DNA from: Laetmonice hystrix
Taxonomy: Eukaryota
Direction: 5' to 3'
NCBI GenBank assembly: GCA_965235115.1
Contig: OZ249444.1
Coordinates: 6,200,001-6,264,000 of the forward strand
Length of the DNA: 64,000 bases
Within the stretch, counting starts at the first letter, position 1; the number at the start of each line of letters is the position of its first letter. This document shows positions 1 to 64,000 of this stretch, piece by piece. The translations under genes were made by a program, and so were the position numbers. The notes under the pieces were generated by a model. The model saw nothing but the letters and a program-made list of their open reading frames with translations, ran no database searches and was not told where the DNA came from.

Positions 1-770
1 AATAGTGAGATATAAGTACACTAGAGAAAAATGTAAAAGAACAGTACATGAGCATTAAGGATGCTGAGATCTTTGTACTTACATACACATTACAATACTC
101 TAAATATGCCACTTTTTGTCCTCACAGAAGATTTCAATGAAGTATTAAAATTACTTTGTTACAAAGATTGCTCAATGTCAGTTGGAGACAATTAGGGAGC
201 GCGAGACTGTATATCTATAAAAATATGGAGCAGATAAAAAAGATTAGTTTTTAAAAAAATTGATAAATGAAATTGCCAGACGAGTGGCGGGGTAGAAAGC
301 AGCAGTTATTACTTATAACGTCACAGAAAGCCGCACCCCTCGTCGTTTAAACCCGACACAGCATACAGAGGGGCTGGGTCCCCAATGATAAAGAGAAGCA
401 CCAAATGAAACCCTGTGGTATAAGCACCAATCATAAGTACTTCTCAAGGAGGAATGTCCAAGTCGCCCCTTGTTATGAAACATGAGACTAGAATAAGGTG
501 TGAGCAAGGCTGAAGGCGAGCGGTGGCTGGAAGGACCCAGGCCGAGCGCCCAGTGGCTGAACAGACCGGGGTAGGGGTAGGCTGAGGGTTGGACTGTTTG
601 ACTACCTGATGGCTGAGTGGTAATTAACCTATGGCGGTGGTATATGGATGTTATGTACATTGGTACTGGTGGTGGTGGTAGTGGTGGTGGTGGCCTACGT
701 GTCCAGGAGAGACATGTGGGTGACGTACCCAGCTGACCTCCAATGACCTTTGACCTTGATTTGATTGCAG

Positions 771-797
771 TGAGAGACTGATGGCGACCTTGGGAAG
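771..797 (+). CDS. Candidate 27-nt exon ERLMATLGR in the PDZ2-PDZ3 interval
   Basis: ttgattgcag|...GGA AG|gtaggt; open only as phase 2 to 2, which fits the PDZ3 acceptor. Confidence 0.4.
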
Positions 798-1647
798 GTA
801 GGTGTACCGGCTCGGAACCCTCCCTAGACTGTTTAGACTATCCATCTGGCCAACCTCCGCCAGCTGTCTATCTTCCGCACTATCCATCTGGCCAGCCTCC
901 ACCGACTGGATGCTATACCACAAGCACAACTTGTGTTTAACACAATGTTTTCCATGCTACATTCGTATCATTAGAAATTACTTTTCACTTACGATAAGCA
1001 AAAGAAAGGTAGGAAAGTTTTGTTGAAACGTTAAACTGTTTGGAAAGTGCATGTTGTACACCAAGTTGTGCTTGTAAGGAGGATGCTGATTGGGTAATCG
1101 GTGCCCTCGTATTGACTGTATTATTAACCAGAACACGTCTTGACCTTGACCTTGTGCGTTCACCTGTCGTGACCCTGACCTACCAGACTGACCACGTATA
1201 CCTTGATTACATATCTGGTATTGTGTCTGATGCTGTCAGTGACTGGCGCCGTTGTCATTGTTTGATATGTATTGTATATGTTCAAATCTTCAGATCAGAA
1301 CAAAGGGTTTACGTGTACGGTCGACAGGTGATTTCAGGTGCAAAATTATACCCCCGATATATACAATGGAAATATGTCGGAAACTAAAATATGAGAAGGG
1401 TCATTATAGTTCAGGGTATAAACTACATCGTCATCACATATACATGTAATCAAAAATAAAAACAAATACAGAAAAAAAAACCCATCAAAGAACACTCGGT
1501 CGTCAGCATTGTTAGACATGATTTTGTTTCGTCTTGAAATTCTGGCTTTTGAAATTTTGAATTTTCGGTCTTAGTTTTTTGTGCCACGCGTGGTTCAATT
1601 CTTCCCCTATAGAATTCTATTTACATTTTGTAGTCAGGTCTAGATTT

Positions 1648-1798
1648 GGGCCCGGTTTTTTGGTTGAGCTTGAGTCGAGGTTTGAGACGAAAACCTCGTC
1701 TCAAGCTCACGGCCCTATGAGTCGACTCACTGGGCCGTGAGCTTGAGACGAGGTTTTCGTCTCAAACTTGACTCAAGCTCAACCAAAAAAACGGGCCC
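1648..1798. mobile_element. Near-perfect palindromic MITE (151 bp)
   Basis: gggcccggttttttggttgagcttgagtc...gactcaagctcaaccaaaaaaacgggccc; the whole element folds back on itself. Confidence 0.8.
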
Positions 1799-1931
1799 TG
1801 GTGTTCCATGGGTTACATAACAACCCCCCCCCCCCTTCTCTCTCTCTCCTCTGTGGTGTTGGGTAGATTTGTGAATGTCTGACTGCATGAAGGCTGTTCA
1901 CTGTTCGCCCAAGATACAGCTCTTGAGTTTT

Positions 1932-2013
1932 GGGGCCCAGTTTTTCTAAAACTTAAGTTTTGCTTGGTACAAGCGTTATGCTTAAACAAGTTAAGTTTTG
2001 AAAAATCGGGCCC
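1932..2013. mobile_element. Short palindromic MITE
   Basis: gggcccagtttttctaaaacttaa...ttaagttttgaaaaatcgggccc. Confidence 0.65.
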
Positions 2014-2921
2014 TGCAGTCTCCTTAGACTAGAGGTGGTGGTTGAGTCACTTGATTTATGACACGACAAACACATGAACATTTTGAGGGTTTCCCAACAA
2101 TTTTGCATCATACAGTGTACATATGTAACTAGTTTTCGCGGTGAATGTTGCATGTAACTGATATACTTCACTGAGACGAGCTATATCACAGAAAGAAAAC
2201 ACATCCTTTTCCTGTGTCCTTATTTAGCTGTGTCGCAAAGTGTTGTCTGCCCGTGCATCGTGGTCATGGTTTTAGTTCTGTCGTCTTTCAACATTGCAGT
2301 TTTTATCAGTCATCAGTTTTAAACCTCCAGCAATAAACACAACAGGACAAAAGGCAACAGGACACTATACTACACCCAGTGAACAAATGTGGGCGTTACA
2401 AGGACATAAAAACAAGAATATGCGAATTTATGTGAACTAATAATGATCATTAATTACATGTGAAGATTACCTGAGTTGGCGACACCATCAACAGGTCCTA
2501 TATCGACCGTAGTCTCACGTGCCAGTCCCCTACGACAGACTCTGATCTTGTACGGAATGTTCGCGAATATTCTTGTTTCAGAAAATAATTCATTCACTCC
2601 ACCCAAAGAACAATGTGTTATTAATTTGCCAGGTATGGTCAGGATGTGTACCGCGTGATTTGAAAATTCTGGTATTCGGTTTGTAGACCTCGACAGGTGA
2701 TAGTGTCACAGTGTTAAACGGGGTGCTGTTTGCCAATTATTGAATTATGCTTCCCCTGAAAGAGGCCGACATCTACATGGATTGCCAAGTTTGCTTCATA
2801 CGTAAAATCTGTACCACCTCTTGACACTACCATCGGTGAAAGGTCTGCCTGAACTGATCATTTATGTTTATACGAAAGCAAACTGCAGTGTCAGTCAGGT
2901 TTTAAACCAGTCTGCCACACA

Positions 2922-3115
2922 ATGCTAAAGTGGGCATTATCGAAAATATGTAGAGCTCTCTCTAGACAAGCAAGCCAAGCTCCCGACGGCAGACAGACTG
3001 TATCACTGGGCCCCAGGCATCGATCACAGTACCCCCTACTTCACCCTCACCCACCTACCCCCTCTCCCGACAAAAAGAATGAAAAAGAGAAAAAACCTCC
3101 TCCTACCCCGCTCAG
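2922..3115 (+). CDS. Candidate alternative first exon MLKWALSKICRALSRQ...KKPPPTPLR
   Basis: ATG-initiated 64 codons ending CTC AG|gtgaac, phase 2. Confidence 0.45.
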
Positions 3116-3512
3116 GTGAACCAGGACACTGGCAGTGATATATATTAACTTGTCATCGAAAGTCGGCAGGTGGCCAACCAGAATCTCAAGATCCAGAGAC
3201 TATCAACAGGCAGTTCGTCATCACAGACGTCTACAGAAGGACCCGTTTAATTACATTAATAACAAACTGTCCTGTACGACAGATTGGCACAGAATAATTC
3301 CACGTGCTTTCTTCTCCAAGTAATCTGCCAGGCTCAGCTTATCCCCCCCCCCCGCTTTGTCAAGCCGAGTAGGGGAAAACGTAACTTCATCCTCAATTTC
3401 CATTAAAATGTAACAATGTTATGATTTGTAATTGATCTTAAAAAAAAGGATTTGATTTGTCCTAAGAGTTCTGGGTGCATGTAGGTCGATGCACAGTGGT
3501 GATTGCCGAGAG

Positions 3513-4050
3513 CAGACCACCCTCCAATCATCAGTGAGTGATTGGTAACAGACGGGTTTATCAAATCAGACCACCCTCCAATCATCAATGAGTGATTGGT
3601 AACAGACGGGTTTATCAAATCTGACCACCTCCAATCATCAGTGAGTGATTGGTAGCAGACGAGTTTATCAAATCAGACCACCCTCCAATCATCAGTGAGT
3701 GATTGGTAACAGACGAGTTTATCAAATCAGACCACCCTCCAATCGTCATGAGTGATTGGTAGCAGACGAGTTTATCAAATCAGGCCACCCTCCAATCATC
3801 AGTGAGTGATTGGTAACAGACGAGTTTATCAAATCAGACCACCCTCCAATCATCAGTGAGTGATTGGTAACAGACGAGTTTATCAAATCAGACCACCCTC
3901 CAATCATCAGTGAGTGATTGGTAACAGACGAGTTTATCAAATCAGACCACCCTCCAATCATCAGTGAGTGATTGGTAACAGACGAGTTTATCAATTCAGA
4001 CCACCCTCCAATCATCAGTGAGTGATTGGTAACAGACGAGTTGATCAAAT
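3513..4050. repeat. 54-bp minisatellite, about 10 copies
   Basis: Unit atcagaccaccctccaatcatcagtgagtgattggtaacagacgagtttatcaa. Confidence 0.95.
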
Positions 4051-5132
4051 CTGGGGTTTGTCCTGATGTGTCGACGTCATCACAATCTTTACCTCCTTCA
4101 TCTTACCGACCAGTCGGCAGACGATAATGACACGGGTGAGCTGGGATTCAGATAACACGGCCCATTAGGTTGGCGTCATGGAATTTGTAGTCGTCATGGG
4201 CAACGGGCAGTGACAGTTGTACCTAGCAACAGGTGCCGGACTATCCTGCGGAAGGTGACCCCATTTTTAAACCTCATTCCCTGACCCCTGTAGATTCTCC
4301 ATGAGATGATGCATGTCTGATGCCAAAATATGAGGTGGGTAATATGGTTATTATTAGTGATTTGGTTTCTTAGATACGAATTTAAGGGGGTCAACTTTAT
4401 TTGGCCTGATGAAAGTAAAATATATTTGGTCTGTTTTTCGATGTATTGCCTATTGGAGTAGCCGTTTGGGGGTTGTTTGGGTTTCACGACGATATTGATT
4501 AATGAGAACCGACGGGACATTGACAACTCCTGGACGGTCGCCGGGAGGTCTGCCTGGATGTGGCCAGGTGTGGGTCAAGGGGTCAAGGGGTCAACTCCTG
4601 ACATGTCACATCCAGCACACGGCCGGGACATACGATCCTCGCTCCCAGCCGTAGCTCTCGTACCGCCATTCACAGCTCCCTGCTGGCCTGGACTGATAGT
4701 CAGGAATGGTCGGTGACACTTGAAAGGGTCAGTAGACTGGGTTAATTTAAGATGAAAGTTAAAAGCTGGAAGATGCTGTGAATGACGCGAGGTATGACAT
4801 AGAGACGTGAGAAGTGTTTTCTCACGCTGCTGTCGTCTGATCAGTTGAGATGAAAGAGGAGGGTTGTTTTATGACGTCATTAACCTCTTCCCAGCTGGGT
4901 GTGGAGTGTGTGTCAGGTTCGAGACCCCCAACAGGTGTTGTAAGGGTCGGGGGCGGGGCTGGTTGGGGCGCAGGACCAGGGTCGGTGTGAAGGACCTGGA
5001 TTCCTTGGTTATGCAGGTCCTTTGTGGTATAAGACAATAAAATGAAGAAAATAAGAATGGATTAGGGTTAAGGTTAGGATTAGGGATTATCAAGAAATAT
5101 TTAAATAATACAACATCACGGAATTCAAGTCC

Positions 5133-5350
5133 CTAGAATGCGGTCCGTGGATAGCATAAACGGATCATCTTCGTTTGCATGCGTTTCTTGTCCGTTTCTC
5201 GTTCGCCAAATGCGTTCCTTGTCAGGCGAGGTCCGTTCAATCCGGAGAAACGCTGAGGGCAACGAGTAGCAACGGAGACGACTTTCACCACCGGATGGTT
5301 AATTTTGACAAAGTTTCTGTCCGTCGCACGTCCGTGTGACAGGGCCATAA
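5133..5350. mobile_element. Probable truncated Harbinger-type MITE end
   Basis: Ends cgtgtgacagggcca-taa, resembling the Harbinger terminus plus TAA; the other end was not found. Confidence 0.35.
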
Positions 5351-8300
5351 GGGACCTTTATTTCGGGGCGACTTGGATTCCTTTCACACAGACAAGAAAC
5401 ATTGGGTAACAGGCTCCTTTGTTCATCCTCTGCCAATGGCCATCTTCAGTAATGGACACCATAATGTGGTAATTATGTCATTAGGTGAAGCAATTAATCC
5501 TTACATGGCGTCATGTCGTTTTATCCCACATTGTTGTGAAAGTGACACCAAAGAGTTCGGTTTGAATGTCGACACCAATTTCCTTGGCGGGTTTCCTTGG
5601 GTCTGTCCCAGAGAAGATGACATTTTCGGGCCTTCAGACAGTGTATCCAATCCATCCGTAACTTTCATTACATTGCTGGTTGCTCCTACATGTTCCTGGA
5701 GGAGGCCAGAAGAGGAAACTCAGGGAAGAGCGTTGTATCTAGGTTTTAATCTTAATATCTGTTAATTATCTTCCACCATCAGGGAGAGTCATTAGTACTC
5801 GTGGTGCCGAGTGGTTATACGTATCTACAATTTGTTGTTGCGGACATTCTGACAGGCCAGCCATGAAATGATGATAAGGAGATAACTGTCACCGATTTAC
5901 ACAGTTGTTATCGTGGTTAAGACAACATGGGAATTATCAGTCAGTCAGCCAAACTATAGATGTGATGGGGAGGAAAACATGTGAGTTAATTAATGCCTGG
6001 AGGCTCCAGAATCTGGTTACAATCTACCACAAAATCAACCATGAGTCGGTTGATGAAACGGGATCGTCTTGTCGGACTGGTAAGAGGACTCCGATTTGAA
6101 TTAAATGGAATTTTAACGGGGGAGGTAGTTTATAAAATGTAGTAGTCTCAAAAAAGAAGAGGCTAAGAAAATGTATGGGGAAATAGTGATGCGGTTATAT
6201 TTTATTTGTTGGTTCCAGGTGTATATAGCAGGGAAAGGATTTTTGCTCTAGTTTAATGAGGGAAGTGGTTGGGATAAGGGGGGAGTCGTTTTGGTCTGGA
6301 GGCAGATGTTTCTGGAGTCCAAGTGTAAAATGTGTTTTAGTTCAGAGTGGTGTTTTGTCCGTAGGTTGTGTAGTGTCGGGCTCATCGTGTCTGTAAACCT
6401 CATTAGGCGGGGGTTGGGAACTTGGGTCAACATCCTTCCTGTGACCAGTCAGCTAGAGGTGTGGGGTGGACCATAAATGAGCGCTTTTATAGGGGTTTTT
6501 ATAAAGGGGTTTGAATAGGAAGGCAGCTGAGCCCCCTCACCCACCCCCATCAGGTAGCGAGTGTGGTATGTAGGCTGATGACGGAATGTCATGCAAAGTG
6601 ACTGAGGGTGTGTTGGTTGTGGCGGGCGGCCCCTCGGGGCGAGGGTCTTGGTATCCACACAACCAGGGCCTGGGGGGTATGCTGGCTGACCCTCCCCCAC
6701 AGCACCAGACGAGAACCAGCAGGCGGTTAACGACTTAGCTTTGTTTAAATGGGTGTTATTATTTAGGAGCAAAAATGTGAAGTACGTCTTTGACTAGGGC
6801 GATAATGGGGGTATTTACAGAGTTGTATTAGGTTGTTTGGGGTGGGAATTATGGAGTGGCTTGACTTGTTGGGTCATGGCCAGGTGTTTCTATACGGGAT
6901 CAAACTGTGCGTGTGCTACTATGTGTACAGTCAACACACCAGGGTGTTGGTTTTAGCCACGTCCCCCGTCACTACAGCCCAGGTGGAATAAATTCCTGTT
7001 CAATGATAACTGTTCATATACCGGTAACTGCCAATACATGTACATGAAAACAACCCTTCCCACTGTATTTGTGTGAAGGATTCATTAATATAAGAACAAA
7101 TCAAGGACTGTTTTAATCCAGCGAACAACAAAAAACTTCTTAGTGGATCTACAAGATCAGTGAAATAATTTATATTCCTAGCCGGGGCGGGGGATATAGT
7201 GAGGATTATCATCGAAAGTGTCCGGAGCGGTGTATGAACTAGCCATAAATAACAGCTGCGGTTATATTCTAGCCGAAACATGGCCCAGTGATGAGAGATT
7301 AAGGCCAAGACCTCCTCCCTCAAGGGGAAACACACCATTTATTTACTCTTTATTGCAAAGCGTTGCCAAATTTAGACTTCGGGCTTGTTACAGTTGGACG
7401 TCAGAACAAGTCAGTTATTGGAATAAAAAATATTTGGAGTATCCAGGGGCAGACATGACCGTAACAAGGGCTCAGTCAGGATATTTGGACGCATTTAGAT
7501 TGAGAGAAAACACGAGTTGAGTTTGCAAGCATCAGCAAATGTTATTTTGTGCTGTTTCGCCCATATTTATCGAGCCTTCTATTTCGAATGCCGTTTGTCA
7601 AACATCTAATTTAAGATGTTTAATTGCAGTTGTTAGAAGATGTTTATTTTCCACAACCAATTAGGATCTAATCTGCAGGTATTAGAAATGGTTGGTGTGT
7701 CTTGGTAGATATTTTAATTGGTTTTGCTGCAGCAGAGTCCTTGATGTTATGACGTGGCAGGAGCATGGATTTAGATGGAGAGGAGCTACTGCCGATCAAA
7801 CCAAAGTATACCTTTATTGTCGACGTTATTTGTTAGATGAATTGATCGATTTAATAAATTTAATATTATACATGTACATTTGAAAGCAAAAATGTTGATG
7901 CGGGAAATTGTGAGCAAATTCTGATGAACAAATTGCGTCATGAAGTACAAAGTAACGTGTGTTATAATCGGGTTCCTAGGTGTAGTGGATTGTTTTTCCT
8001 GAATGTTGAATGCAAGCTGATGTTCAAATGAATATTTTACTCCGGATGTTGTGGAATGACTTGAGATAATACGTGAGGATTGGGCTCACACAGCGTGACT
8101 GTTTGTTCATGGTTACTGAGCCGTGACAGTCGAAAGTTGTCAGGTAAACGACCGAGTTAACTGCTAACAGATTGCATTGAGGGGACAGAAACTGGGAAGT
8201 ACCTCGGGAGTCGATTAGGGAACCCCTGGCTGTCTGCCAATCCGACCGTGACCGTCTCCCTTACAATAGGGGTGGTTGTGAATCAGGCATTGGCACAGGT

Positions 8301-9674
8301 GTGTGCACTGGCTTTGTATCCCTCCCCTTGAGGAAGTAGTTCCCCCTTGAAAAGGAGTGTAATTGGCCGTGCAGTTACGGGTTGTCTGTCGTTGAGAGGC
8401 CTGGGCGGAGAAATCCCAAAACATGGCTGCTCTCTCTGTTTGCTGGGGGTGTGCAGCCACTTCAGTGTGCGGGGTCAGAGAAACGCTTGCACGCCTCGCG
8501 CTGGGTCACCACTCCCCCGCGTCACTGCTCCGGCCGGCATGGCTGGCCAAACCCACCGGCACAGATGCAATCCGATTGGTTCCTGTTTAATTGACATTGG
8601 CGTTGATGACCTAAATAAGGACTATAGTGCACAGTGTGTCCTGTAGGGGACCGTCCTGCGTGGGACGGTACCTTGCCCGTGTACACACCGACTGAGTGAG
8701 AGAGTGCACTAAACAGCAGGGGGACCGAACAACTCAGTGTCATCAAATGGTCTATCTCTCTACGATATGCCATGACTTGGCGAGTTCTGCCACCAATGAG
8801 CGACTGAGTACATTGTGGAGTAACTTGGAGTAGCAGTCACGAGTATCAAGCCCAGTGGATCGACTCGCTGCATGGAGTGACAACTGTGCCAGACTTTTTC
8901 AATAGGACTAATTCATCTGATTCATCAACGTCCAGACACCCGGCCCAGATGGCAACTGTTGCTGCATTGTGTGAGTGTCACTCACACTCAAGGATGTTAC
9001 TCAACATTTGAAACAGTTTATTATGGAGTGTCAGGCTCACTACTATTCGGGACCACTGCCAAGTTTGACTCTACACAGAAGGAGGACCTCCAGAGAGGAG
9101 CGACCGACAGCTCTACTGATGCAATGAGGGAAAGTTAGGAGACAGTGCAGGGAGCAGAACAGCGAACCTGAACAGGTTGATAAGATTACATCGACCCCAT
9201 GTCGTGATCAATAACAATATGATCAGGGACCTGCTGATGTTAGAGCTACTGTGCGAGCCATGGAGTAAGTTTATCACGATAACCTAGTAATAACCACTCG
9301 ACGGCAACTCGACACCACTGGCACCAAGAGGAACAAGTCTCAAGTCCATAGTTTACAACGGGAATTAGGTCAGGTGTGCCTGGAATTAAATATCTCCCTG
9401 TTGTATCATATTGAGGGAGTAGACTCTTGGATACCAGGTTGTGGACGTGCACTGGCATACCAAGGGCTTCCAAAAGTAGGTCAAAGGTTGGGGTCATTGA
9501 TTTAATTCCTTCAGCGAACATTATAACTCGTTTTTCTCGGGTCAGACTTAGCGAGTGATATACCAGCACGTCTGAGGACTGTTTTACGTTACGTGACTAC
9601 ACCTGGGTGTATATGCGTGGCTTTGTTGATCCGGTGACAGCGTGGAGGTATTGTTTATTGTGTGCCAAACCTGC

Positions 9675-9706
<32 letters not shown>

Positions 9707-10326
9707 GTACGTACAGACGTATAGAGCGTGCGAGCAGTAAAACGACGTCAGCTGTGGGGAGGGCTGTTCCCAGCTGTCAGTGCAGGGGTCAGAACTTTAC
9801 GTTGACAAGGCTGTCAGTGCAGGGGTCAGAACTTTACGTTGACAAGGCCCATTCCGAGCTGAGACCCCGGTCCCAGCTGACACGCTCCTGTTCGGTAAGT
9901 TGGTTCCGTGACCCCGGGGTCAGAGCCGAACATGCCCGATTACAGCACCTCAGCGTTACGAGAACCACCTTGCGACGTTGGATGTATCCTGTCAACGGTT
10001 TACACCCGGGAGTGGAGTGAAACGTGAACCCACCCGGCATCCTGCTGGCTCCACTTGGCCAGACACTCGGCGCGGTCAAGGAGCAGGGAATGGTTCGGTT
10101 CTTCTACTCGAATTACAGCAGTCGCTAGGAAGTGTTCAGGGATTGTGGCGCTTGGATGTGTACCGGGATTATGGCGTAATTATATGCCATTGGATTACGC
10201 CCTTGGATTACGTACTTGGATTACGTACTTGGATTACGCAAGGACAACAAAAGTGTATACATTTAGGATAACTACACTGATTGTGTATACACAGCAGGAT
10301 AACCACATTGAGTGGATCGCCTGGGA

Positions 10327-10432
10327 ATAACGGCAGTGAGTTGTGTGCATTAACGGCAGTGAGTTGTGTGCATTAACGGCAGTGAGTTGTGTGCATGTAA
10401 GATAACGGCAGTGAGTTGTGTACACAAGGATA
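10327..10432. repeat. 23-bp tandem repeat, about 4 copies
   Basis: aacggcagtgagttgtgtgcatt. Confidence 0.85.
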
Positions 10433-11274
10433 GCCACAGTTAATACAACCAGGATTACAGTCGTACGTGGTCTGGTGGTCAGTGTGGTCATCACCAGACC
10501 CGAGTGTGGATAAAGGATGACCAGCCTTGACCACATCCTATAGGAACGGATGGTGACTGAGAGCAATACCGTGGGAGCAGGGTGAAACTGTACATCATCA
10601 AACTGAAGTGTGGTCGTCGTCCCATGATCAGGCTGACGCTGAGCAGTGGGGTGTGATAAGAACGTAGCTCCCACCATCTTGTACCAGGGGGTCAGTTAGT
10701 TACCCCCACCCCCACGCCCGATTCCACCCCGCCTCTGCCTGCGAGGTTTATGTTTTCCCAGTGGCACCAGCTGGGGATTTCTTTGAACCAGCCGCCCCAT
10801 GATATTGTTGCCATCATCCACGTGTCCCTGTGGAGTATCGTCGCTGGGCTGTGAACCGGCTCCTGGCGCTGGTGTCGGAGTCTCGTGTCGGGACCGTCCG
10901 TGGTCAGCGCAGGCAGTGGCAATCCTAGCACGCTTATTACACACGTCCGTCATCACCATAAATGTCCACCGGCCAAATTGACATCGGTCATTGTTATTAG
11001 TGCCGCCAGCAATGCCATCAAATTTTGATGTGTTTTCGTGGTCTGTGGTTGTTGAAATACCTGCAAATCTGTTATATCTGAGGCAGCCATTCCTTATATG
11101 CAACGAAGCTGAAAATTCCTCAGCACAAAATCTACTTTGAATATGGGTCTAGTGCATTGCATGAGTGCTGTAAAATTTCAAAAGAAAAATTCATTTACAT
11201 GTAGTTGCGCCCATACCAGTGGTGTGTTTGCCGGAGTAAAAGTGACATAGGGAAAAAATTGTACGTAGTTTAAA

Positions 11275-14200
11275 ATGTATGAGGCGAGTGACTTGAGTCG
11301 ACATGCTGGGGGTCAGAATAACAGTTTTTCTGATGCAAATAGCAGCAGTCACGACATACGAAACTGTGGCTACAGTTCAGGGTATGCCCCCAGTGGGATG
11401 AATCGTTACGGGGTAACCTCTGAGGGCGCCGGTGAAGGCAGGATGAGGGCGGGGAGGCCAGGAGAGGGCGGCCCGGGTAGGATGGAGCACCCGGCCGTAT
11501 ACAGCCGGCCCCCGCTGCCACTGCCCCACCAGAGACAGGACCCTCTGCCATATCAGTACCCCAGTCCCCACGGCAAGAACACATACAATGGTAACTACAG
11601 TTACCACGACCAACCCCCAAACGGACCACTCCCGAGCCCTGTCCACTCCGGAGGGTACCCTGGAGGTCGCGGCAGGCCAGACGGTCACATAGACGATAGT
11701 CACAGGTGTAGTAGTCAACCGGCGCCGTCGCCCAGGGCCCAGAGGTCGGACCAGTATCATGGCTCGCCCGGTAAGACCGCTGCCGCCTACCGGCCGACTC
11801 AGCTCCCATACCGCGGGGACGGAGGTCCTCCACCCAGGGTCCCAGTGAGGCCAAGCGAGGAGATGTACAGCCCAGGGATCCCACCCGGCATTCCGAGCCC
11901 GTCTCCCCGACAGTTCCAGTCCCAAGGCGAGCCGCAATATTGGCCACTCACAGGTCGGGCATCCAGTCCACATGGTAGCAATAGCAGACTTTCAGGGCCA
12001 TCTACACCAAGTCCACACGGCAGCATGACCAGGCTCTCCAACCCACCCAGCCCAATGGGTAGTGGTCATAGACTCCCCAGCCCAGCCAATGCCAGCTTGG
12101 CTTACCACCCGTCCAGTCCACACAGGCCTGTTGCTGCCTTAGGAAGTCCACACAGTCCATCAGGACACGGTAACCAGTTCGCCAACGTGTTCAATTCAGT
12201 TTCAGCTGTTCGGAGACCAGCAAGCCCAGCTGGGTCCCAGAACAGTTCTCACAGTAGCCAACACCAAGGACTCACATCTAGTAGCCCAGTGGGTTCACCC
12301 TCACAAAGACTAGTGAACCAACACGTAGAGGAATCCCACGGCCCTTCCATGACACCAGGCCCATGGTACAACCCTCAGAGTGCCCCTGGCCCATACGCCC
12401 TCAGCCAGGGAAGGTCTCCACGAGGGCCCCTACCAGGAGGACAAAGTCCCTCCGAGGGGCTTTACGCGCGAGTCGGTCAATACGAGGGACAATACCGGTT
12501 GAATGCTGACTCCCCGTCTGCCCAGAGCAGATCGCCGAGGTCGCCCAATGGCGTCTACATCCACGAAGGAAATTTCCCGCGGACCCCAAGTCACCCAGAC
12601 TTACGGGAAGGTTCATTTCGTGCTGCTCCCAGTCAGTCGAGTCTGGCTGGCCCTGGGCTCCCTGGGCTCCCTGGGCAACCTGCAAGAAGTGGAAGCCTAT
12701 CTAGTCTCAGCAGGGACCACACGAGCCCGTCTGCTGGTCAGTCGGGCTTTCCTGATGGACCTTACCATCGATTACCCAACTCACGGGATCTTCAGGGCAG
12801 ACAGTTCGACATCTCTTCAAGTCAGTCCAACCTTCGCGATAATCAGTACAGACAACAACCTGCTAGTTACCAAGGCAATAGCAGCGGAGTAACCAACGGG
12901 TCAGGGGCTCCGGAGGGACTCTGTAATGTAAGTCCAGGACAGGTGAAAGATTTGCATAATGCAGGAAACTGTCATCCTAACAGAGCACCAAATTACTCTG
13001 ATGTAAAAGGACAAAAGATTAAAGGTGAGCGTAGTCCCAATGACATGAACTTTAGCAGAGTACCGAGCAATTATAGTCTCGATGAAGGACATTATATTAA
13101 TAGAGCTCTAGGCCACCCCGGTCTCAATGAAGGACAATACAGTAGAGCACCAAGCCATCCTAGTCTCAATGAAGGACATTATGTTAGAGCTCCAAGCCAT
13201 CCTGGTCTCAATGAAGGACATTATAGGAGAGCGCCAAGCCATTCTAGTCTCAGTGAAGGACACTATGATAGAGAATCAAGCCATCCTAATCTCGGCGAAG
13301 GATATTATAGTAGGACACCAAACCATCCTAGTCTAAATGAAGTACAGTATAGTAGAGCACCAAGTAATTCAAATCTCAGTGGAGAACAGTTCAGCAAAGC
13401 ACCAAGTCATCCTAGTCTATACGAAGGACAACATAGTAGGGCACCGAGCCATCTCAGTCCAACTGATCAATTAAATAGAGCGCCAAGCCAACCAAGTTTC
13501 AACAAAGGTCAGATAAGTAGAGCGCCGGGTCATGATAAAAGAACTTTAAGCCAATCTAATGTAACTGACGAACACCTTAACAGAACAGCTAGTTATACAA
13601 CTTTGAATGAAGGACATTCCCAACAGAATATTGAAATTTTTCATGACCTCGGGGGCGGTCCAAATGAGCAGTACGAAGGAGTCACAAATGGTGTCGACAC
13701 TTCTGAGGTCCCACATCGGCCACCCGGAGACGAGAGTGAGCCACTCGGAGATAGAAACTCAGCCACATCTGACGTAGCTGTGGCGTCCAGCGACTTGTAC
13801 AGACCTCAGTCTCGCAACACTCCGGAGGGTGGCGCCAGTGTGTCAGATCCCCAAGGAAGACCCCCTGTCGTCAGATCTAGAGCGGGAAGTCCCTCTGGGC
13901 CACCGCCGCCTCCTCCATCACATCCTCCAGTCACAGTGCCCGTGTTGTCACAGCAACGTCAGGAGACGATCGAGGTGGACGCTCCGCCCGCTGTGCCACC
14001 TCTCCCGTCCGCCTCCTCCTCCTGCCGCTCGGCGCCGCTGCACACTCAGCACAAGCCTCCAGTGCCGCCGCCCTATTCGTATCAGGCCAAGCAGAGACAG
14101 AAGCAGCCGTCGCTGCTGTCGTATCCAACAAGCTCGCAGGTACACTCAGCAGAATCCGTCCCGCCACCGCCGCTGTCTCAGCCGTCGCGGCACGGCACGT

Positions 14201-14288
14201 CGCTCGCACCACGTCAGTCGGTCAGCAGCCATCAACGCGAGCGACCAGCCGCCAGGTACAATCGACACTACTACTACGATACTAACAG
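11275..14288 (+). CDS. Giant candidate alternative first exon, 1004-aa Ser/Pro/Gly/His-rich disordered region
   Basis: aaaATG start, 3-kb uninterrupted ORF with diverged internal protein repeats, donor AAC AG|gtacgt in phase 2. The ORF otherwise runs on to a stop at 14370. Confidence 0.75.
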
Positions 14289-14796
14289 GTACGTAACCAC
14301 AGCAGCGGCGGCATCCAGCCGCTTTCCCAAGCTGCTGACGTTGATATTTCAGGGGTATTTTCAGCAATGAGGGGGAGGGAGGGGGGGAGCCACCCACCTG
14401 AGTTAGGAGCCGAGGATTGAGTGGGTTGATATCGCTGCTGTTGAAGCAGCTGGTAGAGAGAGATGTTGGTCCGGGATCGCTGAGACTGCCTCAGTGTACA
14501 TGGGTTAAAATGTATACCGGCCACACACAGTGCCAGGCGTGGATGGATACACAGTGGGGAGCTAGACCACTTGGTGTGTATTGCCTTAATTAGCCCTGAC
14601 AGATGTGTGTTAATTGTATGCAATTGTTCTAATTGCTACAAATTCAATTTGGATGATCCTGGAGGAATATAGCTGTGTGAATACCGGTAGCGGCAAAGCA
14701 AGATTCGTGGCTCTACTGCTGAAGCTACTCCTGCAGGTGTTGGCCTAGGAAACAGCCGGGTGGTGGATTAAGCTGTTGAATGGCTGTTGCGGCCTG

Positions 14797-15176
14797 ATGC
14801 AGTGTATTGGAGGCTGTGGTTATCGCACGGACCCATCCTTGAGTCCTGTGGCGGGTGTGGGCCCCACCACTGACGGAGACTGGGAGTCTAAGCCCCTCGG
14901 TATACGGACATCCACCAGCGCTGCCGTTAGTAACACCGTCACTGAAGTCGGTGGCACAACCTCATCAGTATCTGATGTCCTCGCGATTGCTGGCCCTGAC
15001 GACCGAGGTGGTGCTGGTGGTGCTGATGGCACCACTGGCGGTGCAAGGGCTCCTGCTCCTTGTGCTGGAGTAGCAGGACCATCGACTGCACCCCTCACCA
15101 GCCAAGGGTTCAACCCCGAACCCTCCTCCTCCTCCTACTCGACCGTCCACGTTGAGACCAGCAACCCCATCCTCAG
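14797..15176 (+). CDS. Candidate alternative first exon MQCIGGCGYRTDPS...ETSNPILR
   Basis: 126 codons ending CTC AG|gtaggt, phase 2. Confidence 0.5.
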
Positions 15177-16072
15177 GTAGGTAGGTGCTCCTCAGCACCT
15201 GTCTCCTGACACCGGTTCACAGGCAAGGTCAAGTCCATTTTAATTAGCTCCGATTTCATAACATCAGCTTCACCTTGCTTAGTGACCGGGATCTAACAGT
15301 GTTTTCCTAAGCTGCATTGCACACAAGTCATGATAAGACAGTTATGTCAGCAAGAACTGAAAGCACCTGGAACTTTGTACATTCGATCACATTATGTATT
15401 AACAGATGTATTCCCCAGATAGGAATGAACGTTGAGGATTTGAAAAGTTCTGTTGTGAATGATCATTGTATTTGACAAGGCTAAATATTACTCCTTGACA
15501 TTGAAAGGTAGCGGTCCATACAGGCAGGGGTGTATATTTGCTGCCAGTGTGACTGGGTGCGAATCTAGAGTGTAGTGATAAAAAACGAACCCACGACTCT
15601 GTGTTGAATCGGATATATTTGGAGATTCCACAAACAGACGCTCAGGTACTGGCGGTATATATGTCAGCAGTATGTGCACAAGGTAACACGGGTAAAAAGT
15701 TTCTGCGGGGTGATAAAGGTGCTCAGTGCATCACGCCTCGACGTCTGGGGATTTTTACATGCATGGCTCTCCGAACTGATCAGTGATTGGAGTTATATCG
15801 AGACTTATCAAAGTAAAATATCAATATTTTGAATCCTAGATTCGATCCTCAGTTTATTGTGATTACCTGAAACCAACGCTGAAACTTGCAGGAACATTGA
15901 TCGTATGAAAACATGTTGTGTCTGCATTTTAATTGCGGGTCGATATAACAGTGTCTAAATTTGAGGTGATAAATTTGGAGTACGTGCAAGCTATGTGGTG
16001 GGTCAGCAGTCTGTTGTGACGTCAAGATTATCAAAAGGGCGAGGTGGTTCTGTCAGACGGTGTCAGTGAGTC

Positions 16073-16920
16073 TGGGAGTGTGGGAGGTGTAACACCTTTT
16101 GTCTGTGTGGGTATGGGAGGGTGGGAGGTGTAACACCTGTAATAAGTGTGGGTATGGGAGTGTGGGAGGTGTAACACCTGTAATTAGTGTGGCTATGGGA
16201 GTGCAGGGAGTGTAACACCTGTAATTAGTGTGGCTATGGGAGTGCAGGAGGTGTAACACCTGTAGTGTGGCTATGGGAATGTAGCAGGTACCTGTAGTCA
16301 GTGTGAGTATGGGAGTGTGGCTGGTGAGTATTGAAGATGTAACACCTGTAATCAGTATGGGTATTGGAGGTGAAACACCTGTAATCAGTGTGGGTATTGG
16401 AGTTGTAACACCTGTAATCAGTGTGGGTATTGGAGATGTAACACCTGTAATCAGTGTGGGTATTGGGGGTGTAACACCTGTAATCAGTGTGGGTATTGGA
16501 GGTGTAACACCTGCAATCAGTGTGGGTATTGGAGGTGTAACACCTGTAATCAGTGTGGGTATTGGAGGTGTAACACTTGTAATCAGTGTGGGTATTGGAG
16601 GGGTAACACCTGTAATCAGTGTGGGTATTGGAGGGGTAACACCTGTAATCAGTGTGGGTATTGGAGGGGTAACACCTGTAATCAGTGTGGGTATTGGAGG
16701 TGTAACACCTGTGATCAGTGTGGGTATTGGAGGTGTAACACCTGTAATCAGTGTGGGTATTGGAGGTGTAACACCTGTAATCAGTGTGGGTATTGGAGGT
16801 GTAACACCTGTAATCAGTGTGGGTATTGGAGGTGTAACACCTGTAATCAGTGTGGGTATTGGAGGTGTAACACCTGTTTTCAATGTGGGTATTGGAGGTG
16901 TAACACCTGTAATCAATGTG
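16073..16920. repeat. 33-bp minisatellite, about 25 copies, degenerate at the left end
   Basis: ggaggtgtaacacctgtaatcagtgtgggtatt. Confidence 0.95.
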
Positions 16921-17526
16921 GGTAAAAAGACTGCGCGTGTATTTGGTGGTGGTTAGGAGATCGGGTGTCGTGTTGTGGACAGACACACGGACGATTCAGG
17001 GACGGCCAGACTATGTGCTAAAGGTGATCGCTTCAGGCCTGAAGGGTAGCCATGGCAACTCATTACTGCCTCAGTTCGCAGCTTTTTAAAGCCATTAGAG
17101 TGACATTGATTTAAAACAGGGAGTATGGAATGTCGACATGATAATAGCACGTGCCTTTCTGTATTTATTGCCATAGTGCCAGGTCTGGAATTTACAATAA
17201 AAAGGGCCAGCTTTACATCGTCAGGTTAGTACCGTAACAAATTGGAGTCGGGTGGAAAATATGGTGGCCGCAAAATTGCATGCAGTGATTTCATAATTAA
17301 AAAGTGTTATTTAGGGGATAAAAATCATGATAAAAAGTAGGAAAAGATATAAAACTGCGAGAGAAACACCTGTTGGGCCCGTTGGGGACAGTCGGTCGGC
17401 CTAGGGGACCAAGGGCACTTAATGACGTGATTTTTCTTTTATATATATATATGTACATGTAGGTGTATATAGTTTAACTCCTCGTAAATGTTTTTACCAG
17501 GGAGCCTGGTGAGCATTAGGTTCTGA

Positions 17527-17620
17527 CCCACACCCACACCCACACCCACACCCACACCCACACCCACACCCACACCCACACCCACACCCACACCCACACC
17601 CACACCCACACCCACACCCA
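17527..17620. repeat. (CCCACA)n microsatellite, about 15 copies
   Basis: Perfect hexamer run; short second copy near 25870. Confidence 0.95.
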
Positions 17621-17822
17621 ATGATGAGAAAGGTATGATGTGGTTGGGGAAGAATTAATGTTGTGTGAGGCAGACAGTTACTGTCATTGTTTCAATAGTT
17701 GATCAAGACCTGTCAGCAAGCAGCGGGTCCCGATGTCATATTGATTGGTGATTACGGCTGGAAGTTTGTTGATTGTGTCTCCTCCCGGTCTGAATAAATA
17801 CATGGTGGTGTTAGACTGACTC

Positions 17823-19220
17823 CGCCATCAGTGGAGGGAGGGGTGAGGGTGAGGGTGAGCTTACGCTGGCTCCGGGCCGCATGTCGAGTAACTCTGCCAT
17901 CAGTGGAGGGACCATGGAATGGGGTGAGGGCGAGCTTACACCGGCTCCGAGCCCCATCAGTGGAGGGACCATGGAATGGGGTGAGGGTGAGCTTACACTG
18001 GTTCCGGGCCCCATCAGTGGAGGGACCATGGGATGGGGTGAGGGTGAGCTTACACTGGTTCCGGGCCCCATCAGTGGAGGGACCATGGGATGGGGTGAGG
18101 GTGAGCTTACACTGGCTCTGGGCCCCATGTCGAGTAACTCCGCCATCAGTGGAGGGACCATGGGATGGGGTGAGGGTGAACTTACACTGGCTCCGAGCCC
18201 CATCAGTGGAGGGACCATGGAATGGGGTGAGGGTGAGCTTACACTGGTTCCGGGCCCCATCAGTGGAGGGACCATGGAATGGGGTCAGGGTGAGCTTACA
18301 CTGGTTGCGGGCCCCATCAGTGGAGGGACCATGGGATGGGGTGAGGGTGAGCTTACACTGGTTCCGGGCCCCATCAGTGGAGGGACCATGGAATGGGGTG
18401 AGGGTGAGCTTACACTGGTTGCGGGCCCCATCAGTGGAGGGACCATGGGATGGGGTGAGGGTGAGCTTACACTGGTTGCGGGCCCCATCAGTGGAGGGAC
18501 CATGGAATGGGGTGAGGGTGAGCTTACACTGGTTGCGGGCCCCATCAGTGGAGGGACCATGGGATGGGGTGAGGGTGAGGTTACACTGGCTCCGGGTCCC
18601 ATCAGTGGAGGGACGGGTCCCATCAGTGGAGGGACCATGGAATGGGGTGAGGGTGAGCTTACACTGGTTCCGGGTCCCATCAGTGGAGGGACCATGGAAT
18701 GGGGTGAGGGTGAGCTTACACTGGTTCCGGGCCCCATCAGTGGAGGGACCAAGGGATGGGGTGAGGGTGAGCTTACACTGGTTCCGGGTCCCATCAGTGG
18801 AGGGACCATGGGATGGGTGAGGGTGAGCTTACACTGGTTCCGGGTCCCATCAGTGGAGGGACGGGTCCCAGCAGTGGAGGGACGGGTCCCATCAGTGGAG
18901 GGACGGGTCCCATCAGTGGAGGGACCATGGGATGGGGTGAGGGTGAGCTTACACTGGCTCCGGGTCCCATCAGTGGAGGGACGGGTCCCATCAGTGGAGG
19001 GACGGGTCCCATCAGTGGAGGGACGGGTCCCATCAGTGGAGGGACCATGGGATGGGGTGAGGGTGAGCTTACACTGGCTCCGGGTCCCATCAGTGGAGGG
19101 ACCATGGGATGGGGTGAGGGTGAGCTTACACCGGCTCCGGGTCCCATCAGTGGAGGGACGGGTCCCATCAGTGGAGGGACGGGTCCCATCAGTGGAGGGA
19201 CCATGGGATGGGGTGAGGGT
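17823..19220. repeat. Compound minisatellite (57-bp unit plus 21-bp subunit)
   Basis: ccatcagtggagggaccatgggatggggtgagggtgagcttacactggttccgggcc, with ccatcagtggagggacgggtc sub-repeats in the right half. Confidence 0.95.
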
Positions 19221-20635
19221 AAGCGTGCAATGTGCACAGTTTCTAGACCTGACACAGAGACTCTGTGCCCGCTCATCAATACAGGACCCATTGCCACCAG
19301 GTTCATCAATGCTCCGCTCGTTAACGAGACAATGTTGTGCAATATCGGGCCCTCTCATAGCTTGCCATCCTTGCAGCTGACGCCGGCCCAATAATTACTG
19401 GGACCAAACCTTTTGGCCTTTAATTTCACGGAGCCGTCAGAAGTTAGATTAACTGCGTTGGTTTGAAATGATGAAACAGTCAGTGGGCCCGGTGTCCGAC
19501 CTATTGGCAGGCTGCTGTTATGGATCAGCCGGTGTTTTTCTACCCGATTCCGTAGTAGCCTGAATGTCTACCTGGCCGTGTAGATTTAGGTTTCATACAG
19601 GTAATCACTCTACCTGTACCCATACCTGTATATTCCCAATCCAGGTGATCATGGAGATATAACGAGTTGGATCTGATATCATGGACAGACCTGCCAACCA
19701 CTACGAAAAAATATCGTATATTTGCTATGATTTGGTATTGAAGATACACCAGTATGAAATTTGTGACAACAGGCCTATATTTTACGAAAAATTCATATTT
19801 CTCGGATAATTCTTGAAACATACTTTCTTGTCTGGCCAACCGAGTGCAGTTAGAACAGATATTTCAGATTTTAACGCGACTGTGAATATGTGAAGTTGTA
19901 CTTTAATAATTAAAGTTTATCTATTTTCTTGTTTTTATGCAGAAATATGTTAATACTAATTTTTATAACAAAATATAAATTTTTAAAAAGAGTTTTACTG
20001 TAGGCTGTAGCAAGTTGGCAAGTCTGCATGGGTTGTCGGGTGGGGTGCTCTTGAGTGTTCTTGGGTGATTTCACCTTTTGGAGGGGAGAGTTGAAGGAGA
20101 AGAAATAGCGGAGGATGGCTGCTGGAATCCCATTACTGCGGTTTCACAAGACGGTAATTTATTAGTGTGATTACAGACTGGCTGAAGGCAGTTCGGTTTA
20201 TTTTAAAATGTTAAATGAACCAGACACTAATCTGCAGCGGAGGAAAGGCAGGTGGTCACACAACTAGAACATGAGATGGATAATAGTGGGTTAGCATTGC
20301 TCTCGTCAGAATCAGACCATCTGATGTCTAATCTGTTCGACTGGGTCTTCAGTCTTTGAGGTGGAAGTACATCAGCTTCTATTGGATCGAGACAAAAACC
20401 TGATTGAGTGAGCGTACTGAATTAAAAAGCGCAATATTGGCGTTTGCTGAAGAGAAGGGTTTTTTAATGCCCCATAAGTATATTATGATAGCATGCCTAT
20501 CTAACGGAGTTGGATTCAACACGCAAGATCTCATAGTCAGCACCCTGCCATGTAGATTAATTGTCCCAGACAGGTCTCTGGCACGTACGGTACAAAATTA
20601 TGCATGGTCGCCACGTTTGAAAAAATGGCCTAAAT

Positions 20636-21420
20636 AGGTTTTGGCATGTTTTGGGAGGGTAATAATTGAATACATTAAAAAGGTTTTGGCATGTTTTTGT
20701 GAGGGTAATAATGGAATACATTAAATAGGTTTTGGCATGTTTTTGTGAGGGTAATAATTAAATACATTGAATAGGTTTTGGCATGTTTTTGTGAGGGTAA
20801 TAATTGAATACATTAAATACGTTTTGGCATGTTTTTGTCAGGGTAATAATTGAATACATTAATTACGTTTTGGCATGTTTTTGTAAGGGCAATAATTGAA
20901 TACATTAAATACGTTTTGGCATGTTTTTGGGAGGGTGATAATTGAATACATTAAATACGTTTTGGCATGTTTTTGTGAGGGTAATAATTGAATACATTAA
21001 ATACGTTTTGGCATGTTTTGTGAGGGTGATAATTGAATACATTAAATACGTTTTGGCATGTTTTGTGAGGGTGATAATTGAATACATTAAATACGTTTTG
21101 GCATGTTTTGGGAGGGTAATAATTGAATACATTAAATACGTTTTGGCATGTTTTGGGAGGGTAATAATTGAATACATTAAATACGTTTTGGCATGTTTTG
21201 GGAGGGTAATAATTGAATACATTAAATACGTTTTGTCATGTTTTTGTGAGTTTTGGCATGTTTTGGGAGGGTAATAATTGAATACATTAAATATGTTTTA
21301 GCATGTTTTTGTGAGTTTTGGCATGTTTTGGGAGGGTAATAATTGAATACATTAAATACGTTTTAGCATGTTTTTGTGAGTTTTGGCATGTTTTGGGAGG
21401 GTAATAATTGTATACATTAA
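20636..21420. repeat. 45-46-bp AT-rich minisatellite, about 16 copies
   Basis: ttttggcatgttttgggagggtaataattgaatacattaaatacg. Confidence 0.95.
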
Positions 21421-22251
21421 AGGAAAGGTGAGACAGGTGATTGCATTAACTTCCTGGTTAGGGTCGAGTTCCTGGAAACACTCTGTAGGTCTTGATGGAG
21501 GCGACAGTTCCAAGGATTCCTGAAGGGCTTCACACCTTTTTTGAGGACTGACATTTAAGCGGGGGGGGGGGGGTCTCCCCACCACTCCAAACAAGATGGA
21601 CCGAGAGGAAACCATGAGAACCGTACGGCACGGCCCGTTGTGATTCTCATTATAAAGGCTGGAATCACACGTACCGAGAGGTGCGGGTTGAGAGTGTTTG
21701 GCACTGAATGACTGGCACTGAAGCCCGTGACCGGTATTATGTCAAACTGTCTGATGACCAGACGAATGGGCCCCGTATCCTCACAATGAGCGCTCGGTGG
21801 CCAGGTTAAGGTGGTCAGGACTGCCCGTCTTCATCCACTCGTACAGTGTGATCAGATCACAACACCACCTTGTACACTCACAGTAAGCAGACTCTGCCAC
21901 AACAGAATCCTAGCTGTTCGTTCTACCCTTGTCATCTTCACCAGCGAACACCATTGATTTATGTGCCAGAGTCAATATGAAATTGGTCGTTAATTTGAGA
22001 TGAGATGAGATGAGCTCGATATTATCTTTTTAATCCATGCGGCAGATTTAGTGCCGGATAAGGTGAAGGGCGAAGGGCCGGTCATCATGTTAGGGGATAA
22101 TGTTATGCAGCCAAGTGAAGGGCAGTCTGTCGCTATCCATCACACCAGAACCATGTAGTCGGTGTTTCATTGATAAGCAGGGTGAGTGATTAATACAAGC
22201 CCGAAACCATGGCACAGAAAGACCCAGCAATATAGACACCACCCAGTTCTA

Positions 22252-22548
22252 GCCCTGGTTTCAGAAAGGCTCTAAGTAGCAAGCTTGAAGCAAAGCACAG
22301 CTACGGTGGCCCACGAGGACAGAGAAAACTTTAACTTTCTACATTGATCTTCATGGATATTTTCATAGCAGTCGAAATATCACTGCGGTGAAAATATTGC
22401 CATCACGGTTAAATTATTATCACTGTGAAAATATCGATGAAAATCAATCTAGAAAGTTAAAAACACTAAAGGTCTATGTCCTTCTGGACTGCCGTATCTC
22501 TGCTTAGCTTTAACGCTTATTGCTTAGAGCCTTTCTGAAACTGGGGCC
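22252..22548. mobile_element. Imperfect palindromic MITE (about 300 bp)
   Basis: gccctggtttcagaaaggctctaag...cttagagcctttctgaaactggggcc, with further internal inverted matches. Confidence 0.75.
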
Positions 22549-23537
22549 TGTTGAAAATGTTAAATTCCTGTAGGTTCCTGTGAAGCTATTTGAAATGGAA
22601 TCCTAGAAGCACGCAGGCTTGTGAGGACATTAAAGTCATTGTATGCAGACCACACGCGACAGACAGGGCTTGAAGCCTGGTATCCTGGCAACGGACGAAC
22701 AAATGAACCTCAATCCTCCTCAGCTCCTCTCATCCCCACCTGTTATTACCATGGCAACCTTATCTCTGCCAGGAGGCTGAGCATTGTACGGGCGGTACTG
22801 ATGATGGTAAGCCATTGGTATGAGAGGCCAGGTTTGTTGAGCGGTTCTTGATTACACAAACTGTGTGGATGCTGCCATTCTATTCATCATGATGGGAGAA
22901 GCCCATAAAAAACGCAGCCTTGCTCTTTAGCGCCAGACTCCTTTGATCGTCTTTTTTTCCGGGGAAGAGGGGACGAGACTGCCTTTAGACGTCGGGTCCA
23001 GGTTTTTCGAAATTTAAGTTCTTGCTTACGCTTCTTCATATTGCCTGGTCTGAATATCTAGGTTAATAATTCCTCACTATATAATATAGTATGCAAGTGT
23101 ATATTTTTGATGAGCTTACTTAAAGAGGCGGTGGGTAGAGTGCCGTTTGTGATCGCTAAGATTACCAAGGTCCTGTGAGATGAAATGTTTCCTACCATGT
23201 TCCTAAAGGACTTGATAAGTGAATGCTGTGATGGACGAGCGCCCGGTCAGGGCCTTCCTTTGACAGACCGGTTTGTCGACTTGTTTCATTATCACAGACC
23301 TCTCATCTGGTGTGATGAAGCGTGGATGGAATGCCCGGATGTCTCAGAGGGTGACTGCTGACGACAACGTCACTGACGTAACGTCGTCGGCTTATCGCCT
23401 GGCGTCTGGTAGGGGAGTGTACGTCAGCGGTCCTGGAATGGGGGGGGGGGGGGGGGTTGGCGAGGGGGGGGGGTAAAATCCGGAGAGGGTGACCGGAGAG
23501 AGTGATGGAAATGTCGGGAGGGGCGGGGCTGGCACCA

Positions 23538-23960
23538 GGGCCCGGTTTTTAGTTTGGAAACAGAGTCTTAAGATTCAAATCTTAAGATTGAATTCTTGTT
23601 TCAGAGCTTCTGATTGGTCCTTCAAATGAAGTCAGCCAATGAGAGACCATGACACAAGTCAGTCTTAAAATTTCAGTCTTAAGATTGGTAAAATAACGAA
23701 CTAAAAACCTGGGCCAGGTCCCGGTTCTTAAAAACTCTTAAAAAGATCTTGCATAAGCATAAGACCAGGGCCCGGTTCACAAACAAAGTCAAGTCAATTT
23801 TAATTGACTTGAAGTCAATTTTACTTGAATCTGATTGGTTAAAATGGATTTCAAGTTAATTAAAATTGACTTGGCTTTGTTTGTGAACCGGGCCCTGGTT
23901 GATGGAGACCAGCCAATCAGAAGCGTTAAGCAGTAACTTAAGTTTGGAAACACCTTGCTA
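23538..23960. mobile_element. Cluster of three GGGCCC-ended MITEs (23538-23715; 23768-23895 nested in 23717 to about 23960)
   Basis: TIRs gggcccggtttttag/ctaaaaacctgggcc and gggcccggttcacaaacaaagtcaagtcaattttaat with its reverse complement. Confidence 0.75.
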
Positions 23961-26900
23961 GGTTCCCTGAGCATTTTCTTGAATAATGTATACAAGCGGC
24001 GAGGGCGCGGTGGCACGGTGCATGTCGGCTCCAAACGTTGGGTGCCATTTTACGTCCAATGTGACCTCTGAGGTCAGCCGGTCCCCACGTCCTGTAACCA
24101 GAGATATGGTCAAATAAAACACGTTTATCCGTTTGGATGTGACACCTGGTCCGTGTGTTTTGTCCTCTGAGGTCGAGAGAGGTCCACATCGCCATGATAT
24201 AGAACCTCCCCGGGAACGGTTGAAAGCCGGCAAGCCCGAGGTGGCCGACAGACCGTTGGATAGACGTTGGATAGACGTTGGAAGAGGAGAAACACGTCAG
24301 GCGGAAATACCCAGAGGTCGTCAGATTTCCTCCGGCAGTCATTGCCGGAGTGCGATAAAAAAGAAATGAAAGGATGGGGATCAATAGTGTGGTTAATGTT
24401 GTAGAAAGAAGTGGATTATGGGGATGGAAGGAAAGCTTCCGCGGCCAGGCGTGTTTTGGATACCAAAGTGGGGGAGGATAGCGATGGACCATCTGGTTTG
24501 GTCACCAAGTGGTGGTGGAGATGGCTGGACCCTCTGATTGGGTTATCCACGCGCATGTACGTTCGCTTCACCATCTGTTTCGGTTACCCATGGACCGGTG
24601 GCATTACTGTAATTGGGCCAGGGGTTATCAAAGTGAATACCGCGTGGGTAAATTGTAGTGGCGGGTCCATTGGCGTTTCTTTGGTTTTACTGGGGGGGGG
24701 GGGATTATTCAAAATGATGTGAGCCGACCGACCTTTGCTTCCGGAATAATCAGGAAGTGGTTTGTAGCTGTTTTCGGGAATGGCAGCGTGATGTGTATGA
24801 AAAGATTCTGACTGAGATGCCAGTGTAAAGATAACACGCCAACAGGCACTGTTTATCCAACTACACAGGTAAACACGCAGCAATATTACATTAGGAACGC
24901 TAGCCTCACTCAGCCCTGTTGCCATGGAGTCCGTCGTCAGGGTAGAGCTCAGCGCAGGCGTCGGGAGAACCAGGACCAGCCAATGAGAGCTCGCCTTACA
25001 AACATGGCGCGTGGAAGTGACCGGCAGCGGGGTTGGATTCCCTGCATTATCTCCATGTTAGTAGGGAGAAAAAAAGCGGAATGCAGGACGCCAGGTTTTG
25101 ATTAGTCTCCAGCCATGCCAGGCAGTGATAGGTAGGCTGGGATGTGTCTGGTGCATGAAATGCCAGAGTTCATCGTCCGTCCTCTCATGGTTTGACAGGC
25201 AGTAGTCAGTCAATGGAAACCGTACATTAAAGACTTGCTTCAACCTCTGATGAGCATGTCTCGTCCAGAGATTGCCACTGTACTGTGTGGTTATTAGATC
25301 AAACAGCAGACAGCGAACCTGAGTCGACATTGCCACATTATGTGAACGTTAAAATGGGCATGTCTGTATTAGCACCTCAAGGTATGGACGTTGCGAGATG
25401 TATTGTATGTTTTATCCCCAAAAAGTCGTGTCCGATTCTATGTTGCCTCAAGCGCAGGTTCATGTCACGTTACTGGAAAATACTGATATATCAGCAAGGC
25501 AGAGATTTATCCATCTGGCATTGAGTCGTGTAGGGACAGGAACCTTCACCAAAGTTGGCTTGTGAAAGGGTACCAGATGGGTGGTCATGGTCTGACTGGT
25601 AGTTTGCATGTTGGTGGGCATAGCAGTGACATGTCGTGTCGGGATCACGGCAGGAGTAGATCAACCCACAGCTACTGGAGGAGGATCTCGTGACAGGGAT
25701 TCCTGGCCTGATTCCCCATCGATCCCGAGCAGGAGTCCTCTAGTCCTCTAGTGTCTGTCAATACAAACCTGGCCCGACCCATGGGGCCATGGCGTGATGG
25801 GATCATTGGGGGGGGGGGGGGGGGGGGGGGTAGTTCGCTTCTCATATAGGCAGGGGAAGTATCTGGTCCCCACACCCACACCCACACCCACACCCACAGG
25901 TTCAGGATAGATTCCGGTACTACCTTCCCTCATGGACAGGTTCAGATTGCCAGGGATCAATGAGTAAAGTCAAGTCCCAGTGACTCCCCTCCCCAAGGTT
26001 AGAGTATTAGGATTCGGCTGGTTGAGAGTAGTTTCTCCCGGTGGAGTATGGCAGGAGTAGTTGCTGGTGATTCTCGACAATCTCCATCGATTTAGATTTA
26101 GAGACGTCGTAGTATGTATGTGACATGTGATACGATAATAAGAAAATTTCTGGAATAAACGCTGATTTTCCATCATAATCAAAAAAATTCATATTCGTTA
26201 TAAGGACAACTGGATCTGCTCAAGCTGAATGGTGATTGGGATTTCCAAGCAATACCAGGTTCACACCAAGGCAGTGGTGGCAGTTTGGGTTGGAACTTTG
26301 AGTTTAGATTTGGTGGTTCCCTGAATCTGGGAGTTGCCTGGTCAACTGAGCGTGACTGCGTTATGATCGGGCCCCATACACCTGGCAGCTACAAGATATC
26401 ACGCAACCGTCAGGGTTGTGGAGAGGGCCGCTGTGGGGAGATTGCAGATTAATAATGTAGCTGTTCTTTCACCACGCCTCACCAGTGGGGAGCAATCTAA
26501 AAAAAACGCACATCAAAAAAAAAAACCAAAGGAGGTCGCGTAGTAACTTGGTCCCGTGGTTTGTAATGCGGTTTTTTTATTGATTACATGCAGGTCCCGA
26601 GAGAGACCCATGGAGGTTCGTAGACTGCAGGTGTCGGACGATTTATCACTTACTGCAACTTGAAGCTCATCGTTGTTCTTCAGGATTAAGTGGCTTAAAA
26701 CAGATTTGAGCCGTTGGGAGCAACTACCTAGTTAGATTATTGGAAAGTTAGCAAATCGGGCCAGCTTTAAAGTGGTGGCCGCTCAGTGGGTGGGCGGACG
26801 ATACAAGGGCTCACTGATAGTATTAGAACTCCCCAAATCAGGTTTGAATAAGGATATTCTCCAATTTTCCCTCTTCCCTCGGATTGCAGAGCGATTCCCG

Positions 26901-29900
26901 AGAGGGGGATTTCCTATAATCTTATTGCTCTATATCCTCCCACACGCCGTCCATATAACACTATAGAGGGGCAGGAGGATGGTAACAGTTGGGCTTACAC
27001 AGTCAACAGACATTTCAGCAGTCAGAAGAAAATATATTGGCCAACAATTGCGCCCCTGGCAGTACAGCGTTTCTATTCTCTCATTGGCACGAGTGGGATG
27101 GGAGTGCGGGGGGGGGGGGGGGTTAAATAATATCGGATACGATTGTCTTCATGTTTGACAGAATAACTTGACTCCTTCCGAAGCAATCTAATTTACCACA
27201 TTCATCAACTACAGACTGTGATTCTAATCTAGATGCAATCATTTAGTTTTGCCTGAAGACATTCAGGCGACTTAAGGACCATCATGTAAAGGAGATGGTT
27301 TTCTTTAATACACCAACGCTATCTCGTGACGAGAACTTGTGATTAATAGGTAACAGGAACCTTCCGTGGCAGCGGGCATTGACTCCCGACAAAATCCTGC
27401 GTGTATTTATTATAATATGGCAAGTGCATTTATTAAATTTGAACAACTAGGATTTTATAATCTGATTTTGCAATAAGGGAAGACCAAGTTTGGAAGTGGT
27501 CAGTAGTAGCGGTTAGTATACTTGTCCGGCGTATTGACAGACCCAGGTACGGGCATGACAGATAAACGTGTTACTGACAAGTTGTCATCCGTAACGGTGA
27601 CAGTACTGGGAACGTTATGTGCAGGATTACTGCTGCACTAACCGGGGAAAAATACAGTCCTACATCCTGACATTTTATGGTTCGGAGGAAGGAAGCTTTG
27701 ATCATGAGTGGGCAATGCAGGACATTGTTTGGATAGGAACCCGATCGACCCCCACCCCAGCCCACTGCTAACCTGACGACGTTCTTATTTGGCCCTCAGA
27801 AGATGGAGACCCGACCAGGCAGAAATAAAGCCGGTTTTTTCTACGTAATGGAAGAGTAGTAATTGTATTGGAAGGCAGCGGAATGTAGTGTGCACTGAAC
27901 CGTAACGGTCTGCATGTTAACCCTTGCATTCCGGAAGTCGCACTTAAGTGCCTTCCGCAGGCCATATATCATATATTGTGACACCCTAACTCATTCAGTC
28001 AAGTAGCTGTAGCTTTCGGCCAAGCCGTTGAAAAGCGATTGCTGGATAGCGGAATTCGGGAAATATAAATACTTGCAAGTCTTTTCAATCTGCCCTGTGG
28101 AACATTGCGTGGTAAAGGAAATACTTGGTTAAAATTGGGTGAAAATCATGTTTCTTTGGATGGACAGGGACGGTTCTGCGGGGTATTATTTGCTAGGTGG
28201 ATTGTGTAGCGATTCCTAGAACAGGGATTAGGTAGGGGTACGGGGGGAATTCTGCTTGCTTCGCTGACCAGAGGAGCATTGAGGTTGGGAGCGACTGTTT
28301 GGGTACACTCGCTGGTCTGTCGGTCAAAGCAGATAGAGGTTCTCGTAGCCAGTGATCGCCCGGCGTTCAGCCCTGGGTATATAGGGGTTCACTGCAGCAA
28401 CCCCTGCGGCCGGGTCGAGAGACTGGTTCCAATGTCAACCCCCTCGGGTCAGGTCTCCACGACCTCCGCCTGACACCAGTCTCCCTCCTTTCATGTTGTC
28501 TGAAGAACACACTTCAAACAGATCGTGTCCAGGTTAACCCTTTCCCTCTGGCCGGTCTCAGGGTGGCAGAGGACCAGATGGACGAGATGATATTCGCCAG
28601 CTGACGCCTGTGGCACAGGGCCTTTACAAAGACATTCCACCGCCTGCCACCGGACGAGGTCCTCGGCTTTTGTGGAATCAGTGCCCGTGTCGACTGCCAA
28701 TACCCCAGCCAAGTCCAAGGGAATCGATTGAGGGGAAGATAATGCACCAACAGCTACAATAGTGGTGAGAAACTTATAAGTTTCAGCGCACATTATGAAA
28801 AGGTCTTTCTGGCAACCGTACTGGTTACGCACTCTAAGCGCGTTGATGGTCGCTGGAGCTCTGACCTCCAGGTTTTAAAGTCCTCCGCGCCTTCTGGGGG
28901 AAAGGTTGCATCTTACTTAGTGCAAGGTCGGTGGTTTCCCCTTGGTACTTCGGTTTCCTGGACAAGTCAAGCTCAACATCGCAAATAGACCCTGGCTGAT
29001 TCTGTGACGTCACAGTGCCCTGGCGAGTGGCGCCACCTGGCATAAACAAACCAATATGGGCCCTGGTAGTCTAATGATTGCACACTTATTGTTGAGATGG
29101 ATTGGAATTTGCCCATTGAATCGGATGTGTTGTTATTAATTTGTCTGGGATTAGAATTCAGCTGGCTTTCCTTCTTGTAGTTGGGTGGTCGGAGAAACTA
29201 CAGATAATTATTGTGAATTAACCATCCGGTTCTCCTTCCTCGCTCAGGGCAGGAATCTGAAGGTTATCTTTTGTACTTTATGTATGATTTCTTTATCTTG
29301 GAACGTCTCATTCATCATACAGTTCGTAGATATAAACTTTCCACTTATAAGTGTCAAATCTTTTTAAAACCTAGGAGATATTACATATGGAGCGAAGGGT
29401 CTGGAAGAATTTCCCAGGGCAGACGGCCTTGTGTGTGTCCAAGACCAAGGTTCCCAGACAAGCCAGCCCCCCTGGCAACTAATCTGTCATAGTTAACGAG
29501 TCAAAGAAACCGAGTTGGAAGACTAGGCGACCAGGACAAGAGCAAAATAATTGATTCAGCTTCCTATGCTTGGAGACACGACCAGCTTCAGGGAGGCGAT
29601 GGCTGTTTGTCTAGATGACGCCTAGCCGTCAAGTAGACGGCTAATAAAACATGCATCACTTGTGGAGGCCACTCGTCACCCTAGTGGGATGGAAGTGTAT
29701 TGAACTGCTCAAGTCGGTGCGACTTTACCCTTGCCGACATGACGGCGCAGTTGTAGCCTAAGTATTGGTGAAGGTCAGAAAACATGATCCGTAAGGAGAG
29801 GGAGGGAGGAAGGGAGGGAGGGAGGGCGGGGTGTGTGAAGAGACAGCAGTAAGCCAGCCAACTGTAGACATTGGCAACGGCTGAGATGATGGATTGGCAG

Positions 29901-31425
29901 GGATTATGGATTAGCCCCACAGTGTCCCCGGTAATTGAAGGCCAAGGCCTGCAGATCCCCCAGATCTCTACCGGCCAAGACTCTGCTTGGATGGCTGGCC
30001 CTGATCTTTGCGCACTCCATCGGAAAATTACCAAGCGTTTTTAGACGGTAGAAAAGAAATTTGCACTTGGTTTGACTTTGGAAAGTTGTTGTCGTTGCTG
30101 TTCTCACAGGAGATGACAGAGACTTCTGGCAGTTGTAGCTTTATCTCAGAGGTAATTTGTGGCAATCTGTGAGTTCTTTGTGTCAATGGTTAAGGGAGGG
30201 GAAGGGTCAGACGGCTGGCTTTCCAACAGTATGTTCCCAGAGGCTCGCAGTTACCAGCTGGGGATGGACTGTAACCTGCATTCAGTCAGAATAATATAGT
30301 TAGCAGTTTCCTCACCAGAGGGCAGTAAAGGTCCGTTTTGTCGAACGAGTCAGTCCTGGTGTTGCAGACAGTATTATTCTCAATACTTTCCAAAGTAATT
30401 GTGGTATTCTGGCTCGCCGATTGTGGCCAAGGCAACCTGGAATTCTTAATCTGATGAAGGAAGAATAAAACTAAACGTAAAGAAAGTTTCCCAGTGCAAG
30501 AACGACTTCGAACGAAACCGCCAATCACCCAGGCCCCCGGCCCCTGGTAATCCGCAACCAGCAGCAGGCGGGGATTAGCAGGGTCGGATTAACGTAAGGC
30601 CTTGGGGATTGTTGTTACGGCCGGTGTGAGAATGATCCCGGGAGAATGGTCCGCCGTCAGAGGACCGGAGGTTAATGGGAAGGACGTTCCCAAGGTCAAG
30701 GGCCGCCGACAGCTCTAACTCTGTCAAGACCGGGTGAAGTTTTCAATAATTGTAAAAAATGTACATTATTTATGACAGTGGTCAGCGGACATAAGTCATC
30801 TAGGAGCTTACCAAAGTAATCGTTTTGAAATCCATTAATCATCATTAAGGGCCATATCCTTGATTTTGCTTGCAGAGATATGGCCCAGTCTTGGGTGGGA
30901 ATTGGAAAGTACCACAGGCCTTGGGTTTATTTCCAAGATTTCATTATATTGTCAGCGAAACTTGTTAATCCTGAGAGCTTCCCTCTCCAATCAGAAGTTC
31001 ATGGCATGTGATGACATTTTCGCGGGAGTGACCTTAATTTTGACGGTGACACAATGTTTTTTGTCAAACCGGGCTCCCAATTGCAGTTGAAATGGATATT
31101 TGCTCATTAATGTAGGTTTTCCCTTTTAAATCAGTCTGCGGGCTTGGCGTGTCTTTGTCAAAACATGACACATTTCATCCAGTGTTCAAATTGTCTTTGT
31201 GATGGAATTCAATATTCATCTAACGTAAACTGTGATAATTTTTCGGCAAAGCTTTCACAGCACAGTTGGGCAAATTGGGCAAGCCACATTTAGGTGCAGA
31301 ACCTGGCCAATATTTTGTATTTACCAGACAAGATATGGGATGATTTGCCACACTTAGTGCCACGGTTAACCACACAGAAGAGTTACTGATCCAGAAGGGT
31401 GACGCGCTGGTTAGTGGCCCACTAA

Positions 31426-31664
31426 ATGTTGTGTTTGCCCCCTCCCGTCCTCCCAGCGGCCCGGGTCAGCGGCCCACATGATGAAGCCAGTGGAGTCAGG
31501 AAGAGACGTTGTAAAGTAATCCCCTGTCTACGTCAGTGCAAGACCTGGCCGCCCTGGAGCATCCCAACCCGGAGCAGGAGCCGCCGCCCTATCCCCGTCC
31601 TACAGTATACCTACGTCTGTGACCCACTTTGTGAGCAGAGCTCCTCCAGTAAGTTGGGGTGTAG
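31426..31664 (+). CDS. Candidate exon MLCLPPP...KLGCR (or internal exon from acceptor 31457; alternative donor 31648)
   Basis: Open frame ending TGT AG|gtacgt (phase 2), strong pyrimidine tract before 31457, second donor CCA|gtaagt. Structure is ambiguous. Confidence 0.35.
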
Positions 31665-32731
31665 GTACGTACATACGTACTCCATGGAGTAACCTCGCAG
31701 ATTCATGCCACAACCGAGCTGGTGTTGGAGCACTGTAGCTGGAAAAGGACGACTGAGGTTTGGATTCTGAAGGCGGGAGGTTCTACTGTAATCTTTCACG
31801 TTTGTACGGTAACTGCTGAAGTCAACACTGGGGAGTCTCAAGTGTGTTTAAGTCCCAGGACAGAGAGAGAGAGAGACAGATCAAGTATCTGATATACAGA
31901 ACTGCTAAATTGGAGTGATCATCTGCAGTTTACTTCCACCCTTGTCATTCAGTTTGATTAATACAGAACATATTGTAACTCGCCGCCTCACCGTCCAACT
32001 GAAGAAAAACGGACCAAATATTTCCTTATACATGTAGTCTGATTAATCAGAAGCTGGGTGCCGTTTTTTTCTGACTGCCAGAGTGTCAGGGATGTGAACG
32101 TTGTGTGAAGGATCTGTCCTGCTCAGACAGCACTGTTGACGTGGTACGGTAGGCCTACCATTAGTATCGATGTCTGGAACTTCCAGGTCAGCTGCGTGGG
32201 AGTGGTAATCTGAGTGAGGAGGCAACAGACACACAGACAGACCGGCTGAACGCCCGGGGCCTCTCGACATAAACACCTCTTGACCGAACGCCGTCTTCAC
32301 CCCTAGCAACCAAGACGAGACTCCCTGACAACGACCATGTCGTACCTTTCTGGCACGGTACGGCAGCTTGATTGATTGGGACTGGACCAATCAGCAACGA
32401 TAAACGAGTTTTTGTTTGGACGCAGAGACAGAGCCAGCCGTCAGTCTTCAACTGTTGTAGATATTATGTATAGGGTCTACACGGAGGCTGTGGAGGCTAA
32501 CACGGTGCAGTTTGGTCCACTTCTGATTCCGACCACGGAAACCACAGCTATTTCCTCCCCGGCAAACAGGAGGGGGTTGTTAAGGGTGTAACCCCGGAGA
32601 TGATTCGTTTTTATGTCAGGAAATTGTACAATATCACGTCAGTCTGGGGGTAGATGCATTTGGTAACGGTGGTTTCCAGCCAAGGAGGAAGACAAATTGG
32701 AACCAGTTGAATTAGGTTTGCAGTGACACGC

Positions 32732-32903
32732 TGACGTCATCTGACGTCACACGTATCAGCGGTTGATTTCCAGTCGCTTGTCATCAGACATCATTGCCGG
32801 ATCATTGGGGACCGCCAACTGAGACAGTTTGACATGTTTACGAGGTGCTCTTCATCAACCACGGACTCCGTCTGGGTCAATCAGACTTGCCGCTAGAGGG
32901 CGC
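32732..32903. promoter_or_regulatory. Two CRE palindromes plus a CTCF-like motif upstream of candidate exon 33841
   Basis: TGACGTCA at 32732 and 32742; CCGCTAGAGGGCGC at 32890. Motif match only. Confidence 0.45.
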
Positions 32904-33840
32904 TAAATCTGGGACGTAACGTCACGCGGACGCTACGTCAATGGCGTCCTCATTGTTGGCTATCCATCTTTCCTAGAAGCTGCACGCCCACCATCCAGCC
33001 ATCAGCTAACTAGTCTGAAACGAACCTGCTTGCTCTGCTCCCGGCTAGGTTTATTTTTAAGGTGCCAAAAACATCCATTACCGACAACTGATGATAAAGT
33101 CAACCCTTGGACGCGTCGAGGGAAATCACGTCCTGAACTCGCGCCACCGAGCAACTCCACGGGGCGGTCAGATTTTGGAAAAGACCAGATGATTCCTCAT
33201 CAGCAGATGGACTGGCCAACTAGACTTTATCGTCCAATAAATCAGAGACGTATGGCGACAGGGCCAAGAAGGATTCCTAATGAATTGATGTCTGTCGCGG
33301 GAGAAAAAAAAAGCTTGATTTAATGCGGTTCTCTATGCTGAGGTGCATCTGATAATGCTATAATGAAGGTTGTGATTCCGTCGGCGTAGTCTTGGAATGA
33401 AGGGATGTGACGGTACATGTTGCGAGGCAACAGCCACATAAGTCTCAAATAAATCTCTGACCAAAAATATAACGAAGGAAAATAGAAGACAGCTGTAGTA
33501 GCTTGAGTGCAAATGATATCATCACAATAGTGATTGGCCCGTGGTTATTCTATATCCTGGAATTCTATGGACCAACGATTCGTACGATTCGGAGGAGGAC
33601 GAATCATTGGGAGCAGTGAGGAGGACAGACAGCGACGTCTTGTCGTCTTGAGTCTGTCTTTAGATCCTGTCAGTAATTATCTCTGGCGGGTGGTTTATCT
33701 CATTAACTAATTAATCAGCCAGTACTAATTCTGTGGACGCTCTTGGTGGCCGCCAGCAGTTTTGGAGCGCGGATTGCGAAGTGTAGTTAGTTCGTCCCAG
33801 CCACAGTGAGGCACAGTCACCCAGGACCAAGGACACGACC

Positions 33841-33956
33841 ATGATGAAGGGCAAGGCGGGTCAGGATGCCCAGGTGGGTTCAATGGGCACCTGGCTCCGT
33901 ATCAAATACCTGAGGAACCTAAGGAAGTCCTCCAGCAAGCAGGATGTCAACACCAG
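33841..33956 (+). CDS. Candidate alternative exon MMKGKAGQDAQVGSMGTWLRIKYLRNLRKSSSKQDVNTR
   Basis: accATG, donor ACC AG|gtaagg in phase 2, giving ...NTR-DPRK similar to the DLG junction TR-EPRK. The frame is also open back to an acceptor at 33800. Confidence 0.65.
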
Positions 33957-35104
33957 GTAAGGGTTATACACTGGAGTAGGCCTCAAAACTCAACCCTGAA
34001 CGAATATCACCCATTCCAGTTGAGGGTCTAGGTACCCCCAACAAACTGAACCCTCTTGTGTCCAGTACTTAGACAATCCCTCCCTTCAGCCTGCATAGAA
34101 CTAGAATAAGAAGTCTCAGAAATCTTGCTGACAATCCTTGTTTTCCAACGTGTAGAGTGGCACGCACGCACGAGGAACACTCAGAGGTCAATGACAAAGG
34201 TTCATAGAATGTACCCGGCTATATGAAGGTCATGTTTGAAACCAAGATAAAGATGAAATAGCAGAGTCCCATTAACAACACTCTTTCACCATGTGTGTAT
34301 TTGCATGATGGAAAAATTGGTAAAAGTTACCATTACCATCACTCGGGGGAGGGGAGGTCAGAAAGAAAGGGGAGATTGGCTCAGAGGAAGAAAACAGAGG
34401 CTCGTACTCAGCAGTTCAGGCGAGAGAAAATATAGACCGGGGTCGGTATTGCGACATGACGAATTGGAAGAGAGTGAGAGACTAGCGACAGACAGAGAGC
34501 ATAGAGGAATATTCCTAAGAGAGACACAGTCAGACTGAACGGAATAGCAATAAACATAAAATCTCCTCTCATAATTAGCAAGGGTAATTGGCTTGTCATT
34601 ATCTCCTGATTGTCCGGTCGGACTTAAGTTGTTGATTGCCACTGGCTATTAGCGGGGGGCTGCTAACTGTTGACATATAAATACATGTACATGTAGACTA
34701 AATGTCAAGTACTTTACCACCTGTCATGCTATCTGTGTACGCCAGCAGGGGGCACTCACTGTCCGACTGTGATTGCAGCGGGAGCCTCACCGGCTCGGGG
34801 ATCTTCATCGTGTTCAACAACTAGTACAAGCCTTCCAAATCAACCGAGCACTGATAGAAGACTAAACTAATCATTGACAGCTAAATCAACCTAGCACTGG
34901 TAGAAGACTTAACTAATCATTGACAGCTAAATCAACCTAGCACTTATAGAAGACTAAACTAATCAGTGCCTGCTAAAGATGACGACTGTTGGCAGTCGAC
35001 TTTAGAAACTCAAGCATGTATGAAAAAGAGGAGAAGTATATAGGCCTCTTCTTTGACGTTTCTTTCCTTTTGGATAGTACTTCTGCATTCCGGTATTGTG
35101 AAGG

Positions 35105-35131
35105 TGACGTCATCGTTACGTCATGACGTCA
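35105..35131. promoter_or_regulatory. Triple CRE/ATF cluster
   Basis: TGACGTCA-tcg-TTACGTCA-TGACGTCA within 27 bp. Motif match only. Confidence 0.45.
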
Positions 35132-35799
35132 CACCCAGAAGTTTGAATCGTCACTTCTGATGACTTAATGTGTCCTGGTCAGCCACTAGGTTGTTACTGA
35201 CCCAGTTATTGCCAGTCGGCAGGACGGAGGCTGATTTTGTTATCAGATTACCACGGTATCTGTTTGAATAGAAGAGGTAATAGGGAGCCATGGTATCCGC
35301 CAGGACCTATTACTGTATGCAACAAATTCCGAGCGTCTACTGTTCATTGCTGGTGCCTCTCGAATGTTTGGCTGTCAATATAATAATGAGGTCCACCATA
35401 ATATTTGTCAATGTCAATGGTACAGTTTATATTAATGATAACTTGATATTAGTCTGGAATTAATGTCATTTAAAGATAGTTTTGAGCATTTTTCATCTAG
35501 GATGTTTCTGTGTGAATAATGTAGGAAATCCTGGGTTAAAAATGAGAGCTCTCACGAGCTGCCTGTCTGGCTCGCTTGTTTATTTCTGGGTCCTTTGTTC
35601 AGAAAATCCCACCTAAGGCTGAACATGTACGCGACTTTCTAATACAAAAACTATGTGGGATCTAGTAGCAGAGAATGAACGTGTTCCTGTCATACGGTTC
35701 CCGCTGGGAAATCTATCCAACTTAACTCGCTCCGTATTGTAATCCACACTGAGGGATTTAGTGGGAGAGACCGGCTGGGACGGCTTTGGAGGCAGTGGT

Positions 35800-36260
35800 G
35801 GGGGTTAGGTGGGTAATGATGGGGGTTGGGTGGGTGATGATGGGGATTGGGAAGGTGGTGATGGGGTTGGGTGGGTGGTGATGGGGGTTAGGTGGGTAAT
35901 GATGGGGGTTGGGAAGGTGGTGATGGGGATTGGGTGGGTGGTGATGGGGGTTGGGTAGGTGGTGATGGGGTTGGGTGGGTGGTGATGGGGTGGGTAATGA
36001 TGGGGGTTGGGTGGTTGGTGATGGGGGTTGGGTGGTTGGTGATGGGGTGGGTGATGATTGGGGTTGGGTGGTTAGTGATGGGGTGGGTAATGATGGGGGT
36101 TGGGTGGTTGGTGATGGGGGTTGGGTGGTTGGTGATGGGGTGGGTGATGATTGGGGTTGGGTGGTTAGTGATGGGGTGGGTAATGATGGGGGTTGGGTGG
36201 TTGGTGATGGGGGTTGGGTGGTTAGTGATGGGGTGGGTGATGATTGGGGTTGGGTGGATA
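35800..36260. repeat. G-rich degenerate minisatellite (21-bp and higher-order units), G-quadruplex-prone
   Basis: gatgggggttgggtggttggt variants. Confidence 0.9.
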
Positions 36261-37008
36261 GTGATTTGGTGATACTTGTAGAGAGACCAGGGGACATGAG
36301 CCTGATGACGACATTCACCACATTCCTAACGAGCGTAGCCACCCCGTGGTTGTCATAGCGACCTCCTTCCATGGCGCGAGGTTGTTGGTCGAGGAGAGCC
36401 GGGGTGGATTGGATCATGTCATGTAGGACAGGCTCATCATGTCGGCCCACGTTATCTACGATTGTAATAGACCTGTCATGTACAGATCAGGCCGATCGCG
36501 GGCCTAGTAATGCTCTATACAGCCCCGCCCTGTTGGTGTCCGACAGGGTCGGGTGTGCAGGCCACAAAACGGTACATTCCATTAGAAGCCAGCGCCGGGG
36601 TCGGAAGGTCACACGTAGGATTAAATTGCTGTCAACCCACAACTTGACCCCCATAAATACACCCCTTGTACGTATACAAGACACCAACTATCCATACCCA
36701 GGCACCCAAACCAAGGTGTATGGTACTCGAGCCCACTTGGATAAACCTGGTTGGGTTTACCATAGTCTGTCAAATAGTCATCTTTGTTTTCAGGTTGCTA
36801 AGAGAGGCTCGCAGCTATTGGAGTTGGTGACGATACATCGGAACCTCGTCTTGACATCATTTATAGCATAGTTTCACCTCAGAAATAGGTCAAGGCAATT
36901 GTTGGATAAACGCCAATGGTATTGTCCCTTTTGACCCACATTGATGATCCGAGATGCTATATATAAGACATTGTCCAATAGTGAGAGTTTGCATTGTTGT
37001 ACTTGCAG

Positions 37009-37165
37009 AGACCCACGGAAGATTCTGCTAAAGAAAGGCACCACCGGGCTGGGCTTCAACATCGTGGGCGGGGAGGATGGGGAGGGAATCTTCATCTCGT
37101 TCATCCTGGCTGGAGGACCCGCCGACTTGAGCGGGGAACTCCACCGCGGCGACCAGCTCCTGTCG
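37009..37165 (+). CDS. dlg1: dlg exon, PDZ3 N-half (R)[52 protein letters not shown]
   Basis: Acceptor ttgcag|A, donor TCG|gtaagt, 157 nt, phase 2 to 0, PDZ GLGF motif. Confidence 0.96.
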
Positions 37166-37195
37166 GTAAGTCTGGCCTCGTTACGCTCCTGTTTG

Positions 37196-38400
37196 TAAGC
37201 TACCATTGCCTCTATCCTAGTGGAGGTAAGCTACCATTGAATCTTTATCCTAGTGGAGGTAAGCTACCATTGTATCTTTATCTTAGTGGAGGTAAGCTAC
37301 CATTGCCTCTTTATCTTAGTGGAGGTTAGCTACCATTGTATCTTTATCTTAGTGGAGGTAAGCTACCATTGTATCTTTATCCTAGTGGAGGTAAGCTACC
37401 ATTGTATCTTTATCTTAGTGGAGGTAAGCTACCATTGAATCTTTATCTTAGTGGAGGTTAGCTACCATTGCCTCTTTATTTTAGTGGAGGTTAGCTACCA
37501 TTGCCTCTTTATCTTAGTGTAGGTTAGCTACCAATGAATCTTTATCCTAGTGGAGGTTAGCTACCATTACCTCTTTATCTTAGTGGAGGTTAGCTACCAT
37601 TGCCTCTTTGTCTTAGTGGAGGTTAGCTACCATGGCCTCTTTATCATAGTGGAGGTAAGCTACCGTTACCTCTTTATCTTAGTGGAGGTTAGCTACCATT
37701 GCCTCTTTATCTTAGTGGAGGTTAGCTACCATTGCCTCTTTATCTTAGTGGAGGTTAGCTACCATTACCTCTTTATCTTAGTGGAGGTTAGCTACCATTG
37801 CCTCTTTATCTTAGTGGAGGTTAGCTACCATTACCTCTTTATCTTAGTGGGGGTAAGCTACCATTACCTCTTTATCTTAGTGGGGGTAAGCTACCATTAC
37901 CTCTTTATCTTAGTGGAGGTTAGCTACCATTGCCTCTTTATCTTAGTGGAGGCTAGCTACCATTGCCTCTTTATCTTAGTGGAGGTTAGCTACCATTGCC
38001 TCTTTATCTTAGTGGAGGTTAGCTACCATTGCCTCTTTATCTTAGTGGAGGTTAGCTACCATTGCCTCTTTATCTTAGTGGAGGTTAGCTACCATTGCCT
38101 CTTTATCTTAGTGGGGGTAAGCTACCATTGCCTCTTTATCTTAGTGGAGGTTAGCTACCATTGCCTCTTTATCTTAGTGGAGGTTAGCTACCATTGCCTC
38201 TTTATCTTAGTGGAGGTTAGCTACCATTGCCTCTTTATCTTAGTGGAGGTTAGCTACCATTGCCTCTTTATCTTAGTGGAGGTTAGCTACCATTGCCTCT
38301 TTATCTTAGTGGAGGTTAGCTACCATTGCCTCTTTATCTTAGTGGGGGTAAGCTACCATTGCCTCTTTATCTTAGTGGAGGTTAGCTACCATTGCCTCTA
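37196..38400. repeat. 33-bp minisatellite, about 36 copies, starting 30 nt after the PDZ3 donor
   Basis: gt(a/t)agctaccattgcctctttatcttagtggag. Confidence 0.95.
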
Positions 38401-39675
38401 CTGAATCTGCACGGCGATATATTGTTTAACCGTCCAGAATCACTTGACACAGGCCTTCTTACAAACGGTCTCCTAAATGAGTCCTCCCGGAGAACATCAA
38501 TATGAGATGCAGCGGATTCACTATTTAAAAGGAGATGATCCCATTTGCTGCGGCAGGTGTTTGATGGATAGGATTAACCAACAGCCTGGGCCCGTATTTA
38601 ATACCTCTGCGGTGTCGTATCGTGCCCACGTTAAGTGAAGCTTGCCCCGTGAGCATTATTAATCAAAGAAACGACTAGTATAGTGAACGGGTGGCACCCT
38701 GGTGGCTCCCAGATATAGGGAATCGTCAGGCCGGTGTGCCGTGCTCAGGGTTCCTGCCGGGGCCATTACTTTCATATAATGGTCAAATCGGACCAAGACA
38801 GCCGTGGGTGGGTGGGTGGGGTCGTGCTGTCAGCACAGCGTCCGTCCACAGTAACCCGGATCATCGTTCTCCTTCCTCCAGCTTACTCCACCACCTATCT
38901 CCTCCATCTACTGTCGGTGGCCATGAAAAATTCACACCGTAATCTTCTCAAGATGACACTCTTGGTCGGCACCATGGTGGTGCTCAGCGTGGATGGGTCA
39001 TCCCTTGGCCACAGCGCCCCCAGGTGGCAGCGTTCCGAACGACCTGTATGAGAATTGGCAGGGACATTTAGTATGCCAGATTTCTCCTACAATGCGTACA
39101 ACATTGCATTGGATTTGATTAATTTCAATAAATATGCATGTATACTGTATGTGGATGATATGCATGTTCATGATTGCTTTCATACATGGTATTGATGAAT
39201 TCATTATCTCCCAAATGAATCAAGGAAAATGTTCTGAATTGACCCCATTTCATTGAATTAAAATTAGTAAGAGTTTTGCGGCACGTTATTTGCATCTAGT
39301 CTGACTTTCTTAAACTAGTCATTAGTGGAAGACATGGTGAAAAACCATCATGACGAATTCCTCACCAAGGACCTAGAATATAACGTTGAGTGGGAAGGTT
39401 GTTCCATAAAGACAACGCTCAAAGTGCTAAAGGGACTTGGACGTTTTGTAATATTTGCAGAGAGAAAGAGAGAAACTGTGATGGCGGTTCGTGACTGTAC
39501 CATCCTCTCTATGCCAGAAATGATGTTACGGGAAAGTGGTTTATAAAAGGCAAACATCATATCTCCATTAACTTGTGTGCGCCCAGTCATTTGTCAGAGC
39601 CCTCTAGTGGCAACAACTGCTGTCTGATTAAAAAAAGTTGACGTACTATGATGACTTCCCACTGACGATTAACTC

Positions 39676-40715
39676 AGTGGTTTACTTGTACTAGCTAACG
39701 GCTGGATCAAAGTATAAAAACGGTCGTCAATATAAGGTCAGTGACGTGGTTTACTTGTACTGGCTAACAGCTGGATCAAAGTATGAGAACGGTCGTCAAT
39801 ATAAGGTCAGTGACGTGGTTTACTTGTACTGGCTAACAGCTGGATCAAAGTATGAGAACGGTCGTCAATATAAGGTCAGTGACGTGGTTTACTTGTACTA
39901 GCTAACGGCTGGATCAAAGTATGAAAACGGTCGTCAATATAAGGTCAGTGACGTGGTTTACTTGTACTAGCTAACGGCTGGATCAAAGTATGAAAACGGT
40001 CGTCAATATAAGGTCAGTGACGTGGTTTACTTGTACTAGCTAACGGCTGGATCAAAGTATGAAAACGGTCGTCAATATAAGGTCAGTGACGTGGTTTACT
40101 TGTACTAGCTAACGGCTGGATCAAAGTATGAGAACGGTCGTCAATATAAGGTCAGTGACGTGGTTTACTTGTACTAGCTAACAGCTGGATCAAAGTATGA
40201 AAACGGTCGTCAATATAAGGTCAGTGACGTGGTTTACTTGTACTAGCTAACGGCTGGATCAAAGTATGAAAACGGTCGTCAATATAAGGTCAGTGACGTG
40301 GTTTACTTGTACTAGCTAACGGCTGGATCAAAGTATGAAAACGGTCGTCAATATAAGGTCAGTGACGTGGTTTACTTGTACTAGCTAACGGCTGGATCAA
40401 AGTATGAAAACGGTCGTCAATATAAGGTCAGTGACGTGGTTTACTTGTACTAGCTAACGGCTGGATCAAAGTATGAGAACGGTCGTCAATATAAGGTCAG
40501 TGACGTGGTTTACTTGTACTAGCTAACGGCTGGATCAAAGTGAGAACGGTCGTCAATATAAGGTCAGTGACGTGGTTTACTTGTACTAGCTAACGGCTGG
40601 ATCAAAGTATGAAAACGGTCGTCAATATAAGGTGTTTTATACGATCGGTGACGTGGTTTACTTGTACTTTATACGATCAGTGACGTGGTTTACTTGTACT
40701 TTATACGACCAGTGA
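39676..40715. repeat. 69-bp minisatellite, about 14 copies plus a degenerate tail
   Basis: cagtgacgtggtttacttgtactagctaacggctggatcaaagtatgaaaacggtcgtcaatataaggt. Confidence 0.95.
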
Positions 40716-41242
40716 CGGAGTAATGGTGGAGTAATGGTGGAGTAATGGTGACAGCAAACAGAAAAAGTCGCCTTAAACAATAATAAAATATTATCCCTTT
40801 TTGATTTGTCAGTTTGTTACATGTGATAAAACCTACGTGTTTCAGTAGGGATATGTAAGGAATGGCAGACTTGGGCCGAGCGTTGATTACTTAGTGCACC
40901 TCCCTTTTAGATTCAAGGGAAAAATTTACTCGCAGACTTGATTGAATTCTTGGCTTGGTTACAGAAGGCTAATGAGGATGTTGCGTGTAGTTTAGAGGTG
41001 CCCTTCTGTTTTACCATTTAATCTCGTCTCTATCTGAAATGGGAGCAAGTCTGGCTTAGTCACTAATCACTCGGACCTAGTACCGTTCTTACCGGGCGAG
41101 TATACTGCCAATATTCGATGCACTAAGGAGGGAAGATATTGTACTGAAAGGATCTACAACATAGGAAGGCGTAGTTTGGGGGGAAAATATTTTCCAACAG
41201 TGTTGCGAAGATGTGATAATGCTGGGTTACAACCTAAGGCAA

Positions 41243-42290
41243 TTTTTTTTTTTTTTTTTTTTTTTAAATTTCGTTTATTTTCACTGGCAAACACCCTCAG
41301 TACAACACTGGTCTTCCTGGACCTGCCAGCATATATTCCCATAAACAATATATTCCCTAAACAATCTAGGCTAACTTATTTGGCCTGGCTCCCTAAGCCG
41401 GCCTGTCCTTGGATGGTTCGTGCCACATGAGAAGAGATGCGATTTATTGAGTATGGGATCAATGATATAATAAAGGTAATATTTTGTTCCGTGTCGCTGA
41501 GTGGCGCTGGCGGTGGGCTGAGGGCCGGGAGAAGCTGGTCGGGGGGGGGGGGGGGCGTGGTGGAGTCTGGCACCAGGTTCGTCGCCCTGCCCAGAGCCAA
41601 GGCGAAGGGTAGCATAAAACTTGTGTTAGAATGAAGGCCAGGAAGGGAATAATGCCAAACACCGCAGGCCCACAGACTGAGGCCTTCCGCCAACCTTGGG
41701 ACGTGGGAGGGGTGGCAGAGCCCTGTCAGCAGGATTAGTTGGTGGGGCAGCAGGGAGGTAAAGGCCCTTCACCTTGTACTTGAGAAAGAGTTGATGTCCT
41801 TGTTTGGGGGAGAGGTGCCTTTCAGCAAGGAGGGGGGGAGGGGGATTGGTAACATTGACACAATACTCAGGTTTATTTGGTGACGGTGGCATGGTGGGGG
41901 GAGAATCGTCCATGTTTGAGAAAAAAATACTTTCACCAAACTGATTGGTATTGCGTGCTTGCTTGGAGAAGAAGTGAACCTCACGAAGGCTCGGGGAATG
42001 GGCTTTGCGTCATCATGTGTTTTCTTGGACACCAACCAGAGCATTGGCAGCGACTTGGCGTCTGCCTTGATTGCCATAGTTACACCGTCGGCTGCCCTTG
42101 GTAACACCTTACAGCTACCGATACCCACGGCAGTCTCGGGGTGTGATGACCGAGGAGGGACAGGCACGACGGCCGGGCGGGGCGGGGTCAGGGTCGGGAG
42201 GGGAGGTGGTTGGGGTGCCGGTGTCACATGCAATCTGGTCCCCCCTGCAAAATGGTCCTCGCGGACCTAATTGCATTATGCAAAATGGTC
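41243..42290 (-). mobile_element. Possible retroposed, polyadenylated insert
   Basis: T23 at 41243-41265 with tttatt (AATAAA on -) at 41274-41279, preceded on - by frameshifted Pro-rich ORFs. No TSD found and the 5' limit is a guess. Confidence 0.35.
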
Positions 42291-43737
42291 CCTAGGGTCG
42301 CTCTATCTACGAATGTATGATGATAAATGAGGATGTTTATTTGGGTGTCTGTGCATAAGTAGAATTATTTTAAGTGATGTTAAAGGCACAGTTTGTATCC
42401 AAGGACTTACCTGTCCTCTTAAAATTTCTATGTTCAGAAATGCCTATAGTACAGAATGGGTCACAACCTCCATTCTCAGGGAAGGAAGGGTCCAGAGGAG
42501 AAAACCTTCAGCTCGCCCAAGTAATCAAAGTCTGGAATACTTAATGGGAGGGTGATTGAGTTGGGGCCATGCCAGGGACAAGTTTTAAGTTCGTTTCTCT
42601 GACGTGAACCAGTCGGTTAAGGCTTTTAGGTCTGGGTTGATTAGATGAGGTGAATTTATTTATTTGAGCAGTATTTTTAAAATGTGAAACCTAAAAGTCA
42701 GTCTGCCCACTCCGTTATAGTTTGCGGTTTCTTGTAATCGACCCTTTCCATTTTATTTTTGACATTCGGGCCTCGAAAGATCTCCTACGTTTGGACTATG
42801 GAGGCCCTCTTGACCTCATTTAATGCCCTTCTTACACCATCTTGACCTTTCTGACCTCATAACATATGCCCTCGCTGCCCTGTGCACTAAATGACCTTCC
42901 TTTTAACCACGCCAACAATACAGGCCTCTGGAACATGCGAGCAATTCTCTTTACAAGCGTTAATAAAATCCCATCCATGTTACTGATGTGGAAACCTAAA
43001 TCATCCTCGCGCAGAGCGCAAGGCTGCCTTTGTCAACGACGGCTCAGTCAGGGGAATGTTCTCAGATAAAACATTATCCCAACGCCTGATGGGAAATGCG
43101 AGATTTCTCCCTTACATCTTTCTTCAGACGGAGGCGCTTAAAGAACTCCCAATGCGGTTCACCAATTCCATTAGTTTAGACAAGAGGAAATTGAATTTAT
43201 TGGACGGTTACTGCGGAGATGCCGTGGTTGGTCCAGTTGGCGGTAAATATTCCATCTTTGATGGGTGAGGTGGAGGCAGTTTGAAGAGTTCCATTCGGAG
43301 AGATAATTAATAAACTGCGTACACTATTTACAGCAGTTAGAGTAAGACTGTGTCCCGCCTGTAATTAGTCCATTGTCATTAGAAAGGTATCATATTTCAG
43401 ATCCTTGAAGCGAGTTGATTGGAACAGCTCTGCGGTTATGTTTTCTGAACGTGCCTTATATAATGTTACGTTACTGCCAGGAAATATTGGGTTGCTTGTA
43501 CAGCTATTCCTGAGCAAGGTTTGTTATGCTGTTTAAGGCGACCACAGAGTAACGAAACACTAACGAAACAACTGACTCTCCCGAGGATGGGGCCGAGAAA
43601 TGTGTATGCGCGGACCAAGATGTCCAGTGCTGTTTGTCTGGATGACCCCGCCCATCATAAGTTGTCTTCCTGAGTGTTGTTTAGGACAGTGTCGACCACT
43701 TTGACGGCATGCCATTCCTTGGCCATTATGGATATAA

Positions 43738-44537
43738 AGCCGGCCACACACCAAGGAAACTGGGTCAGTCGCAGAGACTGACCAGTTTTATGGCGCTAAG
43801 ACTAGGTGTGTGCCCCCCGCACACACCGAGCCGACTCCCGACTGACAGTCGTTGATGCGATGGATGCGCCCCACCCGGAAATCTTCCATACTAAGCGTGC
43901 AACTACAGCGCTCCATGTGGAACTTTGCTCAAACCACCAAAGTAAACAGTTTGTGATTGCGCAACTTCGAGTAGGTCGTACAGGATCGAAAATTGATCAA
44001 ATTCATCCAGTTGAAATGAGTGGCACTTTAACAAATCATGCTATCCTGCCATGATACTGCCCCGTCTGTTGAGTTGAAATAGTCCTTCAATAATATAATT
44101 TAGTTTATAATTATGGAAAATGGACCCGAAATTTGCTGGTGGTTTGAGTCTGATGTGCTTGCCATCCAGTGCTCCAACACAATGAGGAAAATTCCACTTT
44201 TCCTCAAACTCTGCTGCTACTTTCTTCCATGCCTCTTCTTTTTTCCCCGTATGGACACTAGGCCTATATGGATCACATGACACGAATCATCACATGGTAC
44301 TTTGCCGAGCACTGATTGGCTATTGCCTCCCAGCCGACTAAAGACTGCCGACTGTCAACACACACCGAGTCGGGAGTCGGGAGTCGCAGTCTTTCATATT
44401 CAACATGTTTAATCTGAAAAACTGGCCGTCGCCGACTGGCAAAAACCGTCTCGTCGGGTCGTAGGGGCGCACACACCAAGGAAACTGTCCAGTCCGGTCG
44501 GGTCGGATGACCCAGTTTCCTTGGTGTGTGGCCGGCT
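43738..44537 (-). mobile_element. Internally deleted PIF/Harbinger DNA transposon (800 bp)
   Basis: Perfect 30-bp TIRs (AGCCGGCCACACACCAAGGAAACTGGGTCA), TAA on both flanks, internal transposase remnant. Confidence 0.93.
44106..44247 (-). pseudogene. Harbinger DDE transposase fragment EEKWNFPHCVGALDGKHIRLKPPANFGSIFHNYK
   Basis: The WNFPHCxGAxDGKHI motif is typical of the HARBI1/PIF DDE_Tnp_4 family; truncated on both sides. Confidence 0.9.
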
Positions 44538-45892
44538 TAAGACTGATAGCAAATGGAGGTAGATCCAGCAGGACCATCACGACACAAGACGACAGGAGAA
44601 AGTGGAGGGGAGAACTAACAAAGACAAACAGGCAGCACGGCATGCAGTGGTCGCGATCAGTTGATGGTAGTCTGACCGGTAATTGCCGACTCGGTCGTGA
44701 CCTCTCTACCGCCAGGAGAGGTATCCATCTCCGCTTCAATCTTTCTTTCTCTGAAGAAACCGGCGCGTCCCCATCCAGCCCCTAACTCCCCTGGTCTGTC
44801 GGATACTAGTGATAGGTCTAGACGCCCTGGCTTCGGGAATATAATGGCATCAGGTGCACAGCTTAACAAGGCCGGGCTGTGTCTGGGAGGAGCCGGGGGA
44901 AGCTAAGACACCCCGTTTGAGGGGGTACTGGCTGGGAGGGGGAGGGGGCCGGACCCTGGCCCTGGGATTCGGCCAACGTCGGGGCTCGCGGCCTTCTCTG
45001 CCGCCGCCGCCGCTGCTGCTGCCGCCGCTGCTGCTGCAGATGCTGACAATGATGTAGCTGACCAGAGGGGGTATGACAGCCGCTCTGATTGCCCACAAGT
45101 GCCCCCTGGCTCTGGCCGTCTCCCTCAGCTATTTACACTACTCCAGGCAAGGCGCGTCCTCTGGCCCCCAGCGCCCCGGCCCCGTCAAGTCCAGGATATA
45201 CTTAGCGCCGCAGTACACAGACACACAGACACTTAGATAGTGGAGAGGGGAGGTGCACACACACACCAACACACCATTGATACAGAGGACGTGGAGGAGG
45301 AGAAGGAGGAGGAGGACGGAGGAGTCTGAGGTCGGGGGTTACCATGGTGACTTGGTGTGGACCCTGTGGTCCCTGTGGCGGATTGTTGGATTAAATGCCG
45401 GTGACAGACGGAAGGCACAGGTCGGCACTGCAGGGATCCACCTCAAGGTGAGGGAGGCTGGAAGTATCAATGTGTACTAAGATGGTAGTCGGTCGGCGCC
45501 GCTTGAATCTTAACGATCTCCTCATGATCACGGGGGGGGGGCGCTGGGCGGCAGTCCGAGTGTATAGGGGGAATCCCTGCATTTATAGTCGGTAAGTGTC
45601 CAGTGTCTGAGTCCATGCGTAGGTTGGGAGGACGGTGGTGGCATGCAGACAGATTGTACTGGTCTGATCTTGTGGTAGCCGAGATCTAGGATGTAGAACG
45701 AGGTGATATGTAGGTCACTGCACCCAGTTGGCCGACCGGAGGTTGGCGTTACGATGGTGTTGTTACGTGTTGGGTGGTGTTGGGATCAGAGATGAGTGGC
45801 ATAGATGATGGCACTAACTCCTCCGATTTCTAGGGCTGATGTATAGTCCCAGTGTTTGCACACACTGCGCACAGATGTGGATTCTCTCAGGG

Positions 45893-46012
45893 AGTATGGG
45901 AGTGTCCGGGGAGTATGGGAGTGTCCGGGGAGTATGGGAGTGTCCGGGGAGTATGGGAGTGTCCGGGGAGTATGGGAGTGTCCGGGGAGTATGGGAGTGT
46001 CCGGGGAGTATG
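45893..46012. repeat. 20-bp tandem repeat, 6 copies
   Basis: gagtatgggagtgtccgggg-type unit. Confidence 0.92.
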
Positions 46013-46330
46013 GACTTTCTGAATGATACGGGATCACATTCAGGAGGGAAATGCAACCCAGAATCTATGGAAATGCCGTATTACTGTTAGCACGACTCAT
46101 CCTTTCAGTAATATGCATTTTATTGTGCTGGCGAAATTGATAATATATTTGACTGAATGCATTAATTTTATTTTGTGAAGCCTTTTCTAACGTTGCTGGA
46201 GGTTTGCTTTAAATAGTAACCGGCCAGAAATGGTATACACGTACTTGAGTTATGGCATACCTGTGTGATGAGTGTCGCAGTGATCTGGGTCCAAGTGACC
46301 GCGAGGGTTTATAGGGATGGGGCGGTCAGA

Positions 46331-46812
46331 CTTGGTTCAGTGTGAACGAGTGGTTTTGGTTCAGTGTGAACGAGTGGTTTTGTTTCAGTGTGAACGAGTG
46401 GTTTTGGTTCAGTGTGAACGAGTGGTTTTGTTTCAGTGTGAACGAGTGGTTTTGGTTCAGTGTGAACGAGTGGTTTTGTTTCAGTGTGAACGAGTGGTTT
46501 TGGTTCAGTGTGAACGAGTGGTTTTGGTTCAGTGTGAACGAGTGGTTTTGGTTCAGTGTGAACGAGTGGTTTTGGTTCAGTGTGAACGAGTGGTTTTGGT
46601 TCAGTGTGAACGAGTGGTTTTGGTTCAGTGTGAACGAGTGGTTTTGGTTCAGTGTGAACGAGTGGTTTTGGTTCAGTGTGAACGAGTGGTTTTGGTTCAA
46701 TGTGAACGAGTGGTTTTGGTTCAGTGTGAACGAGTGGTTTTGGTTCAGTGTGAACGAGTGGTTTTGGTTCAGTGTGAACGAGTGGTTTTGGTTCAGTGTG
46801 AACGAGTGGTTT
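46331..46812. repeat. 24-bp minisatellite, about 20 copies
   Basis: ttggttcagtgtgaacgagtggtt. Confidence 0.95.
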
Positions 46813-49319
46813 TACGCCCTGTCGGCAAGTGTTGGTAATATTCAGGCCTGGAAGAAATACTACGAGATAATATAGGAGAAACTCGCACACCGGGACAATG
46901 CCGTACTACTCTTACCGAAAAGTGGCAAGGGTAACACTAAATAAACAGAGCATGACACACAGGGCCTTTGATAATTCGGTCTGGGTCCAGGTGGCCGGAT
47001 GGCGAATCGTAATGAATACAAACAGATTAAAAAATGACCAGTGTTAAATTGTTTTCGTCATTACTGTAAAGATGTCGGGAAAAGATTGGAAAGCGATCCA
47101 AATGGCCACGTTAACCAGAAACATATGGACGTTCCCAGGTTGAGTAATTTCGGCCGCACGTGAAGGGGTAAGATGAGAATTCTGATTAGTTTGTAATTAA
47201 TCCCATGGCCTTAATTAATGAGTCATCCGGGAGAGCTTAAATCAAAGCAGTAACTTGGGAAGTGTTGAGAACGGTCGTACCAAGGGAGTCAATCTGGTAC
47301 AGAGGACACCAATAATATGGTCACGTGGATACAATTTAAAAAGACATTAATAAACTGTGTGTTCTGGCACCATTATGAGGTCAGCAAGAAATGCTGATTA
47401 ACTCGGGACTAATTCATTCTCCCTTCAGACGGAAAAAGATCAAACAAAGCTGTGGGGAAGTTCCGGTGGCAGTTGATGTAGTGATGGCAAAGTTGGGATA
47501 AGTACAACGCTCGGATTGATGGCAAGAGATGGTTTTTCCTAGTAGTATACAACCGGTATTTAATAGTGTCATGAAGAGTACATTTATGATATGATCTAGA
47601 ATCAATATATTATACACCATGTTTATAATACGCCGCAGTTATGGAGTTGGCGGAGGTGATTATAACAACGGTTGCAAAGATTATGCTTAGAGTATTTGTA
47701 TCCCAGGGCTGAAACGGTTCCACAAACTTCTCTTGCAATGTGCGCTTCTGGGAATATAAATTAGCCGCTCTCTGGTCGGACCGCGTCACGTTGTCAGGGC
47801 GATTGTGGATTGTCTCTAGTCACGTGGCTGGGAATCTGAAGGGACAGTCAGTGACGTGGTGGGGTGGGGGCACAGGGGACTGGCTATAGGACCAGTCACC
47901 TGGGGAGACGACCAGTCAGCTGGGGAGGAGGGTTACAGCCAGTGAGGAGATAGGAACTCGGACAGTCTATAATGTTGCGTGTCTGGGGTCCATCAGACAG
48001 CCGGCTGAGTTAGCACTGCCCCCCGGGGGACGGCAACCTACCAGGCAGTGGTCAGTCAACAACGACCACAACAAGTCCCGACGACAGGAAAGGGAGTACA
48101 ACAAAATGTCGCAACAGTCGGAGAGCAGCACTGATTACAAAACACGACTGACCTTCTGAAGGTCACCAGCGGCATACTCAATACGTGCCATTACTTTTGA
48201 TGACACAAAGCTGTACTTGGCCGGCGGATGGTTGAGCTGTATTTATAGATGATGATTCACCGGGTTTTTTTTCAATCAAGTCAAGTCGTTATAAAAGGTG
48301 GGACAAACTGGATATTTTGAGCACCCTTATTCTTCTCATTCCGAGGAGGGGGGGGGGGAGATGCTTGTGTATGGTGATGATGTGAGTTGTCGTGTGTCAG
48401 AAACTGTCTGAAATCCGCTGAGATCATTTTTAAAACCCGCTAAGATCCACTTTCACCGTATTCATATTTCAGTTTCTCAGCCGGACTGGGGGCTCTTGTT
48501 TGATATAAATTGGTGGTATAGCAAGTGGTTTCCATGGAAACGGGAGCTGTTAAGATCCATTCTTATAGCTGCTGCAGATTCAAAGGAAATGTAATGGGAA
48601 AGGAACGAGGGGAATTCTTTTCCAACAGATCGTGGTTGTTGTCTTATTTGCCTTGAATTGTTGCACTTAATCCTACGTTTGTGGGTGGAAATCCAAGAGC
48701 TTACGACTTTGGTGGAACCCTAGTACAGACAGTGGCATTGATTTGATTGAGCCGGTATCGGGGCACTCTCCTGTGAAGGAGGGGGAGAATGGTATGGTGA
48801 AGACGCTGCCTTGGTCTGCGGTCTGTGGCTCTGAGGGCCAATGTTAATGGGTGCAGTCAGTAGTAGCCAGGTTTAAGATGGTCTGGACCTTTATTGATGT
48901 CAGAATAAGGAGTGTCGACGGGTTCCGCCGAGATTACCTTTCTTACCTCCCGAGGCAGCTTTCACAGACTGAGATTGCCTTCATAGCCGCCGGCTTGAAG
49001 GAGCCCAGTTGTGACAGTTAGGGCAGGCGACCACTGATAACAAGAGCTCCCAGCATTGGGCGCACTCATTAGTGTCGATACAGGCCACCAGGGGGAGATA
49101 AGCGGCCAAAAATAGGAACTTGCTTGAAAAGGATGGGATGGATGTATCTGATGGCGACCTTGGGTTACTGGGTCAAGGTCAGGTTCAGGTCAGGGTGTCT
49201 GTGGTCCAGAAGGATTTGCAAGGGAGCAGTCAGAGAGTTTTAGTGTCTCTGATCGGTACGTCTTTCTAAGACCTGTTAGTTAGAGACATCATTACAAGGC
49301 TAGAGGTAATGTTGTTATG

Positions 49320-49983
49320 GGAGGAGAATAAGACGCGTCATCCTCAGTCCAAACTTTGGTTCGGGTGAAGATATGGAGAGAATAAGACGCGTCATCCTCA
49401 GTCCAAACTTTGGTTGGGGTGAAGATGGAGAGAATAAGACGCGCCATCCTCAGTCCAAACTTTGGTTAGGGTGAAGATGGAGAGAATAAGACGCGTCATC
49501 CTCAGTCCAAACTTTGGTTAGGGTGAAGATATGGAGAGAATAAGACGCGCCATCCTCAGTCCAAACTTTGGTTAGGGTGAAGATGGAGAGAATAAGACGC
49601 GTCATCCTCAGTCCAAACTTTGGTTAGGGTGAAGATGGAGAGAATAAGACGCGTCATCCTCAGTCCAGATGGAGAGAATAAGACGCGCCATCCTCAGTCC
49701 AAACTTTGGTTAGGGTGAAGATGGAGAGAATAAGACGCGTCATCCTCAGTCCAAACTTTGGTTAGGGTGAAGATAGAGAGAATAAGACGCGCCATCCTCA
49801 GTCCAAACTTTGGTTCGGGTGAAGATAGAGAGAATAAGACGCGCCATCCTCAGTCCAAACTTTGGTTGGGGTGAAGATAGAGAGAATAAGACGCGCCATC
49901 CTCAGTCCAAACTTTGGTTTGGGTGAAGATGGAGAGAATAAGACGTGCCATCCTCAGTCCAAACTTTGGTTCGGGTGAAGATA
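49320..49983. repeat. 52-54-bp minisatellite, about 12 copies
   Basis: ggagagaataagacgcgtcatcctcagtccaaactttggttagggtgaagat. Confidence 0.95.
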
Positions 49984-51286
49984 TCGAGAAGGTACCAAGG
50001 GGCAGCATTGATTTTTAATCTGCAGACACTCATTATCAATGAGTGCAAGTACTTACAAAGAAGTATTTCTTCGTTCTTAATCATGTAAATATAAATTAGT
50101 TTTTATTTCGACGTCTCTGTGTTGACGAAAATGGTCAGTTCCAATAGTTGGTGAGTGTGTTATATCAAATCGTTGGTTATATCAAGTAACTGCACACCAT
50201 GAGGAGTAAGACAAATCTACTACCGGGCTAAAGAAATGTCATAGGAGGGCGGTATATGTTAATCAGTCCATGCAACTATGATAACGTTAATCTCTCTTTC
50301 ATCCCCTTAAAAAGAATTGTTGGATTTCCCGAGTTAAAGATTTGCATGATATACAGATGAATGGAATTAGACCGTTTCCAAGTTAATGAAACATTCAGTG
50401 TTGGTTCAGTTAATCCATTCACAACACCCGGTGAACATTTCAAGTTTTATGTCTGTCAAGGAAATTATTCATCTCAGCTCCGAGTTTTTTTGAAGCTTTA
50501 TATCAGGAATGGTAAAGGCTGATGAAAATGTCCAGCTTGTTTATTGTTTGATATTAATAACCCACGGGCTGGTGGTCCAGTGACTGATAGGAAAATATTA
50601 CAAAGGAGAAGAATCTGAAAGGGAAAGCAAGACGTAAGTAATAGAAACAGCCCTTTCCCCTCAGTGATTAGATCAAAGAAAGAAATTGACATGACCATGG
50701 CGACACAAGGTCGGGTCTACTTAGCCATTATGTGCTGCTCCCTCCTCAACCACATCCGGTCACTGTTACCATGGTTACGGACCAAGGCTCCCACCGGATG
50801 ACCACATTGTACACCGGTCGGGCAAAGGCAGCTACTGAAATTGACTCCGTGGTGCAAAACAGGACGGGGTAAAGCAGTTTTCCACGAATAAGAGATGGGG
50901 GGGGGGGGGGTGTTAATAAATGAGGCTGGGAGCATAAAAGGCAGTAAAGCCAGATTGGAAGACAAGTGAAAAGGTCAAGATAAAATTGGCACATCTGTTC
51001 TAATTCCGTGAGAGCCAATTCGTTTTCATTTCTGATCAACAGAAAAAGGGGTGACATAAATAAGTATGATGAATGTTAACAAGAGGTTTATTAAGAAAGT
51101 TAGTCTGCTTATAGTGAATGTAGCAACGGTGTGTGGGGTGATGCTGCAGCCATTGTCCGAGCCCCACCACCTGCCGGCCGGCCGACAAAACCTGGCGAGG
51201 TCCTGTTCAAATTGGTTTCAACCGTTAAGGAGGTAGGCACCCCGGTCTTGACTGGTCCCGGTCAGTTTGAACACACTCCTGCCATC

Positions 51287-51343
51287 ATGATGGCAGCAAC
51301 ACGAGAAGAGCCAGGCTACACGGTCACTGAGTCAGCATCACAG
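51287..51343 (+). CDS. Candidate internal first exon MMAATREEPGYTVTESASQ
   Basis: ATG, 19 codons, CAG|gtgaga in phase 0, compatible with exon 52821. Confidence 0.3.
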
Positions 51344-52611
51344 GTGAGAGAGTGTAGAGAGTTTTTCTGACACGTGAGAAAGCTGAGAAGTTGAGGACAT
51401 GGAGCCTGACAGCTGGGTATACCCCCAGTCGGCCTGGTGACCTAGCTGACTACTGGACCGTGCACCTGTTGACACACACACGGCACCGGGTAGTCAGACC
51501 TTCCCTGACATCTTAACGATCATTGACTAACCAGCCGTGTACCGATACAGGGGACAGCCACCCCGGCCGGCCAAGGCGGCTTGACCCAATTAAACCCGCC
51601 TCCATCTGGTCGGATACAGGGAGCAATCAGCAGAGACAGCAGACCGAATTCTGAATTAGCCATTGCCTGTTGAGACGTAGCCTAGGGGAAGGCCGTCGTT
51701 CTGAAGGTTGTGACTTTTTGATGTTTTTGAGCGCGGCTTGGGTGGAGGATTGTAATAACGGTATACCGTGAAAACAGACAACAACAACAGTACAGCCACA
51801 GTGTGTGTGTGCCCACTCAGGGATATCTTGGGAATTTGAAGGAGGCACGTGCAGTGGCCAGGGATGTAGGGTATGTATGTTTGTACACGCAGTGCCAGTC
51901 AGATCACTATGGCGTTCCGAGGTCAACATGTTAGGAATACATGTTGTAGGTCGGCAGGTAGGTATACCGTTATGGTAGGGATACACAGCGATGTCTTATA
52001 TCACATGCTATAGGTACTATATGTGTGGGTTTGTGTGTGTGTACATCGACGCCTCAACTCGTTCATATCTAATACACAGACATCAACACACAGTCACAGA
52101 ATTACGCACGGTGTTGCGGGTACTTCGTAGCCTGATCCCGGTAGTGTTGGCGTGTTGGACTGAGAGGTAACTTACAAGTACCAGTGGTGCAATCACAAAT
52201 TCCTAGAAATGATTCATCGACATTGACAGCAACTTACGCTACCAGCATTTCAAAACTGATGTCCTTTCACCAGTTCACAGCCATTTAGTATGGGTGCCTG
52301 GTATGCGTCAATAGTGAGGAACTTCAGGATTTAGAGTTTGCACATGTCAACATGAGCCTGAATAAACACAAGAATGTCACCCGCATTCTGCTGATAATTG
52401 AGGTCATTTACCGTTGTGCAGTAGAAGGCTCATGTTGTTTATTATTAGACCTGCCATATAATGTCTGATGCTATTTTGGAACAAGTAGTTTAGTGTGTAG
52501 AGCTCTCAGTACTTTAGGTTGCTAATAGGTAACGGCGTGATGTGAATTTAAACCCTGTGCAGTGGTACATCAACATGTATTATTTGGGATTTGGCGTTAA
52601 TGTCTCAGCCA

Positions 52612-52792
52612 TGGCGTTATTTAGAATTTTTGATGACGTATGTTGTAGCCGTGACGTAATTATTTGTGACCCGGCGTTATTGAGAATTTTTGATGACGTA
52701 TGTTGTAGCCTTGACGTAATTATTTGTGACCCGGCGTTATTCAGAATTTTTGATGACGTATGTTGTAGCCGTGACGTAATTATTTGTGACCC
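52612..52792. repeat. 60-bp tandem repeat, 3 copies, ending about 30 nt before the PDZ3b acceptor
   Basis: ggcgttatttagaatttttgatgacgtatgttgtagccgtgacgtaattatttgtgacc-type unit. Confidence 0.92.
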
Positions 52793-52820
52793 TGACGATT
52801 TGTATTGTTGTATGTTTTAG

Positions 52821-52923
52821 GTGAACGGTATCGACCTCCGTGATGCCACTCACGAGCAGGCCGCTGCAGCACTCAAAGGAGCCGGAGATACGGTTGAGAT
52901 CGTCGCCCAGTACAAACCAGAAG
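52821..52923 (+). CDS. dlg1: dlg exon, PDZ3 C-half [34 protein letters not shown]
   Basis: ttttag|GTG...GAA G|gtataa, 103 nt, phase 0 to 1; continues the PDZ3 frame. Confidence 0.95.
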
Positions 52924-53587
52924 GTATAACAAACCCAGCAGTAGAACTTATAATGTTCCAGCAAGTACAAAAAGCGATGATGTACTAGTAGTCAATGAAG
53001 TCCCTTTTTTTTGTTAGCAAACAAAAGCATTCATTACTGAGGGCAAATGACGATTTTTCTGGCGATTTGTTTTTATCAGGACGAATATTTGTCTGCAAAA
53101 GGCATAAATTTGCATGCGTACACAATTTTTTTTAAACTTTTGAACTTCTTTATATATTTTAAAAACTTTAAGTGGCAGATATATTGGTAAAGAATTTTGA
53201 TTTTTTTGGGAGGAAGAGGTAGCCCACATTAAGAAGAAAGAACAAAAACAACAAAAGCCAAAGGTTTTCTCCTAAAAGGTCAAAAAAGCCAAAGTAGTTG
53301 TTAGTAGATTTCGGGAGAATTGAACCTCTCTGGGTCCGTAAACCTGCGTGAGAATGCCACTTCAGCTGCCCTTCGACCCGACACCTGGGATGTAACTATA
53401 CACTGTAGATATATATAAGCAAGACAATGTGTCGTTCCCCCAGTAGGGTTGCTATATGTCAGACGTGTAGAACTGGTGATGGTACCTAGTAGTTGAACCC
53501 TAACTACATGTATAGGACGGCATTGTGACCCCTGACCCTATTATTACCGAAGTCAGGTCTTGTCTTTGTATTCTGTTATAAGAATGT

Positions 53588-53716
53588 AGACAATATGTAT
53601 GTCAGTAGACAATATGTATGTCAGTGGACAATATGTATGTCAGTAGACAATATGTTTGTCAGTAGATAATATGTATGTCAGTAGACAATATGTATGTCAG
53701 TAGACAATATGTATGG
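53588..53716. repeat. 20-bp tandem repeat, about 6 copies
   Basis: agacaatatgtatgtcagt-type unit. Confidence 0.9.
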
Positions 53717-54154
53717 CTTGTCTCCTTGATACGGACATTAGCACCTTGATTGTATATTATATTTTTTCTGCGTCACAAAGGTGAATAGCCTCATGTAGAC
53801 GTACATATGTAACATTGTTGCACTTTTTCTCTCCTCTTTTAAATTCATTTCTTTTCATTTTCAATCCTTCTTACGTACAGTTTAGTAATTTATTTTGGGG
53901 TCTTTCTATATTGCATGGTGAACTTATTTTCACGTCTTCGATCGTTATGTTTTCCTTAGTATGGACTGGCCTCTGGTTTTCGTTGCATGCTGCCAAAGTC
54001 AACGATTTATGCCCAAAATTTTGTTCCGTAGTCGTAATTGTATAGTGCATATATGGTGTACTTATTATCACAATAGAAGGTAGATGTAATGATTACTGTA
54101 ATTGGTAGATAATTATTCGTCCACAGTGGATAACGGGTATTTTTATCTGTGCAG

Positions 54155-54205
54155 CATACAACCGCTTTGAGGCGAAGATCCATGACCTCCGCGAGGAGAT
54201 GAGGG
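54155..54205 (+). CDS. dlg1: Candidate 51-nt cassette exon, diverged duplicate of the alpha3 helix: AYNRFEAKIHDLREEMR
   Basis: gtgcag|CA TAC AAC CGC...AGG G|gtacct, phase 1 to 1. Five synonymous differences from exon 54311. Donor is weak. Confidence 0.6.
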
Positions 54206-54310
54206 GTACCTATACATTTACATAATATTCAAATTAAGCGTGGTCCATTTGCATGCCATTGAAGATACGTGTATTAAGGAGAACGGTTCTCATTTTGATG
54301 CTCTTTGCAG

Positions 54311-54413
54311 AGTACAACCGATTTGAGTCGAAGATACACGATCTCCGCGAACAGATGATGAACACAAGTACTGGAAGCCTGCGCACGACGCAGAAACGTA
54401 CACTCTACGTCAG
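54311..54413 (+). CDS. dlg1: dlg exon, PDZ3 alpha3 helix and linker [35 protein letters not shown]
   Basis: tttgcag|AG...AG|gtacga, 103 nt, phase 1 to 2; matches the DLG linker. Confidence 0.95.
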
Positions 54414-54427
54414 GTACGAATCGCCAG

Positions 54428-54461
54428 CCAATGGCAGCAAACCACTGGTTGCCATGGCGAC
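54428..54461. promoter_or_regulatory. CCAAT plus RFX X-box-like motif just after the linker exon
   Basis: gccaatgg near 54428 and GTTGCCATGGCGAC at 54448-54461. Confidence 0.4.
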
Positions 54462-54757
54462 CACGGGCCCGTCAAACTGGCAGAAACTTACAACCACAAC
54501 TTGCTCAACCAGTCACCATCTATAGAAATAATAGTCTCAAGAATTAAGATTGCCTTTAGTTATGGATATTGCATGTTGGGTGGGAGGCTCCATTGCTTTA
54601 TGTCATAATATTGGCTCGAGACGCAGCCGAGAGCTAATATATATTGTAGGGCACGAAGCATGGAGCGTTACCAACGAATACAACATCTACGTTTAGCACT
54701 CTGTTAGAATTAAAGATTACATAAGGCCTTTAGCAAAGTTACATTATTAATTTGCAG

Positions 54758-54934
54758 GGCTCTCTTTGACTACGACCCGACCAAGGACAGCGGGCTGCCG
54801 AGTAAGGGATTGGCGTTCAAATATGGCGACATTTTGCATGTGACAAATGCCAGCGACGATGAGTGGTGGCAAGCACGAAAACTGCTGCCCGAGGGCGAGG
54901 ATGAGGGACTGGCCATCATCCCCAGCAAACGGAG
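54758..54934 (+). CDS. dlg1: dlg exon, SH3 [59 protein letters not shown]
   Basis: tttgcag|G...GGAG|gtaaaa, 177 nt, phase 2 to 2; ALFDY and WW SH3 motifs. Confidence 0.96.
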
Positions 54935-55265
54935 GTAAAAATGATTGGTTCGGATCGACAAGTATCTGAACATTTTGTGGAAATTACATCGGCATTGGGG
55001 TATTACGTCTTCAACGTAGGGTTAATACATGCAGGGTTTTCTAAAGGATTGGGGGGGGGGTGTCTTTGGGGTGGTTTTTTGGAAGATTTTTGAAAAATCA
55101 TCCAGAAATCTTTTGGGGAGTAGCTGATTTTTGGAGTGAGTCTACCCCAAAACGCGCTTGTAGCAAACCCTGACATGTCGATGAGTGTGTGTTTGCTAAT
55201 ATGGTATTATAACATGAAGGATTCGTTGAGTGTAGGTGTAACTCATTTGTCTGTATATGTTCCAG

Positions 55266-55350
55266 GGTTGAAAGAAAAGAACGAGCACGTCTCAAAAATG
55301 TCAAGTTCCATGGCAAAGGGGCGGGCACAGAGAAAGGTGGACCCATTGAT
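55266..55350 (+). CDS. dlg1: dlg exon, HOOK helix VERKERARLKNVKFHGKGAGTEKGGPID
   Basis: ttccag|G...GAT|gtaagt, 85 nt, phase 2 to 0. Confidence 0.93.
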
Positions 55351-55750
55351 GTAAGTTGATGATAGTACGTGGCTAAGGTTGTAGCTACTCGCAGTGTCTA
55401 AGGTGTCATGTATGCAATCATGGTGGAAAATAAGGTATGACGTAAAACACATAGGTGTGTTGCTTAGTGACTGGCAAACTGTTTGTTGCTGGTGAGGGTA
55501 GTATTGACGTAAGTATGTGTACCCCCACCAAAAAAACAAAGCTCTGGACGTTGACGTTTCCCCCTTGACACCCCCCCCCCCGCCCGATTCATGATATAAA
55601 GTTTTTACATTTGCTGTGAAAATATGTTGTCAAAAGAAGTTGTTAAAAATCACAAAGAGAATCCCTTTGTCTGGTATAATGTTGTATTTGAAGTACCGGT
55701 ACATTTTGTATTTATAAGAAATCCTCAGTGAGATTGGTTTGTTATTGCAG

Positions 55751-55859
55751 CCCATGGCCACAGATAAAAGGAAGAAGAACTTTTCGTTCAGTCGGAAGTT
55801 CCCGTTCATGAAGAGTAAGGACCAGAGTGGCAGTGAGGACGCTATCAGTGCTGACGAAC
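55751..55859 (+). CDS. dlg1: dlg exon, I3-like insert PMATDKRKKNFSFSRKFPFMKSKDQSGSEDAISADE
   Basis: ttgcag|CCC...GAA C|gtaagt, 109 nt, phase 0 to 1; DKRKKN..FSRKFPF resembles the DLG1 I3 (protein 4.1-binding) insert. Confidence 0.92.
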
Positions 55860-56136
55860 GTAAGTATACTCAAATTGATTGAACTAAAAAATCTAATGTT
55901 CAAAGGCAAGTAGGTTTACAAAGCCGTGGACATGCCTCAACTTGGTAGTGTTGTTTATAAGTGTATAACTACAGACATGAAGGAACACTTGGAAGGGATT
56001 TTCTCTAAAAAAAAAAAGGGTATAATGCTTGAGTAAGTTGCAATAGTTAGAAATAGGGACTTGAGAGTAAAACCTATATCTTTTCTATATTGCATATTAA
56101 AACACGAATTTCACCAACCTTTCTATATATTATTAG

Positions 56137-56163
56137 CTTGGACCTCAGTAGCGATGAATCCCA
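56137..56163 (+). CDS. dlg1: Candidate HOOK microexon, 27, 15 or 12 nt depending on acceptor (start 56137, 56149 or 56152)
   Basis: Donor CCCA|gtgagt. All three possible AG acceptors give 3n lengths with no stop in phase 1 (PWTSVAMNP, LAMNP, PMNP). Confidence 0.55.
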
Positions 56164-56892
56164 GTGAGTACAAGTCACACACTGAAACTTGAAATAATTC
56201 ACAGAAAGTTATGACACAAAACACACAGAATGTAGACTACAATACTGCACGTAAACACTTCTACAGGTTTGTTGGTGACAGCACACTGCCAAATCGTACA
56301 TTTCACCCCAAAATCCTACTTTTATCTCATGTGTGTAAAAGATTTAGGCTAGTTAAGTCGCACACATAAATAGTACATAATGCTAGACCGAGGATTAGAT
56401 GCAACCAAATTCAAGTCATATTCTCTTTATTTGTTGTATCTTTCCTAAATGAGGCTGTGGATTTAATTTCTGACCTTGTGGCTCGAAACACGTCACCGAC
56501 GGTACAGAGAGCACCGAGTCATAAATTGAATACAGTATGGGGGACTAATTACCTAGTGATGGAACAAATAACGAAGAATATGACTGTCTTTTTTTGGCCT
56601 CGTAACTAGACTGCTTTAGATTACTGTTATGAACCAACATTTAGAAATATTATAAACCTCTAGAATGTTCCCTTGTAACTCTTGAAGGGAGACTTACAGA
56701 ATTTGTCGTCAAGCTGATGTACACAAGCAGTTGTGAAGAGAGTGGGTAGGGTTATGTCTTTTTCATGGTTTCATAGACAGTTTAGTACTAGCCTGTCTAC
56801 ATCTTGTTGACTTAGGAGCTTTATACTTCTACGTGAAAGATGAGATTTTATATTTTTCTTACACATATTTAACTTCCATTTTCCTGTAACAG

Positions 56893-56898
56893 TGGAGG
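56893..56898 (+). CDS. dlg1: Candidate 6-nt microexon TGGAGG (copy 1)
   Basis: tttaacttccattttcctgtaacag|TGGAGG|gtgagt: branch-like tttaac, pyrimidine tract, strong donor, frame-preserving. Confidence 0.65.
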
Positions 56899-58060
56899 GT
56901 GAGTATATTTTAGCAGTTAATATATATTATATATTTTTTCCAAGTCTTTTACAGTATTTTGTCAAGGGCAAAGGGTGTACTTGATTTTCATTTCTTTGTA
57001 GCTAATCAGGAACGGGTTTCAATAAATCGAAACACGACGTTCGAGTTTTGTCATATTTGGTGCTGAAAAAGGCTCTTTTTTTAAATCTATGGTCAAGAGA
57101 TCTTTGTTACTGATGTATTTCGTAACAGTGAGTCTAATTGAAACTGCCGCCTTTTGATGTGCAAATATGAGGAAAGTCCACAGAAATGGGAGTCGGGATG
57201 ATCTGTGCTGGTGTGGGTTAAGGATGTTTTTAGTACTAGTAATTTAGTATTAGACTCTAGGGTCAGTGTACAGGCCCTGTGGTTGAGGTACTGGTAAGGA
57301 CTACAGATGAAGATACGAGACGTAGTCTCACAATATCTAACTGAGATTTTAATTACGGTGCCGTATTAATCCAAAGGAGTTTTATTTTTGTTTATAGACT
57401 TTTTAGTTTATTTTTTTTTATCATTTCCAATCGGTGTTGTACAAGGATGATCAATTTTGTCAATGTTCAAAGATCAAGTCCACATCTTTCCACCATGGAC
57501 GACCAGGCCCATTTGACCAGTTTGGTCAGAGATTTACCTGCAAAATACTCTTCCCTAAAAGTGAAAAAATAAAAATATTATGCAGGTCTTTCGGATAGCT
57601 TTTTATTAATTCCTTGAAAAGATCGAATAGTAGTGTCAATCCTTAAGGGACGCGTTACACCAGACCTGTTAAAGGACGCAAGGTTGACCTGACATTGACC
57701 CGAAGTTGGCATTCTTCACTATTCTCTGCCAAGCAAGCAGCACCTTTTCGAGGTTCTACCGTACTATTGTACATATTTCCCATTGGTGACGAGACGGAGG
57801 TATTGGTGCTAAGCCCAAATCACAAAGTTGTCCTAAATTGGCTTGTGGCTGTACATGATATTGATAATGATATATTTACCAGTAAGGATAATCAACATAC
57901 ATGTATGTACATGTATAAAACTACATACCCTTACCCTGTCCATAAACACCTAGTTAGACCACCCGTAGATGTCTACTTCCATCTCATGTATATGTCGCCC
58001 AAGGTGGTGTATACGTAAATATCCTGTCCGTATGGTGTGCAGTGAATGAGTAGGAATTAA

Positions 58061-58160
58061 TTGCCCATGAAGTAAGTAAGAACAATGCCCATGAAGTAAT
58101 GAGACCATTGCCCATGAATTAATGAGACCATTGCCCATGAAGTAATGAGACCATTGCCCA
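58061..58160. repeat. 24-bp tandem repeat, about 4 copies, abutting the 21-nt microexon acceptor
   Basis: attgcccatgaagtaatgagacc-type unit. Confidence 0.88.
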
Positions 58161-58166
58161 TTTCAG

Positions 58167-58187
58167 CTGAGAATGACGGCCCTAAAG
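58167..58187 (+). CDS. dlg1: Candidate 21-nt microexon (A)ENDGPK
   Basis: ttgcccatttcag|CTGAGAATGACGGCCCTAAAG|gtacga, phase 1 to 1. Confidence 0.65.
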
Positions 58188-58671
58188 GTACGAGTATGTG
58201 GTCGTGGTGTGGTTAAGTCTCGGTGACCCTCCTCATGGCTAACAAACAGCATGGTCCATGTTAAGATCTGTCTTAATGTTAAGTGTTTCCACTAATCCCC
58301 ATTGAGAGTGGGGACGGGTTGAATAATGACAAACATAATTATGTCGGTTATCTGATATTGTCTTTATGGGTTGGTAAGGTGGAGGGATTGTACTGTGTGA
58401 TGGAAGCTTGTCCTTTTCAAAATTGTTAGAACACGTCCCAAGAGATTTCCCTGAAGTTCATAACATTTTTAACTCCAGTGATGGCTTCCATAACACTAAC
58501 GTAGTTTATTTGGGATTTGAGAGACAAAGAGTCAAACTAGTTGAAAGAGATAATATATTTGATGCCACAGCACCGAAATATTGGTTGAAAGTACGCGTAA
58601 AGGTTCTGGGTAGGGAAACAATTGCCATTCATCCAAACTTATGTGTGGTTACATTTGCTTGCGCCACCTAG

Positions 58672-58677
58672 TGGAGG
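58672..58677 (+). CDS. dlg1: Candidate 6-nt microexon TGGAGG (copy 2)
   Basis: tttgcttgcgccacctag|TGGAGG|gtaagt: consensus donor and upstream TGC motifs. Overlaps a CTCF-like motif, which is an alternative explanation. Confidence 0.5.
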
Positions 58678-59606
58678 GTAAGTAATGTATCAACAAGTAC
58701 TGGAACACACTTATTACAAATAACCTTGTAGGCTTTTAGCAGTTGGCCTCACACGACTCAGACTGTATATTATTTGCTTCACTAATACTACTTTAATTTC
58801 ATGTGTGTCGTCTTATATATAATATTACACTGATGTGATGATTGTCCGTAGTGCTTAGTTTCGTAATTTATGGGATGAGGCTGCAATGATTGATAGACAC
58901 AGACGTGTCCATAGCGACACAATGCACTGTTTCATCTGGGTTATTTTGGTCTTAGTGAACACTACTTAAACGTGCACTTTACAATGACAGCTCCAACTTT
59001 CTTTTAGAAATTATAATTTGTTGCCTGTTTTTGCCTCACACATCCGGCACCGTTCTGATAGCTTCTTGTTGCGTCTACACATTAGACCAGTTGATGTTGC
59101 ACGGTTGGGGGTTTAGGTAGATTTGATTACATCAGTGTGATTGAAGCATGTCTACCGGCCAGGTGTACGTGCGCCAGTTGTTTGTCACGTCATCGGTGGC
59201 GTCTCGTCCTGTGACTACGTCATTCTGACGTCATTAACGTATTTCCTGTTCTGATGTCGTCTGCTGCCCTGTCGCGGGACAGTAGAGTATTATGTCAATA
59301 TAACTGTTAAATCTGTCATTTAGATGCCCGAAATCATATTGTTAGTATGTAGGTAAACTAGCAGTGATAGCATTCATCGTCCTTATGATATTCTGTATTA
59401 TAGCTAACTCCTTTATGCTAACTTAACCAAGTCCTCATCTGGTCACATGGTATCAGAATAGCTAAGGTCATTGGATGTCACTATGGCTACGAAGGACGTT
59501 TAATCTCAGTCTATATTATGAATAGAAGAACTTGGACCACATGATTTGGTTGGAGTCGGTCGTTAGAGCCGGGGTTCTATTTTTGGTATTTTCCTATTTT
59601 TTATAG

Positions 59607-59645
59607 ATGCGATGGCGCCACCTCCTAATGCTACCATGACAACAG
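59607..59645 (+). CDS. dlg1: Candidate 39-nt cassette exon DAMAPPPNATMTT
   Basis: ttttcctattttttatag|AT...ACA G|gtatac, long pyrimidine tract, phase 1 to 1, no stop. Confidence 0.65.
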
Positions 59646-60989
59646 GTATACACTCACATCAACACATTACTTGTTACTCATTGGCTAGTTATTTCAGGGT
59701 GTTGTCATGGTGATCTGTGCCCGGGGTAACGTTGGGGCGGCTTTTCGACCCCCAAGGCCCCTGGGAAACAGACCATTCATTGTTATCCTAGATGTGTACA
59801 GAGTGACGTAAACCGTTGTTTGATGCTCATGTTCTAGCATCAAGTTTGGTTTCGTTTTTCTGGTCCGTTCTGTTGGCATGGCGACCATGATCGCCATTAA
59901 CAGAGTGATGAAAGGAAGGCAGTATCTAAATGAAGTAGTGATGTCACTCGATGCTTCCGAACTCACTGGTGTAGTGGAAATTGGAAAAGAAAAATTGGAA
60001 ATTAAAGAAAGCTTTGCGGCACTTTTGTTGTATCTTAAATCTGTTGTAAGATCTATAGAGAAGAACCAAGAAATCCGAATTGATTTATAACTGTGACTGT
60101 TGATATAGAAAACGTTAAAATATGCCAAAAGAGTGTACATGTACATGAACATTTTTGGTGTGTTAAAAAAAAATTTGAATATTATCTGTTCAAGATAATT
60201 ATTTTTTTATTTATATATAGTAGGGATTTGATTACTTTGAGAGTGAATGCCACATTCATTTAGATGCCGGGTTTGGTTGGATCTGGCCAGGTCATTCGTG
60301 AAGGCACTCGTCCTTGACCCCTCGACCTTGACCCCTGAGAGAAGGTCAGGGACCGGAGTTGTCTGACTGGTGCTGCCCTCTATCTGCACGCGAGTTCTCA
60401 AGTGGTGCACACGTTAACATTGTTAACAGCAGTTTGTTGTTTGAAGACACAACAGCATGAAGCCATTGCCTAAAGATCTTGTGAAAGTTAAGGTTCCCCC
60501 CCCCCCACCACCACCAACTGTTTCTACCAATTCTGCATGGCATTGCCCCCCCCCCGCCCCCAGTCGAGGGGCATTCGGATGATTTTGTGGCTAGTTACAT
60601 AATCTCTGTATCTTCCAAGTAGTCAAAAATTGAAGTTCTACAATTGTGGGTGGAAAGTGTATGTTTATGGTTACAGATGTGTGTTTACCCTAGATACTAC
60701 TGTACTGTGATATAATATACCTGTCTAATATGAACAAAGATTAGTACCAAGTAACAGATGTTAGATTGCTTTTTTTTTTATCTCCCAATGGCACCTTGCC
60801 TCCATGTAACATCATGTCGAATTGTAAAATTTTAGATTAATTCTTATAGAGATAGACGTTTCCCAAGTAGATGGTCAGTTATAAAATTTTCATTGCAGAC
60901 TCCGAGGACAGTATTGGATAATGATAATATTTTTTTTCACATTTTTTCTTGTTTCGATGCCTAATTCGTTTCTTATTTTCTCACAACAG

Positions 60990-61037
60990 CAGCAGAAGAC
61001 ATAGTCCTCTCATATGAGGCCGTTGTTCAGCAGGAAT
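60990..61037 (+). CDS. dlg1: dlg exon AAEDIVLSYEAVVQQE (HOOK end, SH3 beta-F strand)
   Basis: caacag|CAGCAG...GAA T|gtaagt; VLSYE.V.QQE resembles DLG1. Tandem CAG acceptors. Confidence 0.93.
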
Positions 61038-61329
61038 GTAAGTATCAAAATATATATCAAGTATCAATAAGTAGCCGTAATGTTTGAAACTCAATTAACA
61101 GATTTGTAGGACCTATTGGCCTTTCCATGTGAGGATAGTCTTGGTTGCCGAAAGGGTGCAGAAACATAGGTCCGGAAAAAGTCTTTTTAAGAGATAGTGC
61201 AAGATTTCAGTAAAGTGGGGGACAATTTTGTAAGGGGCATTTCTATGATAAAATGATGATGATGACCCCCCCTCCCGAAAAGTCAGGAAAAGGGCAGTAA
61301 ATATCGCCCCCGATCCTTTGTATGAACCC

Positions 61330-62798
61330 AGTTTACCAATGAGATTGGTTATGTGTTATGTGGTTTATATGACAATGTGAGAATCTTCCCCTCCTGACCG
61401 GTTGTGTTTTCCTACAGTACAGAGATTGGTTACGTGTTATGTGGTTGATATGAGAATTACTAACAGTGTCCCCCCCCCCCCCCCCCGATCGGTTGTCTTT
61501 TCCTACAGTACAGATTGATATTACCAATGAGATTGGTTATGTGTTACATGTGACAATTACTAACAGTGTCCCCCTGACCGGTTGTGTTTTCCTACAGTAA
61601 AGTATGATATGAGAATTACTAACAGTGTCCCCCTGACCGGTTGTGTTTTCCTACAGTAAAGTATGATATGAGAATTACTAACAGTGTCCCCCCTGACCGG
61701 TTGTGTTTTCCTACAGTAAAGTATGATATGAGAATTACTAACAGTGTCCCCCTGACCGGTTGTGTTTTCCTACAGTACAGATTGATATTACCAATGAGAT
61801 TGGTTATGTGTTAGATGTGACAATTACTAACAGTGTCCCCCCTGACCGGTTGTGTTTTCCTACAGTACAGATTGATATTACCAATGAGATTGGTTATGTG
61901 TTAGATGTGACAATTACTAACAGTGTCCCCCCTGACCGGTTGTGTTTTCCTACAGTAAAGTATGATATGAGAATTACTAACAGTGTCCCCCTGACCGGTT
62001 GTGTTTTCCTACAGTACAGATTGATATTACCAATGAGATTGGTTATGTGTTAGATGTGACAATTACTAACAGTGTCCCCCCTGACCGGTTGTGTTTTCCT
62101 ACAGTACAGATTGATATTACCAATGAGATTGGTTATGTGTTAGATGTGACAATTACTAACAGTGTCCCCCTGACCGGTTGTGTTTTCCTACAGTAAAGTA
62201 TGATATGAGAATTACTAACAGTGCCCCCCCTGACCGGTTGTGTTTTCCTACAGTACAGATTGATATTACCAATGAGATTGGTTATGTGTCAGATGTGACA
62301 ATTACTAACAGTGTCCCCCCTGACCGGTTGTGTTTTCCTACAGTAAAGTATGATATGAGAATTACTAACAGTGTCCCCCCTGACCGGTTGTGTTTTCCTA
62401 CAGTAAAGTATGATATGAGAATTACTAACAGTGTCCCCCCTGACCGGTTGTGTTTTCCTACAGTAAAGTATGATATGAGAATTACTAACAGTGTCCCCCT
62501 GACCGGCTGTGTTTTCCTACAGTACAGATTGATATTACCAATGAGATTGGTTATGTGTTAGATGTGACAATTACTAACAGTGTCCCCCTGACCGGTTGTG
62601 TTTTCCTACAGTAAAGTATGATATGAGAATTACTAACAGTGTCCCCTCTGACCGGTTGTGTTTTCCTACAGTAAAGTATGATATGAGAATTACTTACAGT
62701 GTCCCCCCTGACCGGTTGTGTTTTCCTACAGTAAAGTATGATATGAGAATTACTAACAGTGTCCCCCCTGACCGGTTGTGTTTTCCTACAGTAAAGTA
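61330..62798 (+). repeat. Minisatellite of 60/61-bp and about 90-bp units, each holding the GK-exon 3' splice site
   Basis: 20 hand-counted copies of ctgaccggttgtgttttcctacagta; the last one is the real acceptor. Confidence 0.95.
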
Positions 62799-62893
62799 CA
62801 CACGCCCAGTCATCATCCTCGGACCACTCAAGGACCGCATAAATGACGACCTCATCTCGGAGTTCCCGGACAAGTTCGGCAGCTGTGTTCCAC
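62792..62893 (+). CDS. dlg1: dlg exon, GK start [34 protein letters not shown]
   Basis: ttttcctacag|TA...CCA C|gtaagt, 102 nt, phase 1 to 1. Confidence 0.96.
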
Positions 62894-64000
62894 GTAAGTA
62901 CCAACGGGAGGGCCGGAACGTTTAAAATTAAAAGTAAAAAAAGGATCTGGAATAGATATGGGGTGATAGATAAATTGAAAGTCGGCCCGGAATGACCTGC
63001 GTTTTTTGTTCATGAAAGGTTGTCATGATTTAAGACGACTTCCATCCTGATTCAAACTGGAATCACATAATTGAAAATCATAAATGTTAGCACAGTCCAA
63101 GAAAATCATTCCTTCTTACACAGCCTGGCGTGTTTGTCAACATTGAGCTAATATTACCCCCCAGAAAGAAGAATGGTTTAAATCTCTGTGTGACAAGTAT
63201 ACTTCTTTTCATCTCATTTTGTTGATTTCTTGTTTCTAGGCAAAAATCTGTCAGATAGTTATCCCAGGGGTAAACAAAAACAAAACAATGTTTTTTTTTT
63301 TGGCTGAAATTTGCTTCTGTTCCTTGGTTTTTAGCATTATAATTTACTTCCCCTTTGAATGATACTGGTTACTTGTTATAGAGGCTGGTACAAAGGAATG
63401 CATTTGGATTGAGTTACTAATTTTATTTTCATTTCTACAGTTCCTTTTCTGAATGACAAATGTATTTGAGAGCACAAAGGTTAAATTAAGACATTTTAGT
63501 TATCTTAGTAATTTACTTAATTAGACATTACAGCCCTTTAATCTTGTTTCTCTATATTTATTGATAATTGATCCTACTTTTGCCGAGTTGCTGTATTTTG
63601 AAGGTTGCCTTCAGATGTGACATTCCCACTCCTCACTGCCTATAATCTCGGAGCACATTCAATGTTCGGGCTGCACACCTTTAATAACACAAATTTATCG
63701 AAGTGCTTAACATGGCGCTTTAAATTTCTCGCCTTGGTTCTATTCCTGGAAATAAACCTTTAGAAAAATCTTTTTTATTAGGTTAATTTTGGAATTTAAT
63801 CTCTTGAGCATTGTTTCTTCGTTCTGCTCTGGTGCTGCTGTGTTGAGTTGACATTTTTGGCCTCAGTAACCCAGCTAGAAAGTGAAACTGATAGGAAGAC
63901 TAAATGGAATGTTAGATGTTGAGGTAGGACAAAGACAATATTGATAGGTTAGATTTGGCAGAAACATGAGAAAGTGCTGTATGTTGGGCCAGAATGTGTC

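Follow-up and report, generated by a model that had tools for sequence, protein, structure and literature searches.

Positions 11275-14288 of the plus strand, in the intron that precedes PDZ3, the third PDZ domain, in a Dlg gene of the polychaete Laetmonice hystrix, form a genuine, lineage-restricted protein-coding exon with its own start and a conserved donor. The earlier note on this DNA had proposed a battery of six N-terminal exons leading into PDZ3, but the reading that we consider probable is that of one real exon accompanied by five chance open reading frames (ORFs). The real exon would most likely be an internal alternative first exon of Dlg, or else belong to a nested gene.

The Dlg locus and its intron before PDZ3

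The window analysed here is a stretch of 64,000 nucleotides, to which coordinates refer unless stated otherwise. The gene context assumed in the earlier note is right: Dlg exons for PDZ3, SH3, HOOK and GK lie in the window, and the locus as a whole has the composition of a DLG-subfamily MAGUK, in which three PDZ domains precede the SH3, HOOK and guanylate-kinase-like (GK) domains, in this order and on one strand. The PDZ1 and PDZ2 exons were located by Pfam at C10:6193890-6197975, 2-6 kb upstream of the window, and the second PDZ2 exon ends CCT G/gtgagt in phase 1 (the slash marks the splice junction). A 100-nt exon 1.1 kb upstream of the window (L009:8763-8862, equal to G000:C10:6198763-6198862), with acceptor ttgttgcag/ and donor AAC/gtaagt, takes the frame from phase 1 to phase 2; its translation is ..TPYRQPSPKATPDEADGAA-T/DPRKILL or, in a second rendering, ..YRQPSPKATPDEADGAA-T/DPRK. 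It is likely the PDZ2-PDZ3 linker exon, an assignment that draws on its splice signals, its phase and its presumed likeness to the RYSP-type linker found in other DLGs; a Pfam search with it returned zero matches. If the assignment is right, positions 1-37008 would be most of a single 38.1-kb phase-2 intron on the plus strand, extending from window position -1137 to 37008.

The acceptor to which all six candidates were proposed to join belongs to the first PDZ3 exon (37009-37167, plus strand), which is preceded by ttgtacttgcag, opens with an A that is the third base of a split codon and ends at the donor TCG/gtaagt. Pfam recognises positions 2-53 of the PDZ domain here (E 1.3e-9; match at window positions 37022-37171), and the exon is 94% identical at the protein level to its counterparts in L011 and L012. 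A phase-2 intron directly before the [ED]PRK of PDZ3 is confirmed by the acceptor cag/A GAC CCA CGG AAG, and in many animals the genomic ORFs are interrupted at this very intron position. The remaining core follows on the plus strand with the second PDZ3 exon at 52821-52922 (tblastn with P0121 and P0083; translation), the SH3 exon at 54751-54938 (blastn to L011; translation) and further exons near 54305-54415, 55768-55865 and 62781-62900 (blastn to L011; translations), and it matches L011, a contig of a relative, exon by exon. Pfam Guanylate_kin matches lie at 62800-62895 and just past the window end, and the GK domain extends beyond the window.

Phase-compatible frames in the intron

An N-terminal exon joined to 37009 must indeed end in the phase given by the earlier note, and the six AG/GT sites which it singled out are all present, after positions 797, 3115, 14288, 15176, 31664 and 33956. 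The frame before each leaves AG, which the A at 37009 completes to give R-DPRKILL, and the leader lengths, put at 6 to 1004 aa, agree with the 5 to 1004 aa measured from the first ATG (5, 64, 1004, 126, 79 and 38 aa, respectively). The R at the junction is dispensable. With AC as its last two bases, the likely canonical exon upstream yields T-DPRKILL.

As a set, the six sites are not above chance. The plus strand of 1-37008 contains 201 AGGT sites, 46 of which are reached by an in-frame ATG in the required phase, and 37 of these 46 give at least 5 aa. Leaving out the 1004-aa ORF and those in minisatellites, 28 ORFs of at least 5 aa were observed against 26.4 ± 5.1 in shuffles; the corresponding figures are 12 against 11.1 ± 3.4 for at least 20 aa, 5 against 4.2 ± 2.2 for at least 38 aa, 3 against 1.2 ± 1.1 for at least 60 aa and 1 against 0.2 ± 0.4 for at least 100 aa. 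Both wrong phases furthermore give ORF counts equal to those of the required phase. Dozens of ATG-started frames ending in a required-phase AG/GT would thus be expected to arise by chance in 37 kb of intron, and the ORFs ending at 797, 3115, 15176, 31664 and 33956 are most likely such chance frames rather than exons.

Individually, the five offer little to set them apart. The 27-nt unit at 771-797 would as a first exon give MATLG-R, and it fits a phase 2-to-2 cassette as well (acceptor ttgattgcag/, donor AAG/gtaggt), then reading AAT-ERLMATLG-R-DPRK. The 64-aa ORF at 2922-3115 ends in a weak donor, CAG/GTGAAC; the 79-aa ORF at 31426-31664 ends TAG/GTACGT and could likewise be read as an internal exon of 208 nt, phase 1-to-2, that starts at 31457; and the 38-aa ORF at 33841-33956 ends CAG/GTAAGG. 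These four, all on the plus strand like the rest, are at chance level. The fifth, a 126-aa ORF at 14797-15176 that begins MQCIGGCGYR and ends CAG/GTAGGT, carries two heterozygous indels that preserve the frame, one of 12 nt and one of 3 nt in a CCT run, and these are the only coding hint, a weak one, among the short candidates. A search of 5.8 billion proteins returned zero homologs of it at E <= 1. Proteins from the neighbouring ORFs of the relative are present in that same collection.

Zero Pfam matches were obtained for any of the five short ORFs, and none of the six candidates found a match in L011, where 7.3 kb upstream of PDZ3 are covered; at such species divergence the missing conservation of the short leaders is weak evidence against them. 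The alignment to homologs that the earlier note had called for supports the long ORF, which has one homolog at 42% identity, and fails to support the 15176 ORF. The same note had named an origin in repeats or independent genes as what would overturn its reading. Repeats do not account for the ORFs ending at 3115, 31664 and 33956 (2800-3200, 31300-31800 and 33700-34050 are single copy in the genome) nor for the equally single-copy long ORF, and Pfam domains are absent. Minisatellites do account for other ORFs nearby, namely those at 16-19.4 kb, 35.8-36.3 kb and 37.2-38.4 kb.

It is highly improbable that at least six alternative first exons, driven by separate promoters, are all spliced to PDZ3. 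Such an arrangement would be in keeping with the ATG and right-phase AG/GT shared by all six, with the single-copy state of three of them, with the conserved ATG-started leader that abuts the PDZ3 exon in other animals and with the use of several transcription start sites by Dlg loci (PMC3492131). The counts nevertheless equal both the random expectation and the wrong phases, the five short ORFs are without Pfam match or demonstrated conservation, and the six were chosen post hoc from 46 equivalent sites. The battery is unsupported and is mostly an artefact of scanning a long intron for phase-compatible AG/GT, which calls for caution when long introns are read by eye. What stands of the proposal is the exon at 11275-14288, which is coding and has a conserved ATG and donor; the other five do not rise above chance as N-terminal exons.

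Coding evidence for the long exon

The long exon begins with an ATG at 11275, with A at -3 and a stop two codons upstream, and runs for 1004 codons to the phase-2 donor CAG/GTACGT after 14288. Its frame is open for 1006 codons and is the only one among the candidates that lies far above chance (P about 3e-18 at the local stop frequency). The predicted product of 1004 residues is rich in Ser, Pro and Gly, of low complexity and probably disordered, and a Pfam search gave zero matches and hence no known domain. A 42-bp (14-aa) tandem repeat with the unit NEGxYSRAPSHPxL occupies 13053-13453 on the plus strand in about 9.5 copies, and it is owing to this repeat that spurious, repeat-only matches to RhoGAP, Sec6 and phage proteins appear in searches.

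The sole true homolog is P0001, a protein from another assembly, which is colinear with the long exon at 42% identity (E 1e-166) and carries more copies of the 14-aa repeat. The alignment starts at the same MYE and runs to ..RHYYYDTNR/YV, with similarity gone past the donor, the RYV of the long exon being the donor AG/GTACGT read through. The read-through tails, 27 codons in the long exon and about 90 in P0001, are not conserved, which makes a gene without splicing less likely but does not bear against one that is spliced. The C-terminal stretch before the donor is conserved and holds a PPPY motif.

Variation in the sequenced individual points in the same direction. In its genomic contigs there is only one heterozygous indel inside the exon, and this is 9 nt long and in frame, whereas the flanks have indels of 5, 13, 1, 2, 1 and 1 nt. 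Furthermore, 11 of the 25 heterozygous SNPs in the exon are synonymous compared to 24-28% expected (binomial P 0.04-0.06). The long exon is also the only candidate that displays what one would look for in an alternative first exon, since it has its own ATG with no room for an in-frame upstream acceptor, and its donor is both conserved and in phase with the shared acceptor. The donors of the five short candidates have the right phase as well, but at chance frequency, and conservation was not found where tested.

One may ask whether it is rather the 3' part of the ORF, 13931-14288 (358 nt), that serves as an internal exon, replacing or following the short linker exon and so supplying full-length Dlg with an alternative PDZ2-PDZ3 linker of 119 residues. 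A pyrimidine-rich CAG acceptor is indeed found at 13930 in the frame of the ORF, the unit would go from phase 1 to phase 2 as the PDZ2-PDZ3 interval needs, and the C-terminal part is among the better conserved stretches. The pyrimidine tract is however merely a run of poly-proline codons, the residues around the acceptor fall in a gap of the P0001 alignment, and 880 further conserved codons as well as the conserved upstream ATG would be left unexplained, so that we regard this alternative as very unlikely indeed.

Does the long exon join PDZ3?

For the long exon as a first exon of Dlg, the mechanism that we infer is that transcription would begin upstream of 11275 at a promoter within the intron and that 14288 would be spliced to 37009. 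The resulting Dlg isoform would have a long leader instead of L27-PDZ1-PDZ2 on the PDZ3-SH3-HOOK-GK core. The exon lies on the same strand as Dlg, its donor has the phase of the host intron, a coincidence that an unrelated gene would achieve in one case out of three, and conservation reaches right up to the last codon before the donor, as would be expected if the junction matters. To our judgement the case for the 14288 to 37009 junction is evenly poised. No protein in two large collections fuses the long ORF to PDZ-SH3-GK, and the 28-mer spanning the junction was found neither in the JGI metagenome contigs nor in the genome, the latter meaning that there is no retrocopy. When sequencing runs were searched with the long exon, only three came back, all from one sample; they are genomic DNA since their contigs run across both exon borders. 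With regard to CpG observed/expected and GC content, the flank of the long exon does not stand out.

The lack of such a fusion protein and the return of genomic runs only would also fit the long ORF being the first exon of a nested gene on the same strand, with 14288 spliced to a small, poorly conserved exon of its own within 14289-37008 and never to PDZ3, and the other candidates being chance. The conserved start codon and the lack of known domains fit this notion too, and a first coding exon of 3 kb is unusual in an alternative leader, such a size being more typical of independent genes. Against it speak, in addition to the donor phase and the conservation up to the donor, that the search for a conserved ORF further downstream found none (the nearest ORF, 14749-15176, is without homolog) and that nested multi-exon genes on the same strand are rarer than internal alternative first exons. 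A nested gene seems rather unlikely to us. We give slightly less than even odds to a lineage-specific internal promoter from which a Dlg isoform would arise whose PDZ3-SH3-GK core follows a low-complexity, probably disordered leader of 1004 residues. This leader would carry the 14-residue repeat NEGxYSRAPSHPxL about ten times and end in a conserved tail with PPPY.

Comparison with known systems

In Drosophila, dlg1 gives rise to products such as DlgA and DlgS97 by several transcription start sites and alternative splicing, so that one Dlg gene places differing N-termini on a common PDZ-SH3-GK body, as is proposed here; the fly N-termini, with or without L27, however precede PDZ1 and keep all three PDZ domains (PMC3492131). 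The worm leader would in contrast enter before PDZ3 and drop PDZ1-2, and it comprises 1004 residues with a homolog in one relative only. Vertebrate DLG2/PSD-93 and DLG3/SAP102 likewise obtain alternative N-termini from 5' exons, and have short isoforms that begin just before PDZ3 and keep PDZ3-SH3-GK. Their leaders are short, from a few to a few tens of residues, and we know of none that is a kilobase-scale repeat-containing exon or homologous to the worm exon.

A further parallel is provided by 13 database ORFs from other animals, in which the leader MLSPTDSxELMYYLNCLY abuts the PDZ3 exon, with conservation that starts at the methionine and ends past the donor of the exon. This leader fits a PDZ3-first short isoform and has the same intron position before [ED]PRK as the worm acceptor, but it is an unspliced 5' extension of the PDZ3 exon and only 18 residues long; the window's own frame upstream of PDZ3 (ATG at 36944) has no similarity to it. 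Like same-strand nested genes in long introns, the long exon is a conserved ORF that lies within an intron of a host gene and has a start codon of its own, but it differs in ending at a conserved host-phase donor and not at a stop, and a terminal exon of its own was not found.

Implications

The result that remains is a conserved orphan coding exon of 3 kb within the Dlg locus. If it belongs to a nested gene, the long ORF is an ordinary orphan gene. If the proposed isoform exists, it would represent a recently evolved kind of MAGUK N-terminus that arose in an ancient intron and has been retained in two annelid genomes at the least. Splicing to PDZ3 would create a MAGUK in which a minimal PDZ-SH3-GK module sits behind a very long, repeat-bearing low-complexity arm, and would make this a clean case of a highly conserved scaffold gene acquiring a new N-terminal region from within an old intron, and with that a way to approach how lineage-specific partners come to Dlg scaffolds.

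Organization of the Dlg locus and of the intron preceding PDZ3

A Pfam PDZ search of the 627-Mb genome places the PDZ1 and PDZ2 exons at C10:6193890-6197975 (C10 being contig OZ249444.1 and the window C10:6200001-6264000) and PDZ3 at 37022-37171 of the window, while Guanylate_kin matches are found at 62800-62895 and just past the window end. The first PDZ3 exon (PDZ3a, 37009-37167, forward strand) is preceded by ttgtacttgcag, reads A GAC CCA CGG AAG ATT CTG onward and ends TCG/gtaagt, position 37009 being the base that completes a split codon. The second PDZ3 exon (PDZ3b, 52821-52922), the exons for the helix, SH3 and HOOK regions (54305-55865) and, at 62781-62900, the first GK exon, all on the forward strand, were located by homology to Lottia, to other PDZ3 fragments and to L011, a 16.5-kb Dlg contig of another species with an annelid-like genome (L011:1-16518, ENA ERZ25070786 ctg124962l). 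The Dlg gene of L011 is compact, with about 7 kb from PDZ3 to GK as against about 27 kb in the window, and its intron preceding PDZ3 harbors a LINE-type ORF (Exo_endo_phos) in opposite orientation.

The second PDZ2 exon terminates in CCT G/gtgagt and thus in phase 1, whereas PDZ3 needs phase 2, and an intervening unit of length 3k+1 is therefore required. Such a unit, 100 nt long and on the forward strand, is found 733 nt downstream of the second PDZ2 exon (L009:8763-8862, equivalent to C10:6198763-6198862), with acceptor ttgttgcag/ and donor AAC/gtaagt, and reads V-LNEYLHEQVSPAQTPYRQPSPKATPDEADGAA-T/DPRKILL. It has no Pfam match, and Pfam PDZ_assoc (PF10600) gave zero matches genome-wide, but its phase, its splice signals and an apparent resemblance to the RYSP-type linker that other DLGs have point to the canonical PDZ2-PDZ3 linker exon. 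When phase 1-to-2 exons were sought with a strict splice-site filter, this unit was overlooked (pyrimidine tract score 0.53), and the filter is consequently not valid as an exon finder here. If the linker exon is correctly assigned, positions 1-37008 would constitute most of a single 38.1-kb phase-2 intron and the canonical residue at the PDZ3 junction would be T, not R. The position of this intron is ancient, since the genomic ORFs of many animals break at the same point before [ED]PRK.

Five minisatellite arrays lie in the intron, at 3513-4051 (54-bp unit), 16066-16924 (41/33 bp), 17897-19224 (57 bp, plus a 21-bp sub-unit), 20631-21421 (46 bp) and 35795-36265 (21/36 bp). A further array at 37198-38399, with 36.5 copies of a 33-bp unit matching at 94%, begins 31 nt past the PDZ3a donor and repeats the donor-like motif GGAGGTAAGCTACC in each unit. 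Several of the intron arrays yield long ORFs on both strands (e.g. 17881-19380, 499 aa), and the long ORFs at 16-19.4 kb, 35.8-36.3 kb and 37.2-38.4 kb were rejected as genes, since they are minisatellites.

Candidate leader exons compared with chance expectation

The earlier note proposed a battery of at least six alternative leaders spliced to PDZ3, six of them ending on the forward strand at 797 (AAG/GTAGGT, 5 aa from the first ATG), 3115 (CAG/GTGAAC, 64 aa), 14288 (CAG/GTACGT, 1004 aa), 15176 (CAG/GTAGGT, 126 aa), 31664 (TAG/GTACGT, 79 aa) and 33956 (CAG/GTAAGG, 38 aa). It was correct in that all six donors are AG/GT and that the open frame of each leaves AG for joining to the A at 37009. 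Such sites are however common, since AGGT occurs 201 times on the forward strand of 1-37008, and in 46 cases the frame of the required phase reaches an ATG without meeting a stop, the resulting ORF being at least 5 aa long in 37 of them. When the long ORF is excluded along with those of the minisatellites, the observed numbers compare with those from shuffles preserving local composition (mean ± SD) as 28 to 26.4 ± 5.1 for ORFs of at least 5 aa, 12 to 11.1 ± 3.4 for at least 20 aa, 5 to 4.2 ± 2.2 for at least 38 aa, 3 to 1.2 ± 1.1 for at least 60 aa and 1 to 0.2 ± 0.4 for at least 100 aa, and both wrong phases yield equal ORF numbers. As a set the candidates are no better than chance, the five short ones being, apart from one of 5 aa, simply the longest members of an ordinary ORF crop.

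None of these five ORFs has a Pfam match, and the one ending at 15176 has no homolog at E ≤ 1 in a collection also holding the ORFs called around P0001, the homologous ORF described below. In L011, none of the six candidates was found within the 7.3 kb that precede PDZ3, although this is a weak test, since that stretch is too short and the exons, at 76% identity, are too diverged. A true battery of six first exons hence seems highly improbable: the candidate at 14288 stands as a conserved coding exon, while those at 797, 3115, 15176, 31664 and 33956 remain at chance level. The three short candidates examined for copy number (3115, 31664 and 33956) are not repeats either, a possibility that the earlier note had allowed, since each is single copy in the genome, as is the long ORF.

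Some of the short candidates fit other units equally well. The stretch 771-797 (acceptor ttgattgcag/, donor AAG/gtaggt) can be read as a phase 2-to-2 cassette of 27 nt, inserted after the linker exon and ahead of PDZ3 and giving AAT-ERLMATLG-R-DPRK, and such a cassette would bring back the R found before EPRK in other DLGs; 31457-31664 likewise fits as an internal phase 1-to-2 exon. The 126-aa ORF at 14797-15176 begins MQCIGGCGYR, with two cysteines close to the N-terminus, as palmitoylated DLG alpha-type leaders have, and it carries two heterozygous indels, both of which keep the frame (12 nt, and a CCT within a CCT run).

A conserved coding exon within the intron

The frame of 11275-14288 is open over 1006 codons (P about 3e-18 at the local stop frequency), with a stop two codons upstream of the ATG and an A at -3. 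In the encoded protein Ser accounts for 16% of the residues, Pro for 14% and Gly for 10%. It has no Pfam domain and contains one PPPY motif, and at 13053-13453 the exon encodes a repeat of 14 residues, NEGxYSRAPSHPxL, in about ten copies. When 1.84 billion representatives were searched exhaustively with HMMER, a single true relative emerged, P0001, an ORF of 1157 aa called on a contig of 444 kb (ENA ERZ26222911). The identity between the two proteins is 42%, and they align colinearly from the first residue (MYEASDLS versus MYENKDLS) to ..AARYNRHYYYDTNR. In both proteins RYV follows, corresponding to the donor AG/GTACGT read through, and there the similarity ends. Since the alignment starts at the ATG and ends at the donor, conservation extends to the start codon, the frame and the donor but not to the read-through tail, which is the hallmark of a first coding exon that is spliced. 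The other 20 representative matches were discarded as homologs, since only the 14-aa repeat aligns, and the 10 of them scanned against Pfam have either no domain or an unrelated one (RhoGAP, Sec6, phage tail). The ESM Atlas returned nothing above 0.77 for the long ORF, and the ORFs called within 10 kb of P0001 have no Pfam matches.

A run search with the long exon found three runs of one sample, and these represent genomic DNA, since their contigs span 10568-14386 and thereby both exon borders without joints; they served only for the heterozygous variants of the sequenced animal. The sole heterozygous indel inside the long ORF is 9 nt, as against flank indels of 5, 13, 1, 2, 1 and 1 nt, and 11 of its 25 SNPs are synonymous versus 24-28% expected (binomial P 0.04-0.06). 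The ORF is under mild purifying selection, as expected of a low-complexity region. We can conclude that 11275-14288 is a genuine coding exon and is conserved. It has an ATG of its own, its phase-2 donor is likewise conserved, and it lies on the Dlg strand inside the phase-2 intron before PDZ3.

The putative splice partner and known Dlg isoforms

If the exon belongs to Dlg, a promoter inside the intron would drive its transcription, splicing from 14288 to 37009 would give a junction reading ...GATACTAACAG/AGACCCACGG, and the product, estimated roughly from the core exons at about 1450 residues in all, would carry a 1004-residue leader on PDZ3-SH3-HOOK-GK. That the exon is the start of such an isoform has in our view about an even chance; it is favored by the phase match, which an unrelated gene would show in one case out of three, by the shared strand and by conservation right up to the junction, and disfavored by the run search returning no RNA run, by the lack of any protein in the collections searched that fuses the long exon to a MAGUK core, and by a 3-kb leader being unusual. 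The main rival, a separate nested gene with a small downstream exon of its own, seems possible but rather unlikely. The 28-mer joining 14288 to 37009 is absent from JGI metagenome contigs and, allowing up to 3 mismatches, from the genome, which is neutral for either reading. The matches fetched in a search for transcript fragments with the PDZ3 open frame were genomic read-throughs of other animals, with none from this species, and the CpG observed/expected profile does not single out the flank of the long exon as a promoter. A minor alternative is that the last 358 nt (13931-14288) are an alternative PDZ2-PDZ3 linker exon of full-length Dlg, since this stretch has a pyrimidine-rich CAG acceptor, lies in the frame of the ORF and forms a phase 1-to-2 unit, but the pyrimidine tract is no more than a chance product of its poly-proline codons.

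In vertebrates, DLG2 and DLG3 also occur as short forms that begin before PDZ3. A literature search on PDZ3-first DLG isoforms found no source beyond a general statement on dlg1 start sites: Drosophila dlg1 uses several of these, as is known for Dlg genes, and the DlgA and DlgS97 N-termini precede PDZ1 (PMC3492131). In 13 ORFs of other animals (P0029, P0030, P0035, P0036, P0038, P0040, P0042, P0044, P0047, P0062, P0063, P0064 and P0109), an ATG-started stretch of 18 residues, MLSPTDSxELMYYLNCLY, directly precedes REPRK, and their alignment is conserved from the M onward, with no conservation before it or past the donor of the exon. This looks like a short-isoform leader arising from a 5' extension of the PDZ3 exon. 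In the window the frame running into PDZ3 has an ATG at 36944 (36944-37008), a seventh possible leader needing no splice, and it is unlike the conserved leader. Given these 13 ORFs and the vertebrate short forms, a PDZ3-first isoform is of an already known kind, whereas an orphan leader of kilobase scale that carries repeats would add a new version of it; the weight of the whole finding lies with the exon 11275-14288.

Follow-up and report, generated by a model that had tools for sequence, protein, structure and literature searches.

A 3-kb coding exon inside an annelid Dlg gene, conserved in a second species, as a candidate alternative N-terminus joined to PDZ3

The window analysed here, a stretch of 64,000 nucleotides from Laetmonice hystrix, covers part of a DLG-subfamily MAGUK gene that encodes L27, three PDZ domains, SH3 and a guanylate-kinase-like domain (GK), in that order and on one strand. 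L27_1 lies at C10:5971364, the PDZ1 and PDZ2 exons were located in L001, and PDZ2b is at C10:6197900-6198030. These L27, PDZ1 and PDZ2 exons are upstream of a 3-kb open reading frame (ORF), hereafter the giant exon, and the exons of PDZ3, SH3 and GK follow downstream on the same strand, with PDZ3b, SH3, HOOK and GK at 52821-62898 (tblastx to loci with PDZ and Guanylate_kin Pfam ORFs). The mapped domain exons place the ORF inside Dlg, between the PDZ2 and PDZ3 exons, in agreement with the first-pass annotation of this DNA, which had made it part of a Dlg isoform. The first PDZ3 exon is 94% identical to its counterparts in two other annelid Dlg loci, L002 and L003, and its intron position recurs in many invertebrate genomes.

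The giant ORF is uninterrupted for 1031 codons (window 11275-14370, plus strand, 1031 aa). The other long ORFs of the window are either minisatellite read-throughs or at most 230 aa in length, leaving this one, as noted at first pass, the sole long ORF that is not of minisatellite origin. A genome search found a copy number of one and no paralogue. The earlier description of a single 3-kb exon of 1004 codons that ends at a donor is borne out by the coordinates of the ORF and of CAG/GTACGT (Table 1), as is the claim that this donor is in phase with PDZ3: the AG that follows codon 1004 and the A that opens the exon at 37009 rebuild the Arg of a conserved R-[DE]-P-R-K motif, here R-D-P-R-K. Phase agreement between donor and PDZ3, taken alone, has a chance of 1 in 3.

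No homologue had been recognised at first pass, a statement now partly overturned by one clear orthologue, P0001, which is an uninterrupted ORF from a second species (E 1e-166). The alignment spans residues 1-1004 of the giant exon from the same first Met, with 41 in-frame gaps, and identity is 42% by BLASTP and 50% by MAFFT. All of the last 13 giant-exon residues are identical (13/13), and similarity ends two residues past the donor, Y-V, the residues that GTACGT would encode, being the last conserved in P0001. The read-through tails of the two species (27 versus 87-90 residues) gave no alignment with BLASTP.

Table 1. Features of the giant exon, its surroundings and the corresponding exon of two other annelid loci. 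Positions are those of the window unless a locus is named; a slash marks a splice boundary.
Feature	Position	Strand	Remarks
In-frame TAG	11266..11268	+	9 nt 5' of giant-exon ATG; read from sequence
Giant coding exon	11275..14288	+	3014 nt = ATG start, 1004 codons + AG
Polyproline island YSRPPLPLPHQRQD (aa 76-89)	11500..11541	+	14/14 identical in P0001
PRVPVRP (aa 187-193)	11833..11853	+	Fits class II SH3-ligand pattern PxxPx[RK]; identical in P0001; predicted ligand
Tandem 14-residue array	13042..13560	+	~12 units, 42-nt period; consensus N-E-G-Q/H-Y-S-R-A-P-S-H-P-S-L
Candidate internal 3' splice site	13909..13931	+	Pyrimidine tract + CAG, exon start 13931; accepts phase 1, like PDZ2b donor
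VPPPYSYQAKQRQ...LLSYPTS (aa 930-953), PPxY WW-ligand motif	14062..14133	+	13/13 + 7/7 identical in P0001
Terminal motif AARYNRHYYYDTN(R)	14248..14288	+	Identical in P0001; resembles other annelids' pre-PDZ3 exon end
5' splice site GTACGT	14289..14294	+	CAG/GTACGT; GT at 14289-14290
ORF read-through tail	14295..14370	+	To ORF stop; unconserved, taken as intron
First PDZ3 exon	37009..37165	+	Phase-2 acceptor, pyrimidine-rich; starts A GAC CCA CGG AAG
Predicted spliced junction ...ACTAACAG/AGACCCACGG	14288/37009	+	
Pre-PDZ3 exon, other annelids	L002 ~2830-3061; L003 ~6000-6238		Phase-2 CAG/GTGAGA donor

Variation within the species can be set beside this divergence between species. In the second haplotype the ORF has no stop or frameshift and its only indel is one of 9 nt; indels of 1-2 nt are present outside it. 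The 27 listed SNPs in the ORF give a pN/pS of ~0.45, and among the tandem repeat units pN/pS is 0.48 in frame versus 0.95 in the other two frames. Judged from the full-length open frame of P0001, the shared Met, the frame kept between haplotypes and the low in-frame pN/pS, the giant ORF is a genuine conserved protein-coding exon and not a chance ORF; the conserved ORF and start Met and the similarity terminating at the donor uphold the first-pass annotation on this point. A non-functional or untranslated ORF, open merely through its composition or its repeats, would fit the low complexity, the absence of a known domain and the very narrow taxonomic range. However, each species has preserved over 1000 open codons in spite of ~50% residue divergence and the 41 alignment gaps, the tandem repeat takes up only ~500 nt of the 3-kb ORF, and an in-frame synonymous excess is seen in polymorphism and repeat units alike. 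We regard a non-functional ORF as highly improbable.

Searches for further homologues covered several collections. Word-index searches with the whole ORF and with the tail alone returned P0001 as the sole match, no other homologue was found among 1.84 billion cluster representatives (50% identity), and in the protein collections as a whole (5.8 billion clusters at 90% and the 1.84 billion representatives at 50%) the exon occurs only in one raw ORF call. A HMMER search with the full profile gave 143 matches, 142 of them confined to the 14-residue repeat zone; those examined were set aside as unrelated repeat proteins (NACHT, RhoGAP, ice-binding-like, and P0002, which has a 14-mer repeat of another kind). 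The best score in the ESM Atlas, 0.77, was uninformative, JGI metagenome contigs yielded neither a relative nor the exact spliced junction, and a Pfam scan of the ORF at E up to 1 yielded no family. The 443,710-bp contig of P0001, from ENA analysis ERZ26222911, carries none of the 120 best PDZ3-exon ORFs, and no giant-ORF homology was found upstream of PDZ3 at L002, L003 or L004 within the 4.6-10 kb at hand. In the literature, no paper was found that pairs 'discs large' with 'giant exon'.

The polypeptide encoded by the giant exon is rich in S, P, G, R, Q and H (S 15.8%, P 14.4%, G 10.2%, Q 6.2% and H 5.2%, with Y at 4.7%), and S, P and G together make up 40% of its residues. In the tandem array, for which Tandem Repeats Finder reports a period of 42, 9.5 copies and 71% matches, a Tyr recurs every 14 residues over ~12 units; the array of P0001 has ~16 units of 14 residues. 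These figures match the S/P/G/H/Q-rich leader with regular Tyr described at first pass. The PPPY ligand motif described there, KPPVPPPYSY, is present at aa 927-936. It holds the one PPPY of the exon, conserved in P0001 within a 13-residue identical block and predicted from the motif to be a WW ligand, and an RRPAS motif is also conserved between the two proteins. The leader had further been called disordered, and a prediction now run with AlphaFold2 (two-sequence alignment) agrees, with a mean pLDDT of 32.8, values under 50 at 991 of the 1004 positions and no DSSP elements; the product of the giant exon is predicted to be fully disordered.

The 3' end of the exon can be compared with the Dlg loci L002 and L003, which possess, 1.1-1.6 kb before PDZ3, a small exon under strong constraint. 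Between these two loci conservation falls right past the donor, and of the differences inside the exon the last 13, as read from the alignment, change no amino acid. The tail of this exon reads ...STYNCRYYPFYDFP(R), and against it the terminal motif of the giant exon ranks first among 15-residue windows (1/991, tied, and 1/1055). The tail thus finds its best match in the 15 residues that close the giant exon, which supports a donor that joins PDZ3, and the ancestral pre-PDZ3 exon probably survives as the giant exon's 3' end. Both exons are S/P/H/Y-rich, have a phase-2 ...AG/GT donor, end in Y-N-x-R-Y-Y-..-Y-D-x-x-(R) and are the last coding exon before PDZ3 (for the giant exon, as proposed here), whereas the exon of L002 and L003 has ~75-120 open codons and no giant ORF attached. 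The likeness is limited to ~15 residues and the whole-exon alignment is not significant. The whole L002 linker exon was also tried as a query for a homologue in the window and was rejected as not significant, the terminal motif alone standing out.

A different partner for the donor is conceivable if the ORF belongs to an independent gene nested on the same strand in a Dlg intron, either as a first exon spliced to non-Dlg exons in 14289-37008 or with an unspliced end past 14370. Such a gene would have its own ATG preceded by an in-frame stop and would lack homology to Dlg proteins and Pfam families, as is the case here, and the proposed link between the ORF and PDZ3 has been drawn from the sequence. 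Against this, the read-through tail is unconserved and is followed by no poly(A) hexamer (AATAAA or ATTAAA) in the 2.8 kb past the ORF stop, the 22.7 kb to PDZ3 contain no convincing coding exon, their ORFs all being derived from minisatellites, and the exon both ends like the Dlg pre-PDZ3 exon of other annelids and fits PDZ3 in phase. A nested gene is, on this evidence, distinctly unlikely.

At the 5' end, the giant exon has the marks of a first exon, with the in-frame TAG 9 nt before the ATG and an N-terminus conserved from residue 1. This TAG at 11266 closes the frame, and hence there is no in-frame entry from an exon spliced in just upstream; PDZ2b (phase 1) joined to the AG of the TAG would read G+TT and then a TAA stop. 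No promoter signal was evident: the CpG observed/expected ratio is unremarkable and indicates no island, and short upstream ATGs are found at 11143-11199. The sequencing runs found to contain this stretch, three from one sample, have even coverage across the exon and flanks with no joints, which identifies them as DNA; they supplied the haplotype data given above. The first-pass annotation had proposed the leader of a giant Dlg isoform: the coding exon and its frame with PDZ3 stand, and that the isoform would lack L27, PDZ1 and PDZ2 is suggested by the TAG and the conserved Met.

It is also necessary to consider how PDZ2 is joined to PDZ3 in the full-length transcript. The PDZ2b donor is of phase 1 and the PDZ3 acceptor of phase 2, so a linker exon with a length of 1 modulo 3 is needed, and none was found outside the ORF. 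Inside it, the candidate acceptor before 13931 has the second-best combined splice score among single exons of phase 1 in and phase 2 out over ~39 kb, and alone among those candidates it has a coding-like peptide. Other candidates for the canonical linker (31457-31664 and 15077-15176) were rejected, being not coding-like or having weak acceptors. The 358 nt of 13931-14288 may double as the canonical PDZ2-PDZ3 linker exon, and if this acceptor is used the 'leader' would have been added 5' to an old internal exon and would not be a wholly separate first exon. The same phase requirement could be satisfied further upstream, since the ORF holds 80 phase-compatible AGs: PDZ2b would then enter through a far-5' internal acceptor, for example 11846 or 12359, to give a PDZ2-PDZ3 linker of 600-800 residues with the ATG at 11275 unused, and Drosophila Dlg has a long low-complexity linker at this place. 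However, the far-5' acceptors score 0.4-2.1 versus 5.0 for 13931, and conservation with P0001 starts from residue 1 and includes the Met as well as strongly conserved islands at aa 76-139, 5' of all candidate acceptors scoring at least 0. This conserved 5' part would be unexplained if it were intron, and we consider a giant internal linker rather unlikely.

On balance we lean towards the giant exon as an alternative N-terminus of Dlg in a narrow annelid lineage, spliced to PDZ3 and without L27, PDZ1 and PDZ2. Transcription would start in the intron region separating PDZ2 from PDZ3, shortly before 11275, and translation would begin at the conserved ATG. The 3014-nt exon would then be spliced from the conserved CAG/GTACGT to the phase-2 acceptor at 37009, yielding a product of an estimated ~1,400-1,450 residues (the gene continues beyond the window) in which the 1004-residue disordered N-terminus precedes PDZ3-SH3-HOOK-GK. 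Such an exon probably arose when the small ancestral pre-PDZ3 exon was extended 5' by ~2.6 kb of novel coding sequence. The disordered arm would offer multivalent docking or clustering and bring other partners to PDZ3-SH3-GK, a role made likely by the conservation of PPPY, PxxPxR, RRPAS and the 12-16 Tyr units.

Several known systems resemble parts of this arrangement. Vertebrate DLG2/PSD-93 has several N-terminal variants from alternative promoters, including an eta isoform without any PDZ domain (PMC6389146), and novel coding first exons have been described for DLG2 (PMC5518101). As in that DLG-family gene, an internal first exon with its own ATG would here be spliced onto common exons with loss of L27/PDZ modules, but the annelid exon would add 1004 residues through a putative junction, twice the size of the attached domain part, and is lineage-restricted. 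To our knowledge, the vertebrate alternative first exons encode short unique N-termini. Giant-exon isoforms of neuronal scaffolds are represented by 480-kDa ankyrin-G and 440-kDa ankyrin-B, in which one very large exon adds a long unstructured segment to a modular scaffold; the likeness extends here to the size of the single coding exon, above 2.5 kb, and to the predicted disorder. Giant ankyrin exons are of the internal cassette type and are conserved throughout vertebrates, whereas the exon described here appears to be translation-initiating and domain-replacing and is found in two species only. PDZ_assoc (PF10600), the PDZ2-PDZ3 linker of vertebrate DLG1-4, shares the position immediately before R-[DE]-P-R-K, but the giant ORF does not match it or any other Pfam family at the threshold used. 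The PF10600 profile had no match in the whole genome and was likewise silent in control genomes.

Few organisers of cell polarity and synapses are as conserved as the Dlg/PSD-95 scaffolds, whose isoforms are known to diversify through short alternative N-termini. If real, the isoform would be an extreme one, its unique part being twice as large as the domains it shares. It would also be a datable large coding gain, by the 5' extension of an old exon; the giant exon is absent from the contigs at hand of two annelids with Dlg domain exons 94-100% identical. A fuller and more speculative scenario, to which we give only a small chance, is that in a small polychaete clade the short pre-PDZ3 linker exon became a 3-kb translation-initiating exon whose arm serves as a multivalent platform at junctions or synapses, possibly under phosphotyrosine control or able to form condensates. 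In this scenario ~900 residues of new coding sequence would have been born recently and traceably inside a highly conserved animal scaffold gene. For annotators the locus is a warning that exons of this giant disordered type get missed, and for the biology of the family a real isoform would amount to a natural experiment on PDZ3-SH3-GK tethered to a multivalent disordered arm.

The giant ORF is a single open reading frame of 1031 codons with an in-frame TAG 9 nt 5' of its ATG. A donor within it, CAG/GTACGT, delimits an exon of 3014 nt, or 1004 codons plus AG. The next recognisable Dlg exon, that of PDZ3 (best named matches in Capitella and Lottia), begins A GAC CCA CGG AAG behind a pyrimidine-rich acceptor, so that the AG and the first A of this exon would form Arg, followed by the start of PDZ3. 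The ORF is rich in S, P, G, R, Q and H, encodes 47 Tyr and KPPVPPPYSY, and contains a 42-nt tandem array that gives one Tyr per 14 residues. In all these particulars (long ORF, in-phase donor, composition, Tyr spacing, KPPVPPPYSY) the first-pass annotation was correct. It also called this the only long non-minisatellite ORF in the window; every other comparably long one is minisatellite-made, and no other non-minisatellite ORF comes close. Only one copy of the giant ORF occurs in the genome (627 Mb). From the flanking domain exons, its host is a Dlg gene spanning at least ~290 kb, in which it lies 3' of PDZ2 and 5' of PDZ3.

Features of the window (G000:C10:6200001-6264000, C10 being its genome contig) and of the Dlg loci L002 and L003 of two other annelids
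Feature	Position	Remarks
L27 exon	229 kb upstream of window start	same strand as giant ORF
PDZ1 and PDZ2 exons	2-6 kb upstream of window start	same strand as giant ORF
Short upstream ATGs	11143-11199	
Giant ORF	11275-14370 (+)	
Giant exon	11275-14288 (+)	donor at 14288/14289
CCCTGGGCT microrepeat	12651-12676	x2.9, in ORF, peptide GLPGLPG, polymorphic
Candidate internal exon	13931-14288	acceptor inside giant ORF, 22-nt pyrimidine tract + CAG; donor 14288 shared
Open segment	15077-15176	100 nt, phase 1 in/phase 2 out
Other-haplotype contig break	15212-15243	
Large minisatellite arrays	16053-16986, 17811-19394, 20905-21274, 35758-36450	intron between giant exon and PDZ3
PDZ3 exon	begins 37009	acceptor phase 2
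PDZ3b, SH3, HOOK and GK exons	52821-62898	same strand as giant ORF
Upstream duplicate and post-PDZ3 helix exon	54142-54216 and 54310-54414	
Pre-PDZ3 exon with in-frame ATG	L002 2857-3061; L003 6033-6238	
GTPase-encoding segment	L003 41-624	start of 16.5-kb contig

Judged by comparative evidence, the giant exon is protein-coding. The first-pass annotation had recognised no homologue; a word-index search with the giant ORF returned a single protein, the orthologue P0001 (E 1e-166), a raw ORF call of 1157 codons from a different ENA assembly, where its contig is 443 kb long. The two align from the first Met (MYE..DLS) through the last residue before the donor, with 42% identity by BLASTP and 50% by MAFFT, and despite 41 alignment gaps both keep more than 1000 open codons, with conserved islands along the entire length. 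The final 13 exon residues are identical in P0001, as are the next two, Y-V (GTACGT translated), beyond which similarity between the two is not detectable and the frames close at different distances; this pattern is expected where an exon and the 5' splice site that closes it are both conserved. In other-haplotype contigs of the same species the sole indel within the ORF is of 9 nt; outside the ORF there are indels of 1 and 2 nt. The 27 SNPs listed for the giant ORF give a pN/pS of ~0.45, and between repeat units pN/pS is 0.48 in its frame against 0.95 in the other two. Set beside this conservation, a non-functional ORF is very improbable, and it is probable that the exon is both coding and part of Dlg. 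One 9-nt unit of the CCCTGGGCT microrepeat is missing in all three runs of the other haplotype, an in-frame length variant.

The three sequencing runs covering the stretch are DNA, with even coverage, heterozygous bubbles and no joints. The donor phase of the giant exon fits PDZ3, a fit which alone has a chance of one in three, and an intron preceding R-[DE]-P-R-K is common to many invertebrate Dlg genes. In L002 and L003, closely related annelid loci whose Dlg domain exons are 94-100% identical to those of the window, an exon 1.1-1.6 kb 5' of PDZ3 ends CCCAG/GTGAGA in phase 2. Between these loci, nucleotide conservation falls sharply directly 3' of this donor, and the last 13 differences within the exon read as all synonymous. 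The exon ends in ...STYNCRYYPFYDFP(R), and when its tail was slid along the giant ORF the final 15-residue window was best (rank 1/991, tied), as it was along P0001 (rank 1/1055). Alignment of the whole pre-PDZ3 exon to the giant exon was not significant, and the tail likeness is therefore a motif-level argument, with some weight because the position is fixed and independently defined. The giant exon is likely both to be orthologous at its 3' end to the pre-PDZ3 exon of annelids and to be joined through its donor to PDZ3. An independent nested gene is quite unlikely; in the 22.7 kb from donor to PDZ3 there are minisatellites and a convincing coding exon was not found, and neither AATAAA nor ATTAAA occurs in the 2.8 kb 3' of the ORF's own stop, which speaks against a transcript end near 14370. 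In this intron the arrays give rise, on either strand and in several frames, to ORFs 100-500 codons long, which are not coding evidence; the majority of the other long ORFs of the window are explained by these arrays. In two of three runs, other-haplotype contigs break ~0.9 kb 3' of the giant exon, and the loose ends to either side of the break are unrelated, which suggests a structural difference (insertion or replacement). By tblastx, L002 and L003 matched the true helix exon that follows PDZ3 as well as its upstream duplicate, the latter at 68-72% identity.

Entry into the giant ORF is constrained by the TAG before its ATG, which makes in-frame reading from an exon spliced just upstream impossible; splicing of PDZ2b, the second PDZ2 exon, to the AG of this TAG leads to an immediate TAA. 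Conservation in P0001 takes in the Met and extends over the first 140 residues, with two blocks, of 14 and 13 residues, that are identical. Canonical (PDZ2-to-PDZ3) transcripts do require at least one linker exon, of length mod 3 = 1, since PDZ2b ends CCT G/GTGAGT in phase 1 and PDZ3 is entered in phase 2; that the ORF serves as a giant internal linker exon is unlikely. The simplest reading is an internal promoter, with a transcript that would begin upstream of 11275 and be translated from the 11275 ATG; spliced to PDZ3, it would yield a product without L27, PDZ1 and PDZ2, as first proposed. CpG o/e had ordinary values and gave no promoter signal, and the short upstream ATGs imply either that transcription starts no more than ~75 nt before the 11275 ATG or that the 5' UTR is spliced. 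We lean slightly towards this ATG-initiated isoform spliced to PDZ3; the first-pass interpretation is supported in part, as to a conserved coding exon within Dlg in phase with PDZ3.

The linker search took in all candidates from PDZ2b to PDZ3 with phase 1 in and phase 2 out, and the 3' part of the giant exon was the only well-scoring one with a coding-like peptide. This 119-residue tail is 52-62% identical between the two species, against 16-32% in the preceding 150 residues. The better conservation and the candidate acceptor lead to a dual-use reading, in which the exon may be internal in canonical transcripts and 5'-extended in the giant isoform. Against dual use, the acceptor region is a 17-residue gap in P0001, and among the runs listed for the stretch there is no RNA run containing even the tail. 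The open segment further downstream, with an S/P-rich peptide, a good donor (score 6.1) and a weak acceptor, is a second, weaker linker candidate.

In L002 and L003 no giant ORF is attached to the pre-PDZ3 exon, where the frame is open for 94-121 codons only, and a profile search gave no matches in their assemblies; the 2.6-kb extension thus looks like a lineage-specific gain. The ~60 nt just 5' of the in-frame ATG of their pre-PDZ3 exon (M-T-R-V/A-P-T-S-R-Q...) are 100% conserved, and the exon might be an alternative first coding exon of a short PDZ3-SH3-GK isoform. The L003 contig starts with an apparent bacterial-type GTPase (P-loop GRSNAGKSS, read as EngB-like) adjoining a retroelement endonuclease and an Impact_N ORF on the opposite strand, and may be chimeric, symbiont sequence or a transferred fragment.

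A literature search found no paper pairing 'discs large' with 'giant exon'. In ankyrin giant-exon isoforms a single huge exon encodes a disordered segment, and the likeness is limited to this. In vertebrate DLG2, alternative promoters and first exons alter the N-terminus, and one isoform is without any PDZ domain (PMC6389146; PMC5518101). The giant exon is proposed to change the N-terminus in the same way; unlike the DLG2 variants, its unique part is 1004 residues long, lineage-restricted and repeat-bearing.

AlphaFold2, with an alignment of two sequences, gave the product a mean pLDDT of 32.8 and no secondary structure, in keeping with the disordered leader first described. Pfam gave no match at E up to 1, and the product was judged distinct from the vertebrate PDZ_assoc linker. 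P0001 was the only true relative found by HMMER among 1.84 billion representatives; the other 142 matches had their best match within the repeat zone, and those examined were unrelated repeat proteins. P0002 (635 aa), an unrelated protein from the cluster-representative search with ~20 tandem 14-residue units (LPDEPNLMEGELST), shares the 14-residue period and P..P.L.EG spacing with the repeat of the giant exon, probably by convergence. Conserved in both species are YSRPPLPLPHQRQD, GYPGGRGRPDGHI, GEPQYWP, RRPASPA, VYIHEGNFPR.PSHPD and AARYNRHYYYDTN, together with PRVPVRP, which fits PxxPx[RK], VPPPYSYQAKQRQ, which contains PPxY, and the 14-mer array (~12 units in the giant ORF, ~16 in P0001). 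From these motifs we infer that the product would be PDZ3-SH3-GK bearing a disordered arm for multivalent docking, which would offer ligands for WW and SH3 domains along with repeated motifs centred on Tyr.

Follow-up and report, generated by a model that had tools for sequence, protein, structure and literature searches.

The DLG-family gene of Laetmonice hystrix carries, 105 nt upstream of the exon for the alpha3 helix and linker (exon B), a second and diverged copy of the helix-coding segment (copy A). We read copy A as a real, translated and alternatively spliced cassette exon which arose by partial tandem exon duplication and whose use is minor or tissue-restricted, and we give this reading a probability of about 0.6. 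It draws on the pattern of substitution between the two copies, on the preservation of copy A in a second species and on an annelid relative in which a doubled helix is part of a spliced transcript.

A second alpha3 segment in a DLG-family gene

The window (the whole 64,000-nt stretch of DNA that was analysed) holds a DLG-family MAGUK gene of a spiralian animal on the + strand. Exons for PDZ3, the alpha3 helix and linker, SH3, HOOK and GK follow one another in order, as seen by tblastn, in a spliced RNA contig and by a PDB match to PSD-95, and in the DLG tree the sequence falls among the spiralians without a firm position. With HSP70, the best named matches reach only 77-78% and are spread over annelids, bivalves, a brachiopod and a nemertean. 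The features are as follows.

~37004-37171, + strand: first PDZ3 exon (tblastn with DLG proteins and spliced contig)
52821-52923, + strand: second PDZ3 exon (VNGIDLRD...VAQYKPE), 3' end in phase 1 (G/gt; the slash marks the exon boundary here and below) (translation, tblastn, X4 contig)
54128-54154, + strand: acceptor side of copy A with pyrimidine tract and AG, part of the duplication (counterpart of 54278-54310 ahead of exon B in the alignment)
54155-54205, + strand: copy A, a putative cassette exon of 51 nt and phase 1-1 that codes for AYNRFEAKIHDLREEMR (sequence, pS/pN, P0001)
54206-54255, + strand: GTACCT donor and conserved intron flank up to TGCATG at 54250-54255 (P0001 alignment, motif scan)
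54311-54413, + strand: exon B, constitutive alpha3 helix and linker, parent of the duplication, 103 nt (PSD-95 match, RNA contig)
54758-54934, + strand: SH3 exon, spliced to exon B in RNA (tblastn, RNA contig)
ending at 55350 and starting at 55751, + strand: HOOK exons (tblastn and spliced contig)
from ~62791, + strand: GK domain (tblastn with DLG proteins and spliced contig)

Exon B aligns to residues 394-430 of PSD-95 chains in the PDB, that is, to the alpha3 helix and linker, and these chains also bear out the statement in an earlier note on this DNA that EAKIHDLRE matches the vertebrate DLG form.

Some minor observations concern the same gene and genome. Upstream in the gene, positions 11275-14370 of the + strand form an open frame of 1031 aa which is of low complexity and rich in Pro, Ser and Gly. 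At 52600-52790, a 60-nt unit (…gacgtatgttgtagccgtgacgtaattatttgtgacccggcgttatt…) stands in three tandem copies, the last of which ends ~30 nt short of the acceptor at 52821, where the second PDZ3 exon begins. Position 54878 in the SH3 exon is A in the window and G in the RNA contig (run X4) and in one DNA run (X3), and this is probably an allele rather than editing, since the change is synonymous (CGA to CGG, Arg). Mitochondrial COX1 (contig C35, 4760-6100; L079) has 12 in-frame TGA codons, which are read as Trp.

Frame, phase and origin of copy A

Copy A is preceded by tgtgcAG and followed by GTACCT, and the peptide given above results when it is joined to position 52923, at which the PDZ3 exon ends in phase 1. 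Aligned with the first 51 nt of exon B, 40 of the 51 nt are identical; by codon, 8 of the 17 are identical, 5 differ synonymously and 4 are replaced, so that 13 of the 17 residues are kept. The in-frame duplicate of the alpha3 segment that the earlier note had described is thus exact in its coordinates, its frame and its codon counts. Local alignment places the homology at 54128-54202 versus 54278-54358, with a score of 42, whereas 300 shuffles reached 17.5 at most. It spans 27 nt of acceptor region and 48 nt of exon and halts at the copy A donor. The two neighbouring exons are significantly homologous with the splice-site flank included, and they are the only helix copies in the whole 627-Mb genome (35 contigs), in which the window is C10:6200001-6264000. 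A tandem duplication of ~80 nt that took in the acceptor region and, from the alpha3-helix exon, its leading 51 nt would account for this arrangement.

From 54155 to the in-frame TAA (54224-54226), GT occurs once, at 54206, and therefore the only productive exon that copy A can form is 51 nt long with phase 1-1. Exon B has phase 1-2 and, by direct reading of its sequence, contains no internal phase-1 AG. Because the phases differ and exon B offers no internal acceptor, copy A could only be added to exon B, doubling the helix; the 51-nt phase 1-1 cassette put forward earlier is the single form that the sequence leaves open. Two other arrangements were considered and set aside: a mutually exclusive pair, as the frame is lost when copy A takes the place of exon B, and a poison exon, as inclusion of copy A stays in frame. 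In a simple hand comparison with the splice-site consensus, the acceptor and donor of copy A came out roughly equal to those of the four junctions used in RNA.

Signs of selection on the encoded peptide

By the Nei-Gojobori method, copy A and exon B differ at 6 of 8.8 synonymous sites and at 4 of 42.2 replacement sites (Fisher p = 0.0008), corresponding to a pS of 0.68, a pN of 0.09 and a dN/dS of ~0.06. Since synonymous sites are near saturation, the duplication is old and gene conversion is excluded, and the selective sparing of replacement sites points to selection on the peptide, which an RNA-only or neutral element would not produce.

An exhaustive search with a profile of exon B returned one protein with two matched stretches. 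This protein (P0001) is a fragment of an ORF that continues across the intron; it comes from a 444-kb contig of a second species (ENA assembly ERZ26222911) and holds both copies. It was compared with the window via degenerate back-translation, which gives the minimum number of mismatches at informative positions and is blind to synonymous sites of copy A, with the following counts.

Upstream intron: 29/137, plus 18 gap columns
Last 25 nt before the copy A acceptor: 3/21
Copy A: 0/45
45 nt past the copy A donor: 1/36
Next 40 nt (mid-intron): 11/33
Exon B: 0/86

Copy A is conserved like the constitutive exon B, though the introns of P0001 differ by at least 21-33%. Purifying selection is indicated both by a pN far below pS between the copies and by an agreement of copy A with P0001 that lies above the intron level. 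The earlier description of copy A as old yet conserved at the protein level agrees well with the low dN/dS and with the unchanged informative positions of P0001. A search of limited reach with residues 52-92 of P0001 for further fragments bearing copy A returned P0001 itself alone.

The second species also bears on a shortened product. Should acceptor 54155 be used without the donor, translation would run into the TAA and yield a truncated protein with PDZ1-3 only that ends in RGTYTFT*, or the transcript would become an NMD target. The tail and the stop which the earlier note had read are indeed present in the window. The PDZ-only protein that it drew from them finds no support, as P0001 has His in place of the stop and reads on without interruption across the 105-nt intron to exon B, and no AATAAA or ATTAAA lies within 54200-54708; the region is also without any RNA contig. 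We regard use of the acceptor in this manner as very improbable.

Transcripts of the species and the conserved flank

Spliced contigs were available from X4, one of four runs of the sample, and such contigs drop minor variants. In a single X4 contig (1264 nt, depth 26.5), 54311 follows directly on 52923 and copy A is left out; the other junctions of the contig connect 54413 to 54758, 54934 to ~55266 and 55350 to 55751. X4 depth over 54143-54253 is zero, and no RNA contig covers copy A. The default mRNA thus skips copy A, as the sole spliced contig joins the flanking exons directly, and because contigs drop rare variants, this sets no tight upper bound on inclusion. Of the two forms looked for in transcripts of the species, the X4 contigs show the skipped one alone. 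The use of acceptor 54155 with junctions 52923-54155 and 54205-54311, as the earlier note would have it, therefore found no confirmation in the one spliced contig at hand. Inclusion of copy A is probably minor or tissue-restricted.

The conserved 45 nt after the copy A donor end adjoining TGCATG at 54250-54255, and the residues Cys-Met of P0001 at the site of the motif permit TGYATG. Further copies of TGCATG lie upstream of copy A at 53912 and 53984. Regulated cassette exons typically have conserved flanks. A downstream (U)GCAUG is an Rbfox-type element which enhances the inclusion of cassette exons (PMC11874969, PMC3967051). Copy A resembles exons enhanced in this way in having TGCATG 45 nt downstream of its donor within a conserved flank and differs from them in having a single downstream motif. 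An Rbfox-type factor that acts on this conserved TGCATG may promote the inclusion of copy A.

The same conserved flank could be read differently, with the block 54128-54255 as a conserved non-coding decoy or pseudo-exon, a splicing-regulatory element that works in the RNA to control how the 1.4-kb intron is removed or exon B is used, and that is translated rarely if at all. Such a role would fit with conservation in P0001 that reaches 45 nt past the donor, into would-be non-coding sequence, and with the fact that skipping alone is seen in RNA of the species. It does not explain why synonymous sites are saturated while replacement sites are kept between copy A and exon B, a mark of selection on the peptide, nor why the frame, AG and GT of copy A are all intact, and a doubled helix is translated in a relative (L008, below). 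We hold a decoy to be unlikely, though less so than the truncated product.

A doubled helix in an annelid relative

A scan of metagenome and metatranscriptome contigs with an alignment of exon B gave 76 loci, and a helix HMM run over all 76 detected a second copy, besides that in the window, in one of them alone. This locus (L008) is a spliced transcript contig of 4.7 kb with an ORF of 641 aa that extends from PDZ2 to the stop of GK; in the DLG tree it groups with Platynereis (support 99/88) and represents a Platynereis-like annelid. It reads ...VAQYRPE/AYSCFEERIYELRDQMLNTTNPQ/EYNRFEAKISDLREQMM..., with the helix doubled at the same phase-1 junction as in the window. The insert is 69 nt long, of phase 1-1 and frame-preserving, and it retains the helix pattern Tyr, Phe, Glu, Ile, Leu, Arg and Met. 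L008 thus shows that an mRNA with a doubled helix does occur in nature. An Ala start is common to the L008 insert (G/CC) and copy A of the window (G/CA), which favours a single origin, that is, an ancient duplication followed by losses, over two independent ones; the differing 3' ends (51 versus 69 nt) and the patchy distribution leave both histories compatible with the sequences.

No second copy turned up in seven other spiralian genomic loci that show the whole intron between PDZ3 and exon B (L001-L005, L007 and L011), nor in P0013, nor among the more distant genomic loci that form the EFSQFEAKI-type group. Among ~250 DLG proteins, none has a doubled helix, and a search with residues 205-300 of L008 gave 7545 DLG matches, of which none of the best 120 carries two helices. 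On conservation in related taxa, which had been proposed as a check, the outcome is divided: copy A is kept in P0001 and the helix is doubled in L008, but a copy is absent from most relatives examined. A weak match at 622-663 of L002 (FSESFHDKRNDIMN), without nucleotide-level support, was rejected as chance.

In one of the seven loci, L004, positions 3733-3786 may be a decayed copy of the acceptor region together with 15 nt from the start of the helix exon (…tttcGG/AATACAGTCGATTT…, EYSRF). It lies ~260 nt upstream of the real exon, has GG in place of AG and reaches a borderline score of 18 against a shuffle maximum of 15.5. Such a remnant without AG, the absence of the copy from most relatives and the skipping of copy A in the sole RNA contig are what one would see if copy A were a neutral relic of the tandem duplication, an unused chance survivor. 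At synonymous saturation, however, the frame and most residues of such a relic should be gone, yet 13 of 17 residues are kept, and the probability of 0/45 mismatches in P0001 where introns are at least 21% different is approximately (0.79)^45, about 2e-5. A neutral relic is thus highly improbable, and a translated cassette exon is our preferred reading of copy A.

As a separate observation, the beginning of the SH3 exon (ALFDYSLS…) is partially repeated three times in tandem at 2385-2639 of the distant relative L045, upstream of the real SH3 exon at 2817-2984.

Predicted structure and effect of inclusion

In PSD-95, Tyr397 and Phe400 hold alpha3 against PDZ3; the helix tunes ligand binding, and its undocking weakens the contact between PDZ3 and SH3 (PMC3935999, PMC7094393). 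Copy A keeps the equivalents of PSD-95 Tyr397, Arg399, Phe400, Glu401 and Lys403, residues to which these papers ascribe contact with PDZ3 by packing and an influence on ligand affinity. Its residues A-Y-N-R-F-E-A-K stand directly behind ...QYKPE, in the same register as alpha3, with the docking Tyr and Phe both present.

The doubled arrangement was modelled with AlphaFold2 on 150 residues of L008 comprising PDZ3 and both helices, a 493-residue model being too poor in PDZ3. PDZ3 is predicted with confidence (pLDDT 85-97), both helices with a low pLDDT of 48-63, which makes their geometry provisional. The first helix (87-105) starts where alpha3 starts and is followed, after a short break, by the second (110-129). 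Superposed on PSD-95 PDZ3 with alpha3 (5jxb_C), residues 1-106 of the model fall on 305-410 with an rmsd of 1.0 and a Z of 17.1, and residues 1-99 align to 308-406 of 5d13_A, also with an rmsd of 1.0. Since the register is the same and the model superposes on PSD-95 alpha3, it is most likely the inserted copy that docks on PDZ3, and the helix of the ancestral exon would become an extension of 17 residues in the linker to SH3.

Applied to the window, the default mRNA, which skips copy A, encodes the single ancestral helix of exon B. Inclusion would insert 17 residues directly after PDZ3 with the docking Tyr and Phe of alpha3 kept; copy A would then occupy the alpha3 docking site and displace the ancestral helix by 17 residues into the linker between PDZ3 and SH3. 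The predicted effect is a change both of the helix that tunes PDZ3 and of the spacing of PDZ3 from the SH3-GK unit.

A wider proposal, which we put forward tentatively and trust clearly less than the cassette itself, is that of a spiralian DLG splice switch that is ancient and was repeatedly retained or invented. It would place a second alpha3-type helix between PDZ3 and the original one, exchange the copy that docks on PDZ3 and make the PDZ3-SH3 linker longer by one helix. Its use would be tissue-specific, perhaps in neurons through Rbfox, and would retune the affinity of PDZ3 as well as the coupling within the PDZ3-SH3-GK unit.

Relation to known systems

The alpha3 extension of PDZ3 is a textbook example of how an element outside the domain proper can tune both binding and the coupling between domains, and to our knowledge it has hitherto been studied only by truncation, mutation and phosphomimics. 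Regulation through alpha3 in PSD-95 and DLG is known via phosphorylation of Tyr397 or experimental truncation (PMC3935999; PMC7094393). Exon B aligns to this extension and copy A keeps its docking residues; what would set copy A apart is the tandem doubling. A full-text literature search yielded no description of a doubled alpha3 or of a natural isoform with two tandem alpha3 segments, which is in line with the statement in the earlier note that no account of such a splice switch was known. What appears to be new, judging from the sequence, is an additive partial-exon copy with a new donor that duplicates the regulatory helix of a much-studied domain. A natural two-helix isoform would be an evolutionary experiment on the alpha3 question; one is expressed in an annelid relative, and in at least two species besides this relative the copy shows constraint on its protein sequence.

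Kondrashov and Koonin in 2001 and Letunic et al. in 2002 reportedly described alternative splicing that originates from tandem exon duplication. It forms a known class (PMC9013439, PMC9741552). Copy A agrees with the members of this class in consisting of adjacent homologous coding segments of equal phase, in its old age and in its constraint at the protein level. It differs in that only the 5' half of the exon was copied, with a new donor, and in being additive rather than substitutive. Copy A is thus a clear example of a partial-exon tandem duplication that leads to an additive cassette and not to mutually exclusive exons. Annotation of genes from shallow RNA data will miss this cassette.

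The inserts I1-I5 of DLG1/SAP97 and other MAGUK variants are located N-terminal of PDZ1 or in HOOK, between SH3 and GK. Like copy A, the DLG1/SAP97 cassettes are short and frame-preserving and alter the cooperation of MAGUK domains; unlike copy A, they lie at other positions and are not duplicates of a neighbouring segment.

Two further proteins have inserts which share with copy A the phase-1 intron position and the preserved frame, with sequences unrelated to the helix. In a Dlg cDNA protein of Platynereis dumerilii (P0132), 7 aa (AMENVFV) stand at residues ~484-490 between ...QYRPE and EYNRF. An alternative acceptor that precedes the helix exon by 21 nt may account for them, as their back-translation has an end that resembles a 3' splice site (…GTTTTTGTAG/AG). 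The predicted isoform X1 of DLG3 from Pelobates fuscus (P0144) has 24 aa (VGYKSVQMHSSGSMDLMISGRPQQ) at the junction of PDZ3 and alpha3, an insert that would part alpha3 from PDZ3.

What the first reader, a model, noticed from the sequence alone, without database searches (positions are those of the whole stretch)
56137..59645. Chain of five frame-preserving micro/cassette exons in the HOOK region
Exons of 27/15/12, 6, 21, 6 and 39 nt all keep phase 1 with no stop. Joined, they read ...ADE-PWTSVAMNP-ME-AENDGPK-VE-DAMAPPPNATMTT-AAEDIVLSYE. Independent inclusion gives dozens of linker lengths in the segment known to control SH3-GK conformation, analogous to vertebrate I2/I3/I4/I5 but apparently richer. 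Two exons have upstream TGC motifs typical of SRRM/eMIC-dependent neural microexons. Standard annotation would probably miss these.
Basis: partly seen in the sequence, partly recalled or inferred. Interest (0 to 1): 0.8.

Follow-up and report, generated by a model that had tools for sequence, protein, structure and literature searches.

The report
Tiny cassette exons in annelid Dlg
The intron between the HOOK exon and the first guanylate-kinase exon of a polychaete worm's discs-large (Dlg) gene holds several very small in-frame exon candidates; one is a conserved annelid exon and two are a duplicated 6-base unit, so this looks like the invertebrate version of the known alternative splicing of the Dlg linker, but no RNA data were available to show that they are used.

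Summary
All five segments exist as described: AG…GT flanks, phase 1, no stop. All 32 combinations stay in frame and give 18 linker lengths. Splice signals alone do not prove them. A 5-kb intron yields 5-9 such candidates by chance, and only the top three exceed expectation.

Independent evidence differs by exon:
- **21-nt exon (58167-58187).** It encodes ENDGPK, the counterpart of the NDSPTK segment in Platynereis Dlg cDNA and five other annelid transcripts. Near-certain.
- **Two 6-nt units.** They share the core YAG-TGGAGG-GTRAGTA. That 16-mer has only 8 copies in the 627-Mb genome, and the flanks of the two units are unlike. This suggests a duplicated microexon kept by selection. Likely real.
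- **39-nt exon.** Strong splice sites, and it lies where Platynereis and another annelid carry an extra cassette. Probable.
- **27-nt exon.** The nearest relative has a candidate of the same length, phase and position, but the sequence similarity is not significant. Possible.

No RNA run of this species was found, so inclusion, independence and neural (eMIC) regulation are untested. The upstream TGC motifs are not above chance. RefSeq mollusc models already include a 6-nt exon at this site, so this is a new member of a known kind.

The parts
55751..55859 (+). HOOK exon (homologue of vertebrate insertion I3: basic 4.1/calmodulin-binding stretch plus acidic tail). It ends in phase 1, carrying C.
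   Evidence: It is 81% identical in nucleotides to L001. Its C-terminal 26 residues (FSFSRKFPFMKSKDQSGSEDAISADE) are identical to Platynereis Dlg P0202.
56137..56163 (+). 27-nt candidate cassette (P)WTSVAMNP. It has internal alternative acceptors that would give 15 or 12 nt.
   Evidence: Splice score rank 7 of 282. The closest relative L001 has a 27-nt, phase-1, stop-free candidate with a GTGAGTA donor 284 nt after its HOOK exon, against 277 nt here. Nucleotide similarity is not significant.
56893..56898 (+). 6-nt candidate microexon TGGAGG (x-Glu), first copy. The conserved core is 56890-56905, CAGTGGAGGGTGAGTA.
   Evidence: Best splice score in the intron. The pattern occurs only twice in the window and 8 times in the genome.
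58060..58161 (.). 23-nt minisatellite (4.4 copies) that runs up to the acceptor of the 21-nt exon and supplies its upstream TGC.
   Evidence: Indel variants and doubled contig depth are seen here in DNA runs.
58167..58187 (+). 21-nt exon (P/A)ENDGPK, the orthologue of the annelid 'NDSPTK' HOOK exon.
   Evidence: The motif is unique in all + frames of the 64-kb window. It aligns with Platynereis cDNA, L007, L008, P0281, P0315 and P0325.
58672..58677 (+). 6-nt candidate microexon TGGAGG, second copy. The core is 58669-58684, TAGTGGAGGGTAAGTA. Two TGC lie between the pyrimidine tract and the AG.
59607..59645 (+). 39-nt candidate cassette DAMAPPPNATMTT.
   Evidence: Second-best splice score. It is open only in the required frame. 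It lies where Platynereis (19 aa) and L008 (9 aa) have an extra cassette between NDSPTK and the GK exon.
60990..61037 (+). First GK-side exon, (x)AAEDIVLSYEAVVQQE. It encodes the strand that completes the SH3 fold.

Best explanation
This is the alternatively spliced I4/I5-type part of the HOOK linker of the single Dlg1-type gene of a polychaete. Between the basic/acidic HOOK exon and the exon encoding the IVLSYE strand lie several symmetric phase-1 mini-exons.

- **21-nt exon.** It is the annelid-wide NDSPTK exon and is probably included in the main isoform (…SADE-PENDGPK-AAEDIVLSYE).
- **Two TGGAGG units.** They are a duplicated 6-nt microexon. Each adds a hydrophobic residue plus Glu.
- **39-nt exon.** It is a lineage-specific Pro/Thr-rich cassette at the position where other annelids also have one.
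- **27-nt exon.** It is a possible further cassette.

Inclusion changes the length and charge of the disordered linker directly before the strand that docks onto the SH3 domain. By inference from vertebrate SAP97/PSD-95 work, this tunes the intramolecular SH3-GK assembly and the access of ligands to HOOK.

Shown here: the sequence anatomy, the homology of the 21-nt exon, and the non-random pair of 6-nt units. Inferred: actual inclusion, alternative use, regulation and the effect on conformation.
For: - **Anatomy and frame**.
- **21-nt exon.** The peptide motif occurs once in the window, at this exon. It aligns with six annelid transcripts, including the flanks ADE…K-A-[AG]-E-[ED]-x-V-L-S-Y-E.
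- **6-nt units.** The only two YAG-N6-GTRAGT sites in 128 kb of both strands lie in this intron and have the same hexamer. The 16-mer occurs 8 times in 627 Mb; the other six copies trace to three origins. The flanks of the two units are not alike, so only the splice sites plus the exon are kept.
- **Positive control.** The oyster contig L005 has ttgtag|CTGAAG|gtaaat 215 nt after its HOOK exon. RefSeq oyster and scallop isoforms differ by exactly 'PE' there. P0042 reads ADE-LE-E.
- **39-nt exon.** Second-best splice score and a cassette at the same position in Platynereis and L008.
- **27-nt exon.** L001 has a candidate of the same length, phase and offset.
- **Variants.** None of the fully listed variants of the alternative haplotype falls in the exons or their splice sites. 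About 2.7 were expected, P about 0.07.
- **Gene copy.** The genome has a single Dlg1-type gene and the intron is single copy.
Against: - No RNA evidence from this species.
- None of the annelid transcripts seen contains a counterpart of the 27-nt or the 6-nt exons.
- The 27-nt exon is only about 33% identical without gaps to the L001 candidate (my hand comparison of the two 27-mers), while neighbouring exons are 81-88% identical; local alignment of L001's downstream intron against this intron found nothing above shuffles.
- The number of splice-flanked in-frame candidates in the intron is about what chance gives for the weaker ones.
- The orthologous 11.6-kb intron of a more distant annelid (L087) shows no such exons.
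- Similarity of the 39-nt cassette to the Platynereis and L008 cassettes is weak.
Confidence: 0.6

Rival explanations
1. Only the 21-nt exon is a real exon, the constitutive annelid NDSPTK exon. The 27-, 39- and both 6-nt segments are pseudo-exons that a reader looking for AG…GT in-frame segments would find in any 5-kb intron.
For: Chance gives 5-9 such candidates per 5.1 kb. Other equally scoring candidates exist, such as 56688-56741 and 59698-59709. No annelid transcript shows the other four. There is no RNA evidence.
Against: Two identical YAG-TGGAGG-GTRAGTA cores 1.8 kb apart with unlike flanks are very unlikely by chance, about 1e-5. There are three candidates with a score of at least 5.7 against 0.5-1.3 expected. 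L001 has a positional match for the 27-nt exon.
Confidence: 0.25
2. The two TGGAGG units are not coding exons. They are intronic splicing elements, such as decoy or 'zero-productive' splice-site pairs, that help or regulate removal of the 5-kb intron or the choice of the neighbouring exons.
For: Only the splice-site core is conserved between the two copies. 6-nt exons are hard to define by exon definition.
Against: Joining the upstream exon to TGGAGG does not rebuild a 5' splice site, so classical recursive splicing does not apply. Molluscs demonstrably include a 6-nt exon at this very position. Both units keep the frame, and each adds x-Glu as in the mollusc PE and the P0042 LE.
Confidence: 0.1
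3. None of the five is used; the gene splices 55859 directly to 60990.
For: Paralvinella and Lamellibrachia gene models join HOOK almost directly to the GK exon. L087 has no intermediate exon.
Against: The ENDGPK exon matches a motif present in six annelid transcripts, with correct phase and splice sites.
Confidence: 0.05

Closest known systems
Vertebrate DLG1/SAP97 HOOK insertions I2, I3, I4, I5 (McLaughlin et al. 2002, as summarised in PMC9307800)
   Same: Both sit between SH3 and GK. The basic exon here equals I3. The cassettes lie between I3 and the …LSYE exon, as I5 and I4 do. They are phase-1 symmetric cassettes: vertebrate representatives P0111 and P0118 differ by a 14-aa I5 with a junction codon change.
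   Different: The sequences of the cassettes are unrelated to I5 (SNASDSESSYR). The units here are much smaller (6-39 nt) and more numerous. Their use is unproven.
RefSeq/Gnomon isoforms of mollusc Dlg (Crassostrea virginica X1-X4, C. gigas X6, Mizuhopecten, Ylistrum)
   Same: Isoforms differ by a 6-nt exon (ADE-PE-G… versus ADE-R-G…) directly after the HOOK exon, and by a second small cassette (GADSEASYRG). The genomic 6-nt exon is seen in L005.
   Different: The hexamer differs (CTGAAG against TGGAGG). Molluscs have a single copy, while here there are two. The mollusc second cassette is I5-like, and the annelid one is NDSPTK.
Platynereis dumerilii Dlg cDNA (UniProt A0A2H5BFB1; P0202) and other annelid transcripts (L007, L008, P0281, P0315, P0325)
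   Same: The HOOK exon ending is the same (…SGSEDAISADE). An NDSPTK-type mini-exon follows, and in two species a further cassette comes before …GEEPVLSYE.
   Different: None shows a 27-nt or a 6-nt insert. The motif here is ENDGPK, with S changed to G, T lost and a PE codon pair in front.
SRRM3/4 (eMIC)-dependent neuronal microexons
   Same: Lengths are 6-27 nt. Four of the five have strong GTRAGT donors. In two, UGC lies between the pyrimidine tract and the AG, which is the architecture described in bioRxiv 10.1101/2024.09.17.613571. The genome has one SRRM_C match over Pfam's cut-off.
   Different: Neural inclusion and SRRM dependence are untested. UGC enrichment is not significant. Three acceptors have no UGC.

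Membership tests
Dlg/MAGUK HOOK-region alternative cassette exons (I4/I5 position) | Lies between the basic I3-like HOOK exon and the exon encoding the …LSYE strand of a Dlg1-4-type gene | tested here: met
   Exon map of the window and alignment with Dlg proteins.
Dlg/MAGUK HOOK-region alternative cassette exons (I4/I5 position) | Symmetric (phase 1-1) exons, so that any combination keeps the frame | tested here: met
   All 32 combinations are open.
Dlg/MAGUK HOOK-region alternative cassette exons (I4/I5 position) | Present in mature mRNA | tested here: inconclusive
   No RNA run of the species was found. The 21-nt exon is supported through orthologous transcripts only. The others have no transcript support.
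Dlg/MAGUK HOOK-region alternative cassette exons (I4/I5 position) | Alternative: both inclusion and skipping isoforms exist | not testable with these tools
   This needs RNA from the species. In relatives, isoforms with and without small cassettes exist.
SRRM3/4 (eMIC)-dependent neural microexons | Length 3-27 nt | tested here: met
   6, 6, 21 and 27 nt. The 39-nt exon falls outside this range.
SRRM3/4 (eMIC)-dependent neural microexons | UGC motif between the pyrimidine tract or branch point and the AG | tested here: inconclusive
   Present at two of five acceptors. There are 3 motifs against about 1.3 expected. One of them is part of a minisatellite unit.
SRRM3/4 (eMIC)-dependent neural microexons | Regulator with an eMIC-bearing C-terminus encoded in the genome | tested here: inconclusive
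   One SRRM_C (PF15230) match of 29.9 bits against a cut-off of 27, covering 27 of 67 positions, at G000:C18:20459758-20459838. The gene was not examined.
SRRM3/4 (eMIC)-dependent neural microexons | Neuron-specific, SRRM-dependent inclusion | not testable with these tools
   No RNA data.

The most novel reading that the evidence does not exclude
All five segments are genuine, independently used cassettes, including a tandemly duplicated 6-nt microexon whose two copies keep an identical 16-nt splice-site-plus-exon core. This would give an annelid Dlg a combinatorial set of up to 18 HOOK linker lengths under neuronal eMIC control, a denser microexon array than is described for any MAGUK.
Probability: 0.15. 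Interest if true: 0.6.

Novelty: new member of a known kind. Interest (0 to 1): 0.4.

Why it matters
The HOOK linker controls how the SH3 and GK domains of Dlg-family scaffolds pack against each other and which partners (4.1 proteins, calmodulin) can bind. Vertebrates vary it by alternative insertions.

This locus, together with the mollusc and annelid transcripts gathered here, suggests that varying this linker by very small phase-1 cassettes at the same intron position may be shared by lophotrochozoans and vertebrates, while the cassettes themselves turn over between lineages.

The pair of identical 6-nt units is a clean natural case for asking how a 6-nt exon is defined and duplicated. The practical value is modest. 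It gives concrete exon coordinates for annotation and for an RT-PCR test.

Tried and rejected
- **RNA evidence.** Two searches for sequencing runs, one with the intron-rich stretch and one with an exon-dense stretch, found only three runs of one sample that hold the introns, so they are DNA. Laying them gave haplotype variants only. The depletion of variants in the exons is weak (P about 0.07), and 103 variants were not listed.
- **Protein searches.** The representatives search with the SH3 exon returned mostly genomic exon fragments. A search with P0042's HOOK region found almost nothing. A search with P0091 turned out to be centred on mites. Only the third search, with Platynereis, gave the lophotrochozoan set. 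This species' own protein was not flagged among the 120 hits listed.
- **Comparative genomics.** L001, the closest relative, ends 590 nt after the HOOK exon. Its intron does not align significantly with ours. L003, L004 and L087, from a more distant annelid, have an 11.6-kb intron with a retroelement and no counterpart exons.
- **P0042 contig.** Its DNA could not be fetched, so the codons of its 'LE' are unknown.
- **tblastn.** HOOK inserts from 199 homologues run against the intron gave only noise and no I5-like cassette.
- **Recursive splicing.** Rejected for the 6-nt units because the exon junction would not recreate a GT donor.
- **TGC motifs.** Rejected as evidence for eMIC control because they are not above chance.
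- **Repeats.** The intron is not a dispersed repeat.
Full report
**What is there.** The window carries the 3' half of a discs-large (Dlg1-type MAGUK) gene on the + strand.
- PDZ3 exons lie near 36990 and 52821.
- A linker exon is at 54311-54413, the SH3 exon at 54758-54934, and a small exon at 55267-55350.
- The HOOK exon is 55751-55859. It reads …KRKKNFSFSRKFPFMKSKDQSGSEDAISADE and ends with one carried base, C.
- A 5,130-nt intron follows.
- Next comes an exon at 60990-61037, AAEDIVLSYEAVVQQE, which begins the GK side. Further GK exons lie from 62788 on.

This fits, because the last 26 residues of the HOOK exon are identical to Platynereis dumerilii Dlg. The genome has one Dlg1-type gene, and the intron is single copy.

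**The observation.** All five segments exist as described:
- 56137-56163 (27 nt)
- 56893-56898 (6 nt)
- 58167-58187 (21 nt)
- 58672-58677 (6 nt)
- 59607-59645 (39 nt)

Each is flanked by AG and GT and is a multiple of three. Each is open in the phase set by the HOOK exon. Every one of the 32 inclusion combinations stays in frame, giving 18 different lengths.

**Chance.** The intron contains 282 AG…GT, multiple-of-3, stop-free segments of 60 nt or less. With a simple donor and acceptor weight matrix, the five rank 1 (first 6-nt), 2 (39-nt), 3 (second 6-nt), 7 (27-nt) and 9 (21-nt).

I estimated chance rates from both strands of the whole window and from 300 Markov simulations. Per 5.1 kb, chance gives:
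- 5-9 candidates at or above the score of the weakest of the five;
- 2.6-4 at the score of the 27-nt exon;
- 0.5-1.3 at the score of the third best, where 3 are observed.

So the chain is not established by splice signals. Each exon needs other evidence.

**No RNA.** Two run searches returned only three runs of one sample that hold intron and exon alike, so they are DNA. Laid on the stretch, they give contigs of a second haplotype. For three contigs every difference is listed. None falls in an exon or within 20 nt upstream or 6 nt downstream of one, where about 2.7 were expected (P about 0.07). This is weak support at best.

**The 21-nt exon is a conserved annelid exon.** Proteins and transcripts gathered with the Platynereis Dlg as query show what lies between …SADE and …(E)PVLSYE in annelids:

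| Source | Segment |
|---|---|
| Platynereis | QNDSPTK-GSLTAINENVTLPQPQPIP-AGE |
| L007/P0276 | LNESPSK-AGE |
| L008 | QNDSPTK-ASKLNDSET-GE |
| P0281 | LGDSPTK-LSGE |
| P0315 | PSTDSPTK-GTD |
| P0325 | …GVDSPTK-GGLGE |

The 21-nt exon reads (P/A)ENDGPK. The pattern [NTGSV][DE][SG]P[ST]?K occurs once in all three + frames of the 64-kb window, and that occurrence is exactly at this exon. With only this exon included, the protein reads …SADEPENDGPKAAEDIVLSYE, against …SADELNESPSKAGEEPVLSYE in L007. I regard this exon as real and probably part of the main isoform. Its acceptor is abutted by a 23-nt minisatellite (58060-58161), whose unit supplies the upstream TGC.

**The two 6-nt units are not a coincidence.** YAG-N6-GTRAGT occurs twice in the 128 kb of both strands of the window. 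Both occurrences are in this intron, on the sense strand, with the same hexamer TGGAGG.

The 16-mer YAGTGGAGGGTRAGTA occurs 8 times in the 627-Mb genome. The other six copies trace to three origins: a minisatellite on C1, a duplicated exon end on C5 and C13, and one site on C6. Two independent hits 1.8 kb apart have a chance probability of order 1e-5.

The flanks of the two units show no significant similarity. What is shared is just the 3' AG, the six bases and the donor. This is what an old duplication of a microexon under selection would leave.

A positive control comes from molluscs. The oyster-type contig L005 has ttgtag|CTGAAG|gtaaat 215 nt after its HOOK exon. RefSeq isoforms of Crassostrea, Mizuhopecten and Ylistrum differ by exactly ADE-PE-G… versus ADE-R-G…. 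P0042 reads ADE-LE-E…, the peptide TGGAGG would give after a carried C, but its DNA could not be fetched. I rate each unit as likely real (about 0.6-0.7 that at least one is used), although no annelid transcript in hand shows it.

**The 39-nt exon.** Three points favour it.
- It has the second-best splice score, with a long pyrimidine tract.
- It is open only in the required frame.
- It encodes a Pro/Thr-rich peptide suited to a disordered linker.

It also sits where Platynereis and L008 have an additional cassette. Sequence similarity to those is weak (N-x-x-x-T). I rate it probable, about 0.55.

**The 27-nt exon.** The nearest relative available is L001, a Logan contig. Its SH3 exon is 98% identical in protein, and its exons are 81-88% identical in DNA.
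- In favour: L001 has a 27-nt, phase-1, stop-free candidate with a GTGAGTA donor 284 nt after its HOOK exon, against 277 nt here. I saw no other GTRAGT in the 590 nt of L001 that are available (reading).
- Against: the two 27-mers are only about 33% identical without gaps (my hand comparison), and local alignment of L001's downstream intron against this intron found nothing above shuffles.

A gapped reading (S..M-[NQ]-P) is possible but post hoc. I rate it about 0.45.

**Mechanism (inferred).** In vertebrate SAP97/hDlg, the HOOK region is a disordered linker that carries insertions I2, I3, I4 and I5. I3 binds 4.1 proteins and calmodulin, and ligand binding to HOOK loosens the SH3-GK assembly (PMC9307800).

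The HOOK exon here is the I3 homologue. The cassettes lie at the I4/I5 position, directly before the IVLSYE strand. Vertebrate representatives with and without the 14-residue I5 show the same phase-1 design (P0111 versus P0118).

Adding 2 to 33 residues there should change the reach and charge of the tether between the basic/acidic HOOK core and the strand that completes the SH3 fold.

Regulation by an eMIC-type Srrm234 is possible but untested.
- UGC lies in the expected place at two acceptors.
- One SRRM_C match exists in the genome.
- However, the UGC count is not above chance.

**Comparison and novelty.** Alternative splicing of the Dlg HOOK linker is well known in vertebrates. Database models of molluscs already contain a 6-nt exon at this spot, and a cloned Platynereis cDNA contains the NDSPTK exon.

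The locus is therefore a new member of a known kind. Its unusual feature is the duplicated 6-nt unit, and possibly the number of cassettes.

Noticed in passing
window 11269-14367 (+): An uninterrupted 1033-codon open frame inside the Dlg locus, upstream of the PDZ3 exons. It is low-complexity and rich in Pro, Gly, Ser and Tyr, and has no Pfam match. It is far too long to be chance. It is either a giant alternative coding exon of Dlg or a nested gene.
   Followed up: partly
window 58060-58161: A 23-nt minisatellite (4.4 copies) ends 5 nt before the acceptor of the 21-nt exon. The DNA runs show indels at 58135 and 58141 and doubled contig depth there, so its copy number seems polymorphic.
   Followed up: partly
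window 61623-62922: A tandem array whose translated unit (…[20 protein letters not shown]…) runs straight into the GK exon [32 protein letters not shown]. The last unit reads …[15 protein letters not shown], so the repeat seems to include the acceptor and the first codons of the exon. This is the same theme as note s1-351911.
   Followed up: no
window 56456-56527: Contigs of all three DNA runs skip 70 nt here and carry AATTTC instead. This is an indel polymorphism or a haplotype difference in the intron.
   Followed up: no
L005 8215-8220 (Logan contig, oyster-like): The genomic copy of the mollusc 6-nt 'PE' microexon, ttgtag|CTGAAG|gtaaat, lies 215 nt after the HOOK exon. It matches the difference between RefSeq isoforms (ADE-PE-G versus ADE-R-G).
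   Followed up: yes
G000:C1:685954-686479 (L088): Three of the eight genomic copies of CAGTGGAGGGTGAGTA lie in a tandem repeat on the minus strand with successive spacings of 163 and 347 nt. Two more copies (C5:37633332 and C13:20090531) are the identical end of a duplicated coding exon, …ASLIGKTAVEG|gtaagta.
   Followed up: partly
L003 13038-14580 / L087 5739-7281: The orthologous HOOK-GK intron of a more distant annelid (ENA ERZ26052287) is 11.6 kb long and holds a reverse-transcriptase (RVT_1) element. Its GK exon starts CTGAAGAT…, so direct splicing gives …GLE-PEDLVLSYE.
   Followed up: partly
G000:C18:20459758-20459838 (L092): The single genomic match to Pfam SRRM_C (29.9 bits, cut-off 27). 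It is a candidate for the Srrm234/eMIC regulator of microexons in this worm.
   Followed up: no
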